NCBI RefSeq assembly: GCF_018977255.1 | Contig: NW_024704745.1 | Span: 24,738,001 to 24,802,000, forward strand | Origin: Callorhinchus milii | Taxonomy: Eukaryota | DNA length: 64,000 nucleotides | Direction of reading: 5' to 3' | Shown here: piece after piece, positions 1 to 64,000 of the stretch | Numbering within the stretch: the stretch's first letter is position 1 | Layout of the letters: the number at the start of each line of letters is the position of its first letter | Position numbers and translations under genes: made by a program | Notes under the pieces: generated by a model | Databases searched by the model: none | The model's input: only the letters and a program-made list of their open reading frames with translations | What the model was told of the DNA's origin: nothing

Positions 1-1953
1 CAACCCGACTCCTCCGTCCCCCCGCCACCCCGCGCAGGTCATCTCCTCCAACCTTCACTGCGAGGAGATGCTGGATTTCCTTGAATCCAAGATCAAGGGA
101 ATCCGCTCCGCGGTCACTTCCCCTCCAACTTCCACCCACCACCCACCCCTTCCCTCCCACACTCCGACTCCTACCCATCCTCCCCTACACACCTTCGTAC
201 CCGTTTCCCCACCCTCTGTCACTGAACTCATCCTATCCCTAAAACCAACCACCTGCTCCCTTGACCCCATCCCCACTCCACTCCTTATCTCCCAGCTCCA
301 CTTTCTTGCCCCACATATCACTGACATCATCAACCTGTCCCTCTCCTCTGGCTCTGTCCCCATTCCATTAAAAACTGCCATCATCACGCCCACCCTGAAA
401 AAACCCTCCCTTGATGCGTCGCAGCTATCAAGCTACCGGCCCATCTCCAACCTCCCCTTTCTCTCCAAGGTCTTGGAAAGAGTTGTCGCCTCCCAACTGC
501 GCTCTTTCCTTTCCACCCATTCTCTTTTTGAACCCCTTCAGTCAGGTTTCCGTGCTGCCCATAGCACAGAAACTGCCCTGGTCAAGGTCACCAATGATAT
601 CCTGACCATCTGTGACCAGGGCTCCCTCTGTCTCCTCGTCCTCCTCGACCTATCGGCAGCATTCGATACGGTCGACCACGCTATCCTACTCCACCGCTTG
701 TCCTCCCACCTCAACCTTCAAGGCACTGTCCTTGAATGGTTTAGGTCGTACCTTTCTCACCGTCTTCACTTTGTCTCAACGAATGGCTTCTCCTCCACCC
801 CCCGTACTGTCTCATGTGGTGTCCCTCAGGGCTCTGTCCTCGGTCCCCTCCTCTTCACCCTCTATATGCTCCCCCTCGGTGACATCATCCGCAGACATGG
901 AGTTAACTTCCACATGTATGCGGATGACACCCAACTCTACCTTTCCTCCTCTACTCTCAACTCCACGACCACCGATGTCCTGACAGCTGCCTGTCCGACA
1001 TCGAGTCCTGGACGAGAGACAACTTTCTTCAGCTCAACGTGCGAAAAACCGAGGCCCTCCTGATTGGCTCACGTCAGCGCCTCCGCACCTCAGGCGCTGA
1101 CACCATCAGCATCCAAGGCTGCACTCTCCACCTCTCAAAGCCAGTCAGGAACCTCGGCGTTTTGTTCGACCCTGAGCTGTCCTTTCTCCCTCACATCCGC
1201 ACCACAACTGGCACCGCCTTCCATCACCTCCGGAACATCGCCAGACTACGGCACTACCTCACCCCTCACGCTGCTGAAACCCTGGTCCACGCCTTTGTCA
1301 CCTCAAGGCTGGACTATGGGAACTCTCTCCTCGCCGGCCTTCCCGCCACCTCCCTCCACAAGCTGCAGGTCATTCAGAACTCTGCAGCTCGTGTACTGTC
1401 CCGCACCAGGCTTCGGGACCACATCACTCCCACCCTCGCTCGCCTCCACTGGCTCCCCATCCCCCAGAGGATTGATTTCAAGATCCTCATCCTCACCTAC
1501 AAGGCCATTCACGGCCTTGCTCCCTCCTACCTCTCCAACCTACTATCCCCCTACCTACCTGCCCGTACCCTCCGTTCCTCTGGCTCCGGTCTGCTCCACG
1601 TCCCCCGCCCCAACCGCCCTACCATCGGTGGTCGGGCCTTCAGCCTCTCAGCCCCAGGCTCTGGAACTCCATCCCCCAGTGCCTTCGCCGCCTCCTCCCT
1701 TTCCTCCTTCAAGGCCGGTCTCAAAACCTTTCTCTTTGACCGAGCCTTCAGCTCCCCTCTCGACTCTCTTCCCCCTTCTCGCTCCCTCCCTTCCCTCCCC
1801 TCACCCTGACCATTTCCCCCCTCCTCGCTCCCTCCCCTCCCCTCACCCTGACCATTTCCCCCCTGCTCGGGTCATGACCCAACTGTGCAGCGCCTTGGGA
1901 CGTCCTCCTGACGTGAAAGGCGCTTTATAAATGGAATCTTGTTGTTGTTGTTG
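1..1953 (+). mobile_element. L2-type LINE, RT and 3' end, relatively young but frameshifted
   Basis: ORFs 68-1063 and 1039-1809: [38 protein letters not shown]. Frameshifts near 990 and 1650. About 42-bp tandem duplication at 1778-1863 and a (TTG)n tail. Confidence 0.95.
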
Positions 1954-1958
1954 ATATA

Positions 1959-2715
1959 TGACAGACATTCTGTCAGCACAGCAGTGGTCCTGGAGTTGAG
2001 GGTGGAGGCAGAGAGGTAGAGTTGGGTGTCATCCGCATACATGTGGAAGTTGACCCCATTCTGCGGATGATGTCACCAAAAGGGAGCATATAGATATTGA
2101 GGAGGAGGGGACCAAGGACAGAGCCCTGAGGAACACCGCACAAGTCGGTGTGGGGGCTAGAGGAGAAACCATTTGTGGAGATGAAGTAGAAGCGATGTGG
2201 GAGATACGATCTGAACCAATCAAGGACAGAGCCGTTAAGGTGAGAGGAAAGGCAGTGGATGAGGTTAGAGTGGTCGATTGTGTAAAAGGCAGCAGAGAGA
2301 TCAAGGAGGCCGAGGGAGTCCTGGTGTCAGATGGACAGAATGTCATTTGTCACCTTGACGAGAGCTGTTTCTGTGCTGTGGGTGGCATGGAAACCTGATT
2401 GGAGGGATTCGTGAATGGAGTGGTGGGAGAGGAAGGAGAGAAGCCGGAAAGCAACAACTCATTCCAGGACCTTGGAGAGGAAAGGGAGGTTGGAGATGGG
2501 GCAGTAGTTTGAGAGTAGAGATGGGTCCAGGGAGGCGTTTTTAAGGATAGGAGTGATGACGGCCATTTTTAATGGGGTGGGGGGACGGGGGAGGGAACAG
2601 TACCAGTGGTCAGGAAGAGGTTTATAATATCTGTGAGTAGAGGGGTAAAGAGGTGTAGCTGGAAGGTAAGGAGAGGGATAGGGATGGGGTCGAGGGAGCA
2701 GGTGGTCGGTTTCAG
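1959..2715 (-). mobile_element. L2 RT fragment, second subfamily, opposite orientation
   Basis: Reverse complement resembles 300-1000 and closely resembles 33130-33800. Confidence 0.85.
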
Positions 2716-3065
2716 AATACTTAAGTTTACAAAGACTGTATTCTTAAGTATTTTCAGTAAATTATATGCAAAGACTGCTTAATTTAACTTCTAGTCAAAC
2801 ACGGATTTACAGTTATATATGAAAAAAGAATAAATGCCCTGTTTTGCAAAACCACTTCCCAGATTTGATTTAATAGTCATGGTGACATGCAGTTGCAGTA
2901 GTTACAATTAACACTGATAATGTAAAGCAGAAAATTACTGGAATGGCTACATCTGAGCCTGACAGCTGGAAACAGGAAAAAACATGACAAAACCACCAGT
3001 ACTGTAAAAACTGAAAGCTGAAAAACAATGCTGTTGGGTTTGGTGACTGTGTAAATTGTTAGGGC

Positions 3066-3330
3066 TTTATTGTTGTAGCTTTACAGTGGCGGAGCCTGAC
3101 TCCGAGCTGGGGGTGGGGGGCGGGAAGTGACCGTAAGCGCGATCGAAAAGGAAGGTTTTCAGGTGGGACTTGAAAAAGAAAAAGGGGAGTGAGGGGGCAA
3201 GGTGGAGGGAATCAGCCAGAGTGTTCCAGAGTTTCTGGGGCATAGTAGCTGAAAGCGAGACCTCCAATGGTGGAGCGGAGGGTGCAAGCGACAAGCAGGA
3301 GGCCGGTGTCAGTCGAGCGGAGGATTGATG
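3066..3330 (-). mobile_element. L2 3' fragment
   Basis: Minus-strand KSHLKTFLFDRAY 3' motif shared with the other L2 copies. Confidence 0.8.
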
Positions 3331-4356
3331 ATATGAATAATATGAACAGGCCTTCTCTTCACTACCGACTGGTTGCTCCATCCACCCTCTCACGCTTCAC
3401 CTTAGAAGGAAGTTAACAGGGATGAGCTGCCATCTATCAAGAAAAATTGGACAGGTTAAAGCTTTTCTCCATAAAGATGCGACAATGAGAAGAGACCGGT
3501 AGGGGTGTTTAAGCACATGAAACAAATTGATTAGGATAATAGGCTGTTTTCACTTGTTGGTGGATCCAAAACGAGGATATAACTTGGTGGGGTGAGCCAA
3601 GGTTTGAGGAGTGTTCGTTGGGGTATTGCTGGAGTCTAACCATCTAAAACTGCATAGCTTGCCGTTGATAGCACAGTCTGGCAAACTTTGCTGCTGCTTG
3701 TCCAGCAAGCATTTGGCTTTTTTTTAGAGCTGAGTGGGATGATTCCCTGCCCCCAATGACTGATCTTCCCTTTCAAGTCCTGCTGGCTGTGCTTTCAACA
3801 GCAATGCCCTGGAGTACTCCAGACCTGCCTGGTTCAGGAACCGGACTACAGAGATGGCCAAGGAGGGCTGGCTTAATTCTGACATTCCATTACCAAACAA
3901 TTCACCAAGGCCATCCCTCTTGCCAAGGAAGATGTGAAAGGCGCTCTATAAATACAATCTTGTTGTTGTTGTATTAACAATGTGCGGAGCAGGAAATATA
4001 AATCAGGATTCCACTCTACATTACTACATTGCCAGAACTCCTGGCTGGATAAACAGAACGTAAATTTGGATCCTACTTAAAAAATCATATTTGAGTCTGA
4101 GAAGTTGAGTGGAACCACTAGAGGAGGCTGCTCATCAATCGTGCTTGAAATGTAATTTTTTCAAGGTTAGCACTTTGCAAATAAAGCCACATCCTTTATC
4201 ATGTAATGCTTGAACACAAAAGGCCACAGAAATCTACGGAGACCAAACATCTAATGCTTTCTCTTAAATATGCCAAAAAATGGAATTTGAAAAATATAGG
4301 CTGATTGAGATGTTCAGAATTTTTTTTACAGCCCAGAAGAAGGCCATTCAGCCCAA

Positions 4357-4677
4357 TGTGGAGTCCTGTAGCTCAGTGGTTAGAGCACTCGTTTTGCAAG
4401 CGAGAGACCTGAGTTCAATTCCAGGCAGGGCGAAACCTTGGGCAAGTTTCCTTACTCCACACGCCTAATAATAATCCCTCCAAAATCAAAAACAATAATA
4501 AAATTTGGTCATTTTCAAACTACGACTGTTTGTGGGACATTGTTGTGCGCAATTGGCTGCCGCATTCGCCCACAAATATGCAGTCAATTCACTTTACAGT
4601 GTGTTCTGTGAAGCGCTTTGGGAAGTCCTCCCGACGTGAAAAGCGCTACATCAAATGCAAGGATTATTATTATTATT
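4357..4677 (+). mobile_element. tRNA-derived SINE, short young subfamily, full length
   Basis: Head gtcctgtagctcagtggttagagc...gagttcaattcc (A/B boxes), L2-like 3' end and (TTA)n tail. Inserted in a CR1 3'-UTR relic (about 4290-4910). Confidence 0.9.
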
Positions 4678-4911
4678 GTGTCTGTACTCTTTTAGAGAGA
4701 AACTCTTTCAGTCACATTTACCTGATTTATTCCCATATCCTGTAGTTCACTCCTTTTTAGACATTTATCTAGTTCCCTTGTGAAAGTTAATATGGACTCT
4801 GCTTAATCCATTGCTCCCGGCAGGGCATTCTATATTCGAACCACTCTGTATGAAAAAAAATTCTCCTAGCCTCCCCACATAATGTTTGCTCACTATCGTA
4901 AATTGATGCCC

Positions 4912-5685
4912 CTCCACACCTCAGGCGCAGACAGCATCACCATCCATGGTTGTACACTCCACCTTATAAGCCAGTCCGGAATCTTGATGTCTTGTTTGAC
5001 CCTCAACTATTCTTTTTGCATCACATCCGTGCCATGACTTGCTCTGCCTTCCCCCATCTCTGCAACATCAATAACTCCACCACTGTCTCACACCACAGAT
5101 CGCTGAAACTCTCATACACGCATTCATAACATACAGGCTTGACTATGCAAACTCCCTATTTAACAGCCTCCCCAACTCCTCCCTACATAGGCTGCAGATC
5201 ATCCAGAACTCTGCAGCCTGTGTTCTGTTGTGTACCAAGCTTCGTGACCCTATCTCCCCCATCCTCACCCAACTCCACTGGCTTCCTGTCACACAGAAGA
5301 TACAGTTAAAGATCCTGGTCCTCATCTTCAAAGCCCTCCATGGCCTTACTCCCCCCTACCTCTGTAACCTCCTAACCCCCTATCAACCTGCCCACTCCCT
5401 CCACTCAGCAGGCTCCGGCCTGCTTCACGTCCCATTCCTCGCCCGCCCCACCATTGGTGGGTGAGCCTTCAGCCACTCTGCCCCCACCCTCTGGAACTCC
5501 ATCCCACAGTCCCTCCGCTGCAGCCCTTCCCTTGACTCCTTCAAGACCCATCTCAAGACCCTCTTCGATTACCCTCCTTCCCCCTGCCTCCACCCTCCCC
5601 GATCCTGACACCAGCTCGGGTCCGAAACACTGACTGTTTTGGAACGTCCTCCTGATGTGAAGGCTATACTAATGTTTTTTTTGTT
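4912..5685 (+). mobile_element. L2 3' fragment
   Basis: LHWLPVTQKIQLKILVL motif, similar to 1100-1950. Confidence 0.85.
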
Positions 5686-6558
5686 ATTGTAGTGACAAAT
5701 TAATCAATAAAGATACATGCAAGTTACTGCATATACAAAGTAAGAATAAGGAGCACATAAAGCTGTTAGTTGCTTCAATATTCATTATGTCCAAACCATG
5801 AGGCAGCAATAAACCAGGCAATGAATGCTGCTCTGTATGGATTGCTATTTTGTAAGATAATTTTGATGCTTTTGGAAAATGAAATGTAGTTTGAAAAATT
5901 AACTATTATGGAAAGTTAATGACATGTAAATTATAACATTTGTGAATCTATTAAAACAGCAAGTTACAAATCTTGGATTTGCTAGGATCCGATGTACAGT
6001 CTCCTGAATTTTTGTTCTTATTTTTCTGTTCTTTGCTTACCTGTAGCAGTGCGTTTCACCAGCTAAGGTCTATTGGTGGAGGTGGAGTGGAATATATAAA
6101 GTCTTACTGTAAAACTAGCCAACCTTAGATGATAAATATATCTGCATTGAAGGCTTAATGGTAAAATACAACCACTAACAGAATATTTACATTTGTTGGA
6201 GAATATTGCAACTGAAAACCATATTTATTCCATAAGTTAAAGAGACCATATAACTTAAGAAATGAGAAAGTTTAACCCAGCCCTCAGTGGGCGTGGACCC
6301 ACAACACAGAACTGTTTTTAATTTGAACTGAAATTTCCATCTCACTTAGAGAAGTCGTGGTGTAGGAAATGGAAATATTCTTAGTGGTTCAGCAGTGAGT
6401 CCTTTTCTGAGATAAAGGCAAGTAGTCACCTTGAAGGTTAGGAGCGTGTTGAGGTAATGCTTTCTGTTCAAAGTACTCCCCTTAGCTTTGTTTCAAAATG
6501 ACATATATGCTTGTTATTACAAATATAATGGGAATCTCTTCATAAAGCTGTAACAAGA

Positions 6559-6888
6559 ATAATAATAATAATAATAATCCTTGCATTTGATATAGCGCTT
6601 TTCACGTCGGGAGGACGTCCCAAAGCGCTTCACAGAACACACTGTAAAGTGAATTGACTGTATATTTGTGGGCGAATGCGGCAGCCAATTGCGCACAGCA
6701 ATGTCCCACAAACAGTCGTAGATTGAAAATGACCAATTTATTATTGTTTTTGGTTTTGGAGGGATTATTATTAGGCTCTGTGTGGAGTAAGGAAACTTGC
6801 CCAAGGTTTCGCCCGCTGCCTGGGATTGAACTCAGGTCTCTCGCCTGCAAAGCGAGTGCTCTAACCACTGAGCTACAGGTCTCCACAA
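6559..6888 (-). mobile_element. tRNA-derived SINE, short subfamily
   Basis: Near reverse complement of 4357-4677. Confidence 0.9.
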
Positions 6889-6889
6889 T

Positions 6890-7072
6890 GAGAGCGAGTG
6901 GGTGAGAAAGAGAGGACGAGAGCGTGAGAGATGGTGTGTGTGTGTGTACGTGACAGGCTGCGTGTGAGAAATAGAGTGTGTGTGAGAGTGTGAGCGTGTG
7001 TGTGAGAGTGTGAGCGTGTGAGAGAGAGTGTGAGCGTGTGAGAGAGAGAGAGAGAGAGAGGGAGGGAGGGAT
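6890..7072. repeat. Compound (GT/GA)n microsatellite
   Basis: Runs of gtgt, gtgagcgtgt and gaga. Confidence 0.9.
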
Positions 7073-7817
7073 AGGAATTGGGGTGTAATGTCTCTCAAAC
7101 TCCAACGCTGTCACACAGCTTCAGTGCAGTAAATCCGCGCCCACACGTACACACGTACATAGAAATAGAAATGTAAATAGAAGAGGACTATTTATAATGA
7201 TAAGAATATGATTGAACCCCATTCCCCCCAAACAATTGTGACACAAGCAGCATACATCACTGAGTGGCTTCATTTACTTTGATGGATGCAGATTCTATGA
7301 GCTGGCCTGTGTAAGGGTTAATTTAAATTTGTGACCCTGCGTTGAATTAAGGACTGACACAAATGTTGTACAAAAATATAGATGTTTATTAAATCAGATT
7401 AGCAATAGTTATAAGTAATTAAAAGACTATATCACAATAATGCTTACATATCGACGCATAGTTCACAACGATTTAAGTTGACCTAACCAAATGATGAGAA
7501 CCAATTCTGATAAGGAATGAAAACAGCTTGTTTATAAACAGTCTTTTGTTTCTCCTCCTTGAGCAAGAATCTTCTTCAAAGCTAGTCTCAACCAGCTCCC
7601 CTCATATGAGATTGATCATATGTTTCAAATATATATGTATAAACATCGCAAATATAATTTGAGATATTATTTAAGATATTAATTACAGAATCTTGCACCT
7701 AGGAGACAGTACCAGGGCGTCTGACTCCAGAAGATTGCAGAGGTGAAGGTACTGATGCATGTTCCCCATTACTGTGCTTTTCTCCCATCAAGCTAATCCT
7801 GTTCAGTTTCAAGGCCT

Positions 7818-8055
7818 AACATAACATGTAGGAGCAGGAGTAGGCCATTCGGCCCTTCGAGCCGGCCCCGCCATTCAATCATGGCTGATCTTCTAATCTA
7901 ACTCCAGCTAATAACCTGACCCTGCCTTATCCCCATATCCCTTAATCCCTTTTGCAATAAGAAATCTATCTATCTCAGTCTTGAATATGTTCAAGGACTG
8001 AGCGTCAACAGCCCTTTGGGGTAGTGAGTTCCATACATTCACCACCCAATCCAAA
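7818..8055 (-). mobile_element. CR1 3' end fragment
   Basis: aacataacatgtaggagcaggagtaggccattcggccc is typical of a reversed CR1 3' UTR. Confidence 0.7.
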
Positions 8056-8764
8056 GTATCATTGCCATTGAACTAAACTGGACTGATTGCATCAACAATC
8101 TATTCCATTTTAAAGGTCTTCACTTCCTTGAAATTAAATAACTTTCATCGTGGGCTTGTTTCAGAGAGACTTGCTGGTTGGCTTGTGCTCAAGACCTGTG
8201 GTTTCTGTTTATGGTACTTTTCAACTTTGTTGTGGGTTTTAAGACTTAGCAGTTGGATCTTTTTAGTTCTTTTCTGGGTTGTGATCTGTGTTTTTGTGCT
8301 TTCTTCAATTCTATACCACTTTTGAACAGAGAACTAATTAAAGGATGAAGGCAAGGCCTATACACCTGCAACATTTGTGAACTAATACATAGAACAACAA
8401 CCACAAAATTATATTTGTATAGCCCCTTTCACGTCGGGAGGATGTCCCAAGGCGCTGAATAAAGGAAGAAGAACGTGACACCCACAATTCTGTCTCACAG
8501 TTAATCACACTCCAGATAAAGGACAAGCAATATAGCAAATGCAATTGCCAAGGTCTCAGAGACAGTGAAAACAATGCTGCACACTGCAGCTGTTCAATTT
8601 CATGCAACAACTTGTTCATTGCACAGGAGGAGGTTATTTTACTGCCGATACAAATTGTGCAAGCATCTGCTATTGAAAACACTCATGTGACTGACAACAA
8701 TATAAGGACAATCTAAAGATACTCAGATTGGCATTATGTGGTGCCTATGGGTGCTCACAGGCAC

Positions 8765-9300
8765 TAATAATCCTTGCATTTGAAATTGCGCTTTATTATA
8801 GTATCAAAACACCTCAAAGAGCTTCATAGAGTTTACTGTAGAGTATACTCACTGTACATTTTCTAGGCATATTTGACTCTTCTGAGTCTACAATCTTCTG
8901 TTCACCTATAAAATGCATAGTGACCACACATTACAGTGTATCATGTGACACACTGAGACATCCTTACAACATGAAAGATGCTATATCAAATGCAACGATT
9001 ATTTACTTATTTTATTGTAAACACGGCAGCCACTTTACACATAACAGCATCCAGGAAACAGCTATGAAGTGAATAACCAATTTTATTTGGGGATTTGTTA
9101 GCCGGAACACCAGGTGAAACTCCTTTCTCTTTTCCAATAGTGCCATGGGATCTTTAACATCCAACTGAACAGAAAGACATGACATTGAATTGACAGGTAG
9201 ACAGACCTCCAGGATTGCATTGATCTGTCAGTGTGTACAATGAGCTCAAATTCACAACATAGGGCTTGTTTCAGAGATGAGAGTGCTACTAACTAAGGTA
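8765..9300 (-). mobile_element. Old Deu-domain-type SINE
   Basis: Contains aatagtgccatgggatctttaacatcc, as at 20778 and 49446, plus a decayed tail. Confidence 0.55.
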
Positions 9301-9479
9301 ATCTGCCACCTTTTTTCCTTCTTACATTCTTAAATTTTAGTCTTAATTTCGGAAATGGCGTCTTTTGAAAATGGCTTACAAATTGGAATTGAATTAAGAA
9401 TTTTCCACAATTCTGCATAATTTTAATTTCTAAGACAAATAGTCTTGACATGTTAAAGCTTCCATCTTATGTGAAGTGG

Positions 9480-9860
9480 AGCAATGATTAGACAATTTAG
9501 AGCTTGTCAATTTTGAAAGGAAATATCTCAGAGGGGACCTTTAAAGTTACACAAGATTTTAAATAGGATGAAGAAAGTAAACCTAGAACAATACTTTTGG
9601 ATATACTGAGACAGTAGGTGAAAAAGGACACGGGTTTAGATTTGCAAAGGGCAATTTCAGGGCAGACATCAGGAAGTATTTCTTTAGCTGGAGGATAATT
9701 AACAGCTGGACAAGCTACTGGGAATGGTGGCTGAGGTCAGGTCACCTATTTCACTTGAAAAATAGCTTGATACTGTGATGGAAAATAATGGATATTCCGG
9801 GAGGATGAAACGAAATGGGCCAAACAACCCTCTTCATTGAAACTTCTCTTGTGATTTTCT
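9480..9860 (+). mobile_element. Old CR1 3' fragment
   Basis: Decayed similarity to the CR1 C-terminus seen at 21953-22586. Confidence 0.55.
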
Positions 9861-11011
9861 GGTTCTTTCAAAACTTTACAAATTATAACTGATGACAACA
9901 AATCTGAAATCATTATCACAATGTTGATTCTAAAGACTGAATCTATGGATTCCAGACGTCAGATAATCAAGCTCACATTGATGATATTTATTATTTGTAT
10001 CACAAAGGTACAGAAAAGGCATAGTTACCAATCTGGAAAACAGAGATAAAATGGCTTTTGTATGTTTGTCATCCTGGATATGTCCTAAACAACAACAGCT
10101 GCACTGGATATATTTATACTACATTCTTTCATTGATCCGGTCATCACTACAAAGCCATCCGAGCATTGTTCTGACTATGACCATAAGTCCACCTGATATC
10201 ATTTCCTTATCTTCTGCATACAACGACCCTCTATTTACAGATCTTATTTTCACACAATTATAACAGACATGGTCAAGGATATTAAACGTAGTTTACAAAA
10301 CACATACACATATTACACATTAAAAATGCTGACACTCATGTTTTACAACAGCAAAGTTACAAAGTACAAATGTTCAGTAGGTTTCCATTTATAACCACAA
10401 TGCATAGCTGCACACATTTCAATGGTCAACTTAACAAAGTTTCATCAATCTACACAAGTATATTTGTCCATCTCGCCACAGCCTGACCTGCTGAGTGTTT
10501 CCAGCGATCTCTGTTTATGTTTCAGATTTTCAGCATCTGCAGTCTTTTGCATTTTATTTATTTTAATTCACTGCCACTTCTCTTCTAAGAATGCCTACCT
10601 TGGAGATGTTTTGCTCTTCTCTTCACAGATACTGCCTGACCTGCTGAGTGTTCCCACAAGTATATATATAGATGTCTATTTTCTATGAGTCTTTTAAAGA
10701 TTGTCAGAGTTAATTAGCAGCAGGGCTTTATTGAACCAAACCTTTGCATGTTCCCTGGTGTTATGTAAAATTCCTGATCTAGCCATGTCTAAGTGTTTGA
10801 TGTTGATTCAAGTACAAATGTTCTCTATCTGTTCTTGTTTTGTTGCTCAGTATATTGATCCCACTCAGTTAAATACTCTCCAGCATCAAACTGTTACGAC
10901 AATGAAATCTGAAAATTTATAACATCGACAGACAAAGTACTATTTGTTTTCAGATAGGTACGTTTTCAATATTACCAAGAAAACAATGTTGACTTTATAG
11001 GATAAACAAGT

Positions 11012-11017
11012 TTTATT
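11012..11017 (-). terminator. Candidate polyadenylation signal of gene 1
   Basis: AATAAA on the minus strand, starting 8 nt after the TAA stop. Confidence 0.5.
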
Positions 11018-11024
11018 GAGGGTG

Positions 11025-11108
11025 TTAATTGGATAATATATCGTAAACAGAGTTAATTCTTTCCAAGTAAACACTGGCCTGTTGTTGTATAGCAGATGCA
11101 CCTGATTC
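11025..11108 (-). CDS. Gene 1 terminal coding exon ESGASAIQQQASVYLERINSVYDILSN*
   Basis: ttatttcctctag|GAA...TAA, phase 0. Y-x-E-x-x-N-x-x-Y-D pattern like the CD200R tail. AATAAA follows at 11017-11012. Confidence 0.85.
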   Translation of the reverse strand, partial: ESGASAIQQQASVYLERINSVYDILSN

Positions 11109-11630
11109 CTAGAGGAAATAAAGTGATGGTTAGTTTCTAAACAGTAATTTTAGACAGCACTATTTGCTGACAGAAGTGAAATTTATAGAGGTTTATAACA
11201 CATGCAATGTGATCATACTGGATGCATTATGAAATGGAACATATTTCAAATTATTTCTAAAGAATGGCTGTACAACAAAACACCCCTCTGGCTTTCATGC
11301 ATTGGATGCATTCCTATCCACCTCAAAATCTGCAACAGAACAATGATTGCAACAGAAAAATGAAGCCTCTGCCAGAATCTCTTTGTAACTAGTTGCAAGA
11401 AGGTACTCTATCTTTTAATGAGGGTACTCTATCTTTTAACATCCAGCCCTGCTCCTGTAGAAGTATAACTGTCCTTTGCTTGGTATTCCCTCTTTTTGAT
11501 GCCACAGTTGAGTCACAGATTCAATTTGTGGAAAACAGTAGGACAATAATCTTTATATGTACAAAAAAGTGCACCATAAATTTACTGTTGGAGCATTGCA
11601 TACTGATTGTGTGTAAAATGTAATAATTAC

Positions 11631-11667
11631 CTGTGTATGTACTCTGTTAGTAGGTTTGGTCTGCTTC
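11631..11667 (-). CDS. Gene 1 exon 4, juxtamembrane cytoplasmic KQTKPTNRVHTQ
   Basis: aaaaaatgtag|GAAG...CACAG|gtaatt, 37 nt, phase 2-0. Links the TM exon to the terminal exon in frame. Confidence 0.8.
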
Positions 11668-12574
11668 CTACATTTTTTAAAATAAAAGAAATCCATTATA
11701 TTGACTGATATCTGACTTATTTTCTCCTGATAAATTGCAGATATCACTTGACAAAATTTCAATCATTACATTACATTACATGATTAATTTTTCAATGCAG
11801 ATATTAGCACACGTCAATTACACATTATGTTTTGGCTACCAATGTTCACCATAACAATTACTTGAAACAAAAAAAGGAAACATATTTGTTGACACCATAG
11901 TATATGCTAAAAAACAAGTCAGTCAAACAAGCTTGACAAGCATTTCAAGGGATCAGGTGGTTGCTGTAAAATCAAACAAATTAAGGCTTGCTATTTTTGG
12001 AAACATACTATATTCACATGGAAAATACTGAATGGTGTGCATAAGAGTATTTTCCTCACTTGCAAATGCAAAGCAATGCAATAAACTGTGTTAAAGTTAT
12101 TTTGGGTGTTGTGCATTACCTGATCATTGTGAAGTTTAAAAAGAGTAAAAAGCTTAGGATAATAAATGAAGAATGAACATTTAAAATCTTTGATGATACT
12201 AATAATACTTTCCTAATAGTTTCTCGAATTAGATAAGCAAGATGCGTCCATCCAGGGAGAAAGTGTGCATTCCATTTAAATAATCTATCTCTGGGATTTC
12301 CATGTAGATGGGATGCATGTAATTCTCAGCTTGGTTTGGATACTCTTAAACATGGTGATGGATTTCCGCATATGTCAGACACCTGGCTGGCAAAGAAAAA
12401 TTATGATTCTAAGAAATAGACAGCCATCTTTTTTGAGAAAAGTAATGCCGTTGTTTTGATGTTATTTCTGTTTTTGTGATGATCTACTGTCATTTGTTGA
12501 ATCAGAGACTGATCTATTATTCCCTTTTGCTTTCTACTGATGAGGTGAACATCAAATATCTGAGGCGAGCTTGC

Positions 12575-12960
12575 AGCAACAACAACTCCATTTATAAAGC
12601 ACCCTTCACGCAGGGTAGTGTCTCGGAGTGATTAACAGTGGCGAAGCCTGACTCTAAGCTAGGGGGCGGGGGGGACGCGACCTTAGGCAGGTCGAAGAGG
12701 AAGGTCTTCAGGTGTGATCTGAAAACGGGAAAGGAGGAGGCAAGGCGGGGAAATTGAGGAAGAGTGTTCGAAAGTTTCAGGGCAAAGTGGCTGAAAGCAC
12801 AGCCATTGATTGTGGAGCAACAACAACAACAAGATTACATTTGTATAGTGCCTTTCATGTCGGGAGGACATCCCAAGGCGCTAGAGGGGATGAGGGACAA
12901 CCAAGAGGCAGGAGCCAGCTGAGGGGTGGCAAAGGGTAGTGAAGTGAGGAGTGAGCACGT
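12575..12960 (-). mobile_element. Two nested L2 3' fragments in gene 1 intron 3
   Basis: Two reversed tails (caacaacaac) with L2 3' motifs. Confidence 0.75.
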
Positions 12961-13313
12961 CAGAGAGGAGTGTGAAGATCTTGAAGTACACAGAATGAAG
13001 TCAAACAAGGGAAACCTTCATAATGCTGGAAAGAGATAGCAGGGTCTTCCCTTCAGAGGGAGAAAGCTGGGAAATCTGATTTCAAAACCCAGAGGCAAGT
13101 GCAACCTTGAGCTCACACAAGCCCATCTAGCAATCCATCAAATACCTTCAGATAGTGTCAGGGGGGAATGCAAGTTACACACTCTCTAACCTGGCGTTAT
13201 AATGAGTTTGGGCTGTTAAGGTTACAAAAGAAAACATATTGATCTATAGTATCACATTGCAGCTTATATATTTTACCATTATAACGTCAACCAGAGTTTA
13301 GCAACATACTTAC

Positions 13314-13401
13314 ATTTTCCAAATAATGATAATGATGATTACAGTGATAACGATGATCGCTATGGGTGAAAGAATGTATAACAAAATAATTCTCATCTGA
13401 T
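13314..13401 (-). CDS. Gene 1 exon 3, transmembrane (D)QMRIILLYILSPIAIIVITVIIIIIIWK(M)
   Basis: ttctgtcttctag|AT...AAAAT|gtaagt, 88 nt, phase 1-2. About 23 uncharged hydrophobic residues, in frame with the IgV exon. Confidence 0.9.
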
Positions 13402-14399
13402 CTAGAAGACAGAAACAATCAGTTTATAACAGATATTCAGGTGAAAAATGCGGTTTGTTATATGATAATTAGCAGTAGCAGCAGTAATGGTAGTAATTAA
13501 CACAAGTGCTATTATAACTGCCGAACCTTGCACTGAAACCATTCAATAATTATTGACTAGCTCACGGTGATGAATGGATTGACCTACAGCTTGATTGATA
13601 TGTTGGCAGCCACCATTGTTGTGGCTGTCCATGGACTGTTGCATTTCAGTGGTACTTGTTATGTTATGTTATGTACTTCATGCGATAAATTTAGTTGAGG
13701 TCAGGGCAGATTTTCATAATTGTTACTGAATGGTTTGATTGAATATTTTGCAATGTTAGAATTAGCACCAGGGATGATTAACACATCACATGCCCATTTT
13801 TCACTGAATTCATCATTTCAGTTTTCACAATTGATTATTGCAGTTAAATTCCACATCTAGTTTTTCTGCTTCCTAAATCTCTAACACCAATAGATATCAG
13901 AAGAGCACATGTTACTAGAAATTAATGAATGTCTACAAAGAAACAAGACCATCCAGGATGCATGTGAAGATCTTTGAGGAAACACCAAAAGAAATAGGTG
14001 AGGCTCCAATTAATTGTTTACAAACTCTGTAAGCACATTAGAGCTATACCTGAAGAGCGGAGCATTGGAATTATTATCCCGAAGTTCAAAAAGGCAATGA
14101 TATGTTAGCCTGGAAATTATAGATTAGTTATCCTAATAAACAAATGCTGGTTTATTACAGCTCCATGGAGACCTCACTTATCTCCCTTCTCTACCCCAAA
14201 GGATTTTGCTGGTTAATTGGTGGGATTTCTGATTATCAGTCTATGGGAGGCATTTATAAATATGAAGTGTAAGTGTCAACAGACAGGCATTCAGAATTTA
14301 TTGTTGAAGGGATTGTTCCTGATAAAGACTCCCTAACACTGTTGGAGAATTTTATTCATCATGTTTTGGTAAAATTACTAGCCTTTGGCAGCATGTGTT

Positions 14400-14740
14400 T
14401 TATGGTATTAATAGAAAGTGCATTATTGGTGTTATATATTTACAATATAATATCTTTTTACATTTATACATTGGGAGGAGATTTGGAATGTTATCCAATA
14501 GTAAAAAAAATTGCAAGGAAGATTTTCTCCTTTAGTGTTTATTCTTATAGGTTGAGGGAACAATCTTGTATGAGCGGGAACATTTGTTGCATGACGACAG
14601 AAGGAGTCAGGAATCAGCTACCACTTGTAAATTTGTGGAAATATCATGTGGTGTAAATAGTCCAGTTTCCAAAACAGCAATAATGTCAATATCAGGTTCA
14701 TAGCATTCAAGAAAATCTGGATCAATGACACAAATAAGCA
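14400..14740 (-). mobile_element. LINE APE-endonuclease relic
   Basis: Minus frame DIDIIAVLETGL resembles the endonuclease DIIAxTETWL motif. Confidence 0.5.
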
Positions 14741-14769
14741 AGAGAGTGGCGGATAGTTTTAATGTAGAT

Positions 14770-15133
14770 AAATAATAATAATAACCCTTGTATTTGATAT
14801 AGTGTTTTATCACATCTTCAAAGCATCTCAAAATGCTTCACAGAATATACTGAAAGTGAATTGACTGTATATTTTATGGGCGAAATGCGGCAGCTAATTC
14901 TGCACAGCAGTGTCCCACAAACAGTCATGGATTGAAGTGATCAATTGTGAAGGAATTATTACCCCCGGAAAAGCCACTCCCCAATCGACTAACAACCGGA
15001 TTCCTACTTACTGCTAGGTAAACAGAGGCTTGTGGAGTAAGGAAACTTGCCCTACATTTTGCCCTACCGGGAATCAAACCCAGGTCTCTCGCTCGCGAGG
15101 TGAATGTTCTAACCATTGAGCTACAGGACTCCA
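14770..15133 (-). mobile_element. tRNA-derived SINE, long subfamily
   Basis: Head plus an extra gtttacctagcagtaagtagga...gttagtcgattgg segment that the short copies lack. Confidence 0.85.
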
Positions 15134-15350
15134 AATGTATGGCAATGGTGATTGGAACAAGAAGCCACAACTATGAAGGAGGAATAGCAAGTGCCAAGGT
15201 CTGTAACTAACAGTAAACAGAGAATAATCCCCACAAAACTCCTACCCTTTGCAGATTATGCAACAGAACAATGGAAACTGATTAATAAAGTATACATCTT
15301 TTTGTTTTTAGTAAAACAGATTAAGATGTAAGAAAACAAGAAGCACTTAC

Positions 15351-15674
15351 CTTGTACATTAACAAGATATGAGTTTGTGATGCACAAATTGCCTGCTATC
15401 AATGTGCAGTTGTATGTTCCTGAATCAGAAAGCTGCACATTCTGTATCTGTAGACTGTAGAGTTCCTGAGGACTTCGTAAGAGCACAAACCTCTGGCTGT
15501 TATTCCATTTGTATGTCAGGTTGCGTACCACTTGATATGCAATAATAAGTTCACTTGTACTGTTGGTTATTTTGAACCAGCTCACTTGAGTTATGTTTAT
15601 CACTGAGGTGTTCCTACACTGAAGAGTTATTGTTTCTCCGACTGAAGTGTTAACAGATTCTCTGTCATCAGCAC
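15351..15674 (-). CDS. Gene 1 exon 2, IgV-set domain (CD200R-like)
   Basis: gtttccttcgcag|GT...CAAG|gtaagt, 324 nt, phase 1-1, open: ADDRESVNTSVGETITLQCRNTSVINITQVSWFK...SLQIQNVQLSDSGTYNCTLIAGNLCITNSYLVNVQ. Canonical B-strand Cys, C-strand Trp and D-x-G-x-Y-x-C. Confidence 0.95.
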
Positions 15675-17785
15675 CTGCGAAGGAAACTGTTTAACCAAAA
15701 ATGATTGTGATGTGAAGAAACCTGTGATAAACAAATTTACACTTTACTGCAAATTAGAAGCATGGTGTGAAAATTGTGATGCTTAATAAGTATCACATTG
15801 TATCTGTTAAGAAACAGCAATTTGTAATCTATTACAAAAGACAAGCTGCTGGTAAGAAAGCCTCTGGCCCCCAACCTTAGCATAGTTATGACATTTTTTA
15901 TCACTTAGACATCTATTTCGTGGAATTCCCTTCCGAATAAAAATATGATTGAAAGGGAAGACACTCTGAAATGACAGGTACTCTCTTTGACAATAGACTT
16001 AGTGTGAGCCCTGAGTTATTTGCAGTTAGCATGCAGGTGACAATGGGAATGTATTTGATATTTGGTTACAAGATGAGCTGATGTGCATTAGAAATAAACT
16101 ATTATTGGATCAACTGACCAATTGACCAAGCAACAATGTGTAAGCATGGTTAAACTGGTGACATTGGTAAGCCTCATTGTATAAACATTATGAATTACTG
16201 TAAAACTAAGAATCTATCTCATAAATGGTGCACATTCAGCAAACGTTTTACAAATGCCCATGGTCTAAATACATTCAAAATACAGCTTCATTAGCAATAG
16301 ATTTTCATGACCTGGGGGAATTGGTGAATATGAAAAGAAGAATCATACTCATCAAATTAAGTTGCATAATATTGGAACTTAGAATCACTTCTTGATTGGG
16401 ACATTTCATGAATGAGAAATGCCAGTATTGAAAAGCTCCAAATTTTCAAATAGCAAATTGTGAGCTTCACTAAAGGATTAAAAATGAACAAATCCTGCAC
16501 CTACTGGGTTGTTTTTCACAATGATTGAACCTGCTTGAGAGCTGATCTAATTTCTATCATCTGTGACAAAAAGGAGCGCCTAGTGACTGTTCAGAGATTA
16601 TCGTCCGGCTGGTCTGTACAATACACATCTAGATATGTGCAGGAGTTAATAGTTTAGAAAGCTTATGATTCCTGAAAAATTGATCCCAATATATATATAT
16701 TTTTTCAACAACTCCCTCCTAATATTTACACTGTATTCTTCTGGGTCAGACAGTATGTTTCATAATAATATACATCAATATAATAATTTCTGTTCATACT
16801 GATCATGGAAAACCTCATTGCAGTAGTTCTAAGGTGAAACATTTCCGTTTTTTTGTTTCTGTATTAGAGCTGATGAAGTGTGGAAGCATTTGAAAATATT
16901 TGATTTCTCCCCAAGAATCGATATCAATCAATTTATCCTTTTGAATTTTGAATTCACCTTGACTTTCATGGTGAGAATAATAGAAATTTAGAGTGCAGAA
17001 GGAGAGGCTGTTTAGCCCAACCAGTCTGCACCAGCTCTCAGAGCAAGTTGTTCTTTCCATCTCACTGATCTGTCCTAACCCTTCCAGATTTATCTTTTAT
17101 CTGTAATTAATTCTATTCTACGCCTTTTCTATCTCTTTTTAGTTCCTGAGCAGCATTGAAAATTTTAAACTCTGTCTTGGGACGTCCTCCCGACGTGAAA
17201 AGCGCTATACAAATGTAATTTTGTATTTTTTTGTACTGTATTATAACCAAGTCTAGTATTTACATAAATTTGTCTAACAAAGTAAATAGAGTCAAAACTG
17301 TTTTCAGGAACCACTCAGGGTGGCCATTATATAAGGGTGGCCTGTGGGTAAGGGTGCGTTGATTAGTTGGCTGGTTCTGAAATTATTAAAACATTTCCGT
17401 GGGTTAAAAATTTCTTTGGGCCCCACGTGTAGACTCTCGCTGGACTCCTAGCGCATTTACCAACACCTCCTCACCAGTGAGGTGGGAAGCTGTGGGCATC
17501 ATGTAGAGTGCTCAGCATAAGCCCCCGGAAATTGATAATGCATTAGTGGTAAGTACACTCAAATTCAGTTTCCCCTTGGGAGAGAGAAAAAAATAAGCGC
17601 AATCACCCAAATTAAAATTGAATTTAAGGCAGCTATCGAAAAATTGATAATTCTTTAATTTAAAGACTGTGATGTTACAAGTAAGAACATACAAACTACA
17701 CTTAAATTGGTTGCTTTAACAAGTTTGACTGTATATTAATTGAATCACTTTTAAAATATTAAGATTGTAAATATTTGAAATATAG

Positions 17786-18180
17786 TAACAACAACAACAA
17801 GATTACATTTGTATAGCGCCTTTCACGTCGGGAGGACATCCCAAGGCGCTGGACAGTTTACAGCATTTCAGACCCAAGCTGGGGTCAGGGGGGAAGAGGG
17901 GAGGGGAAGGGGGGTGGCCGATAGCATGGTCGAAGAGGAGGGTCTTGAGGCGGGACTTGAAGGCGGCTAAGGAGTGGGCGAGGCCATGGAGGGCTTTGTA
18001 GGTGAGGACCAGGATTTTGAACTGGATCCTCTGAAGGATAGGGAGCCAATGGAGTTGGGCGAGAATGGGGGAGATGGGGTCACGGAGTTTGGTGTGGGAG
18101 AGGACACGGGTTGCAGAGTTCTGGATTATCTGCAGCCTGTGGAGGGAGGAGTTGGGAAGGCCGACAATCAGGGCATTTGT
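17786..18180 (-). mobile_element. L2 3' fragment with internal deletion
   Basis: GLPNSSLHRLQIIQN...LHWLP motifs in ORF 17803-18243. Confidence 0.85.
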
Positions 18181-18719
18181 GTGTATAAACACTATATACA
18201 CACAATTATGAAATACATACTCAATTAACTGAAGTATACACATAAATAATCATTAAATACTTCAAAATGAAACAAATTAATATTTGGATCTATGTTAAGA
18301 TTAAAACATATCAATTTCAAATAAAAGTAATTTCTGAAATTAACTCAACACAATACTTCTTAGGTTAATTTAATTGTTGCTCCCATGGTATTCTGTAAAC
18401 TCTGCTGTTTGCTTTGTCTCAATACTTTAAGTCCCAAAAATGTCATACCGTTGTCCATCATTTGCCTTCTCTAAATGTTTAAACATTCTAAATTGTGCTT
18501 TAACCCATCAATACTTCATTAACTATCAGTTAATGAATCTTCCACTAACACCAGAATGCCTGTTATTGACATCTTATATGTTGCTATAAATATTAATAGT
18601 GTACTGTTCTTTTACCTCCATCCAAAACCTAATCAACATAGTATAACAGTGCTGTTTAATTACCAGTCCCATAATTATAATGTTTGCATAGAGCAGTTAA
18701 TCATGACAAAATATCTCAA

Positions 18720-19455
18720 AGCTCTTGAGCTGTCCTTTCTTCCCCACATCCGCGCCACAGCTGGCACTGCCTTCCACCACTTCCGAAACATCACCAGACT
18801 ACGGCACTACCTCACCCCTCACGCTGCTGAAACTCTGGTCCACGCCTTCATCATCTCAAGGCTGGACTACGGGAACTCTCTCCTCGTCGGCCTTCCCGGC
18901 ACCTCTCTCCACAAGCTGTAGGTCATTCAGAACTCTGCAGCTTGAGTACTGTCCCGCACCAGGCTTCGCGACCACATCACTCCCACCCTCGCTCGCCTCC
19001 ACTGGCTCCCCATCCCCCAGAGGATCGAATTCAAGATCCTCATCTTCATCTACAAGGCCATTCATAGCCTTGCACCCTCCTACCTCTCTGACCTACTATC
19101 CCCCCACGTACCTGCCTGTACCCTCTGTTCCTCTGGCTCCGGTCATCTCCACATCCCCCGCCCTACCATCGGTGGCTGGGCTTTCAGCCTCTTAGCCCCT
19201 AGGCTCTGGAACTCCATCCCCCAGTGCCTTCGCCTTACCTCCTCCCTTTCCTTCTTCAAGGCCGGTCTCAAGACCTTTCTCTTCAACCGTGCCTTCAGCT
19301 CCCCTCTCAACTCTCTACCACCTCCTCGGTTCCCTCCCTTCCCTCCCCTCACCCTGACCATTTTCCCCCTGCTCGGGTCCCCACCCAACTGTCCAGCGCC
19401 TTGGGACGTCTCCCGACGTGAAAGGTGCTCTATAAATTAAATCTTGTTGTTGTTA
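18720..19455 (+). mobile_element. L2 3' fragment, same subfamily as 1-1953
   Basis: Closely matches 1170-1950. Confidence 0.9.
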
Positions 19456-19732
19456 TTTACAGGATTTTACTTTAAACTGTAGTATTTGTATATCTGTAGG
19501 CGTTTTGCAGGCAATTTGACATAGCAATGTCCCACAAATGGCCGTGAAGTGAACGTCAGGACACAGAGAAACTCCCTTGTCTTTTCATAAAGTGTAATAT
19601 CCACCTCAACAGGGTTATTTGACCTTGGTTTAACATCTGAAAGACAGCACCTCTGACACTGCAGCTCTACCCACAGCACTGGCTTGAGTAACTGCCTGGT
19701 CTATGAGCTCAAAGACCCAGTGTGGGCAGTCA

Positions 19733-20185
19733 ACAACAACAACAACAACAACTTGGACTTGTATAGCGCCCTCCACGCTGGATGGCATCTCAGAGGGCTT
19801 CACAGTAACGGATCCCGGGTCCAAGCCAGAGGGATGGGGAGGAAGGTGACCAAAGGTGCTGTCGAAGAGAAAGGTCTTCAGGAGGGACCTGAAAATAGGA
19901 AGAGAGGATGCGAGGCGAAGGGAGTGAGGAAGGGAATTCCAGAGCCTCGGGGCATAGTGGCTGAAGGCAAAGCCGCCAAGGGTGGAACGGAGGACTTGGG
20001 GGACGAGGAGGAGGCCAGATCCGGAGGAACGAAGGCGACGGGTATTGGTTTGAGGAGAGAGGAGGTCAGAGAGGTAGGGCGTTGCAGAGGAGTGGAGGGA
20101 TTTGAGTACAAGAGTGAAGATCTTGAAGTCGATCCTCTCTGGAATAGGCAGTCAGTGCAGGCTGGCAAGGACTGGGGTGATCATT
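19733..20185 (-). mobile_element. L2 3' fragment
   Basis: Reversed (CAA)n tail and L2 3' motifs. Follows an old Deu-type SINE fragment (about 19480-19730). Confidence 0.75.
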
Positions 20186-21597
20186 GATTGGCGGGTTGTT
20201 TTCCAGGTGTAATAATCCCTTCAAAATCCAGGACTGTTCATGGGTCACTGTTTTACACAATTGGCTGCTGTGTTTTGTCCACAAAATATATAGTCCATTC
20301 ACTTCACAGTATATGGTGAGAAGTGCTTTGAGATGTCTCAATAATGTGATTAGGAGCTATATCAAATGCAAGAATAATTATATTATTATTATATAATGTT
20401 AATAAAATGCTATCAGACATTAAAGGATCTGATGAAAGTTTGTCAAAAGGTTAATGGGCAAGCGAAAAACATTCAATAAACCACAGAAGTGTTATCAAGA
20501 ACAGATTTCCAGTACAATTCAAATAGGCTGATACTCCATTTGTAGTCTTCTTGAGCGAGAAGGTGTTTAAATATTACATTTGAATTTTAAGACAAAAACA
20601 TTTACGACATTGTCAAGATGCTCAACGATCTTCACAGGATTCACTGTAAGGATTCTATTTATAGGCAAACACAGCAGTCAATTTGTGCATAGGAATGTCC
20701 CAAAAACAGCCATGAAGTGAGTGACCAATTTTATTTGGCGGGTTGTTGGCCAGGTCCCGGAGAAACTCTCTTTTCGAATAGTGCCATGGGATCAGTAATG
20801 TCCATTTGAACAGGCAGGCACAATCTCAGTTTAAGACCTCATTACAGCATTAGTTCACTATGGCTGCATGAGCTCTCGGATAAAACATTTTGAGTTGTCC
20901 AGATCTGGGAGTCCAACAGTTAAATGGTACATCATTAACATACATTATTAATTAGCTATTGAAGGGCAGTTGTTGTACGGGTTTACACAGCTCACATAGA
21001 AGACTTTATTTCCAATTACTGTGTAACTCTAATTGAAATAATTACCATTCAACAAAACTGAAAGTTTATGCATTTGGGATGAAGTTTAGTAGTCAAATAA
21101 GTGACCTTAAGATATTTAACACATTGACTGCTCCTCAAATGTTCTGGAGATGATCACCAAATCAGATACCTTTCTCAATAGTCACCACAGACAAGTCAAT
21201 TGCACCATATGCTGGATTTCTGCCTCACGCGTTACAGAATTGAACTGCTGCTTAGTGCGTTATTACTTTAACCAAATAAAAATTGGAGTAAAGCCAGAAG
21301 GACAATGGTTTAATTCATGAGCTTGCTTCTCTGCTGAGAGAGTTCTAAAGCTATCAGAAGTGGTGTCCGCCTTCAGCCTATGCAGTGAGCAATCAATGTG
21401 TTAAATGTCATATTGTCACTAAAGTTTAAATTAGCAGATTAATTAGTAGTTTAAATTAGCAGATTAACATATGTGTACATTTACCTGATTGCTACAGTGA
21501 TAGATCTGTTCAAATTGTCAGTTCCTCATGTTACTCATTTAACTGTTCTTCAATAATAATCATTACATTAACAAATAAGTGTTGGTATGCATTAATA

Positions 21598-22650
21598 ATA
21601 ATAATCCTTGCATTTAGTGTAGTGCATTATCATGTTGAAAGAATGTCTCAACCCACTTCGCAGGATTTACTGTGGAGTGAAGTGACTTTGTATTTGTAGG
21701 CAAACACGGCAATACAATTGCACACAGCAATGTTCCAGAAACAGCTTTGAAACAAATGACCAATTTTATTTGGGGGATTGTTGACCAGGACACTGGGAGA
21801 GAGAAACTCCCTTCTCTTTTTGAATAGTGAATCTTTAACATCCACCTGAAATGGCAGATGAGACCTCGGTTTAGCATCTCATCAAAGAGATGGCACCTCC
21901 AACAGTGCAACACACCACAGTACTGAATTGGAGTGTCAGCTTTGACTATGTCGTGATACTCGGCTTTATAAATAGGGGTAAAGAATACAAAAGTAAGGAG
22001 GTTATGATAAACCTTTATAAAACACTGGTTATACCTCAGCTAGAGGACTGTGTGCAGTTCTGGGCATCACACGTTAGGAAAGATGTCAAGGCCTTGGAGA
22101 GGGTGATAAGGAGATTTACCAAAATGGTACCAGGAATGAGAGACTTAATTTATCGGAAGACTAGAGAAGCTAGGATTATTCTCCTTGGAGCAGAGAAGGT
22201 TAAGAGAAGATTTAATAGAAGTGTTCAAAATTATGAGGGGATTCGATAGGGTGAATAAGGAGAAACTGTTTCTACTGGCGGGTGGGTCGGTTACCAGAAG
22301 ATACAGATTTAAAATAGTTGCCAAAAGAACCAGAGGGGAGGTGAGGAGAAATGTTTTCACACAGCTAGTTGTTCGGTTCTGGAATGCATTGCCTGAAAGG
22401 GTGATGGAAGCTGATTCATTAAACAACTTTCAAGACAGAAATAGATAGATATCTGGGGAGGACAGGTTTGCAGAGCTATGGGGAGAGAGCAAGGGGTGGG
22501 TGGGATTAATTTGGACAGCTCTTTCAAAGATGAACACGATGAGCCGAATGGTCTCCCTCTGTGCTGTATAATTCTATGATTCTATGTGAGTTGAAGTCCC
22601 TATGTGGGATTTGAACCCACAATCTTCTGACTCAGACGCAAGCTGACACA
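21598..22650 (-). mobile_element. Deu-domain-type SINE interrupted by a CR1
   Basis: Tail at 21598, Deu-like core acctcggtttagcatctcatc...ggcacctccaacagtgca, and head remnant gatttgaacccac after 22587. Confidence 0.7.
21953..22586 (+). mobile_element. CR1 3' fragment
   Basis: LYKTLVIPQLEDCVQFWASH...RLREDLIEVFKIMRG with a (ttctatga) tail. tatgt occurs at both junctions (possible TSD). Confidence 0.9.
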
Positions 22651-23386
22651 TAACAAAGAATTGCAGTATTGCAGATAACAGGGTTTAAACCTGCAGATTT
22701 TTGCAATAAATTTGTTACTATAACAGAATTCAGAAATAGGCAGTTTATTTGTAACAAGTTCGGAATGAAGTCCCTTTCTGCAGGCAGCACAAGCTGCGCT
22801 GGGTTGTTAATTTTACTTAGCTTTTTTTCCCAGTCAGTACGAGTCTCAAAGCATATCATCTTGCTGACATTTGTTACTTCAGTGGGTTGATAGCTGTTCT
22901 GAAAAGATAGTTATTTGATCTGAATGGGCCTGTTACATCAAAAGATGGATGAACACTTAGAGGACAGAAAACACAATTTCAGCAAGAGGCAAAGCGTCTC
23001 AACGAGCTTCACAAGATATATTGTAAAGTGGATTTGAATGTGTATTGATGAGATTTCAACATAATAAGGGCTGTATCAAATGCAAAGACTTTGGTGATTT
23101 TTAAAGATTATTATGCCACATTCACAAAAGTCTTAGTCAGAACATAATAAATGATGAGGAAGTGTATAGTCAATGAGGTAGTCAGCAGCATTTTAGATAT
23201 TTCTTAACAAACAGCACTTCTGCATTTATTGTTTTATATTTCTAATCAGTTTGCTAAAAGACACTTACGTGCTGAAATTACTTAGCTTCCAAGACTTAAA
23301 AATTTTCTCTTGAAATTTAAGATCACGTAGAATTACAGAAAATTCCTAAATTCAATTTTAATTTGCTGCTTACTTTTCCGCATTGT

Positions 23387-23597
23387 TAATAATAATCCTT
23401 CAAAAAACCAAAAACAATAATAATTTGGTCATTTTCAATCTACGACTGTTTGTGGGACATTGCTGTGTGCAAGTGGCTGCCGCGTTCTCCCACAAATATA
23501 CAGTCAATTCACTTTACAGTGTGTTTTGTGAAGCGCTTTGGGACGTCCTCCCGACGTGAAAAGCGCTAGATCAAATGCAAGGATTATTATTATTATT
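23387..23597 (+). mobile_element. 5'-truncated short SINE in gene 1 intron 1
   Basis: Body and (TTA)n tail. ttgttaa is repeated at both ends. Confidence 0.85.
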
Positions 23598-23959
23598 GTT
23601 AAAAAGAATTGACTTCCAAATTAAGAATAAATTGCAGAATTTCCTACAATTCTGCATGATTTTAAATTCTAACATGTAAAGACCACATTGAATTTCAGGC
23701 CTTTAAAGGCTAAAAGCAATTCAAAGAAACCTACTGATGAAATCAACTCCTGTGAAGTTCTACTAACCATATAACATTATAAAATAAGTTAATTGAATTG
23801 AAATTATTTTACAATCTTATGTTAATAAAAGAAGCCCAACAACTAGGGCAGTGAAATACTATTCTGCTGTTTAGATAAAACTGTCAACAACATAGCACAA
23901 TTCTCAGCAAGTTCCCTTCAATGAAAATAATTTTAAAAAACTGGTTTTCTGAGCTTTAC

Positions 23960-24029
23960 CTGAAATGATGAATAGAATCCAAACAATTTCAGTGTGGAGG
24001 GGTGATCTATAAGAGTTGCAACACTTCAT
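23960..24029 (-). CDS. Gene 1 (CD200R-like) exon 1, signal peptide MKCCNSYRSPLHTEIVWILFIISG
   Basis: ATG at 24029 and 70 nt (23 codons+1) ending TCAG|gtaaag. The phase-1 donor matches the phase-1 IgV exon. Hydrophobic IVWILFII core, a TATA-like box about 45 nt upstream, and an end similar to the gene 2 leader (ILIVISG). Confidence 0.75.
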
Positions 24030-24060
24030 TTTGTAGTAATAGATAACTCATCAAGTGCTG

Positions 24061-24131
24061 GCCCACATCTATTTTATAGCAGCGATCCAAATGTGGGCAG
24101 AGCATGCACCGTGTGGTTTCTCCTTCCTGTG
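24061..24131 (-). promoter_or_regulatory. Candidate core promoter of gene 1 (TATA, RUNX-type and ETS-type sites)
   Basis: TATAAAA (minus) 24078-24072, TGTGGTT 24112-24118 and TTCCTG/CAGGAA 24124-24129, all within about 100 nt of the ATG. Motif matches only. Confidence 0.45.
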
Positions 24132-24879
24132 ATTCACCGAAAAAAATTAAGGTGTCTACAAGCTGCAACCTTCCTCCTTTCATTGACTTGTATTGTCCAA
24201 GTTTTAATATGAACATAAAATGAATTTGAAGGATACTTCAGATAGAGCTCATCAAATGGTCTGCTTGTACAGTATGACACACACCACAGTTTGATACCAC
24301 ACGTACAGATGCAAGACATTCAAAGTTCTAAATCTGCTCCGTTGGGTTAGATGATCTTGAATGAGTCTAAAGTAGCACATTGTTACTAAGCCATGGTCAC
24401 ATGGAACCTTTCCCATTGCTTAATCCTCATTCTTCTGGTGTTCAGATCTTTCCTTTGGTGATATATTTTGACCCCAGCATTTCTACTGATCTGAAAGATT
24501 GCCTGTTAGACATCAATTCCTGGATGAGCTGTAACTTTCTCCAAATCAACGTCGACAAAATTGAAGCTAACCTACTCAGCTCCTGTGAGCTCCCACAATA
24601 GGCTTCATGATCCAATCAACCCATTCTTTGCCTGACTCCACTGGCTTCCAGAGAATCAATTTTAAGATCCTTATCCTTGCTTTCAAATAATAATACTTGT
24701 ATTTGATATAACACATTATGACGTCTTCGAGATGTCTCAAAGTGCTTCACAGAATATACTGTGAAGTGAATTGACTGTATATTTTGTGGGTAAAACACAG
24801 CAGCCAATTGCAGTGTCCCACAAACAGTCGTGGATTGAGTGAACAATCTATTTATTATTATCTATTTTTTTAAGGAATT

Positions 24880-25240
24880 ATAAATGACTCCATAGCCTTT
24901 CCCAACCCTATCTTGGTGATCTCCAGCAACTCTCCTCTCTTGGCCACTCCGTGCCTGCTCTTTTCTCCTTCATTTCCCCACCCACTCTGCCCCACCATCA
25001 ACAGATGAGCGATCAGCTAGTTTGTCCTCCACTCACTCTCTGGAACTCCTCTCTGAAATCTCATTGCCTTGTCTTTCACTCTCGATTTTCAAAACCAATC
25101 TAAGTACTTATCTGTCTGATGGTGTTTTCAGCTATCTACCCCTTCATCATCCTCCCAACTCGAGCTCCCACTCAGTCTTTGCAAAATAATTTGAGATATT
25201 CTCCTGATGTGAAAGGTGCTATATAACTGCAACTTGTACT
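24880..25240 (+). mobile_element. Old L2 3' fragment
   Basis: ctctggaactcc...tgatgtgaaaggtgctatataa end motif. Confidence 0.6.
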
Positions 25241-25789
25241 TGTGAGTTGCTGGCTAGAGAAAGGGAAAACAATCAGTCAGAGTTCCCACATAGGATTGCT
25301 ATCTAGTGATCCCTGCAGGAAATATATTTGTGGACATTGTGGAAGGACAGGATTGGCTCCCACAGTGGTACTGTCTGCCAGCACTTTCTAGCTCATTCCT
25401 GGCTCACACCCAAAGACGATCATTTAGATTATTACAAAAATAATCTGTACCAGTTGTGCAACTAAGCTCCTATGTGAGCTGTTGCTTTCAGGCTTTAACC
25501 AAAAGTTTCTTCAGATAGAATGAAGCCTATAACGACTTAATATTTCTTCACTGTTTATAAGAGGTATAAGATTTATAACACTGTTTATTGTTCACTTCCT
25601 CTTTCCCCACTTGCAAAGCCCACCTCAAGACATACCTCTTGGACCACAATTTTGATCATCTGTCCCCTCCCATCCTCTTCAGCCACTCTTCCTGACTCAG
25701 ATGTCCAGCCAGCAGTATAAAGTATTCCTGACGTGAAAGGAGTTATACAAATGTATATTATACTATCTTATTTACTCCTCACTTGAGCA

Positions 25790-26610
25790 ACAACATCAAC
25801 AACAACAATAACACAATTACATTTGCATAGCGCCTTTCACGTTGAGAGGACATCCCAAGGTGCTGGACAATCAGTGTTTTGGACCCGAGCTGGGGGTTGG
25901 GATTGGGGGGGTGGTGGGGCGGAGGGCAGGATGCAATGATGGTGATCGAAAGTACAGTCAAAGAGGAGGGTCTTAAGATGGATCTTGAAGGAGGCAAGGG
26001 AGGGAGCGAAAGGACTGTGGGATGGAGTTCCAGAGGGTGGGGGCAGAGTGACTGAAGGCCCGCCCACCGATGGTGGAGCTGGCGAGGAGGGGGACGTGAA
26101 GCAGGCCGGAGCCCGTTGAGCGGAGAGAGCGGGCAGGTTGGTAGGTTAGGGGGTCGCAGAGGTAGGGGGAATGAGGCCATAGAGGACTTTAAAGATGAGG
26201 ACCAGGATCTTGAACTGTATCCTCTGTGTGATGGGAAGCCAATGGAGTTGGGCGAGGATAGGGATGATACGGTTACGTAGCATGGTGTGCGAGAGGACAC
26301 GGGCAGCAGAGTTCTGGATGATCTGCAGCCTATGGAAGAAGGAGTTAGGGAGGCCGACAAGCAGGGAGTTTGAAGTCAAGCCTGGATGTTATGATGCTTG
26401 TATGAGGGTTTTGGAGGCTTGTGGTGTGAGACAGAGGTGGAGCCGGACAATGTTGTGGAGGTGAGGGAAGGCAGAGTGGGTTATGGCGTGGATGTGGGCT
26501 AGAAAGGATAGTTGAGGGTTAAAAGTCACCAAGGTTCCAGACTGGCTTAGCAAGGTGGAGTGTGCATACTTGGATGGTGATTCTGTCAGGACCTGAGGTG
26601 TGAGCAGTGT
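25790..26610 (-). mobile_element. L2 3' fragment
   Basis: ORF 26146-26379 GLPNSFFHRLQIIQN...LHWLP. Confidence 0.9.
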
Positions 26611-27483
26611 GTGGTCCAAAAATATATAGTCTTAAAATAAAAATAGTGCAGAAGTTTGGGGAACTAAAATTCAGAAAATTGGTTTCCAAATTGAAGCAAT
26701 CGTTTTTCAGTTAAGATTATGACAAATGTCAGTTTCTGATGCATTAGACGTGATGACTATTCTGATTAAACAAACACGTACCTCACTTACACTTGTTACC
26801 ACAGGACAAGACATTATCAATGTTCAACTCCATCCAAACCACACAGCAATATATATAAAGGTCAGTGCGAGACATTTCATTGAACTGAAAATGATTCCCA
26901 CCTACACTCTCTTAACTTTCACAGTGAGGGTCCAGTCATGTGCTCTCATCATCTGCACTGTGTTTACCACAGAAGAAGCAAGCCCTTTTTAGGTTAAAGG
27001 TTAGTCCTGATAATTGGGAATCATTGAACACCACTTCACACAAGTAATGAACATACTGAATAAAAGTGTAGACAGGCAAACAAATGTATCAACTGACCTA
27101 CTTAATGTATGGAGGTTCAAGCTTCTGAATAGCTGTCCAGCCACAATTCCTATGCAGCTGGCTATACAGCAGGCATGTCAGAGACCACACTCTGTCAGCC
27201 TAGAATATGATTAAGGGCGTAGGGAGATTCCAGAAGGGAAAATAATGAACATAAATAATGGAATTCAACATGCACTTTGGATTCTTCCAAAGCTGAGAAA
27301 ACATGAATCATTAATCAATAAAAGCTAAAACCAAAAAAATCTAATTCTGTTGTGTATAGGAAACAACGAGTCTTAAATGCAATATTAACAAACTGGATTT
27401 ATTGCTTTCATTACAACTTTTCATTTCTGAATAACGGATTGTGAGTTTCAAGGCAAGATTTGGAAGTGGTGATTTGAGAAAAA

Positions 27484-27785
27484 AAATAACCCTTGCATTT
27501 TGATATAGCGTTTTTAATGGCTTCTAGACATCTCAAAGCGCTTCACAGAATATACTGTGAAGTGAATTGACTGTATATTTGTGGGTGAAAAGTGGCAGCC
27601 AATTGCGCACAGCAGTGTCCCACAAACAGTCCTGACCAAATTATTATTGTTATTGATTTTTTCTTGAGAGATTATTATCAGGCATGTGGAGGAAGGAAAC
27701 TTGCCCAAGGTTTCACCCTGCTGGGAATCAAACCCAGTTGCTTGCTTTCAAGGCGAGTTCTCTAATCACTGAGCCACAGGGCACA
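27484..27785 (-). mobile_element. tRNA-derived SINE, short subfamily
   Basis: Reverse complement similar to 4357-4677. Confidence 0.8.
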
Positions 27786-27829
27786 TTTTTATTACTGCTC
27801 TTGGACTTAAATTCTTATACAAAGTGTGA

Positions 27830-28170
27830 GGACTTCAAGATCTACCTCTCCAACCTCCTCACTCCCCAATCCACTACCTGGCATCTCCGCTCGACTGGCA
27901 TCAGCCTCCTGATCATCCTTCGCAACCTCCATCCTATAATCGGTGGTCGCGCTTTCAGCCACTACGCCCTGAAACTCTGGATCACTCTCCCTCAATTCCT
28001 CTGCCCTACCCCCTCTCTCCCGTTTTTCAAGTCCCACCTGAAAACCTTCCTCTTCAACCGTGCTTATGGCCACCTCCCCGCCCCCGGCTCGTAGTCAGGC
28101 TCCGCCACTGTTAAGCGCTCTGAGCGGCGGTCTTGCATGGAGGGCGCTATATAAGTGCAAGTTGTTGTTA
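27830..28170 (+). mobile_element. L2 3' fragment
   Basis: IGGRAFSHYALKLW...KTFLFNRAY and a (TTG)n tail. Confidence 0.85.
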
Positions 28171-30084
28171 TATTCATTCATTCATTGGCCTGCAATAAGG
28201 AACAGAGGGGATAGGTGAGGGGAATAGAGGGATTGAGGGCTCGTGCGGAGTACATGCACCAGCATTAACTCATTGGGCCAAATGGCCATTTCTGTACCAT
28301 ATCACTTTGCTCATCTTTACTTACTCTTATATTTATAGGATTATTCACCAGTTTAAAAGTCACCCTTATCTTAATTTTCCATTTGCAGCCCTTAAATTCT
28401 AAAGAATTTAGATACCTGTGCGTAGGTTTTTGCTGTGCAGATCAACTGTTCCAAAGCAATGTACATAAACCACACCCAATACTGGCACCACAAAGGTACT
28501 TCAGAGATAAAAGTGTTCTGTACAAACAACACTTTTAACTCACTGAATTTTGTTGATTGTTGAAGCAATGATTGAACTGTGTAGTGAATACATATTTTCA
28601 ATTCTATGCAAGTTATGTTTTTATTATTTTTGAACAATGTCACTAAAAGCTGTTTACTTTAACGTTTGTTTCATGTCTTCACAGTGTATTGCATTGCAAA
28701 CTAAACTGTACTGTAAGCACTCAGTAAGCAGAATATTCTCTGTAAACAGATCATTTTCGCACATTCTGTACTGAGTAATTCTGTATTTTATGTTCATTTC
28801 AGTCATTACCTACGTTTACAGTTTTAAAGATGAAATAATCAGTAAAGAACCAACATATTCTGTTTCCTTGAGTTGTCTATCATGTAACATGTAGGAGTAC
28901 AGACATTGGAGTCATCGTACACCACATGCGTGGGTGGGGTGCAGAGGACTAGAATGATAAATATGTGGGAGGACAGAACATTGAATGCATCTTTGTTATT
29001 CAATTTGTGTATTTTATTCAAGCTGTGTCTGGGTCAGATTCCTCAGTTTATACTGCTGAAAATACTATGTTTTTATATATTTGTTTCTTAGCAATAATCA
29101 ATTAGCAAGTGTCACCCCTCCCCTCTTAATTTCCTCGAAGAATTTTTGATTCCTTTTTTCTTCCACTAGGGTCTGCCTTTAGGGTGACAAGCAAGCCTCA
29201 GTTCATGAAAATCCATGATGATGCTGCAGTGTTCCTGAATTAACACAAACGTGGATCTCAAAGTAGATGAGTGGGGAGGGGCAGTCAATTAACAATCCAT
29301 CTGCTGTACTTGAACAAATTCTAGTTCAATTTGGACCTCTAGACCTCCTCTCCTGTACGTTGCAACTCAGGTTCATGATTCACAGGTCATGATAACCTTC
29401 CGTTGACTACTCTTGATTTGAAATTTTCAAATTAAGGAATCTAAGTAGTAACTCCTTCTGGTAACTCTATGACCTTCTGACTTGAGGGAATCCTGCTCTG
29501 AAAATAGATTAAGTTGGATTGGGCTTCTTATACATTTGCGTTATGAACTTCTGGATTTCTTTATTCAGCGATCTGTTAAGAAATATCACAAACATCCTCT
29601 CCCCAGAGTTGCCAAAATGGTGCTTGACAAAACCCAAGTTGCTATGTCCATAAGGTTCCACATAAACTGTAGAGACAAAAAAGGGACTATTTTTCACTTT
29701 TAATACATGAATAACTTTGTTAACAATTTGAGAGGCTTATCAAGGCACATGGAAGAACACTTGGAGTGGCCACGGCTAGGGATGTACAGCCAGGTATCAA
29801 AAAACTGGTGCAAAAAAAGAGGAGCCAAATGTCCGGACACATGTCATAGAAGGCTAAATTTCATAGAGGATCTAAATGACATTTTCACAGCATGCCAGTA
29901 CTTTTTGTTTCTATGATGTTAAAAACAGTATATGTTGGAATTGAAGTTAAATATGGAAACTTAGCATTATTTATTGAGACTGAGCATTAGCCTGCATACT
30001 GTTTTTGATGTCTTGGAATTGTGCAGCTGAGGTAATGCTTTGTGTAAATTGCTATATTTGAGCAAATATACATGCAATCACTAC

Positions 30085-30925
30085 AACAACCACATGCACT
30101 TATATTGCTCCCTCCACGCAGGGTATCGTCTTAGAGCACTTAGCAGCAGCGGAGCCTGTCTCTGAGCTGGGGGTGGGGATTACTGTAAGCACAGTCGAAA
30201 AGGAAGGTTTTCAGGTGGGACTTGAAAAGGTGGAGAGAGGGGGCAAGGCAGAGGGATTGAGGGACAGTGTTCCAGAATTTCAGGGCGAAGTGGCTGAAAG
30301 TGTGACCTCCAATAGTGGAGCAGAGGGTGCAAGGCACAAGCAGGAGGCCGGTGCCAGTCGAACCGAGGCACTGGGTGGTGGATTGGGGAGTGAGGAGGTC
30401 AGAAAAGTCGGGAGGTGCCAGAGAGTGTGAGGATCATGAAGTCGAGCCATTCGGTAATGGGAAGCCAGTGGAGCCTGGCCAGAACTGATGAAATGTGTGT
30501 AATGAGATTGGTCTGGGTAAGTATGAAGATGGCAGAGTTCTGAATGAGCTGGATCTTTTGAATGATCGAGCTGGGGAGACCAGCGAGAAGTGCATTGGAG
30601 TAATCTAAGCGGGATGTGACAAACCATGCACGAGGGCTTTGGCTGCATTTGGGGTAAGGTATGGTCAAGAAGTGGGCAATGTGGCGGAGGTGGAGGAAGG
30701 TGGTCCTGGTCAGAGACCGGATGTGGGGGAGGAAGGACAGCTGGGCATCGAACCGGATGCCTAGATTGCACAATGGTTCGGTGAGTCTGAGGAAGAACCC
30801 AGAGACATTGAGGAGTTGAGATTCACAGAAGTGAAGCATTTACAGGAGCCAAGGAGTATGGCTGATGTCTTGTCCACATTCAGCTGCAGGAAATTTGTAC
30901 TCATCCAGGTCTTGATGTCTGCCAG
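30085..30925 (-). mobile_element. L2 3' fragment
   Basis: ORF 30399-30839 LGIRFDAQLSFLPHI...SRLDYSNALL. Confidence 0.9.
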
Positions 30926-32261
30926 ACAAGCTGATCAACAAGCTGATATCACTAATAGACATTTACAGTATTTTGTGTGAAATGCTTTAAGATGTCTTGA
31001 AGATGTGTTAAGGTTTTATATCAAATGCAAGGATAATTAATGTATAACGTTAAGTTGTGACCCACCAAGTGCAAAGTGTTATCTTAAATTTCCCTTTGCG
31101 CCCGATGAGTTTGACACCACAATGTCGCACTTGATATCTTATTTTACACAATGAAGTCACTTTTTACCAGTAATGTAACAGTTTGAGACTTCATCCTCAT
31201 TGAGTACATCCTGTGACAATTGGTTAATATCCACACCTTTTATCTTTCTTAATTAGCCGAATAAACATTTTTCTTTGACAGTAAACAGCAGTATTTGTTG
31301 TCCGGATTCAATATTTGCATATCCTGTTGTGAGTATGTGCTTTGGATCCCACCATATGTCTACTCATACAAATTAGTATCAGTCACCAATTAATCTGTCT
31401 TTTTTAAAGCTACATAGGCACAAATTCTTAAATACTTTGATCTTTGAGTAGGAAACCAACATTAAATTTAACATCTCTCCTCATAAAACCTTATAGAAAA
31501 ACAAGCCATAGACATTCGTAACTGTGAAAGTACTCTATTTCTGTGGCTGAAAATCGTTCACTGTAAGGTTTGGTCACAATGACACCCACTTCCAGTTCAG
31601 AGTAACCATATGCTAATATGATCAACTGCTAGATAATTGCATTCCTTCTTGTATACTTAAAGCAGGAAGTGACTTTAGAAGGGACCTTAAGACTTCAGAA
31701 TGTCCATTTTAGCTTCAAACTTCAATAGACCAATGTCTGGTTTATTAGTTCGGTAAAAATGTCATTTCCTGCTTTGTGAATGTGCAGAAAATTGTTCCTG
31801 ATGAACTGGAAATTGGACAATTTTTCTTTCAGCACAAAAGCAGTCATCCCACAGTGAGGAAGTCAGCTGACTGCGCACATGTGCATAACGCAGGATGGGA
31901 TTTTATGGATCACAATCACTGTGTTATAGAGACGCCACTGTTCTAAAGAGTTAGCCAGATAAGAAAACAACAGGAGCTGTAATATCAACAAATCACAATT
32001 AATAACATTGCCATAAAGTTTGTGGTAGTTTCTTAACTAATTTCCTTGTGTCAATTAGCACACAATGGGTTAAGAAATGGTGCCGATGCCTTCCAAATAT
32101 GTAATTGCCAGTGCCTTGTGCTTCTCCCGAACTTTATGAAAATATGGAAACACGGAGGTACAGTTGGGTGTCAGCATATTTATGGAAATAAACAACTTCC
32201 ATTGTATTCAGCGTCACATGAAGAGTCCTAACTTATATTCCTCATACCTCATTGCCTCTAT

Positions 32262-33800
32262 TAACAACAACAAAATTACATTTGTATAGCACCTTTCATG
32301 TTGGGAGGACGTCCCAAGGCGCTGGACAGTCAGAGTTTTGGACTCAAGCTGGGGGTTGGGATTGGGGAGGGTGGAGGGCAGGGGGTAGCAGGGTGATCAA
32401 AAGCACAGTTGAAGAGGAGGATCTTGAGATGGGTCTTGAAGGAGGCAAGGGAGTGGGCTAGGTGGAGGGACTGTGGGATGGAGTTCCAGTGGGTGGAGGC
32501 AGAGTGGCAGAAGGCCCGCCCACCAATAGTGGGGCGAGCGAGGAAGGGGAGGTGAAGCAGGCCGAAACCCGCTGAGCGGAGGAAGTAGGCAGGATGATAG
32601 GGGGTTAGGAGATCGTAGAGGTAGGGGGAGCAAGGCCATGGAGGGCTTTGAATGTGAGGACCAGGATCTTGAACTGTATCCTTTGTGTGATGGGAAGTCA
32701 GTGGAGTCGGACGAAGATGGAGGTGATAGTGTCACGGAACCTGGTGCAGAAGACATGGGCTGCAGAGTTCTGGATGATCTGCAGCCTATGGAGGGAGGAG
32801 TTGGGGAAGCCGACAAGCAAGGAGTTTACATATGTGTATGTATGCAAGCTTTGGCGGCCTGCGGTGTGAGACAATGCCGGAGCCGGGCAATGTTGTGGAG
32901 GTTGGGGAAGGCAGAGCAGGTTGTGGCACAGATGTGGAGTAGAAAGGATAGTTGAGGGTCAAACAAGATATCAAGGTTTCGGACTGTTTTAGTAAGATGG
33001 AGTGTGCAACCACGGATGGTGATGCTGTCAGCGCCTGAGGTGTGGAGGTGCTGACAGGAGCCAATCATGAGAGCCTCGGTCTTGTTGACATTCAACTGAG
33101 AAAACTAGCTCTCATCCAGGACTTGATGTCCGACAGACATTCTGTCAGGACAGCAGAGGACCTGGAGTCACGGGTGAAGGCAGAAAGGTACAGTTGGGTG
33201 CCATCCGCACAATACGGTTGATGTCACTAAGAGGGAGCATATAGATATTGAAGAGGAGGGGACCAAGGACAGAGCCCTGATGAACACCGCACAAGATGGT
33301 ACAGGAACTAGAGGAGAAACCGTTTGTGGATATGAAGTGTAGGTGGTGTGAGAGATACGATCTGAACCAGTCAAAGACAGAGCCATGAAGGTTGAGGTGC
33401 GAGGAGAGGCTGTGGATGAGGATAGAGTAGTCGACGATATCAAAGGCAGCAGAGAGTTCAAGGAGGATGAGGAGGCAGAGGGAGCCCTGGTGTCAGATGG
33501 ACAGAATGTCATTTGTCACTTTGACCAGGGCTGTTTCTGTGCAGTGGGCGGCACAGAAACCCGATTGGAGGGGTTCATGAAGGGAGTGGCAGGAGAGGAA
33601 GGAGTGAAGCTGGGAAGCAACAAATCATTCCAGGACTTTGGAGAGGAAAAGGAGGTTGGAGACGTGTCAGTAATTTGAGAGTAGGGATGGGTCCAGGGAG
33701 GGTTTTTTAAGGATAGGAGGCCGTTTTTAATGGGGTGGGAACAGTACCAGTGGACAGGGAGAGGTTTATAATGTCTGTGAGTAGAGGGGCAAGGAAATAG
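32262..33800 (-). mobile_element. L2, RT to 3' tail
   Basis: Continuous similarity to 1959-2715 and 25790-26610. Confidence 0.9.
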
Positions 33801-34155
33801 AGCAGGTATCAGCTCTATGTTTTCCTCTTTAATGTCTCTATTACTTAGTTAAACATGTTCATATATGTCAATGGTCATTTAATATGATTATTCTCCAGTT
33901 ATCCGCAATTAAGTAATCAGTTGTTCAGTACATTATCTGTGATAATGACACTTGCAGTTACTGTATTGTTGAGTTCCCCATACAGAACTCTGTCCTCCCG
34001 TAATGTGTCACACAACACCCTGAAAGCAATCAGCACAAAGTTATTTCTTTATTCATTATTGCAGACAATCCGATTTGTGTCAAACAGGAATACAGATTGG
34101 TTTTAAACGTAACACATACAGAAGGAAACAAACAATCAGATTACAGACTCCACAA

Positions 34156-34477
34156 AAATAATAATAATAAAAATCCTTGCATTTGATATAGCGCTTTTCA
34201 CGTCGGGAGGATGTCCCAAAGCGCTTCACAGAACACACTGTAAAGTGAATTGACTGTATATTTGTGGGCGAACGCGGCAGCCAATTGTGCACAGCAATGT
34301 CCCACAAACAGTCGTAGATTGAAAATTACCAATTTATTATTGTTTTGGGTTTTGGAGGGATTATTATTAGGCGTGTGGAGTAAGGTAACTTGCCCAAGGT
34401 TTCGCCCTGCCTGGAATTGAACTCAGGTCTCTCGCTTGCAAAGCGAGTGCTCTACCCACTGAGCTACAGGTCTCACT
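34156..34477 (-). mobile_element. tRNA-derived SINE, short young subfamily
   Basis: Nearly identical to 6559-6888 and 41214-41540. Confidence 0.9.
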
Positions 34478-34955
34478 AGTTACATAATATAGTTTTGAAT
34501 CACATTCCCTCTCTGTAACACAGATTGAGAATTTTTACAGCATTTATAACGAAAACAACTCAACAGGTGGGTGAACACTTTTGCTCTAATCTATAAAGTT
34601 ACTTATATAATACTTTTGCTTCGTTTTTGATTAGCATGTAGCCAGCAGATTTATGACTTTAACCACATAATTTTTATTCCTCTGTATTTTATGTACACTG
34701 TATTATAGGGTAATTAAAATTGATATATATTGAACAAATTTGTTTGTAGACATTCTTCTTGTACTCAGTATTTGGCATTATTAAATAATTGATTGAATTA
34801 ACATAATTTTATATCATACAATTAATTAAAATATACAGTCTAATTCAATAACAGTCAGTACAGACTGTGTGAAACTTTCTTTCACCTACTTTATAACACA
34901 TTTCTCTAAAGGAGAATATCCTTAAATGAATGGAACTTTGCTTCACAGACATTAC

Positions 34956-35014
34956 CTCAAATAATGAATAAATTACAATGGACACAGCATGAAAGGGCAA
35001 TTTAATAGAGACAT
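34956..35014 (-). pseudogene. Disabled paralogous leader exon
   Basis: AAGATG...TTATTTGAG|gtaatg aligns with the gene 2 leader. It is 59 nt (out of phase), has an in-frame TAA, and has TGA where TCA is expected. Flanks 34760-35110 resemble 46100-46470. Confidence 0.65.
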
Positions 35015-36419
35015 CTTCTTTGTGCTGAAAGTGCTCATGAAATAATGTCTCACGTCCCTTTAAATGATTCTTATGTGATGATGGTTTTCAGTTCCTTGAT
35101 ACACACCTCGTGAAACAGTTAATTTTCTCGTAGCAGGTAAAATACTGTTAGAGAGGTATTTTCTGGTGTCCATGGCTGCAGTGAGAGTGAGGCCTTGATC
35201 TTTCCTTTGCTTCAGGAGCTGCAGAGCAGTGGCAAGCAGGCAGTCAGGGCTCTGGTGTTGTACAACCCACAAGATTGCAAGATTTGTCTGCATAAAGAAA
35301 TCTCTTTGGCCCATCCAATCTCTTTGCTCCAGAACATCCACCCTACCATCCCCCCATCACAGCAACAAGCTGCTTTTTAAATGAGTCCAGTGTTTCAACC
35401 ACACTTGACAAACTGTTTCAGTCATTAAAAAAAATTACTTCCTGGTATCTGTCCTGAGACTGTCCTGTGCAATTCTAAACTCGTGTCCTCTTGACTTGTT
35501 GTATCCTGTATTGATTTGCATTTACTTTTTCAATCCCATTTATAATGTTGTACACATCTATAAGATTCCCCATGGTGTCATGTCTGCAAATTGGTTGCTG
35601 AGTGTAGCTAAAAAATATAGTCACTGCTCCAGTAAATTGCGTCTTGAGGTGTTCTCCTGACACGAAACACACTATATGAAATGTTATAATGTATTAAAAT
35701 ATTATTATATTTTTTAATGAATGGTGGGATCTAAAATGTTAAGAAAAAGAACTGAATAGTGGGAAAGGAGAACATCAGTTTCTAAGATTATTACAGAAGT
35801 AGACGATGCACTGTCTAGAATTTCATTCCTAAAATGGTCAACTTTAAGATTATCAGTTTGCTGCTTTGCAAGTGCACAGGAAATGTGAAGTGAACTTTGT
35901 ATTTCAGGAAACCCACGAGCCAAATACATACATGGAGTCAAACCTGCATGCCTTGCTGTAGCACAGGTTGGTACCTATCTTAACCTAGCCTCGGCAGAAG
36001 CCGTTCCTGTGCAAACCGCTCAGGGCGCACCCAAAACTATGACTAAAATAACCATGAGAGTAACCATATAACTGTATGGCAGGATGCTCTAAATGTAAAC
36101 AAAGAGCGTCTTGAAAACGTATGCATGGTAAACATGTGCACCTACGTTGCACATCGGGGCGTCTGCTGAAAGCAGCAAATGCACCTTATCAGCGTGTGCG
36201 CGGGGGCGCAAATGGATGTGGTGCACACTGCGGTGACTCCCGATTGGTTTAAAGGGAGCATCCCAAAAAAAACACGGGTGCACGACATGTGTGGTGGAGG
36301 AATGTAACGTAAAGAGCGGAATGTTTTCATATTGGGAGCAAAGGGAAAAGCCTAACAGTTGTACGTTGTGTTTTTAGTTTGAGATTTCTGTCCGTCGCAA
36401 ATATTACATTTAAGAAACA

Positions 36420-36920
36420 AGTGGGTTGGTGCTTAACTTAGCGCATTGGGTTTGGCACTGCTGCCAGTGTGTGGTCAGGGTGGGAACGGCTCTGGTTGGG
36501 GTCAGGCCCCATCTGTCCATTGCACATAGTCCCTGATGGCAGAGTGCGAGCCTGCAGCGGGCCCTCTCTGACATGGTGCTGCTGTGCGGGTACACCAACT
36601 GGTTTCGGATGATCACAAGGGCCACCTTCACTGACCTGATGATCCTCGAGGTGCACTCGATGTCGGTCTCGCTATGTGTCCCCCCCCAGGAAGAGGCCAT
36701 GACAGTGGATCCCCGTGGACGAACTGCGAGAGCAGCCCATCCATCTATTTCAAAACGGCCTTTGCGTCCGTACAGTCCAGGAGCAGGTGCTCCGCTGTCT
36801 CCTTGTCTCCACAGCTATCCCGAGGGCAACCGGTGGTGGCAGCGAGGCTCTGGCGGTGCAAGAGGGTCCTGATGCAGAGCGCTTACCTCACCTGGCGGAT
36901 GAGACACCATGATCATGAAG
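36420..36920 (-). mobile_element. Tx1-clade (L1 group) LINE, ORF2 C-terminal fragment
   Basis: Translation ALCIRTLLHRQSL...GCPRDSCGDKETAEHLLLDC (zinc-knuckle-like), then GTHSETDIECTSRIIRSVKVAL. Contains stops and frameshifts. Confidence 0.75.
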
Positions 36921-36923
36921 GTG

Positions 36924-36970
36924 CTCGGCCTTTTGGCGAAGATTACATGTAATCTCTGTTCTTAACAGTT
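36924..36970 (+). pseudogene. RNU2: U2 snRNA 5' fragment (about nt 8-54)
   Basis: ctcggccttttggcgaagattacatgtaatctctgttcttaacagtt matches vertebrate U2 (from memory) at 40/47 positions without gaps. Truncated at both ends. Confidence 0.85.
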
Positions 36971-38194
36971 ACTGGAACACTCATCTCCTGCTGAGATTTC
37001 CGAATTTCACCCATAACTGAACGAATTATGAGAAGGATTGAACTCTCCGCTGTAGCCATGGTTTCAGCCCTCTGTTGGCTGGAATCGGTACTGCGGCATT
37101 CCTGATCTCAGGAGTTCGATCTGCTCTCACACAGAGGAAGCAGAGGATACCTGAACTCGGAGCTACCTTCAGCACTTGGTCACCAGGTTCAGGCCGGGCT
37201 TGCCCTGCCGGAATGGCTCGGGTGCTCGTGAAGACAGGTATCAGATGCACATGGTCCTTTGATAATTTGGGGCCAAGAAAAGTTTGTGGGGGATTAGGAT
37301 TTGTCTGTGGAGATAGCCCTCATTCCCAAAGTGGAACGTTTTGGTCTAGTTTGGTTAATGGGGGTGAGCATGTCTAACCTCGCTCATCAATAAAAGAAAG
37401 TGGGTTGGTATTTTATGGATCTCAAATGCAACGTTAGGGCAGAGCTTCACTGTATTTCCTGGTGTCTATAATGAAATTACCGCTTTGTGACCATGAAACT
37501 GCTTCATTGTATTGGAAAATATTGTGTTTACTTTCTCAATCGTATTTAGAATTTTATGTATCTCTATAAGCTTCTCTCAAAGATATTTCATTTCAAGGGT
37601 GAAGAGGCTTAGCTTATCTGGCTCATCAGCAGGACTTAGAGGGGCAGATTGGATCAATGGGGGCAAGGATTCTTTCCTCTCAGTGCCTGTTAACCCGTAA
37701 ACTCTTATGGATGGGGTGGTCCTAGCTGGATATGAAGCGGGAAACATTTCCAGACAATGCTTTCATAGAAAGTTATATGGTTTTAGCTGGTTTAACATCA
37801 GCAGTGTCCCAATGTACATTCTTCTCAAGCTTTGGCTCTTGCCAACCTGTGCCTTATACTCTATTAGGTAAGCAGGGTGAGTACCTCCAGAGTATGCATC
37901 CCATTTCAATATATGAGAATTTCCTTGTAAAGGTGGGATGCAATGCAACTCTATTTGGTTTGGGTTTCCATAACATGATAATCATTTAATATTTGCAGTT
38001 GAAAGTGATTAACTGAAGTGATAATTGTTAATCAATTCTATTTTGAAGTTATTCCAATGTTAGGCCCACAACTTGAATATGATATTAAACACCAGTGTTT
38101 TGACTTTAAAGCACATTTATAAAATCAAATAAAATCTGTTTAAATAAAAATATCAGAGTTTTTTTAACTGTATGTTTGTTGTTGTTGTGATCCA

Positions 38195-39165
38195 AAAGTA
38201 TGACACAAACAGAACAAGAGTGAAAGTCCAAGCTGGTACACATGTGTATCCTCTGTTGGTCCAGATTCAGCTTCCTGCAGCTGAATATGGACAAGACGGA
38301 AGCCATACTTCTTGGTTCCTGACAGCGTCTTCACTCCTGCGGATCTAAGCTCCTCAACCAACCTGGGCCCTCCCTCACACTCGCCGAACCAGTGCGCAAC
38401 CTAGGCATCTGGTTCGACCCCCAACTGTCCTTCTTCCCCCATATCCGGTTCCTGACCAGGACCGCTTTCTTCCACCTCCGCCACATTGCCCGCCTCCGAC
38501 TGTACTTTACCCCAAATGCAACTGAAACCCTCGTGCGTGCGTGCGTTTGTCACCTCCCACTTGGATTATTCCAACGCACTTCTCACCGGTCTCCCCAATT
38601 CCATCATTCACAAAATCCTGCTCATTCAAAACTCTACCGCCCGCATACTGACCGGACCTCCTGCTTTTCCCTCGCACCCTCCGCCCCACCATCGGAGGTT
38701 GTGCTTTCAGCCACTAAACCCCCAAACTCTGGAACACTCTCCCTCAATCCCTCCGCCTTGCCCCCTCTCTCCCCTCTTCAATCCCACTTGAAATCTTTCC
38801 TGTTCGACCGTGCTTACGGCCACCTCCCCCCTCCCCCCAGCTCAGAGTCAGGCTCCACCACTGTTAAGCGCTCTGAGACGCTACCCTGCGTCTCGGAGGG
38901 CGCTATATAAGTGCAAGTTGTTGTGTTGTCTGGAATTCCATCCCACGGTCCCTTTGCATTGCTTCCTCCCTTGCCTCCTTCAAGGTCGGTCTCAAGACCT
39001 TTCTCTTCAACTGTGCTTTCGGTCTCCCTCCCACCCCTCTGCCTTCCCTCACCCCTACACCACCCCTTCCCCATGCTCGGGCCCCTACACCTGACTGTTC
39101 AGCGCTTTGGGACGTCTTCCTGACGTGAAAGGCGCTCTATAAATGTAATTTTGTTGTTGTTGTTA
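38195..39165 (+). mobile_element. Two adjacent L2 3' fragments
   Basis: RNLGIWFDPQLSFFPHI ORF, with two successive 3' tails near 38925 and 39165. Confidence 0.85.
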
Positions 39166-39364
39166 TTGTGGAGCACTCATCTGAATGTCTGTTCTCCTCT
39201 CGGTTCCTGATTTTTGGAAAAAGTAAAAAAATGCGGCTGAGATTTATCACAGTACATGGAGTGAAACACACATGCATGATTTACTGTCTGCTTGTCTTGT
39301 TATGTAACAATAAGCAGCCTAGCTCCACAAGTAATACAGGTGGCAAATAGAGAGTAAGTCAGGT

Positions 39365-39860
39365 CAGACCCCCACATCAGGTCCCTAACCAAGACCGCTT
39401 TCCTCCACCTCTGATCTGTATCTCACCCCCAACACAGCCAAAACCTTCGTGCCACCTCATCAGCTGCCACCTCAAATATTCCTATGCCCTCAAACTGGTC
39501 TTCAGGATCCTCTCAATTGTCTACAAATGCCTTCATGCCCTGGCACTTCCCTACCATTCTGACCAGCTTTCTCCCCATTCCACTACTCGCTGCCTCTAGC
39601 CTCCTGCTAGTCCCTCGGCCCCTCTGCTCCACCATCGGCAGCTGTGCTTTAAGCCACTATGCCCCAAAGGTTTGGAAATTTCTTCCCCAATCCCTCCGCC
39701 TTGCCTCTCTCCCTCTTTTAGATCCTTCCTCTTCGGACGTGCTTATGATCATTTCCTCCCGCTCCCTGGCTCTGCATCAGGCTCTGCCATCGTTAAGTGC
39801 TCCAAATCGCTGCCCCTCATGAAGGACACTATTATAAATGCAAGTTGTTGCTGTTGTCTG
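39365..39860 (+). mobile_element. L2 3' fragment with deletions
   Basis: ccaccatcggcagctgtgctttaagccactatgcccc and an L2 3' tail. Confidence 0.7.
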
Positions 39861-40240
39861 AATCAGCGGTATGTCATTTATATATAAAACGTGAGAATAT
39901 TTATTCTACCAAAGACAATAATGGCAATTCCCAGTTTACAAATCCAAAATGGAATAATAACTCCAACTGAGTGCAGGTGGAGATCTGCAGGTCTGGTTGT
40001 GAAACATTAAGACACAAAAGGCAGATTGAGAAGTGATCCCCTCCCCACTCACCAGGGGACTGAAGCAGAAAATATCACAGGCTCCTCGATCCATATTGTG
40101 TATTTAAATGAGTCATTATGATTAAAGTGGAAACTATATCTTTTGCTAATCTACGACATATATAAAATAATTCAAGAGTCAGTTCTGTAGCCCGGAGCTT
40201 TGAAGTAACCACTATTTTAAGCGAGACATTCATAACTGAA

Positions 40241-40413
40241 CTATTCCACGTACTGTATTTCAAATAGTTTAGTCTCATTACATAAATTAAGCTGACCATA
40301 AGTTTTACCACACTGCTTTCTGTTCAGGTACAAAGCCCACATAGCTACAATTGTCGTGATTCCTATTGTGATTCCAATGAGATGAAGAATCATCTGTAAA
40401 AATCTTTGTGAAT
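40241..40413 (-). CDS. Gene 2 exon 3, TM (D)SQRFLQMILHLIGITIGITTIVAMWALYLNRKQC plus short tail (3' end uncertain)
   Basis: ctctgtatcttcgtgcag|AT acceptor, phase 1, in frame with the IgV exon. Hydrophobic stretch followed by RK. Either splices at G|gtaaaa (40309) or reads through to a stop at 40241 (186 aa total). Confidence 0.7.
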
Positions 40414-41193
40414 CTGCACGAAGATACAGAGTGTAATGAATACCACACAACAGTAATCCAACTGTCAGACCCTGGTTTATAACACGGGATGGTGGATGGG
40501 GGAAAGCTGAACCTCTCAATTTAAAACTCAATTGCTCAGAGCATCTTATTGAAGTATAGAAAGTCACAATATAGAAGAAAGCCATTTGGCCCATCGTGTT
40601 TCTGCTGGCTTTTAAGAGCAACCATTTCAGTCCCATCTATCTGACTTTTAACTGTACCCCTGTAGTTTTCTCCTTTTAGGTACTTATTTAATTTCCTGGA
40701 ACCTTAGATCATTGTCACAATATTTTAAAATTGAAAAATAGTCAATCCACTGTGTGCGTGTGAAATTAAGTCATCTTAATTTCTATTGACTGAAATTATT
40801 TGGTGATATTTCACAGCGTAAACCAGGCAAGAAAGCCAGATCATTGTATTCCTGGAGTTTTTCCATCATCAATGATCACCATTAATTTGACAAAATTTAC
40901 GCTTTGTGGATTAAGCAACACAGCAGTGAAATGATTCAAAAAGTGTGCATGTATTTGTGTTTTTAGTAAAAGTTTAAGATAGAGAGCAGGAAGTATCTAC
41001 TTGGGCATACAATAACATGGTGCCAGTTAGAGGTATCATATTCAAGAATTATTATTTTTGTTATTGGATTATGAACTAATACTCAATGTTCCATTTCTCT
41101 CCTGTTCTGCACAAGGTTATTGTCTTTATTTGCTAGTTCCTTGTCTACTTTTGATTACATTTTTATTAAATTTGATTAAATTTAGGGCATGAA

Positions 41194-41540
41194 GGAGTCC
41201 TGTAGCTCAGTGTGGAGTCCTGTAGCTCAGTGGTTAGCGCACTCGCTTTGCAAGTGAGAGACCTGAGTTCAATTCCAGGCAGGGCGAAACCTTGGGCAAG
41301 TTTCCTTACTCCACACGCCTAATAATAATCCCTCCAAAAACCAAAAACAATAATAAAATTGGTCATTTTCAATCTACAACTGTTTGTGGGACATTGCTGT
41401 GCGCAATTGGCTGCTGCGTTCGCCCACAAATATACAGTCAATTCACTTTACAGTGTGTTCTGTGAAGCGCTTTGGGACGTCCTCCCGATGTGAAAAGGGC
41501 TTATCAAATGTAAGAATTATTATTATATTATTATTATTAA
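41194..41540 (+). mobile_element. Short SINE with duplicated 5' 20 nt
   Basis: ggagtcctgtagctcagtg at both 41194 and 41214. Confidence 0.9.
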
Positions 41541-41784
41541 TTTGTATGCGAGAGTGAGGACATTGAGTTGATCCATTTGAAGACAGGAAGCGAGTGGGGC
41601 CTGGTAAGATGGGGTGGGGGTTTCTTGCAGGTGAAGATATGGGTGTCACAGTATTATATTAGCTGAACCTTGTGGAACAAGGCAGAACAGCGAATAGTGC
41701 AAAACCATTATGCAGATAAAAAAAAGTATTGCAGATGGATTTCATGTATATAAAAGTAAGAAAATGTACTTTGCAACAAGATAG

Positions 41785-41835
41785 ACACACACACACACAC
41801 ACACACATACATACATACCTACATACATACATACA
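41785..41835. repeat. (CA)n/(TACA)n microsatellite
   Basis: Direct inspection. Confidence 0.9.
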
Positions 41836-41974
41836 AACGGGAAGTGGAGAATAACATGAAATCATTGCCAAATATTGTGACAGAAAAATCACGACAGTGT
41901 TCCTGCGTTTTGCAGATAAAAACAACATATTTTAGAAAAACAATTTAAAAAGTTAGAAAACAAGAAGCACTTAC

Positions 41975-42298
41975 CTTGTACATTAACAAGATATGAGTTT
42001 GTGATGCACAAATTGGGTGCTATCAATGTGCACTTGTATGTTCCTGAATCAGAAAGCTGCACATTCTGTATCTGTAGACTGTAGAGTTCCTGAGGACTTC
42101 GTAAGAGCACAAACCTCTGGCTGTTATTCCATTTGTATGTCAGGTTGCGTACCACTTGATATGCAATAATAGTTTCACTTGTACTGTTGGTTATTTTGAA
42201 CCAGTTCACTTGAGTTACGTTTATCACTGAGGTGTTCCTACACTGAAGAGTTATTGTTTCTCCGACTGAAGTGTTAACAGATTCTCTGTCATCAGCAC
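41975..42298 (-). CDS. Gene 2 exon 2, IgV-set domain nearly identical to gene 1
   Basis: 324 nt, phase 1-1, ag/gt flanks, open frame. 7 nucleotide differences from 15351-15674. Confidence 0.95.
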
Positions 42299-43359
42299 CT
42301 GTGAAGGAAACTGTTTAACCAGAAAATGATTGTGATGTGACGAAAGTTGTTAATATTTGTTCTTTCTAGCTCATAATAGCCAGAGACCTGCTGCCCTGCA
42401 ATCCCAAAGCGGAGAGAAAGTGGGGTAGATTTGTTTACAGTTTATACCCCCAAGCTCTGCTCCCTCTCTTGATTAAACTGCAACATCCTCATCTCTTAGT
42501 CAGTTAACGTATTGCTGGATAGTCTGCAACAGGGAATTTTGCGCATTACACAACATGTTAGTAAGGGCTTTTGTGACCCCAGAAATAGACCAGTAGCTAC
42601 ATAGGCTACATGTCCAGCAAATGTTTTTCTAATTATCGTACACAATCGTTAAATAGAATATGGACAACACATTGACATTAATTCAAAATAGGCTGCTGGA
42701 AGGAAGCAGAGGATAGTTGTTAGAGCAGCTAAGTCAAAATGAAGGGAAGTATTAAAATGAAATATTATCTTAATTGAGTTCCAACATTTATGTGTCAGTG
42801 TCATTTTCTACAATTCTGCACCTAACGTCAATGTGTTACATCTGATTAACACTGTAATATTGTTTTATGTGCCAGCAGCAAATATACAGTCACCTCATTC
42901 TCAATTGTTCCACCCATCAACATAAAAATGTATTATTTCAAGTGATGCACAAATTTCAAGCATGTAAAGTGATTATAACAAAATAATCTTCAAGCCAAAA
43001 ACAACGACATAAAGTACTGTAAAAGTAGAACTCATGATCCACAGAGCGCTTGATCTGCTACTTGATCTGCTCCTGGAGGTGTCCCAGCTGTAGGGGAACA
43101 ACCAGTCCCAGACTTTGTGCAACTGGTTTCACACAAAACTGGTCACTGCAGCCATGAGCTGACAAGTAGCATTTCTGAGCATTTCCATGCTGGATCAATG
43201 AACCCTGATTTAAGTCAATTTTATAAGTTATCAACTGTGACATCTACACAAACATAATATATCACACTACATTCTGCATTTTATCACCTAAAAAATTGAT
43301 TAAAAGCCTCAGTTTGTGGAAGGCTTGCAAGAACCTCATCAAAAAAACGATTTTCATTG

Positions 43360-43742
43360 GTGTGTCGTCCTTTAGCGTATCGGTTAGAGCACTCATCTCG
43401 CAAACGAAAAGACCCGGGGCAGGCCGAAATGTTTGGCAAGTTTTCTTACTCCACACGCAGTGGAGTATTTACCTAGCAGTAAGTAGGAACACGATTGTTA
43501 ATTGATTGGTGGATTGCTTTTCTGAGGTAATAATCCCTTCAAAGAATAAATAAAAAATAATAATAATTTTGTCACTCAATCCACGACTGTTTGTGGGAAG
43601 CTGCTGTGCGCCATTAGCTGCCGTGTTTCACCCACAAGGTATACAGTCAGTTCACTTAACAGTAAATTCTGTGAAGCGATTCAAAATGTCTCAACGACGG
43701 GATAAGATGCTATATCAAATGCAAGGATTATTATTATTATTT
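43360..43742 (+). mobile_element. tRNA-derived SINE, long subfamily, diverged head
   Basis: tttacctagcagtaagtaggaac segment, body and tail. Confidence 0.8.
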
Positions 43743-44133
43743 AACAAAGCTACAAACAATTATTTAAAAAAGCCTATTGTAAATTGGTGCTCATTAAAAT
43801 TGTGTCAAAACTTAAAGAAACAGGTAGCAGCATTAGTTTTTGATAACACTGTCTGTTTAATATCATTAAAAATGTCTCTTAAAATTTCTCATCCAATGAA
43901 TTTGATTGGAATGTCCAAGAACCCTTAAAGGATCAGCTCTCAGCAGAACCTGAATTGATTTGCTGAGTTTACACTACAGCACATTGATCTGCTTCTGAAC
44001 ACACTGTTCTCGGCAGCCGTGCTCCAGGATGTTTCAATTAGTATCACATTGCTCAACCCCAATTTATCCTGCACCAATTGTGCAGTTCACTGTGAAGAGT
44101 CCCATATAAATCTGAACTACAGAATATTTCTAA

Positions 44134-44403
44134 AGTCCTGTAGCTCAGTGGTTAGAGCACTCGCCTCACAAGCAAAAGACCTGGATTAAATTCATGGCAG
44201 GGCGAAACCTTGGGCAAGGTTCCTTACTCCACACGCCTGATAATAATCCCTCAAGAAAAAAACAGCAATAATAATTTGGTCACTTCAATCCACGACTGTG
44301 GAAAAAATGCAGTCACTTCACTTTACAGTATATTCTATGAAGCGCTTTGAGACGTCTAGAAGACGTGAAAAGTGCTACATCAAATTCAAGGATTATTATT
44401 ATT
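44134..44403 (+). mobile_element. tRNA-derived SINE, short subfamily, internal deletion
   Basis: Head gtcctgtagctcagtggttagagcactcgcctcacaagc and tail. Confidence 0.85.
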
Positions 44404-44984
44404 AAAGTCTCATGTTGACGTCTTAGAAATGTTCCATTCGGCAACTAATATAATCCTTCCGAAATTTTGATGGCCAATAACTTTCAATAGTTCACTTGTT
44501 CACATTTTTTTAAAACTTCTATCATGTTGAGTAAATCTCATTCATTTTATTAACTTGCTGAAAATCTACAGATATGTTGTGTGCAAAACTCCACTAGTCT
44601 GAATGTTCCCCATGTTACACATTCAGCTTTCATTTAATAAACAGTTAAAAATATCTTTAATCCTTGCAAGTATGTTTCGATCAACTGCTACATTAACAAA
44701 TAACAACATTATACTGAGCATTATCTGTAAATGTACATTTAAAATATTATTTAAAAAATAAACAATTTCCTAATTATTACAATAGAATGTAGAAACAGAT
44801 GGCAACATTTTGTTAACTTCAGCCCTGAGTTCAGGACAACTTCATGTGGTTCAACTTTTGAACAAAATATTAGAGAATAGCTATTTTGTTAGAATGTTTC
44901 TGAGTGAAAAAGATTATTTTGTTCCTGATGCAGTTTTATCCAACATTAAAAATGTACCAATGATCCTTCTGGCAGATTAAACAA

Positions 44985-45290
44985 TTATAATAAATCTTTA
45001 CATTTGATATAGTGCCTTTTACGTCGGCTGATATTGTATTGAGGTACTGGAGGAGCATTGCATTGCTAAAGGCACCGACTTTCAGATAAGACATTAAACC
45101 GAGGCCCCATTTGCCAGTTTGCGACACTAATTGAAAGAGAAGGGAAATCCTGGTATCCTGGATTTTATCCCCCAGATAAAATTGGTCATTCACTTCATGG
45201 CTGTTTGTGGGACATTACTGTCTACAAATTGGCTGCTAATTTGCTTCCAAAAATACAATCATTACACTTTGCAGTAAATTATGTGATGGG
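44985..45290 (-). mobile_element. Old Deu-type SINE fragment
   Basis: aaggcaccgactttcagataagacattaaaccgaggcccc is the reverse orientation of the Deu-like core at 21860-21900. Orientation of the pieces is uncertain. Confidence 0.5.
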
Positions 45291-46292
45291 CTTTGGACAT
45301 ACTCCTAACATGAGTATATTAGGAGTATGTCATTCTAGGAATTGCAAAGAGTATTTTACAATCTGATGGAGTAGGAGAAGAATGTGAATATTCCATAAAT
45401 TCATTAAGACATTATACAGCAGTAAGATTACAGTCCTGCATGGTTACAAGCACTCGATCAATCACACAGATGTCCAGTACCGTTTGCAGAATGTATGATA
45501 TTCTTATGTAAAAGATTATTAAAAGAACCGAGGCTCAAGGATGCACAGAATTGTGGAAATTCTTAAATTCAATCTTAATTTGAAAGCTGGTTTTCACTTT
45601 TCATCTGTCACACAGGTTGAGGATATTTGCAACATTTACAATAGAAACAACATAGCAGTAAAGTAAGTATTTTTGTTCCATTCTGTAAAGTAGATTTATA
45701 GCTATTGACCAGCAAATATTTTAGCCATTGTTGTTAAAGTGAACTGACTGTATACTTTGTGGGTGAAACACGGCAGCTAAATGCACGCAGCAGTTTCCCA
45801 CAAACAGTCATGGATTGAGTGACCAAATTTTTATTATTATATTTTTATTCTTTTGAAGGGATTATTACCTCGGAAAACCAATCCATCAATCGACTAGCAA
45901 TCGTTTATTACTGTGAACTAAAAATACTACATTTGTTGGTTGGTTTTCTACCATTCCTAAATATAATTAACTTACAAATTAAGACTAAATTTAGGAATTT
46001 TCTTCAATTCTGTACATATTACAATGCATTGAAAATTCTAAAAGGATATTGAACTAATCCAATAAAGAGACCAGTTTATAGATATTCTTTTTCTACTTAC
46101 CATTTGGCATTGATAAATAATTAACATTATTTTAGAATATCACACAATTAATTAAAGTTTACAGTCTGGCGTACTAATATATATTCAGTATGGCTTGTGT
46201 GAAACTTTCACCCACTTTACAGCACAGTTTTGTGAATGAGAATCTGTTCTATAAACACAATAATAAATGGAAATCTAGTTTGTGGACTTTAC

Positions 46293-46356
46293 CTGAAATA
46301 ACAATTAGAATATGAATGATCGCAGAGTGAAAGAACAGTTTATCAGAGAACAGCAT
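46293..46356 (-). CDS. Gene 2 exon 1, signal peptide MLFSDKLFFHSAIIHILIVISG
   Basis: ATG at 46356, 64 nt (21 codons+1), ending TCAG|gtaaag like the gene 1 leader. Confidence 0.75.
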
Positions 46357-47279
46357 CTTCTTAATAGAGAGAAAAAGCTCACGAAATTACGCCTCATGTC
46401 ACTTTTACTGGTTCTGATGTTATGATGATGGAGCACGTGAGTTTGATTTCCTGTGTTATACACCTAGTGAAATGGTTAATTTTAGAGATGAAAGATTATG
46501 GTGGGAGAGTTAGGAAGTGAGGCTGTCCACATATTGGTTTTCTACTTAGTATTTGGTATTGATAAATAATTGAATTCATATTATTTTAAAATATCACACA
46601 ATTAATTAAAGTTTACAGTCTGGCCCTGAAATAACAGGTTTCAGAGCCAGAAACCACATTTGAACTGCAGTGGTTGCAAGCACTCGATCAATCACATGGT
46701 TTGCAGAATGTATGATATTCTTACGTAAGAGATTATTAAAAGAACTGAGGCTCAAGGATGCACAGAATTGTGGAAAATTCTCAAATCCAATCTTAATTTG
46801 AAAGCTGGTTTTCTGCAGTTTTTCTTAAAACAAATTTATGAATTATTCCACAATTCTGTGCAATGCTACATTTTAAGACAAAATGGTTTTACAGGCTAAC
46901 TCTAGGTGGAATTTTGGGCCTCTGATTGCGTAAAATTTGCAAGAAACTCAGTATAAAAACATTTGCCCATAACACAAGGTCAAAAAATGTTTCTGTACCA
47001 AATGTGGAATCTACAGCAAGTTTGAACGTAAATGTCCTTAAAATATCTTCAAGCAAGATTGAAGATATGTTGTACTTTCTGACACTCATTGGGCAAAATT
47101 GAAATTAATAGAATATGAGTCGAATCAGCTGTTTAAAAACAATATTGCACTTGTTTGCTGATATTAGAAATAGTGCTGGTTTTATTTAATGTGAGGAAGT
47201 CAGGGAGGTGTTGAGTGCCAGTCTTTAGAAATGGATGGAAATAAGTGGTGTTTCAGAACAAATTCAATCTCCTACAAAT

Positions 47280-47610
47280 TTATTATGAAAGGTCTCAAGT
47301 TTCATCCCATGTTGCATAAAGTGTTCTCCCAGCATATAAAGATGTGTCCAAATAGTTTTACTTCATGTTTCTGTGCACCTGGGCAACGAACAGAAGAGTT
47401 TTCTTCTGATCCAGGACTAAGCAGTGAGGTGGATTTCTTGTTAAAAAGGGAAAGTAACTGTTGGGACGGAGAACTCTGGCCTCCAGTAATCTGTCACACA
47501 ACACCCCGAAGGCATTCAGCACAAAGTTATTTCTTTATTTGTTATTGCAGACAATCCGTTTTGAGGCAGACAGGAATATAGATTGCTATTAAATTGAACA
47601 CTTACAGAAG
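47280..47610 (-). pseudogene. Possible degenerate IgV exon relic
   Basis: Interrupted translation gives EITLC*MPS...W and ENSSVRCPGAQKHEVKLFGHIFIC. Upstream gtttccttc matches the IgV acceptor flank. A paralogous block lies at about 33980-34150. Confidence 0.35.
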
Positions 47611-48543
47611 GAAACAAGCAGTCAGATTAAAGTCTCCACCAATTACATAATAAGTATTGCCACCTTGAAGAGCCACCTCAAGACCCTCTATACAAATGTA
47701 ATTTTGTTGTTTTTGTTGTTGAGAACATTTACAGCATTAAATAATAATATAATAATTTGCAATGAAAACAACATAACAGGTAGGTGAACATTTTTTCTCT
47801 AATCTATAAAATCCACACAGTGAGTCCCTGATTCTGTACTTCAGAAGCTGTAGAGTAGTAGTGAGGAATGAGGATTGTGTACAAACTTATAAATATACAG
47901 TGCTACTCCATAATAATATGCTTCACTGTAATGCAAATATGCTTATGATGCGGTTGCACTGGGAACCCATTATTTGTTCTGAGTCTTTACTGTGATAGTA
48001 TCTTTTAACTTTAATTTTTTAGTTGCACAATTTCTAAACTCTCGGATTTCTAAGCCATTATCTGGTGGACCAGCACAAAGTCTGTGCTCTGTCTAGTCTG
48101 CTTAATGATTTTTTTGTTAGATCGGAGGCCTCAGGTCAAGATGTTAATGACGTGTTTGACCACAAAACACCAAAAGCAGCAGCGCTCACATAGATCACGT
48201 ACATTGTTCTTTGCTTGATTATCTCTGTTAATAAGAGAATTCCCTGTTTCATATTTCTTGTTCCAATACTGATGATAACCTTAATTGATATGTACGCTCC
48301 ATTAACGTCATTTGTCTGCCATTCTGATAGGTGAGTCATTTCCTTTGTTAATGTCTATTAAATACTCTATAATGAATACTGCTGTTTCTGCTGGTGATAT
48401 GTTTCAAACCCAGAAACCACATAGTTCAAAGCCAGAAATCACAGAGTATTTGGCCTGCAGCAGATACACAAATTAGATGTGTCACGCAGATGCCAAGCAC
48501 TATTTCCAGAACGTATGATATTCTTACTTAGAAGATTATTAAG

Positions 48544-48633
48544 CAGTGGCGTAGCTGGGAATAGAAATTTGAGTGAGCACTAACTTATAATGGATGGGCA
48601 ATGTTCAAATTTCCATTCCTAGCTATGCCACTG
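48544..48633. mobile_element. Small hairpin element, MITE-like
   Basis: Inverted arms cagtggcgtagctgggaatagaaatttga / tcaaatttccattcctagctatgccactg, 26/29 complementary. Confidence 0.6.
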
Positions 48634-49205
48634 TATCATACCTCCCACTCTGGCTCTCTTCCTGTCACTCTCTGCACTGCCTCAGCACAAAGAGCAACTC
48701 GAGAGAGCTGGTGTTGGAGGTATGAGGCAGCGCAAAGAGCAACATGTGGCCCTGGGTTCTAATTGGGTGGACCTTATTATTAAGAGCTGCCAATAGTCTA
48801 AATTTGTAAAAACTTCAAAGAAAAAACACTTTAGCATTTAATAGTGTTATAATGCTTGGTCAGAAATGGCATTACAAATCTTTGCTTTTATGTGCCTTGC
48901 GAAAAGAGGAATTTACACTGAAACTTAGATGAATGAATACAGTAAACTCCTTATAATAAATTAGGCAAATGTATAAAAACATAAATAAATGCAGCTGGGG
49001 TAGTGACAGCATGGTGAGTTAAGTGGTAGTGACAATTTAAGGCAGGGTCGAGTTATCAGGAGTTTACTGTATTTTTAAAAAGGCTTCAAACATTTATTAA
49101 GAAACCTTTTACATTTTATGGCACATATTATTGTGATAGGATTTAAAGTGACATTGGTGAATGAAGTTTCCTTTCCCATACATCCAGGTAATTCATGTTT
49201 AATAC

Positions 49206-49640
49206 TTAATAATAATAATAATAATAATCCTTACATTTGGTATAGCTCCTTACACACCCAGAGTTATGTTCCAAAGCGCTTCACAGGATAAATTGTAAAG
49301 TGGAGTAACTGTGTTTTTGTGGGTGAATGTGACAGCCAATTTGCCAAATAGCAATGATGTACAAATAGCTATGGAGTGAATGATCAATTTTATTTGGGAG
49401 ATTGTTGCCAGTACACTGGGAGAGAGCAAATCCCTTTTCTTTTGAATAGTGCCATGGGATCTTTAACATCTACCCAATCAGGCAGATGGGACTTTAACAT
49501 CTAATCCAAAGGACAGCGCAGTCAATAATCCAACACACCCCAGCACCATTTTGGAGTGTCATCTTAGACTAAATGGGTTCCAAATCCTGAAGTGGGGCTT
49601 GAATCCATAACCTTTGACTCAGTGTCAAGGGTACTTTCAA
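49206..49640 (-). mobile_element. Deu-domain-type SINE
   Basis: (TTA)n tail, aatagtgccatgggatctttaacatc, and head remnant gggcttgaatcc. Collinear with 21598-22650. Confidence 0.7.
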
Positions 49641-49774
49641 GTGAGCGAGATTGACATAAGGAAATTTTAGTTCACACTTAAGGATTTTTTTAACTTAAAA
49701 CAGCAAGTTAGAGCACCAGTGTCACTTGCTATTCTATTTGCCATTTAGGCCTCGCCATTAATGAAGTCCTATAG

Positions 49775-50110
49775 TTAGAGCACTCACCTCACAAGTGAGA
49801 GGACCCGGGTTTGATTCCGAGCAGCGTGAAACCTTAGGCAAGTTTCCTTACCCCACACGTCTCTTTTACCTAGCAGTAAGTAGGAACCCGGTTGTTAGTT
49901 AATTGGCAGGTTGGCTTTTCTGGGGATAATAATCCCTTAAAAAGAATAAAAATAATAATAATAATTTGGTCACTCAATCCACGACTGTTTGTGGGACACT
50001 GCTGTTCCCAATTGGCTGCCGCGTTTCACCCAGAAAACATAGTCAATTCATTTTACAGTATATTTCTATGAAGCGCTTTGAGATATCTAGAAAATGTCAA
50101 GGATTATTAA
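49775..50110 (+). mobile_element. tRNA-derived SINE, long subfamily
   Basis: Head and cctagcagtaagtaggaacccgg segment. Confidence 0.85.
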
Positions 50111-50999
50111 TATAAATAATTTATGGATATGACACAAGTTTTCCAATGTTCCTGAAGCCATCTATGAAATGTATGATATTGAAACCTTTGCCTTGTGGCT
50201 GATGAGGGCCACAAAATAATTGCTTCAAAGCACACATAATGAAGAGGACAAAATGCCTTTACCATTGTGGCTCTGCCGAGTTACTTGGGATCTTTATTAT
50301 TTGTCTATAAACCCGACAACTGCCTTCATTGCGATTGTGATGTATTGAAATAATTGAAAACCAGCATATTTTAGGTACATTTATGCTGTTCCATTTGCAT
50401 TATGCCTCAAAAAACAACTGTAATCTAGTCAAATTTAAACATTTAAATGTATGCAGCATGCAATTCACATACATTTGCAGATTTTTTAAAAGTTTATTTT
50501 ACTTTTCATTCTACAAATACAGATCAACACAAGAATTCAAATGCCTGCCTGGAGTTACTACAGTTTCACTTTGAAGCAGAAATTGGTCTGAATTCTTCTG
50601 ACAATTGTTACATCGCTGCTAACCCAGAAAGCACCACCAGGAGGCGACAAATTCAAATTAATGCTAAAGTAAGAAAACATCATCTTAGCAAAATGTTTTG
50701 CCACTGAATGATCTGAGGTTTAAATTCAGTACTCTGTTGGATTTTTCTGTTTGTTCATTTTTAATCTCCAATCCAAAATGATGAGGAGTGGGTAGTACCA
50801 AATCAGGCTTCCGTGACACTTCATGGTATTGGAAGGAATAAAGTGGCTTCACTCCCAGCATTATGAATGAAAACTATATTGAGCTGAAGGGAGGGCTATG
50901 GGAATTTTACATGTAAAAGGTTTTGTGCAGAATGGTAACATTTTTAAAAGTGTAAACGGGAGAAATTCCAAGGTCTGAGATAATTTGCAGTGATATGGG

Positions 51000-51690
51000 G
51001 ATGTGTAAAGGTGTGCAAAACATCCAGGAAAATCAATAATACCGAATGGAATACACTGACAGAATCCAGGAGACAATAAAAACAATGCTTAAAACAATGC
51101 TTAACATGCATTTAATAAGGTCTGAATTTCTGTCCCCCATGAAGCCGTTAGGTTTGCATCGCACATATTTGAAGACGAATGGGAACAACTTGTGTGTCTC
51201 CCTTGGAGAAATTTATCATATGTCAGGATGAAATTTACAACGTTTCATAATGCATTTGATGTGATATAAATAATTTGATGTGGTTATAAAACGTCACAAA
51301 TTTTCTCCCTGTAAAGTGCGCTGAGCACGAGTTGTGTATATTCACATGAGAAGGTCGGAGCAACATGATTTGGTGAAATCCATCTGGCGAGTGAAGAACC
51401 TTCAGATCCAACTGGAATCTGGCTAATGAAAGACAAACTGATCCAATAAGTATAGGCCAAGCAAAGTGTTCATCTCCGTCTGCTGCAGTAATACAATGAA
51501 ACGTCTAAGTTAATAATGGTGTGGAGACATAGGACATGATTATAAAGATTCATCCATGCATATTCTATGGGACTGTCAGATACTTCTAAATTATTTGTTG
51601 GAGATAATGTGTGCCATTAAAGAGATATTAGGGAAAATATGGGAGAGTTTATCTTGTATGTGTCAGCTGGAGCAATGTGAGCTGAGTGGG
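51000..51690 (+). mobile_element. Old L1-type ORF2 C-terminal relic
   Basis: HILWDC at 51559-51576 resembles the L1 H-x-x-W-x-C motif. Otherwise heavily decayed. Confidence 0.4.
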
Positions 51691-51737
51691 ATTGGAGTAA
51701 TAAACAACAATGGATGTGGAGACCTGTAGTGTATTGT

Positions 51738-51794
51738 GGAGTCCTGTAGCATATTAGTTAGAGCGCTCGCCTCGCAAGCGAGAGGACCTGGGTA
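51738..51794 (+). mobile_element. 3'-truncated (tailless) SINE head
   Basis: tRNA-like head only, flanked by tagtgtattgt at 51727-51737 and 51795-51805. Confidence 0.7.
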
Positions 51795-53067
51795 TAGTGT
51801 ATTGTCAAGTAATTTGTCTTCAATGTTAGCAATTTAGTTCTCTAGTTAATTCCTTGTTGTCTGCCCTGAGGTCTTGTTGTACTTGATTTGTAAGTAGCTT
51901 TTCCAATTTGGAAATTTTATTTGGATTCTGCTCAGTAAAACTTGAAGCGTTTACAAATTCACACAACCACATCCAAGAATACCAACGCAATCATGGTTAA
52001 AATGTATCACAGTAGTAATCTTTTTCAAACCACTCATGCTCATCTATTGATGGAGAGAACCTAATAACCACTGGTTTATCTCCTGATAGGTGTTGCTTTG
52101 GGCCTAATACTCTCCGGAAATAGGCAAGCAGGATGTGTCCCTTCAAGAAGAGAGTGCGCGTTCCAATACATGAGAGTTTCCATGTGTAGTGAGATACGTT
52201 GACCTATCAGTTTGGTTTGGATACTCTTAAGCATGGTGATGGATGCTTCTCCATGTGTCAGACACCCGGCTGACCCCCCAAAATACTGAGAGCCACATCC
52301 CTTCAAACAGAACATTCTGTTGAATACATGGTATTCTATGGTATAAATGTAGCTCCACAGTGATGCAGTAAAATGAGTAAAGTACAGAAATTATTTTCCT
52401 GTGTGCTTACAAATGGAAAGGCTGCTATTTCATCCAGTGTGTTGCATTCAGAAATCGCCATGGTCTTCTGTCACAAAGGAATTTCTCTGAAATAAAGCGC
52501 ATATCCACATGGATGCAGAGTGTTTATATATTCACTCAGAGACCAAAAGGATGGCAACGAAAGGAAGTGGAAATATTCATATTGATATAATAGAAGCCGC
52601 TTTTCTGAAGCTAAACATAAGGCACATTATGAAGCAGAACAGAGGCAATTTTAACCTTACAATTGACCACTATATCTAATTTGGGAAGACTAGATGTTAT
52701 CACTGAATGACAAAAGTTCCATTTATCAGAATTGATATTTCTCTCTGATTAACCCAAATATTTATCACTATCCAGTGAAAGATACTGAATGGTTTATACT
52801 TCATTCCAAATGTGATTTATGTGATATGAGGTTTTTGTTATCTCCTTTCTGTATGTTTAATCAGACACAAAGAGGTTTTTGTCCTGAGTTGAAAAATATT
52901 AAATGTCAATTTTTTTGACAATTTTGCACTGACAGAAACTACAATACCAGGTGATAGCACCAGCAGAAAACAGTACCAAGCAGATTAATTCTATTATTAA
53001 ACACATTCATTTAGGCAAAAATAATTTTCATTTTGAACATAATAAATGAAAGTATACACAGTATATG

Positions 53068-53335
53068 CAGCAACTTGCATTTTTATAGGTCTTGTCATTC
53101 AGGGTAGGGTCTTGGAGTGCTTAACACTGGTGGAGCCAGAGCCGAGTTGAGGAAGAAGGTGACCATAGGCATGGTTGAAGAGGAAGGTCTTCAGGCATGA
53201 ACTGAAAAAGAAGAAGCAGGGGCAAGGCAGAGGGATTGAGGAAGAGAGCTCCAAAGTTTGGGTGTATAGTGGCTGAAAGCACGCCTGCTGATGGAGAAGT
53301 GGAGGAGATGAGAGACAAACAGGAAGCGGAGCCAG
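53068..53335 (-). mobile_element. L2 3' fragment
   Basis: CLKTFLFNHAYG motif. Confidence 0.8.
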
Positions 53336-56127
53336 CTTTATGTACAGTTTTTTCAAGCAAATATTCAGTAAATATTTGAAAAGGAAACATGGTGTTGCAT
53401 TGTATAAACTACATCAAATTACGCTGTGTATAATGATTTACATGATTAACGTAACAGCAGAAACTGAGCTGCTGTCATTTCCACATATTAATGTTCATTC
53501 CCACCTTGCAGGACATGGTGTACAGACATCATAGAGAGCAACAGATTTACACTTTAATTCCTTCGAATGAGAAACTCATTTTAGTTAAATATAACCGTGC
53601 AGCCAACAATACTTTTCATTTCTAATTTCTATCAAAATGGAAATACAGAATATTCAGAGATGCCTGCTAAACAGGATCCATCTCACTCTTCTTCCCAGTG
53701 TTTGAAGTTCAAACGACTGAAATAAGGAAGAGAGCAATTAATAGTTCCAAATTTTGATAAACATCTAACAAAGACAGTTTAAGGCTGAATCTCACCATTG
53801 TTTTATCAGTGAATAAATTTGACATATTCCTTGCAATACAGTATAGTCTGTATAAACTGACAAACCTATTGGGGGGCGTTGGGGGTGGGGGAGAGAAATA
53901 CATAATTTCAGTGAAAGATTTCCAAATCATCAAATGTTTCATCAAACTGATAAAACATCGCGTCTTTCCATTTATTCCCAACACCGGCTGCAATCCTTTG
54001 TACCAAAGGTGGGGATGTGCTTCAGATCTAGGCTACAACAAGAACAATGACAATAACTTACATTTATGTAGGCACCTCTCTTGTTGGGAGAATGTCTTAA
54101 AATACTTTACAGCTAACTGAGAACACAAGCTGCAAAGTGAAGGAGGGGGAAATTGAAGTAGATAAATTCAAATTTACTGCATTTAGAAAGTAAAAATAGT
54201 GGCATGTTGCTCGGATAGAATTTGCTAAAGAGAAATTGTTAAAAATGCAAGGATATCCTTCAGCAGTGACAAAACATTCTGAATCCCTTCATCTCAACCT
54301 GATCACTAAACCAAGGGTGCTCTACAATGCTTCAAAAGGAACTTGTGCCAAAGTTCTGATGAATTTTACATTAAAATAAAATTATTACTGTAGCTCGTTT
54401 TTCATCAGTCCTGTGTGAGGACAGGTTCCAGGTAATAATAATCAAGTCCTGAATGAAATGTGATCATTAAAATCTTCCATCTGTACTGGAATGGGTAGCA
54501 ATTAGCTTTGGTGAGTAGCCAGCCCCCAAAAAACTCTCCTCATGCTGTTTAATATTCTTCCTTTTCAACCATCATTATAATTCCCTTTAAATAGAATCAA
54601 TGGACTCTGCCTTGACAAAGGAAAGATGAGCTGTCCAAGAAGAGTTACGTAGAATTATGCAGTATATTCTGTGAAGTGCTTTAACACGTCTCAAAGACGT
54701 GATAAGGCAATACATCAAATGCAAGGATTATTATTATTATTTATTACTTAAGAATTTCCTCTTAAATACACTGTTGATGCAAGCAGTTGGGTGGCAGCAG
54801 TTATGCTACCAACTTTCACCTCTGCTCGCTCATAAAACTAGTCCCACTTCACAAGCTGACAGGAAGAGAAATGTTGCATTCACTCAGCTCAACAAACCAA
54901 TGTTCGTGAAGCTGCAGCAGTTTCTGGTGCTTAAAGGCAGACATCAGAATTGGAGTTTTCACGCAGGCCACGCAACAAGAAGTGTCTGCTTCAAGATCTC
55001 ATTTGAAATTGTTCCAGTTTTGTGCTGAATGTGTGCTGTGACCTCAAGACATTGGTCACACTGATGTGCCACTATTAAGAAACATGATAAACTGGCACTT
55101 CAGGTGATGACAACATTTAAAAAGTCAATTCCATCCTGGGTTCAACCGGGCTGATTGGGGTTAATTCAGCAGTCAGTTTGGCGTGCTTTGTAACTGCTTG
55201 ATCCACTCTGCTTTCGTGGGTGTCCTGGTTTACAAGCAGCATCCTGTTCATTCACACCACAATACCTTGTGTAAACCAGTGGTCTATTTGGGTTTCTAAG
55301 GTAACACACTTCATAGGTGTGGAATTAAATACGTTTTTTAAAGTTGTGTTGGCAAGCATTTTCAATCTTGTTTACTAAAATTCTTAATTTAGACCCCATT
55401 GGATATACTGAACCTTATCACAGGACAACTCAAACATTTTGTAATAAGCAAATATTCTCGCAAATCTTTGCTTTAGATCTCGTTTTTGATTCCTTTATCA
55501 TCCTGTGTGATCAGTTGCTAAGGTTAAATGCAGTCAGAAAAAGCGATTAGGTATAATGTTGACTACATTGATTTTCAAGAGTCAATTGGCATCAAGTTAA
55601 CCTGATTTGTTCACATCTCTGTACATCTGGATATCAAACTGATCGCTTGATGTAAATCAAGATGCTGCATGCATTGTGTTTCCCTTGAATGGTGAGTTTC
55701 ATGCACTTAATGCAAATACAGGTGACCATAAAGTTGTGATACCATTACAGCTTTTAATAAGTATTAAAAAAAGTTTTTAAAAATTATAATTTTTTTAGAT
55801 AATAGGGTAGATATCACGATTTTTGGGTCATCTTATACAAAGGAAACCTGCTGCATTTTCTCCCATTTCACATATCCGCAAAAAGTGTGAATATAATGGT
55901 TTTGCAGAGGCAAGGCCTTTGGTTCTGCCCTTGTTGCCTTGTTGAGTGTTTGCGAGTGGAAATGAGGACATGTAGTGCAGAGATAAAGGTAAATGTCTAA
56001 ATATCTGTTTCTCATTTTAGTTTATGAGGAGGGAGGATTGGTTATCCCGAACTTCAAAATGGTTTATTGGAAAATATTTGTGGAAGTTGTGTTGTGTTCG
56101 AGCAAAAAGCTGACAATTTGCAGCCAT

Positions 56128-56447
56128 TCAACAACAACAACAAGATTACAGTTGTATAGCGCCTTTCATGTTGGGAGGACGTCCCAAGGCGCTGGACAGT
56201 GTACAACATTTCAGACCCGAGCTGGGGTCAGGAGGGGAGAACGGAGGGGAGGGGAAGGGGGGTGACCGATGGCATGGTCGAAGAGGAGGGTCTTGAGGCA
56301 GGACTTGAAGGAGGCTAAGGAGGGGGCGAGGTAGAGTGACTGGGGGATGGAACTCCAGAGGTTGGGGGCAGAGTGACTGAAGGCTCTCCCGCCAATGGTG
56401 GGGCAGGTGGGTCGGGGGACGTGGAGCAGGCCGGAGCCAGCTGAGCG
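56128..56447 (-). mobile_element. L2 3' fragment
   Basis: First about 180 nt almost identical to 17786-17970. Confidence 0.85.
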
Positions 56448-56569
56448 AATTCTTAAATTAAATGCACAAATCTACTCCTGGATTACACAATAGTAAATCT
56501 TTCTTGGTTATGCTCGGACAGTTTGGGGAATTTTAAATCTCATTGTGCTCTGTTGGTCTAATGGACAAC

Positions 56570-57190
56570 AGAGGTGGCATGAGATATTTTTACGAAATGA
56601 TAAATGATCTTTTCATCACAGTTTTGACTGCAAAAGAGAGTGGTGATTACCCCAACTAAGTAAAGGCAATTGCAAGGGTATATCTGAGTCCTTGGAGAAA
56701 GCAATAAAGGAGCAATTAACTGTTTTTTAAGAAACTGAAGGACTTAAATGGCCATAAAGTACTAGGTTCAAATGGAATGCACTTGAGACGACTAAAAGAG
56801 ATAAGAGCAAGAATGGATGCTGTGGTGGTAGAAATTGTTTGTAGCTCATTGAACTCAACAATGGTATCTGGGGACTGGTAGAGAGTTAATGTGATTGCAG
56901 TCTTTAAAAAAAGGTCAACAGTATGATCCCATGAATTACTGGTTTTCTAGTTTTACATATATGGAAGGAAAATCTCTAAAGTCTGGGTAAAGAAAACAAC
57001 TTAATAGTATCTAGTAAAGGCAATAACACTCAACTAATATGGATTTAAAACAAGGCAGATAACCCCTAACAAATGTATAGGAATTCTTTGAGGATGGAAC
57101 AGGATTTATCTGCATAAATAAGATGGTGGATATTGTGGTTGCAATCATTCTAGAGGAAAAGCATAAAGTAAGTTTTGTGGATTTTGAAGG
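56570..57190 (+). mobile_element. Old CR1 RT fragment
   Basis: Decayed collinear similarity to 63100-63620. Confidence 0.6.
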
Positions 57191-57851
57191 AAATGTCTAC
57201 CATTTCATTATTGAAAAAGTAGCAGTTCACTACATTATCTGAGAACCTATAATGCTCAATCCTACAGCATAAGTCAGTTTGTCACAGCCAATTTGTGGCA
57301 TCTCTACTATGTGAACCAACAACTTAGTAGGGAAATCATCGACTCTTCAGCAATGACATCTTATACCTTTATGAACACAAAATGAACCTCCCTTTGCTTA
57401 CCAAAAACAAAGTCTAAAGCATGGTTAGCATATAATCTGTTTTCTTTATTTTGAAAATGAAGGAGCTGGATTGAGTAGAACAGCATCTTCTCAATGTTTA
57501 CTGTAGATTTCTGAGAGTGAAGGGCAGTAGCAGAGGAACGTGAGAGAAAAACAAAAAAAAGTATTATAATCCATCTGATCTGTCTCATTTTCACAACTAT
57601 GTCTTTCTAACTCATGTGCCCCCAAATTCACTTTGTCAACAGAATTTTATCCAGTCAATGGTGCGTTTAATGATAAAAAGATAAGGAGTATCGATCGGTG
57701 AAGCACTGAAAACCTTTCAGCATTCTTTGACACCAGTGCACCACATTATGTAGATATGTAGATCTTTATGGGTATTTTGTATTTTTAGATCTTCTACTAA
57801 TCTGTTTAACAGTCGTTGAACATCATTGCCTCATTTTGAAGGCTCTTTGAT

Positions 57852-58220
57852 AATAATAACCCTTGCATTTGATATAGCCCCTTATCACGTCTTCGAGACA
57901 TCTCAAAGCGCTTTGCAGAATATACTGTAAAGTGAATTGACTGTATATTTTGTGAGCGAAACCAGCATCCAATTGTGCATAGCAGTGTTCCACAAGTATT
58001 GTTAATTGACTAACCAAATTGTAATCATTTTTTTTGAAGGAATTGTTATACCCAGAAAAATGATCCACCAATCGACTGACAACCAGGTTCCAACTTACTG
58101 CTAGGTAAACAGTGGCGTGTGGAGTAAGGAAACCTGCCCAACATTTTGCCCTGTTGAGAATCAAACCCAGGTCTTTTACTTGTGAGGCAAGTGCTCTAGC
58201 CACTGAACTACAGAACTCCA
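57852..58220 (-). mobile_element. tRNA-derived SINE, long subfamily
   Basis: Similar to 14770-15133. Confidence 0.85.
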
Positions 58221-60169
58221 CCTTTTAATACTAATACCTTTCAATCTAGTGATATTACTAGATATTGTTAAACTCAGTATAGCTGCCATTGTGTGATCAT
58301 TCTTCTCTACTTGTCTCATGTTCCTGGCAATTACACAGTGATCACTTCTGATTTAATAATTCCTCCAACAGGCTGTGGTAAATTGCTTACAAGTGTTTAC
58401 CAGGGATGTGAACCAAATCCACAGATAAACTGAAATGGAATTTTGAATTTGATAAATTCAGAACATTTTAAAAGATTGCTATTTCAAAGAAAGTGGAGTC
58501 TTTCTCCAGCTTAATCTGGTTTACATTCCCTCCTCATCCAAATTTACCCACAACATTCAAATTTGTTAACTACTTGGCTCATTGATGTTGATGAGATATT
58601 GCTGGTGCAGATTAACTGCCATTTGTAAGTAGTAGGAACATTCACTTTCAATCTTATTTTATAAAGAAGATCCATGACTGTCCAGCGCTTTCGGACATCC
58701 TCCTGATGTGAAAGGCGGAATACAAATATAATTTGTTTGTTTGTTTTGAGAATTCTATTTTATACAAAAGGCACTATAAAAATGCAAATTATTATAAAAA
58801 TGCATATTTGGTCCAATTTGAACCAATTCACATTCAGGTGTGCTATAGAATAACCTATCCCTTTCTGTTAAAATATGCACACACCTGTGTAATTTTCTAT
58901 TGCGGGAAGAGCATTACTGATTCACTACAACTGTATGGTTTTGTTTAAAAACAAGTGCCAATGATTTTCAGATGTACATATTTCTTGTGTTAGAATACTA
59001 AATCAGACGCTTCAGAAATAGTCGTTAGTAAAAATGCATTCAACGCTCCGGTATTCTAATGAATATTGTCTCCCTATATAATGACAAACTATTATTTTGG
59101 ATGGATCTGGAGGCTACAGATCTTGAATTTTTAAAATCTAAATCCAAATTATTGAAATGTGCATCTTACTCTTGGGAAGTTCAGAATCTTATAGCAATAT
59201 AGCTGAGAATTCGAGCTCTTTCGTGTTCAGCATTTTTGTTCTTTGAAATGTTCCAATGAGTTGACACATTGACTTTTAAATTAATTAAAATTTGTTTTGC
59301 TTTATACAACTAAAAGGATGGCATGTAAATATTGCACAGGTGACAATGTTTGCAACAAAAACACTATATAAAGCAACTAATTACATATAAAACAGAACTT
59401 TTTTCCATAAGATTATCATTACAGTGCATTGAACCCAGCCTACCAAGTTATTAGATCCTGTCAAATCTTTCAATTCCTTTTTCTCATTATTAATGATCTC
59501 AAATAAGCCTAACACCATTCGGCTGACATTGCTCTGCTGGATAATCTTAGTGAAAACTGGATAAAATTGGTCATTTTATTCTGTTTGTGGAATATTGCTG
59601 TTTGCAAATTGGCTGCTCTTTTGCCTACAAATGCATACCCTACATCACTGTACTTCAGAGTAAATTCTGCAAAGCACATTGAGATGTCTCGACGACGTGA
59701 TAACGTGCAATATCAACCAAGAATTATTATTTATATTATAAAATGTATTTGGGGGTAAGTCAAACTTGCAGAAAAATGTTTTTCAGCCTCTTAGGGGGAA
59801 AAAAACACAAGCAGAGGGTATCTGTGCGTTAGAGTGTGTCTAGGAGGTGGGGCTGTTTCATCTCTCACACAGGACAGACTACCTGATGAATCAATGAGCT
59901 GCAGAGTTGCTCAAATAGCACCAATGGAAACTGGTGAGTCAACGCTGCGAAGTGTTAAGATATGTCAAACAAAAAGCTGTCACCTTCAATCCCCTTATGG
60001 TTTCATTCTTAGCAGCTTTAGCTGCAGTAACAGTCCTTTGCAATGCAGCTTCAGCTGAATAGTTTCCTTCCAATTGTCATTTCATTGGATGAACAACATT
60101 ATAACATTATTATTAAAATATTATTATTATTATCATCAAAAGTAATCCCCCAAATAAGTTAACATTCAA

Positions 60170-63100
60170 ACATTGGCCATTCTTGTTCTGACTCTGACGC
60201 GCTCGTCCACTTTGACAAAAATAAAACAAGCAGAGAGCCCAGAGTGAGCTATGTCTGGAGTGAGGCGAGGCCAGAGTGAGAAGGAATTGTTGAGAGTGGG
60301 AAATGCTGTGGGAACTGCTATCGTGAGTGTTCAAGTGTTGTGCTACTAAAAACTGTTAAAACTGTTGATACCATTGGTAGATTGGACTTGTGGTGAAACT
60401 CTATAGGGAGCAGCTGCAGCTAAATTAGAGTTAGACTTAACCAATAACAGGTAACATACTGATTAATCACTTGATTAGGTGTTCATTCTAAATTACTGCT
60501 GACCAATTGGAAACTGGTTGCATCCAGAGGGTATAAAAAGGGGATCGCTGCGAGAGCCTTACTTGAGCAGAGAGTCTGGAGTGAGGTATATCTTCTAAAC
60601 AACTATAATACAGGGATAAATAGAGTGAGAGGAGAGAATGACCTGGCAGGTGATGTGTGAGGAATGTGGGAGTTGATGGAGGGTGCCCTAAGCCCGGACG
60701 ACTTCATCTGCAGCAAATATCTGCAACTGAGGAAGCTCCAGCTTAGAATAACTGAGCTGGAGTCTCAGGTGGAGACACTGCGCAGCATTAGAGATGGGGA
60801 GAGCTTCCTGGATAGTTTCATCCTGGAGCCAGACACTCCCACGAGTCCCAGGGAACGTTCTGTTGCCAGCCACAGACAGGACTGGGTGATGGTCAGTTAG
60901 GTGCATAAGGGGACCCGAAAGAGAGGGGCAGAGGAACCCCAGGCTTTAACCTTGTCCAACAGGTATGAAATACTTGCAACCTGCGTGGGTAAGGAAGTCT
61001 GTAAGGAAGATGGGTAAACTTACACCAACACCTCTATACAGGAGGCCACACTGGGAATAGTCAGAAAGAATATAGTGGTAATTGGGGGTGAGACAGTCAG
61101 GAAGACTGACACACTTTTCTACAGCCATAGCAAGGATACAAGAAGACTGTTACCTTCCTGGGGCCAGGGTGAAGGACGTCACTTCTGGGCCAGAGAAAAA
61201 TTTGAAGCAGGAGGGAGTGGATCCAATAGTTATGATTCACATAGGGACCAATGATAATAATAATAATCCTTGCACTTGATATAGCGCTTTTCATGTCGGA
61301 AGGAGTCCCAAAGCGCTTCACAGAACACACTGTAAAGTGAATTGACTGTATATTTGTGGGCGAACGCAGCAGCCAATTGCGCACAGCAATGTCCCACAAA
61401 CAGTCGTAGATTGAAAATGCCTAATTTATTATTGGTTTTGGTTTTGGAGGGATTATTATATGATGTAGGTAGGACAGGTAGGGACGAGTTGAGGAGCAAG
61501 TTAATTGGGAGTTAAGCTAAAGAGTAGAACTTTGAAGGTATTAATATCGGGATTGTTACTGAGCTAGGGCAAATTGGTACAGGCAAAAAAAAATTAAAGA
61601 GCTGAATACCTGGCTAAAAGAAGGGTGCGGAGGGCAGGGTTTTCACTTTATAGGCTACTGGCACCAGTATTGGGGGAGACAGGAGCTATTCCAAAGGAAT
61701 GGACTCCACTTAAACAGGGCTGGGACAAATGTCCTGGCAACACAAATAAATAGGGAGGTAGACAGGGCTTTAAACTACTAAGGGTGGGGGGGTAAATTCA
61801 ATCACGTGTAATCCGTTACAATTAAAATTAGGACCGATGAAAGTGGGAGAGCAGATTAACCAGGGAGATGAGCAAAGGGTGTCAAGTGGAGAAAGGAAGC
61901 CCAGGTATAGGGTATTGGTGAACAGGACTAATAGCCCAAAGTCAGAATTAAAGATGCTATATCTGAATGCGTGAAGCATTCGAAACAAGATAGATGAGTT
62001 AAATGCACAAATAGAAACAAGCGGGTATGATCTGGTAGCCATCACCGAGACATGGTTACAGGGAGATCAAGGGTGGGAGCTAAATATTCCAGGGTACGTG
62101 GTGTATAGGAAAGATAGGCAATGTGGTAAACGAGGAGGGGGGTGGCCCTGCTAATAAAGGATGGGATAAAAACAGTAGAGAGGAAAGATTTTAAATCAGA
62201 AAAGCAGGAAGTAGAGTCAGTATGGGTAGAGGTACGTAACAACAAGGGGCAGAAAACTCTAGTGGGAGTAGTTTATAGACCCCCGAACAGCAGTCACAGT
62301 ATCTCTCAAGGTATAAATCAGGAAATTAGCAGAGCATGTAGTAAAGGAAAAACATTAATTGTGGGTGATTTTAATCTGCACATAGATTGGGACAACCAAA
62401 TTGGGAAAAATATGATAGAGGAAGAGTTTATAGAATGTATTAGGGATAATTATCTAGATCAGTATGCCGAGGAGCCAACCAGGGAACAGGCCATATTAGA
62501 CCTTGTTTTGTGCAATGAAGCAGGGCTGATCAGCAAACTGGAAATTAAGGCTCCTCTAGGGCAAAGTGATCATAATACGATGGAATTTAGCATTAAGTTA
62601 GAGAGAAAAATAGTTAAGTCCGAAGCAAAGGTTTTAAATTTAAGTAGAGCCAATTTTGCTGGTATGAGAGAGGATTTAGCCAAAATAAACTGGGAAATTA
62701 GACTTAAGGATTTGACAGTAGACCAGCAATGGCAGACGTTTAAGGAGATAGTGCAAAATTCCCAGCGAGCACGTATTCCTTTGAGGAATAAGAATGCCAC
62801 GGGAAAGGTGGCCCAACCGTGGCTAACTAGAGCAGTTAGGGAAAGTATAAAGTTAAAGGAAGAAGCCTATAAAACAGCTAAGATGAGTAGTAAACCCGAG
62901 GATTGGGAGAACTTTAGGGATCAACAAAGGAGAAGCAAAAAAGTGATTAAGAGGAAGAAAATGGAATATGAGGGCAAACTAGCGAAGAACATTCAAAGGT
63001 AAATGTGGGTCCGCTCCAGGCAGAGACGGGAGGAATTAAAGTAGGGGACAAAGACATGGCAGATTCAGTAAACAAGTACTTTGCTACTGTCTTCACCTTA

Positions 63101-64000
63101 GAAGACACTGAAAACCTACCAAGAATAGAGGGGAACCAAGAAGAAAATGTCAGCGAGCAACTTGGGGAAATTAATATTAGTAAAGAAATGGTTTTAGGTA
63201 AATTATCAGGTCTTAAAACTGATAAATTCCCTGGACCTGATGGCCTACATCCTAGGGTTTTAAAAGAGGTGGCTACTGAGATAGTGGATGGCTTGTCTTT
63301 GATCTTCCAAAATTCTCTGGATTCTGGAACGGTTCCCATTGATTGGAAGATTGCAAACGTAACACCACTATTTAAGAAGGGTGGGAGAGAAAAGATGGGG
63401 AACTATAGACCAGTTAGTCTGACATCAGTGGTAGGGAAAATTCTTGAGTCCTTAATTGAAGATGTTGTTATGGGATTCCTGGAAGACCATAACAAGATTA
63501 GGCAGAGTCAACATGGCTTTACAAAAGGGAAGTCATGCTTAACTAGTCTTTTAGAGTTTTTTGAAGATGTATCCAGCAGGTTAGATAGGGGGAACCAGTA
63601 GATGTAGTATATTTAGATTTTAAAAAGGCATTTGACAAAGTGCCACACAAAAGGCTATTGCACAAGGTTAAGGCCCACGGGATTAATGGGAACATATTAG
63701 CATGGATTGAAGAGTGGCTAACGGGTAGAAAACAGAGAGTAGGGATAAACGGGTCATTCTCGAATTGGCAGGATGTGACTAGTGGAGTGCCACAAGGATC
63801 AGTGCTTGGGCCTCAGCTATTTACAATTTACATCAATGATCTAGACGAGGACATTGAATGTAACGTATCTAAATTCGCGGATGACACTAAACTAGGTGGG
63901 AGAGTAAGCTCTGAGGATGATGCAAAAAGATTGCAACGATATATCGATAGACTAGGGGAGTGGGCGAGTAGGTGGCAGATGGAATTTAATGTAGGGAAGT
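60170..64000 (+). mobile_element. CR1 LINE: 5' UTR, ORF1 (zinc-binding/coiled-coil plus SGNH esterase) and ORF2 (APE endonuclease plus RT), inactivated, runs off the window
   Basis: ORF1 DDFICSKYLQLRKLQLRITELE and LPGARVKDV...IHIGTND. ORF2 DLVAITETWL, VGDFN, SDHN, NYRPVSLTSVVGKI, KFADDTKLGG. Stops at about 61970, about 63000 and 63599 plus frameshifts. Confidence 0.95.
61256..61459 (-). mobile_element. 5'-truncated short SINE inserted in CR1 ORF1
   Basis: Reverse complement of the SINE body. atgat is repeated at both junctions. Confidence 0.9.

Follow-up and report, generated by a model that had tools for sequence, protein, structure and literature searches.

Two V-Set Genes on One Strand of the Elephant Shark Locus

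The window, by which we mean the whole 64-kb stretch of Callorhinchus milii DNA that was analysed, is free of N runs and holds two V-set exons only, both on the minus strand and in phase 1-1 (Table 1). Gene 1 spans 24029-11025 and is complete, with five exons; gene 2 spans 46356-~40241 and, as read from its sequence, would be a truncated membrane-anchored copy, a candidate protein only. A preliminary description had reported two minus-strand genes with an almost identical IgV exon, having the same ectodomain but a different transmembrane (TM) segment and tail. This layout is real, with 102/107 residues of the V domain the same. The host is indeed a cartilaginous fish, as had been supposed: the gene 2 V exon matches UniProt A0A4W3IWP7_CALMI (97%). 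Exact look-ups of the spliced gene 1 and gene 2 products gave no match.

Table 1. Features of the two genes and of related sequences in the window.
Feature	Positions	Strand	Description
Gene 1 exon 1	23960-24029	-	ATG and signal peptide MKCCNSYRSPLHTEIVWILFIIS; donor G/GTAAAG; ends phase 1
Gene 1 exon 2	15351-15674	-	V-set Ig domain; phase 1-1; Pfam V-set E 8.6e-16
Gene 1 exon 3	13314-13401	-	Four-residue stalk and TM DQMRIILLYILSPIAIIVITVIIIIIIWK(M); donor AAAAT/GTAAGTAT; ends phase 2
Gene 1 exon 4	11631-11667	-	37 nt, (M)KQTKPTNRVHTQ; phase 2 to 0
Gene 1 exon 5	11025-11108	-	ESGASAIQQQASVYLERINSVYDILSN, then stop; 27 codons; TAA 11025-11027; AATAAA 11012-11017
Gene 2 exon 1	46293-46356	-	ATG and signal peptide MLFSDKLFFHSAIIHILIVIS; donor G/GTAAAG; ends phase 1
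Gene 2 exon 2	41975-42298	-	V-set Ig domain; alternative acceptor 42310
Gene 2 exon 3	40241-40413	-	DSQRFLQM-ILHLIGITIGITTIVAMWALYL-NRKQCG...; homologous, diverged TM exon
Conversion/duplication tract, gene 1 copy	15306-15720	-	V exon flanked at either end by ~45 nt of intron
Conversion/duplication tract, gene 2 copy	41930-42345	-	96.2% identity over 416 nt
Relic of V-exon 3' end and intron 2 start	40890-41017	-	Inside gene 2 intron 2; donor destroyed
Pseudo-leader exon	34956-35014	-	59 nt, wrong phase, in-frame TAA 34973-34975

Gene 1 Has Counterparts in Sharks

The exons of gene 1 agree in number, order and phases with those of basking-shark LOC144682500 and of the horn-shark locus. Exon 4, which is 52 nt long in the basking shark, has the same position and phase in all three species, and the last exon comprises 27 codons in each. 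Shark leaders used as tblastn queries located the gene 1 leader (48% identity, E 0.001), an addition to the preliminary description. A TATAAAA sequence lies beside this exon at 24072-24078. Exon 2 has an alternative acceptor at 15686, 12 nt upstream, which adds VSFA, and these tandem acceptors are also kept in the basking shark. The AlphaFold model of the V domain has nine strands (pLDDT 84.9). The donor of exon 3 and the start of its intron match the basking-shark TM exon with a score of 35, compared with a shuffle maximum of 28. The uncharged TM and tyrosine-motif tail previously ascribed to gene 1 are read in exons 3-5, the span DQMRIILLYILSPIAIIVITVIIIIIIWK containing no charged residue; position 11025, from which the locus had first been delimited, is the end of the stop codon.

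No C2 domain was found in the window or at the basking-shark or horn-shark locus, by regular expressions or by tblastn searches with C2 of human CD200R1, nor was a second Ig-like exon found between the V and TM exons at any of the three loci. The shark RefSeq model likewise has five exons without C2; NCBI names members of this family 'uncharacterized' or 'opioid-binding protein/cell adhesion molecule-like'. In the canonical CD200R a V and a C2 domain make up the ectodomain; this receptor binds CD200 and recruits Dok2/RasGAP. Because a C2 domain is absent from every locus examined, we describe the family as CD200R-like and V-only, not as canonical CD200R.

The last exon of gene 1 holds the CD200R-type core YLERINSVY, which corresponds to YYERINSIY in the horn shark and FYDRINSIY in the basking shark, again in the last exon. 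The pan-vertebrate CD200R core reads Y289-xx-[K/R]292-x-N294-x-[I/L]296-Y297, and its fish form has R292, an aliphatic residue at 296 and a residue other than Pro at 295 (PMC8007030). The gene 1 tail carries this core in its fish form, with Val in place of Ile/Leu at 296; the background frequency of the core was two matches in 485,638 six-frame codons. The upstream part of the CD200R motif, namely the acidic stretch (E/D 278-282), P285 and Y286, is absent in gene 1 and in the sharks, where the core is preceded by ...ESGASAIQQQASV and ...APNEV(I/V)S(G/E)HD(F/Y), respectively. At the sequence level only, SVYDIL in the gene 1 tail fits the ITIM pattern (S/I/V/L)xYxx(I/V/L), a fit that is not kept in the sharks (SIYYTS and SIYNTS).

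V-Domain Affinity to CD200R and to CD226, TIGIT and CD96

In a maximum-likelihood tree of 25 V domains the family is sister to the CD200R V domains with moderate support (82/83). This is the grouping that the preliminary description had named as part of the support for its view, although the AU test rejects neither a family + CD226 D1 grouping (p = 0.085) nor one with TIGIT (p = 0.105) or with CD226/CD96 (p = 0.103). Per domain, the family HMM scored 39.2/30.0 bits against CD200R1 V, 36.0/35.5 bits against CD226 D1 and at most 22 bits against TIGIT; the matches to SIRP V domains (36-39 bits) were generic. CD200R and CD200RLa are among the top 15 Foldseek matches, and the best single-sequence match in the PDB is CD226 D1 (E 1e-8). 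The CD200R label first given to these genes gains support from the tail core and from the position of the V domain in the tree, but is weakened by the missing C2, the moderate node and the unrejected grouping with CD226/TIGIT.

V domains of PVR-like receptors are marked by the motifs (V/I)(S/T)Q, AX6G and T(F/Y)P. The first is present in the C strand as ITQ/VTQ; neither AX6G nor T(F/Y)P occurs in the aligned elephant-shark, shark, sturgeon and bichir sequences. An ITT-like YxN motif is absent from the chondrichthyan tails and is carried only by the bichir and sturgeon relatives (DIYINS, DYYVNS). In the bichir relative the two V domains arose by a recent duplication within the gene and do not correspond to CD226 D1/D2.

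Gene 1 appears to represent, in the elephant shark, a gene that is conserved among cartilaginous fishes, encoding a predicted type I membrane glycoprotein in which a single, heavily N-glycosylated V-set domain sits almost directly on the membrane, followed by an uncharged TM and a 39-residue tail. If it works as CD200R does, a ligand bound to the GFCC' face might lead to tyrosine phosphorylation and to recruitment of a Dok-type PTB adaptor and/or, through SVYDIL, an SH2 phosphatase, which would dampen the cell.

A Short Tract Links the Two V Exons

The V exons of the two genes differ at 7/324 nucleotides, giving five changes in 107 residues (I27V, S31N, L42T, N88K and G94P). Their likeness is confined to a tract whose edges are sharp, identity falling to the unrelated level within ~50 nt on either side. 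Its copies differ at 16 positions, and differences are four to five times rarer in the exon part than in the intron flanks within the tract (7/324 versus 11/95, Fisher p = 4e-4). All seven exon differences are non-synonymous, with none at 70 synonymous sites, an excess that is not significant alone (p = 0.17-0.29); two of the changes are double-base codon changes. All five substitutions lie in or beside BC-end, C, C', F or FG (P ~0.02). In UniParc, an independently made model of gene 1 has the Pro94 of gene 2, which is consistent with ongoing exchange between the copies. Gene conversion or exon replacement over ~416 bp has probably made the V exons near-identical in recent times.

The high identity, and nothing more, would fit an assembly or haplotype artefact, an explanation to which we give almost no credence: only 416 bp are common to the two copies, which lie 26.6 kb apart on the same strand inside different introns, differ as described, each have their own leader and TM exon, and are both represented in independent public protein models. 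As the basking-shark and horn-shark loci have one V exon each in 85-94 kb, the pair looks lineage-specific, in keeping with the independent origin first proposed for it.

Parts of the locus are decaying, since a V-exon relic lies within gene 2 and a third leader copy is broken. The relic has 72% identity with gene 1 15233-15364 (local score 71; shuffled sequences gave a mean of 20 and a maximum of 30) and, by its sequence, is a decayed copy older than the present V exon. The broken leader, which the preliminary description does not mention, belongs to a stretch of 385 bp (34742-35126) that shares homology with the 5' end of gene 2.

Gene 2 Keeps a Membrane Exon but No Inhibitory Tail

The TM of gene 2 differs from that of gene 1, as had been claimed, and ILHLIGITIGITTIVAMWALYL is present exactly as first quoted, in an exon that starts at 40413. 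The gene 2 leader is 50% identical to shark leaders, and the core of the TM segment agrees with the TM exon of the horn shark at 23/27 nt (score 34, shuffle maximum 25). The gene 2 TM exon is phase-compatible, has a good acceptor and runs for 57 codons without a stop (P ~0.016); it encodes a hydrophobic span of 22 residues and a basic stop-transfer sequence. Its conserved donor AAAAT/GTAAGT has been lost, degraded to TT/GTACCT, and reading through it gives a 27-residue tail that ends at TAG 40241-40243; position 40309, beyond which gene 1 tail exons had been sought, is a weak candidate donor. We found neither a strong donor nor a strong nearby poly(A) signal for gene 2, the nearest AATAAA (39900-39905) lying about 340 nt beyond the stop. 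The earlier finding that the tail exons are missing beyond gene 2 extends to the whole window, where tblastn and word-7 blastn detected no second copy of gene 1 exons 3, 4 or 5, only interspersed repeats. Gene 2 may be read as an old tandem paralogue that kept its leader and a homologous, strongly diverged TM exon and lost the exon-3 donor and exons 4-5. Its predicted product would combine the V domain common to both genes with another membrane anchor and a short tail poor in motifs.

The main rival to a working gene 2 is that it is a dead partial duplicate, not productively expressed, whose V exon is intact only through recent conversion from gene 1. We hold this to be unlikely, if a serious contender. 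The lost donor and tail exons, the relic and pseudo-leader nearby, and an Ensembl/UniProt model that is a fragment only all speak for it, and the absence of synonymous V differences fits a very recent overwrite. Yet the leader is intact in its ATG, its hydrophobic core and its phase-1 donor, and the TM exon retains its acceptor, span, stop-transfer sequence and open frame although it has diverged from gene 1 beyond recognition at the DNA level. The greater conservation of the exon within the tract, and differences that all change amino acids, fall on one sheet and include two double-base codon changes, are likewise at odds with a dead copy.

A transcription unit that starts at 46356, uses the gene 2 V and TM exons and splices over ~28 kb to gene 1 exons 4-5 would yield a second inhibitory isoform. 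The ancestral donor position of gene 2, TT/GTACCT, is in phase 2 and compatible with the gene 1 exon-4 acceptor, but the donor is weak, the splice would skip the promoter-proximal leader, V and TM exons of gene 1, and nothing in the data favours it; we regard it as very improbable.

Mammalian CD200R, SIRP, PILR and Siglec families form paired receptors, and that pathogens exploit the inhibitory member is, as a reason for the pairing, purely inferential. Like such pairs, the two elephant-shark genes are neighbours with a near-identical V domain, the putative ligand-binding part, and, at the sequence level, one of them has an inhibitory tyrosine motif (the NxxY core and SVYDIL of gene 1). The gene 2 span ILHLIGITIGITTIVAMWALYL contains His but no Lys, Arg, Asp or Glu, and a basic TM residue for an ITAM adaptor is thus lacking. 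In all activating partners known, coupling to DAP12, FcRγ or DAP10 depends on a charged TM residue. The paired-receptor design put forward in the preliminary description is supported for the shared ectodomain and the inhibitory-type tail; an activating role of gene 2, which has neither a basic TM residue nor an ITAM, finds no support.

That gene 2 is a true activating counterpart, signalling through a TM adaptor or its own YGQL tyrosine, seems to us clearly unlikely. Its architecture of shared ectodomain, other TM and short tail does resemble CD200R/CD200RL, SIRPα/β and PILRα/β, the span is polar for a TM (His, several Thr and Gly), and the read-through tail contains YGQL; however, the span carries no Lys, Arg, Asp or Glu, and the tail has no ITAM and would be intron-derived read-through. 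More likely than an activator of the DAP12 type, gene 2 would be, in the way of SIRPγ, a receptor with little signalling of its own that competes with gene 1 for a common ligand or acts as a decoy for it.

On balance we think it somewhat more probable than not, from the sequence evidence, that an inhibitory-type receptor was duplicated, that the second copy is a tail-less SIRPγ-like protein or decoy, and that short-tract gene conversion has homogenised the V exon. In its favour we counted the shark-like structure of gene 1, its conserved rare tail motif and the V affinity to CD200R; the sharp conserved tract, the homologous open TM exon of gene 2 and the missing tail exons; and the clustering of the five substitutions on BC-end, C, C', F and FG together with the UniParc Pro94. 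Against it count the weak donor and poly(A) of gene 2, local decay and the non-significant non-synonymous excess, as well as the moderate V affinity, the missing upstream half of the CD200R motif, an ITIM not shared with sharks and spliced products unmatched in exact look-ups.

Wider Meaning

Only tentatively do we propose a broader reading: that cartilaginous fishes hold a V-only CD200R with the Y-xx-R-x-N-x-I-Y core, that CD200R-type inhibition arose at the base of the jawed vertebrates before or without C2, and that the chimaera lineage independently made a functional inhibitory/tail-less pair, which gene conversion maintains while the binding face undergoes diversifying change. If the chondrichthyan family does have the CD200R tail core, the signalling module would date to the jawed-vertebrate ancestor and would be able to work on a single V domain. 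A search for literature on CD200R together with cartilaginous fish gave nothing relevant. The pair is a compact case of ectodomain homogenisation, a one-exon tract of 416 bp with five fixed amino-acid differences, and is convenient for studying how paired receptors stay alike yet different. It opens no long-standing question and remains a genomic prediction.

Comparison with Known Receptor Families

With CD226, TIGIT and CD96 the family shares (V/I)(S/T)Q and a CD226 D1 score close to that of CD200R1 V, and TIGIT, too, has a single V domain and tyrosines in its tail. It differs from them in lacking AX6G, T(F/Y)P and a tail YxN, and the tree favours CD200R, though not decisively. Likeness to CD200R1 and CD200RLa-e (CD200R1L) lies in the tail core, the V affinity and a neighbouring paralogue in which a common ectodomain is joined to a different TM, with no inhibitory tail; unlike them, the elephant-shark pair is without C2, the acidic stretch, P285, Y286 and the TM lysine of the partner.

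Siglec-11 and Siglec-16, among other pairs homogenised by gene conversion, are reported to show a short conversion tract limited to the ectodomain-coding part (PMC5701461), and the elephant-shark tract is similarly sharp-edged, with diverged flanks, and restricted to the ectodomain. Siglecs are another family, and the elephant-shark tract covers one 324-nt exon and ~45 nt on each side, with an older decayed exon end remaining nearby.

SIRPs have a V and two C1 domains and ITIM tails, and their kinship with the elephant-shark family is at the V-set level only. Even so, SIRPα, SIRPβ and SIRPγ resemble the pair in keeping the membrane-distal V domain near-identical among tandem paralogues. In SIRPγ the TM is uncharged and the tail, which is very short, has no signalling motifs; gene 2 as read would likewise combine an uncharged TM with a short, motif-poor tail. 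With a nearly identical V domain in both genes and an inhibitory tail in gene 1 only, the pair is a plausible, if unproven, fish example of paired receptors.

Gene structures at the locus

The model of gene 1, the CD200R-like receptor gene, was not built solely ab initio, and was compared with a basking-shark locus (XP_078401018; L001) and a horn-shark locus (Heterodontus francisci, CM071041.1; L002). Both shark loci have five exons in phases identical to those of gene 1. All three share tandem acceptors before the V exon, an identical donor after the TM exon (AAAAT|GTAAGTAT), a small exon 4 with a length of 1 mod 3 and a last exon of 27 codons. The tandem acceptors are 12 nt apart (window 15675-15686 and 42299-42310; L001 25069-25092), and in the basking shark they give rise to two RefSeq isoforms (X1 and X2) that are distinguished by VYFT.

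The public UniParc model of gene 1 (P0002) omits exon 4 and splices the TM exon directly to the last exon, which is then translated in a different frame (tail NQVHLLY...). We rejected this as the main form and regard it as minor or mistaken, because its frame loses the conserved tail. The five-exon form is preferred because the small exon 4 recurs in the shark genes with identical phase, and because no other frame leads to the conserved tail. In the horn shark, the conserved last exon (APNEVVSEHDYYERINSIYNTSRPNTQ and stop; L002 77251-77334) is missing from the RefSeq protein XP_067890534 (513 aa), which continues into unrelated ORFs. A TATAAAA at 24072-24078, 43 nt upstream of the gene 1 ATG, is a plausible candidate core promoter. 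An exact look-up of the spliced gene 1 and gene 2 protein products returned no record.

Exons and related features of the two receptor genes (window coordinates)
Feature	Position	Strand	Remarks
Gene 1 exon 1	23960-24029	minus	leader MKCCNSYRSPLHTEIVWILFIIS
Gene 1 exon 2	15351-15674	minus	V domain; VSFA added by another acceptor 12 nt upstream
Gene 1 exon 3	13314-13401	minus	DQMR, IILLYILSPIAIIVITVIIIIIIW, K; donor AAAAT|GTAAGT, phase 2
Gene 1 exon 4	11631-11667	minus	37 nt, KQTKPTNRVHTQ
Gene 1 exon 5	11025-11108	minus	ESGASAIQQQASVYLERINSVYDILSN and stop; AATAAA 8 nt past stop
Gene 1 tail peptide stretch			YLERINSVYDIL
Gene 2 exon 1	46293-46356	minus	leader MLFSDKLFFHSAIIHILIVIS; 50% identity to shark leaders
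Gene 2 exon 2	41975-42298	minus	V exon
Gene 2 exon 3	starts 40413	minus	DSQRFLQM, then ILHLIGITIGITTIVAMWALYL, then NRKQCG
Third leader-like copy	34742-35126 (pseudo-exon 34956-35014)	minus	68-81% identity to gene 2 5' region

Exon 3 of gene 2, the neighbouring paralogue, has a good, polypyrimidine acceptor. Over the TM core ATTCTTCATCTCATTGGAATCACAATA, 23 of 27 nt agree with the horn-shark TM exon (score 34 vs a shuffle maximum of 25). The exon is therefore a divergent homologue of the TM exon of this family rather than random intron. The conserved exon-3 donor has decayed to TT|GTACCT and the remaining GT sites are weak. Read-through gives 27 residues (…KTYGQLNLCNETKLFEIQYVE) up to a TAG stop at 40241-40243, with the next AATAAA at 39905. 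Protein-level and word-7 DNA searches found no second copy of gene 1 exons 3-5 in the window. Set beside the decayed donor on the one hand and the recognisable TM exon on the other, the reading of gene 2 as a dead copy is a serious rival that we nonetheless consider unlikely.

The frame of the gene 2 TM exon (40241-40636, minus) is open for 74 codons upstream of the acceptor and for 131 codons in total, which is unusual for DNA of 63% A+T; a weak phase-compatible acceptor would add VGLLLCGIHYTLYLRA. A match to CICCR/LALNYVVSG at 48.4 kb has stops inside and was dismissed as chance.

A short tract, probably from gene conversion, holds both V exons

The only two V-set exons in the 64-kb window are exon 2 of either gene (phase 1-1; Pfam V-set E ~1e-15 for both). 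They differ at 7/324 nt in five codons, all non-synonymously (gene 1 to gene 2: I27V, S31N, L42T, N88K and G94P, two of them double-base changes). The exons lie in a 416-nt tract of 96.2% identity (15306-15720 vs 41930-42345), which reaches ~45-50 nt into the introns at ~88-90% identity and then ends sharply. In the 100 nt beyond each edge, alignment is no better than for unrelated DNA, and outside the tract the two genes are too divergent for blastn, with one exception (40890-41017). An assembly or haplotype artefact behind the second V copy, a possibility raised in the preliminary description, is excluded by the small size of the tract, its 16 differences and the separate sets of exons. The observations of that description (the V exons, the distinct TMs, the lack of a tail-exon copy for gene 2) were borne out in every particular, and the paired layout of one ectodomain on different TMs and tails stands.

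The exon differs less between the two genes than do the intron flanks inside the tract (7/324 vs 11/95 differences, p = 4e-4), and so do its synonymous sites (0/70 vs 11/95, p = 0.003). This pattern points to conversion centred on the exon that was repeated or nested, whether or not selection also acted. That all seven exon differences are non-synonymous is suggestive and not significant (p about 0.17-0.29). In the predicted structure (pLDDT 84.9), the five changed residues sit at the BC-loop end, in strands C, C' and F and at the FG turn, the part that usually serves as the binding sheet in V domains of this type; the chance of all five falling there is about 0.02. P0002, an independent gene 1 model, has the Pro94 of gene 2. 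Both elephant-shark V domains carry a third Cys at V-exon residue 97 (…GNLCITN…; ~15382-15384 and 42006-42008), which is absent in sharks; it may be unpaired, and a disulphide-linked dimer is conceivable.

History of the locus

The exception noted among the diverged flanks lies at 40890-41017 (minus) within intron 2 of gene 2. It is 72% identical to gene 1 15233-15364, where the V exon ends (its final 14 nt) and the intron begins (local score 71 vs a shuffle maximum of 30), and its donor is destroyed. Gene 2 thus holds an old, decayed V-exon end and a young V exon ~960 bp upstream. The present V exon seems to have been acquired secondarily, most plausibly through conversion or replacement of a short tract in an old paralogue by a gene-1-like donor. 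Both shark loci have a single V exon, and the pair therefore appears to have arisen in the chimaera lineage, in keeping with the independent evolution inferred in the preliminary description. Given how far the TM exons have diverged, the event may be old or recent.

The third leader-like copy looks like a remnant of a third unit or a partial duplication, with neither a V nor a TM exon after it. Its 59-nt pseudo-exon carries 4-nt and 1-nt deletions, is in the wrong phase and contains a TAA in frame. It was rejected as the first exon of gene 1, the genuine leader of which lies at 24029. N runs are absent from the window. Beside the two minus-strand genes, which belong to a single Ig-superfamily family, it has only LINE and SINE fragments, with no neighbour genes for synteny. 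A ~325-bp SINE occurs in four copies of 93-97% identity in both orientations (4350-4680, 6558-6883, 34154-34474 and 41204-41538), one of them in gene 2 intron 2, and much of what remains is made up of LINE reverse-transcriptase fragments (68-1930, 25780-26600, 32260-33850 and 62142-63601).

Family assignment

When 1.84 billion representatives were scanned in full with HMMER, close relatives came from sharks only (55-59% V-domain identity) and more distant ones from sturgeons and bichirs. All are unnamed or misnamed; the Heptranchias orthologue, for instance, is labelled 'opioid-binding protein/cell adhesion molecule-like'. This V-only family of elephant shark and sharks is unrecognised in current annotation. 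The best PDB sequence match of the V domain is CD226 D1, and one bichir relative could be aligned over its full length with CD226 of a bear, DIY(I/V)N included. Per domain, the family HMM scores 39.2 bits for CD200R1 V, 36.0 for CD226 D1, 30.9 for CD96 D1, 24.6 for PVR, at most 22 for TIGIT and 20.5 for CD200.

In the ML tree, whose human TIGIT, CD200R1, PVR, CD96 and nectin-1 V domains were verified against PDB chains and whose CD200 is the PDB mouse sequence, the fish family falls next to human and mouse CD200R V domains (support 82/83); alternative placements are not rejected by the AU test (p 0.085-0.105). Foldseek did not separate nectin, CD166, CD226, JAML, CD200R and CAR V domains. A CD226 identity was downgraded, as CD200R1 V scores as well or better, the tree points to CD200R and the shark tails are without YxN.

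The second V of the bichir (Polypterus senegalus) protein XP_039599617 is a recent internal duplication (D2 sister to bichir D1s, 100/99). Its tail DDIYINSLTIP resembles EDIYVNYPTF of CD226, possibly by convergence. A third homologue search, with an alignment including bear CD226, returned almost only mammalian CD226 and was uninformative on fish.

On the sequences compared, the tail is more telling than the V domain. Timmerman et al. compared 179 CD200R homologues and showed a conserved core of Y289, [K/R]292, N294, [I/L]296 and Y297, in which position 292 is Arg in bony fish and position 296 is Ile in birds and fish, with Pro295 specific to mammals (PMC8007030). The corresponding cores are Y-L-E-R-I-N-S-V-Y in gene 1, Y-Y-E-R-I-N-S-I-Y in horn shark and F-Y-D-R-I-N-S-I-Y in basking shark, and the pattern has a background of two occurrences in 485,638 six-frame codons. 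The gene 1 tail is without the upstream acidic/P285/Y286 part of the motif, and no C2 exon, tail relic or further family exon was found in the window, L001 or L002. Because of these absences, we call the chimaera and shark family CD200R-like and V-only, and not a demonstrated CD200R orthologue. The earlier interpretation is partly supported: its CD200R-like label and paired layout hold, but neither a canonical CD200R nor an activating partner does.

Proposed function and comparison with known receptors

Gene 1 would be an inhibitory-type receptor signalling through its NxxY core, as CD200R does via Dok2/RasGAP, and perhaps also through the ITIM-like SVYDIL, the ITIM-like fit of which is specific to the elephant shark. 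Gene 2 would present the same V domain without the tail of gene 1. Its reading as an adaptor-coupled activator, the activating partner of the pair, is improbable: with neither Lys nor Arg in the TM, and no ITAM, a classical activating role is without support. An inhibitory-type gene 1 with gene 2 as its tail-less competitor fits best, and we hold this account to be somewhat better than an even bet. The CD200R-type tail core is common to CD200R, gene 1 and both sharks, whereas CD200R has a C2 domain and the present family has none in any locus examined. As a tail-less competitor, gene 2 may be likened to SIRPγ.

Follow-up and report, generated by a model that had tools for sequence, protein, structure and literature searches.

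The two IgV-bearing genes described here are very probably old tandem duplicates whose IgV exon has recently been homogenised by interlocus gene conversion, leaving them in what looks like a paired-receptor arrangement. They lie in a window of 64,000 nt of the elephant shark, Callorhinchus milii (contig NW_024704745.1, positions 24,738,001 to 24,802,000), as two tandem paralogues of the same orientation on the minus strand (gene 1 and gene 2), and 26.6 kb separates their IgV exons. They are members of a cartilaginous-fish family, so far uncharacterised, of type I membrane receptors with one IgV domain, and the gene structures given below are predictions from the sequence. The event that we propose would be a recent non-allelic (interlocus) conversion in which about 390 bp, comprising the whole IgV exon with 20 nt and 46 nt of flanking intron, were copied from one gene into the other. 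It would have left the signal peptide, membrane anchor, and tail distinct, and the outcome would be one ligand-binding module on two differing signalling chassis, that of gene 1 with a conserved tyrosine motif fitting an ITIM (SVYDIL) and that of gene 2 without the corresponding exon. The IgV exons and the putative conversion tracts are:

15351 to 15674, minus strand: gene 1 exon 2, IgV (V-set), 324 nt; Pfam V-set E 8.6e-16, family HMM score 151
41975 to 42298, minus strand: gene 2 exon 2, IgV, 324 nt; 317/324 identical to gene 1 exon 2
15330 to 15720, minus strand: putative conversion tract of gene 1; covers the exon, 46 nt of intron 1, and 20-21 nt of intron 2
41954 to 42345, minus strand: putative conversion tract of gene 2, from the identity profile and blastn

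Direct alignment of the gene 1 exon (15674-15351) with the gene 2 exon (42298-41975) gave 317 identical positions out of 324 (97.8%), and the seven differences fall in five codons and are all nonsynonymous, as the first-pass annotation of this DNA had counted them; none of 70.5 synonymous sites has changed. Both exons begin in phase 1 and are bounded by canonical AG/GT sites. Similarity had been said to end about 45 nt into the upstream intron and about 20 nt into the downstream one, and we measured 46 and 20 nt. Upstream (15675-15720), 44 of 46 positions are identical with a 1-nt indel, and beyond lies a gap-ridden alignment at chance level. Downstream, a stretch of 20/21 (15350-15330) is followed by 19/24, a 37-nt gap, and 26/36 (15256-15221), after which there is no similarity. 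The proposed limit thus holds for the high-identity core, but a weaker homology of ~70% continues for about 130 nt into the downstream intron, from which we conclude that the tract sits within old paralogous sequence. In gene 1, elevated identity reaches at most 15306-15725. When the window was compared with itself by blastn, the only collinear non-repeat match between the genes was 15306-15720 against 41930-42345 (96%, 416 nt).

Two explanations that dispense with conversion fare poorly against these figures. Purifying selection alone, preserving the exon since the old duplication, is barely credible: the exon does encode a constrained folded domain, but selection at the protein level cannot keep 70.5 synonymous sites and 66 intronic bases near-identical, and the leader and transmembrane (TM) exons of the same genes have diverged to 60% identity or less. 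An assembly artefact, with a single exon placed twice or haplotypes mis-joined, has hardly a better chance of being right. Local mis-assembly could produce very high identity over a short stretch; the copies, however, differ at 7 exon and 3 flanking sites, their flanks are unrelated, and the window is free of N runs. Moreover, both copies occur in two independent annotations, each in a flank of its own that maps at 100% to the window, and the protein models of the earlier annotation join each copy to its own flank.

The remaining parts of the two genes show how old the duplication is. The relevant features are:

23960 to 24029, minus strand: gene 1 exon 1, start codon and signal peptide MKCCNSYRSPLHTEIVWILFIIS; donor CAG/gtaaag, phase 1
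46293 to 46356, minus strand: gene 2 exon 1, MLFSDKLFFHSAIIHILIVIS; donor CAG/gtaaag, 60% nucleotide identity to the gene 1 leader
13314 to 13401, minus strand: gene 1 exon 3, transmembrane segment DQMRIILLYILSPIAIIVITVIIIIIIWK; enters in phase 1, leaves in phase 2
40241 to 40413, minus strand: gene 2 TM exon, DSQRFLQMILHLIGITIGITTIVAMWALYL; the ORF continues via NRKQCGKTYGQLNLCNETKLFEIQYVE to a stop
14771 to 15133, minus strand: tRNA-derived SINE in gene 1 intron 2; multi-copy by blastn, Rfam tRNA at 15059-15130 (minus)
41204 to 41540, plus strand: tRNA-derived SINE in gene 2 intron 2; multi-copy by blastn, Rfam tRNA at 41216-41287 (plus)
40886 to 41030, minus strand: exon-end relic in gene 2 intron 2; blastn E 6e-12, three-way alignment

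Exon 1 of each gene was located by an ATG/donor scan and by tblastn with the leaders of two shark proteins (P0004 and P0005), and the TM exons by a hydrophobicity scan and their sequence, the IgV-to-TM junction of gene 1 being the same in a database model (P0155). The leader exons are 60% identical (z 5.7), and the TM exons, at 48% (z 0.9), are at chance level. The introns carry different SINE insertions, and since those in the two second introns are oppositely oriented, they must have been inserted independently. Leaders, TM segments, and intron repeats therefore differ in the manner first reported. Given leaders at 60%, exon-adjoining intron at ~70%, and TM exons that cannot be aligned, the duplication is old. 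We also looked for similar introns or exons in collinear order, and blastn (word sizes 11 and 7) and tblastx between the genes returned only the tract, interspersed repeats, and the relic; tblastx of the window detected no other coding segment common to both genes. Taken together, exon-limited non-allelic gene conversion between old paralogues, which the first-pass annotation had put forward, is well supported by a comparison of two sequences from one genome.

The relic lies 960 bp downstream of the gene 2 IgV exon. It matches the end of the gene 1 IgV exon (~20 nt) and the start of intron 2 (~120 nt) at ~68-72% identity (z 10.6 against shuffles), and its translation (..SNWHHVIV..) resembles the G strand of the shark proteins (KWHLVI); nothing is left of the exon body, and the family HMM gave no protein-level IgV signal. 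This remnant of a third exon end shows that the history of the locus is more complex than a single clean conversion. It also raises an alternative, in which intron 1 of gene 2 received a duplicate of a ~0.4-0.55 kb piece carrying the IgV exon of gene 1, and the newcomer replaced gene 2's own IgV exon, which later decayed. The relic resembles gene 1 to the degree expected of old paralogous sequence, and it lies directly downstream of a SINE that occupies the expected site of the older exon body. We nevertheless consider such an acquisition improbable. A recent insertion should be uniformly ~98% identical with abrupt ends, but the flank of the gene 2 exon keeps the old ~70% homology past the high-identity core (26/36 after the 37-nt gap), and this graded profile fits an old copy whose centre was recently converted.

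Conversion would have left nearly the same IgV domain on two different C-terminal parts. For gene 1, two further exons complete the model:

11631 to 11667, minus strand: gene 1 exon 4 (predicted), 37 nt, (M)KQTKPTNRVHTQ; enters in phase 2, leaves in phase 0
11025 to 11108, minus strand: gene 1 exon 5, ESGASAIQQQASVYLERINSVYDILSN followed by a stop, with a conserved C-terminal tyrosine motif

Exon 5 was the top match of a shark-tail HMM across the whole six-frame window. The predicted tail contains SVYLER and SVYDIL (ITIM-like) and no YxN, and SVYDIL fits the ITIM consensus. A tail read through from the TM exon in the style of P0155 (MNQVHLLYNN...) was rejected because the conserved motif sits in another frame, and for the same reason the 37-nt exon 4 is needed; its placement is a prediction from AG/GT sites and phases that are as in exon 4 of the Chiloscyllium locus (L001), the sequence similarity being weak. 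The five-exon structure of gene 1 and its intron phases agree with that locus, where, in the stretch retrieved, the exon structure was obtained and no tandem paralogue was found. The full gene 1 model is also collinear with a Heptranchias protein (P0151; 43% identity over 211 aa, E 4e-45). The public protein models of both loci are wrong in that they run on into introns, and one takes the wrong tail frame; the corrected gene 1 model reveals the conserved ITIM-like C-terminus.

For gene 2, homology to the five-exon plan of the shark genes is confined to the leader and IgV exons. Its TM exon has a possible donor at 40309, and its predicted tail is known solely as ORF read-through. No homologue of gene 1 exons 4 or 5 was found across 25-40.3 kb, and the shark-tail HMM had no match there. 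The gene 2 TM segment contains no K or R and the gene is without an ITAM; the absence of a charged residue indicates that gene 2 is not a classical DAP12-type activating partner. The two receptors may signal differently.

The five codons that distinguish the IgV exons are (gene 1/gene 2) ATA/GTA (I27V), AGC/AAC (S31N), CTT/ACT (L42T), AAC/AAG (N88K), and GGC/CCC (G94P). All five amino-acid differences reported previously are present in the window, but G94P is not fixed: gene 1 models from the earlier C. milii annotation (P0154 and P0155) have P as residue 94 (and M in place of V as residue 79), so that this difference is polymorphic or assembly-specific. These models carry the P94 of gene 2, a two-base state common with the paralogue, which is what would be expected under ongoing conversion, and conversion may be recurrent. 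In an AlphaFold model (pLDDT 92.7, from a 32-sequence alignment; an 8-sequence run with pLDDT 62 was discarded), strand C carries residues 27 and 31, strand C′ residue 42, and strand F residue 88, and residue 94 is in the FG turn. The first-pass annotation had placed four of the changes on the GFCC′ face; the model bears out the strands, while the outward orientation of all five residues on that sheet is deduced from the register of the hairpins and from W32 and C89, which are core positions. N88K removes from gene 2 an N-C-T glycosylation sequon, and the five differences on the C/C′/F/FG face, this loss of a glycan sequon included, may alter ligand binding.

It is conceivable, although we would not favour it, that the differences record positive (diversifying) selection after conversion, acting on a putative ligand-binding face and separating the specificities of the two receptors; a shift in ligand specificity was the functional suggestion of the first-pass annotation. 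All 7 nucleotide differences are nonsynonymous, and all five codons map to strands C, C′, and F and the FG turn of the model with pLDDT 92.7, that is, 5/5 on a face holding 21-34% of the residues (rough post hoc P 0.0004-0.005). Two of the five codons have adjacent double changes (P 0.006 for independent hits), and an N-x-T sequon is lost through N88K. Set against this, dN/dS is indistinguishable from neutrality, the chance of finding no synonymous change being 0.18 if the 7 changes are independent and 0.29 if they count as 5 events, so that the earlier caution about significance was justified. In the intronic part of the tract, 3/67 positions differ, which is close to the pN of 2.8%; G94P is not fixed; the side-chain orientation comes from strand parity, not coordinates; and old sites missed by a patchy conversion would account for the differences equally well.

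Relatives of both genes are uncharacterised LOC proteins in Cetorhinus, Heptranchias, Rhincodon, Chiloscyllium, and Heterodontus, single V-set proteins of 205-218 aa in these sharks. The first-pass annotation had called the pair CD200R, a label that did not survive. A single IgV exon is spliced straight to the TM exon, and without an IgC2 exon the label is unsupported. Minus-strand ORFs of at least 80 aa between the IgV and TM exons were only SINE- or microsatellite-derived and none fits a C2 exon; motif scans, a six-frame family HMM search, and the IgV-TM ORF lists yielded no second Ig (C2) or further IgV exon. ORFs in a GC-rich patch at 36.4-37.4 kb matched no Pfam family above cut-off. The inhibitory form of CD200R signals by means of an NPxY in its cytoplasmic part and the activating forms by means of a lysine in the TM that pairs with DAP12, and neither an NPxY in the predicted tails nor a DAP12-type lysine in the TM segments was found in gene 1 or gene 2.

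Searches of the PDB with phmmer and with a profile placed CD226 first (E 1.1e-8 for the single sequence, 2.7e-12 for the profile), and CD200R chains were absent from the 60 best sequence matches, although CD200R structures are in the library. BLASTP against Ursus CD226 gave E 6e-10, identity to CD226 D1 is ~31% with the stretch TQ(V/M)xW(F/L)KI in common, and CD226 (P0127) was the only named mammalian protein among ten name-checked matches in a search of 1.84 billion proteins; a profile search of a 5.8-billion-protein set added no named relatives. Foldseek, with nectin-1 at rank 2, CD226 at rank 3, and CD200R at ranks 6, 14, and 27 (TM 0.71-0.82), did not separate CD166, nectin, CD226, and CD200R. 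Mouse CD200R came at rank 6 (TMq 0.74, rmsd 4.4), with CD166, nectin-1/3, CD226, JAML, and CAR equal or better. CD226 (DNAM-1), the best sequence match among solved structures, belongs with the nectin/PVR-binding receptors (TIGIT, CD96). The signature motifs of the PVR family are (V/I)(S/T)Q, AX6G, and T(F/Y)P; gene 1 and gene 2 have one of the three (ITQ/VTQ), with AX6G replaced by A-YQVVRN-L and no T(F/Y)P after Y-x-C. CD226 also has two IgV domains as against one here, and YxN in its tail as against YLERINSVYDIL in that of gene 1. TIGIT has a single IgV domain and a tail with an ITT-like YxN and an ITIM; the gene 1 tail is ITIM-like but lacks YxN. Our literature search for elephant shark together with CD200R or CD226 found nothing.

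In immune receptor pairs pressed by pathogens or by ligands that evolve fast, homogenisation limited to the exon of the ligand-binding domain is a well-known signature. The examples in the searchable literature are mammalian or amphibian, with none from a cartilaginous fish; as the elephant shark genome evolves slowly, a clean case there would extend the phenomenon to the base of the jawed vertebrates and mark the CD226-like single-IgV family as a likely immune regulator. A fuller interpretation, which we offer as speculation and rate lower still than positive selection, is a genuine holocephalan paired-receptor system, comprising one receptor with an ITIM and a partner that either has no tail or signals in another way, with recurrent conversion holding the ligand-binding domains alike and with selection separating four or five residues of the C/C′/F/FG binding face, a glycan site included. 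If true, decoy-type or opposing-receptor evolution and its conversion mechanism would already have been active in the living jawed vertebrates that branched off first, and in an IgV lineage related to CD226 and without a described function.

The homogenisation of the gene 1 and gene 2 exons follows a known habit of paired immune receptors, and the pattern agrees with that of the CEACAM, KLRC, and Siglec-11/16 systems. In CEACAM1-type pairs, the TM and cytoplasmic exons differ and one partner has an ITIM/ITSM (PMC2832619; Xenopus pairs, PMC5112662), and homogenisation has been ascribed to gene conversion (Kammerer & Zimmermann, 2010, PMC2832619; PMC5112662). Those pairs, however, retain long homologous introns, whereas gene 1 and gene 2 are almost unalignable outside the exon; CEACAM1/CEACAM3 belong to a different IgV family and have ITAM-like motifs in the partner, an activating feature with no counterpart in gene 2. 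In CD200R a C2 domain comes after the V domain (Hatherley et al., 2013, PMC3664923), and the CD200R/CD200RLa pair (PMC3664923) shares with our genes the paired-receptor concept, a similar IgV fold, and heavy N-glycosylation, but its members have V and C2 domains and neither gene 1 nor gene 2 has a C2 exon. "Merohomogenization" has been described for the KLRC, KLRI, KLRB, Ly49, and PIR receptors (Fossum et al., 2011, PMC3210942), and Siglec-11/16 (PMC5701461) is a comparable pair. Here the exon is 97.8% identical against 60% for the leader and 48% for the TM, with borders 20 nt and 46 nt into the introns, as in merohomogenized genes; as for opposing signalling, gene 1 has the exon with the ITIM-like SVYDIL and gene 2 has neither that exon, nor a K/R in its TM, nor an ITAM. 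These systems come from mammals, most of their receptors are of the C-type lectin or multi-Ig type, and their opposite signalling is proven and their ligands are known; the signalling of gene 1 and gene 2 is predicted. The exon-limited homogenisation itself is real, and it adds a further member to an already known kind of exon-homogenised paired receptors.

The window is free of N runs, and a direct-repeat search with gapped alignment found one specific similar pair within it, 15306-15720 versus 41930-42345, at a spacing of 26,624 bp. The pair contains the IgV exons of the two receptor paralogues:

15674-15351, minus strand, gene 1 IgV exon, 324 nt, phase 1 in and out
42298-41975, minus strand, gene 2 IgV exon, 324 nt, phase 1 in and out

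Both copies share the same borders (intronic ...ttcg/cacag before exonic GT, and exonic AAG before intronic gtaagt) and encode a 107-residue V-set immunoglobulin domain (Pfam PF07686, E about 1e-15). On recount, the figures in the first-pass annotation proved exact: 317 of 324 nucleotides are identical, and the seven differences affect five codons (I27V, S31N, L42T, N88K, and G94P), none being synonymous. Both domains also carry a third cysteine at residue 97 (NLCITN, the start of strand G), which is missing from shark relatives and, as an obvious partner is absent, could form an intermolecular disulfide.

Identity ends close to where that annotation had placed its limits, ~45 nt into the upstream intron and ~20 nt into the downstream intron, and then declines:

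upstream intron, 46 nt adjoining the exon: 44/46 identical, plus a 1-nt indel
downstream intron, first 21 nt: 20/21 identical
downstream intron, next 24 nt: 19/24 identical
downstream intron, past a 37-nt gap: 26/36 identical

Outside these segments, the alignment of the two genes is mostly gaps, and whole-window searches by blastn, at word sizes of 11 and 7, and by tblastx detected nothing else collinear between them; the remaining matches are multi-copy SINE or LINE sequence. The leaders, transmembrane (TM) exons and intron repeats differ, as had been observed initially: at 60% identity the leader exons are genuinely homologous (z 5.7), at 48% the TM exons do not rise above shuffled sequence, and the tRNA-derived SINEs in intron 2 of each gene are oppositely oriented. 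Gene 2 additionally has an (ACAT)n microsatellite ~140 nt downstream of its IgV exon (41785-41835) and a perfect 20-bp tandem duplication at the SINE edge in intron 2 (41194-41232).

A recent whole-gene duplication, which would have left introns at similarly high identity, is excluded by the collapse of the flanks beyond the tract. Protein-level constraint is likewise ruled out as the cause, since none of the 70.5 synonymous sites in the IgV exon differ and only 3 of the 66 intronic bases adjoining it do so, whereas the other exons of both genes are 60% identical or less. The intron just outside the tract is about 70% identical, so that a core at ~98% grades into shoulders at ~70% and the tract lies within paralogous sequence that is itself old. 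The original proposal of gene conversion limited to one exon of an old gene pair is well supported; it would have been a non-allelic event of about 390 bp. It is also possible that gene 2 obtained its IgV exon by exon acquisition rather than conversion, although this fits the graded flanks less well.

The history of the locus also includes a decayed third copy of the exon end:

40886-41030, minus strand, relic in gene 2 intron 2, ~960 bp downstream of the gene 2 IgV exon

The relic matches gene 1 15231-15370 at 68-72% identity (E 6e-12, z 10.6) and corresponds to the last ~20 nt of the exon and first ~120 nt of the intron, with gene 1 as reference. It reads SNWHHVIV in frame, resembling the shark G strand KWHLVI; the remainder of its exon body is not detectable. 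At least three copies of the IgV exon region have therefore existed at this locus in the past. A SINE lies immediately upstream of the relic.

An assembly artefact as the source of the duplicated exon is strongly countered by the older C. milii protein models (UniProt A0A4W3IWP7 [P0001] and A0A4W3J617 [P0154], and metaclust entry P0155), whose non-IgV parts map at 100% to the window (16177-16130, 14802-14725, 42552-42517, and 11107-10967), so that each copy sits in its own flank in an independent annotation. Within the IgV exon, two residues of the older gene 1 models disagree with the window, M79 (window V) and P94 (window G), whereas 139 translated residues from the flanks all match. The exon seems more polymorphic than its surroundings. 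P94 is the gene 2 state and lies two adjacent base changes away from G. The paralogues therefore lack a fixed G>P difference. Ongoing conversion would yield an allele that matches the paralogue in this way, although a fresh double mutation on the window's haplotype might also account for it.

In the predicted structural model, the strands bearing on the five differences are:

residues 27-36, strand C
residues 39-47, strand C'
residues 85-93, strand F
residues 96-106, strand G

Strand C bears the changed residues 27 and 31, C' bears 42 and F bears 88, while 94 sits in the FG turn. Judging from the register of the C-C' hairpin (W32 pairs with conserved I43) and from C89 as a core position, the side chains of 27, 31, 42, and 88 probably point outward on the GFCC' sheet. 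The topology in the first-pass annotation, which put four changes on this binding face, thus holds in the model given these strand positions and the predicted outward side chains, and the fifth site joins them. All five changes lie on a face comprising 21-34% of residues (rough post hoc odds 0.0004-0.005). Two of the five codons carry adjacent double changes (P 0.006 if hits are independent), which points to multinucleotide events, old differences escaping patchy conversion, or selection. N88K removes an N-C-T sequon, leaving seven in gene 2 versus eight in gene 1. Adaptive divergence of the binding face is plausible, if doubtful: the lack of synonymous changes gives P 0.18-0.29, in keeping with the initial caution that it is not significant alone, pN (2.8%) is not above the intronic difference inside the tract, and one of the five sites is polymorphic.

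Shark relatives recovered with the IgV exon allowed the remaining exons to be mapped:

24029-23960, minus strand, gene 1 leader
13401-13314, minus strand, gene 1 TM exon
11667-11631, minus strand, predicted gene 1 exon 4, 37 nt, good splice sites, phases 2 to 0 as in Chiloscyllium exon 4
11025-11108, minus strand, gene 1 C-terminal exon, conserved C-terminus ASVYLERINSVYDILSN (stop)
46356-46293, minus strand, gene 2 leader
from 40413, minus strand, gene 2 TM exon, ORF continuing to a stop at 40241

A profile of the shark C-terminus had its top match in the whole six-frame translation at 11034-11075, reading SVYLERINSVYDIL; exon 4 is required because the conserved C-terminus is otherwise out of frame. 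The resulting 200-aa gene 1 model aligns end to end with a Heptranchias protein (43% identity, E 4e-45), and SVYDIL, the final tyrosine motif of this model, agrees with the ITIM consensus at the level of motif matching. The 15 kb downstream of gene 2 contains nothing corresponding to exons 4 and 5 of gene 1. The public models P0154 and P0155 contain intron read-through and place the gene 1 tail in the wrong frame.

Among solved structures, the top relative by sequence is CD226 (1.1e-8 with the single sequence, 2.7e-12 with the family profile), followed by neurotrimin, JAML, SIRPs, and CD96; the best 60 matches include no CD200R chain. An exhaustive search of 1.84 billion representatives returned unnamed shark proteins as the close matches (IgV identity 55-59%), then bichir and sturgeon proteins, and CD226 was the only named mammalian protein among the ten matches whose names were looked up. 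Foldseek, run on a model of pLDDT 92.7, did not discriminate among the leading families (CD166, nectin-1, CD226, nectin-3, CD200R at rank 6, JAML, CD200RLa, and CAR). Of the PVR-family motifs, (V/I)(S/T)Q alone is present. The defining arrangement of CD200R is a V domain with a C2 domain after it (PMC3664923), whereas here the IgV exon is joined straight to the TM exon, with no ORF between them able to hold a C2 exon. The CD200R identity implied initially is therefore rejected on domain structure and sequence ranking; the genes are better described as members of an uncharacterised single-IgV receptor family of chondrichthyans with a distant likeness to CD226 and nectins.

Apart from these genes, the window is gene-poor. 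Eight Rfam tRNA matches (4362-4433, 6820-6875, 15059-15130, 27713-27783, 34402-34473, 41216-41287, 44134-44205, and 58146-58217) are the heads of ~330 bp tRNA-derived SINEs with mutual identity up to 95%. LINE/reverse-transcriptase-type fragments with long ORFs (1-2700, 32260-33850, and 62130-64000) are repeated in the window at 73-85% identity. Between the genes, a patch at 36300-37300 reaches 60% GC against a ~40% background and has ORFs of 100-130 codons on both strands, none matching a Pfam family above cut-off; the patch may represent a CpG island or an element.

We found no cartilaginous-fish report of such homogenisation in the literature searched. The exon-limited pattern is one published for paired immune receptors, where it was named merohomogenization by Fossum et al. 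(PMC3210942), with further cases in Siglec-11/16 (PMC5701461) and CD300A/C; the value of the present pair lies mainly in adding a basal-vertebrate example and in pointing to an unstudied receptor family.
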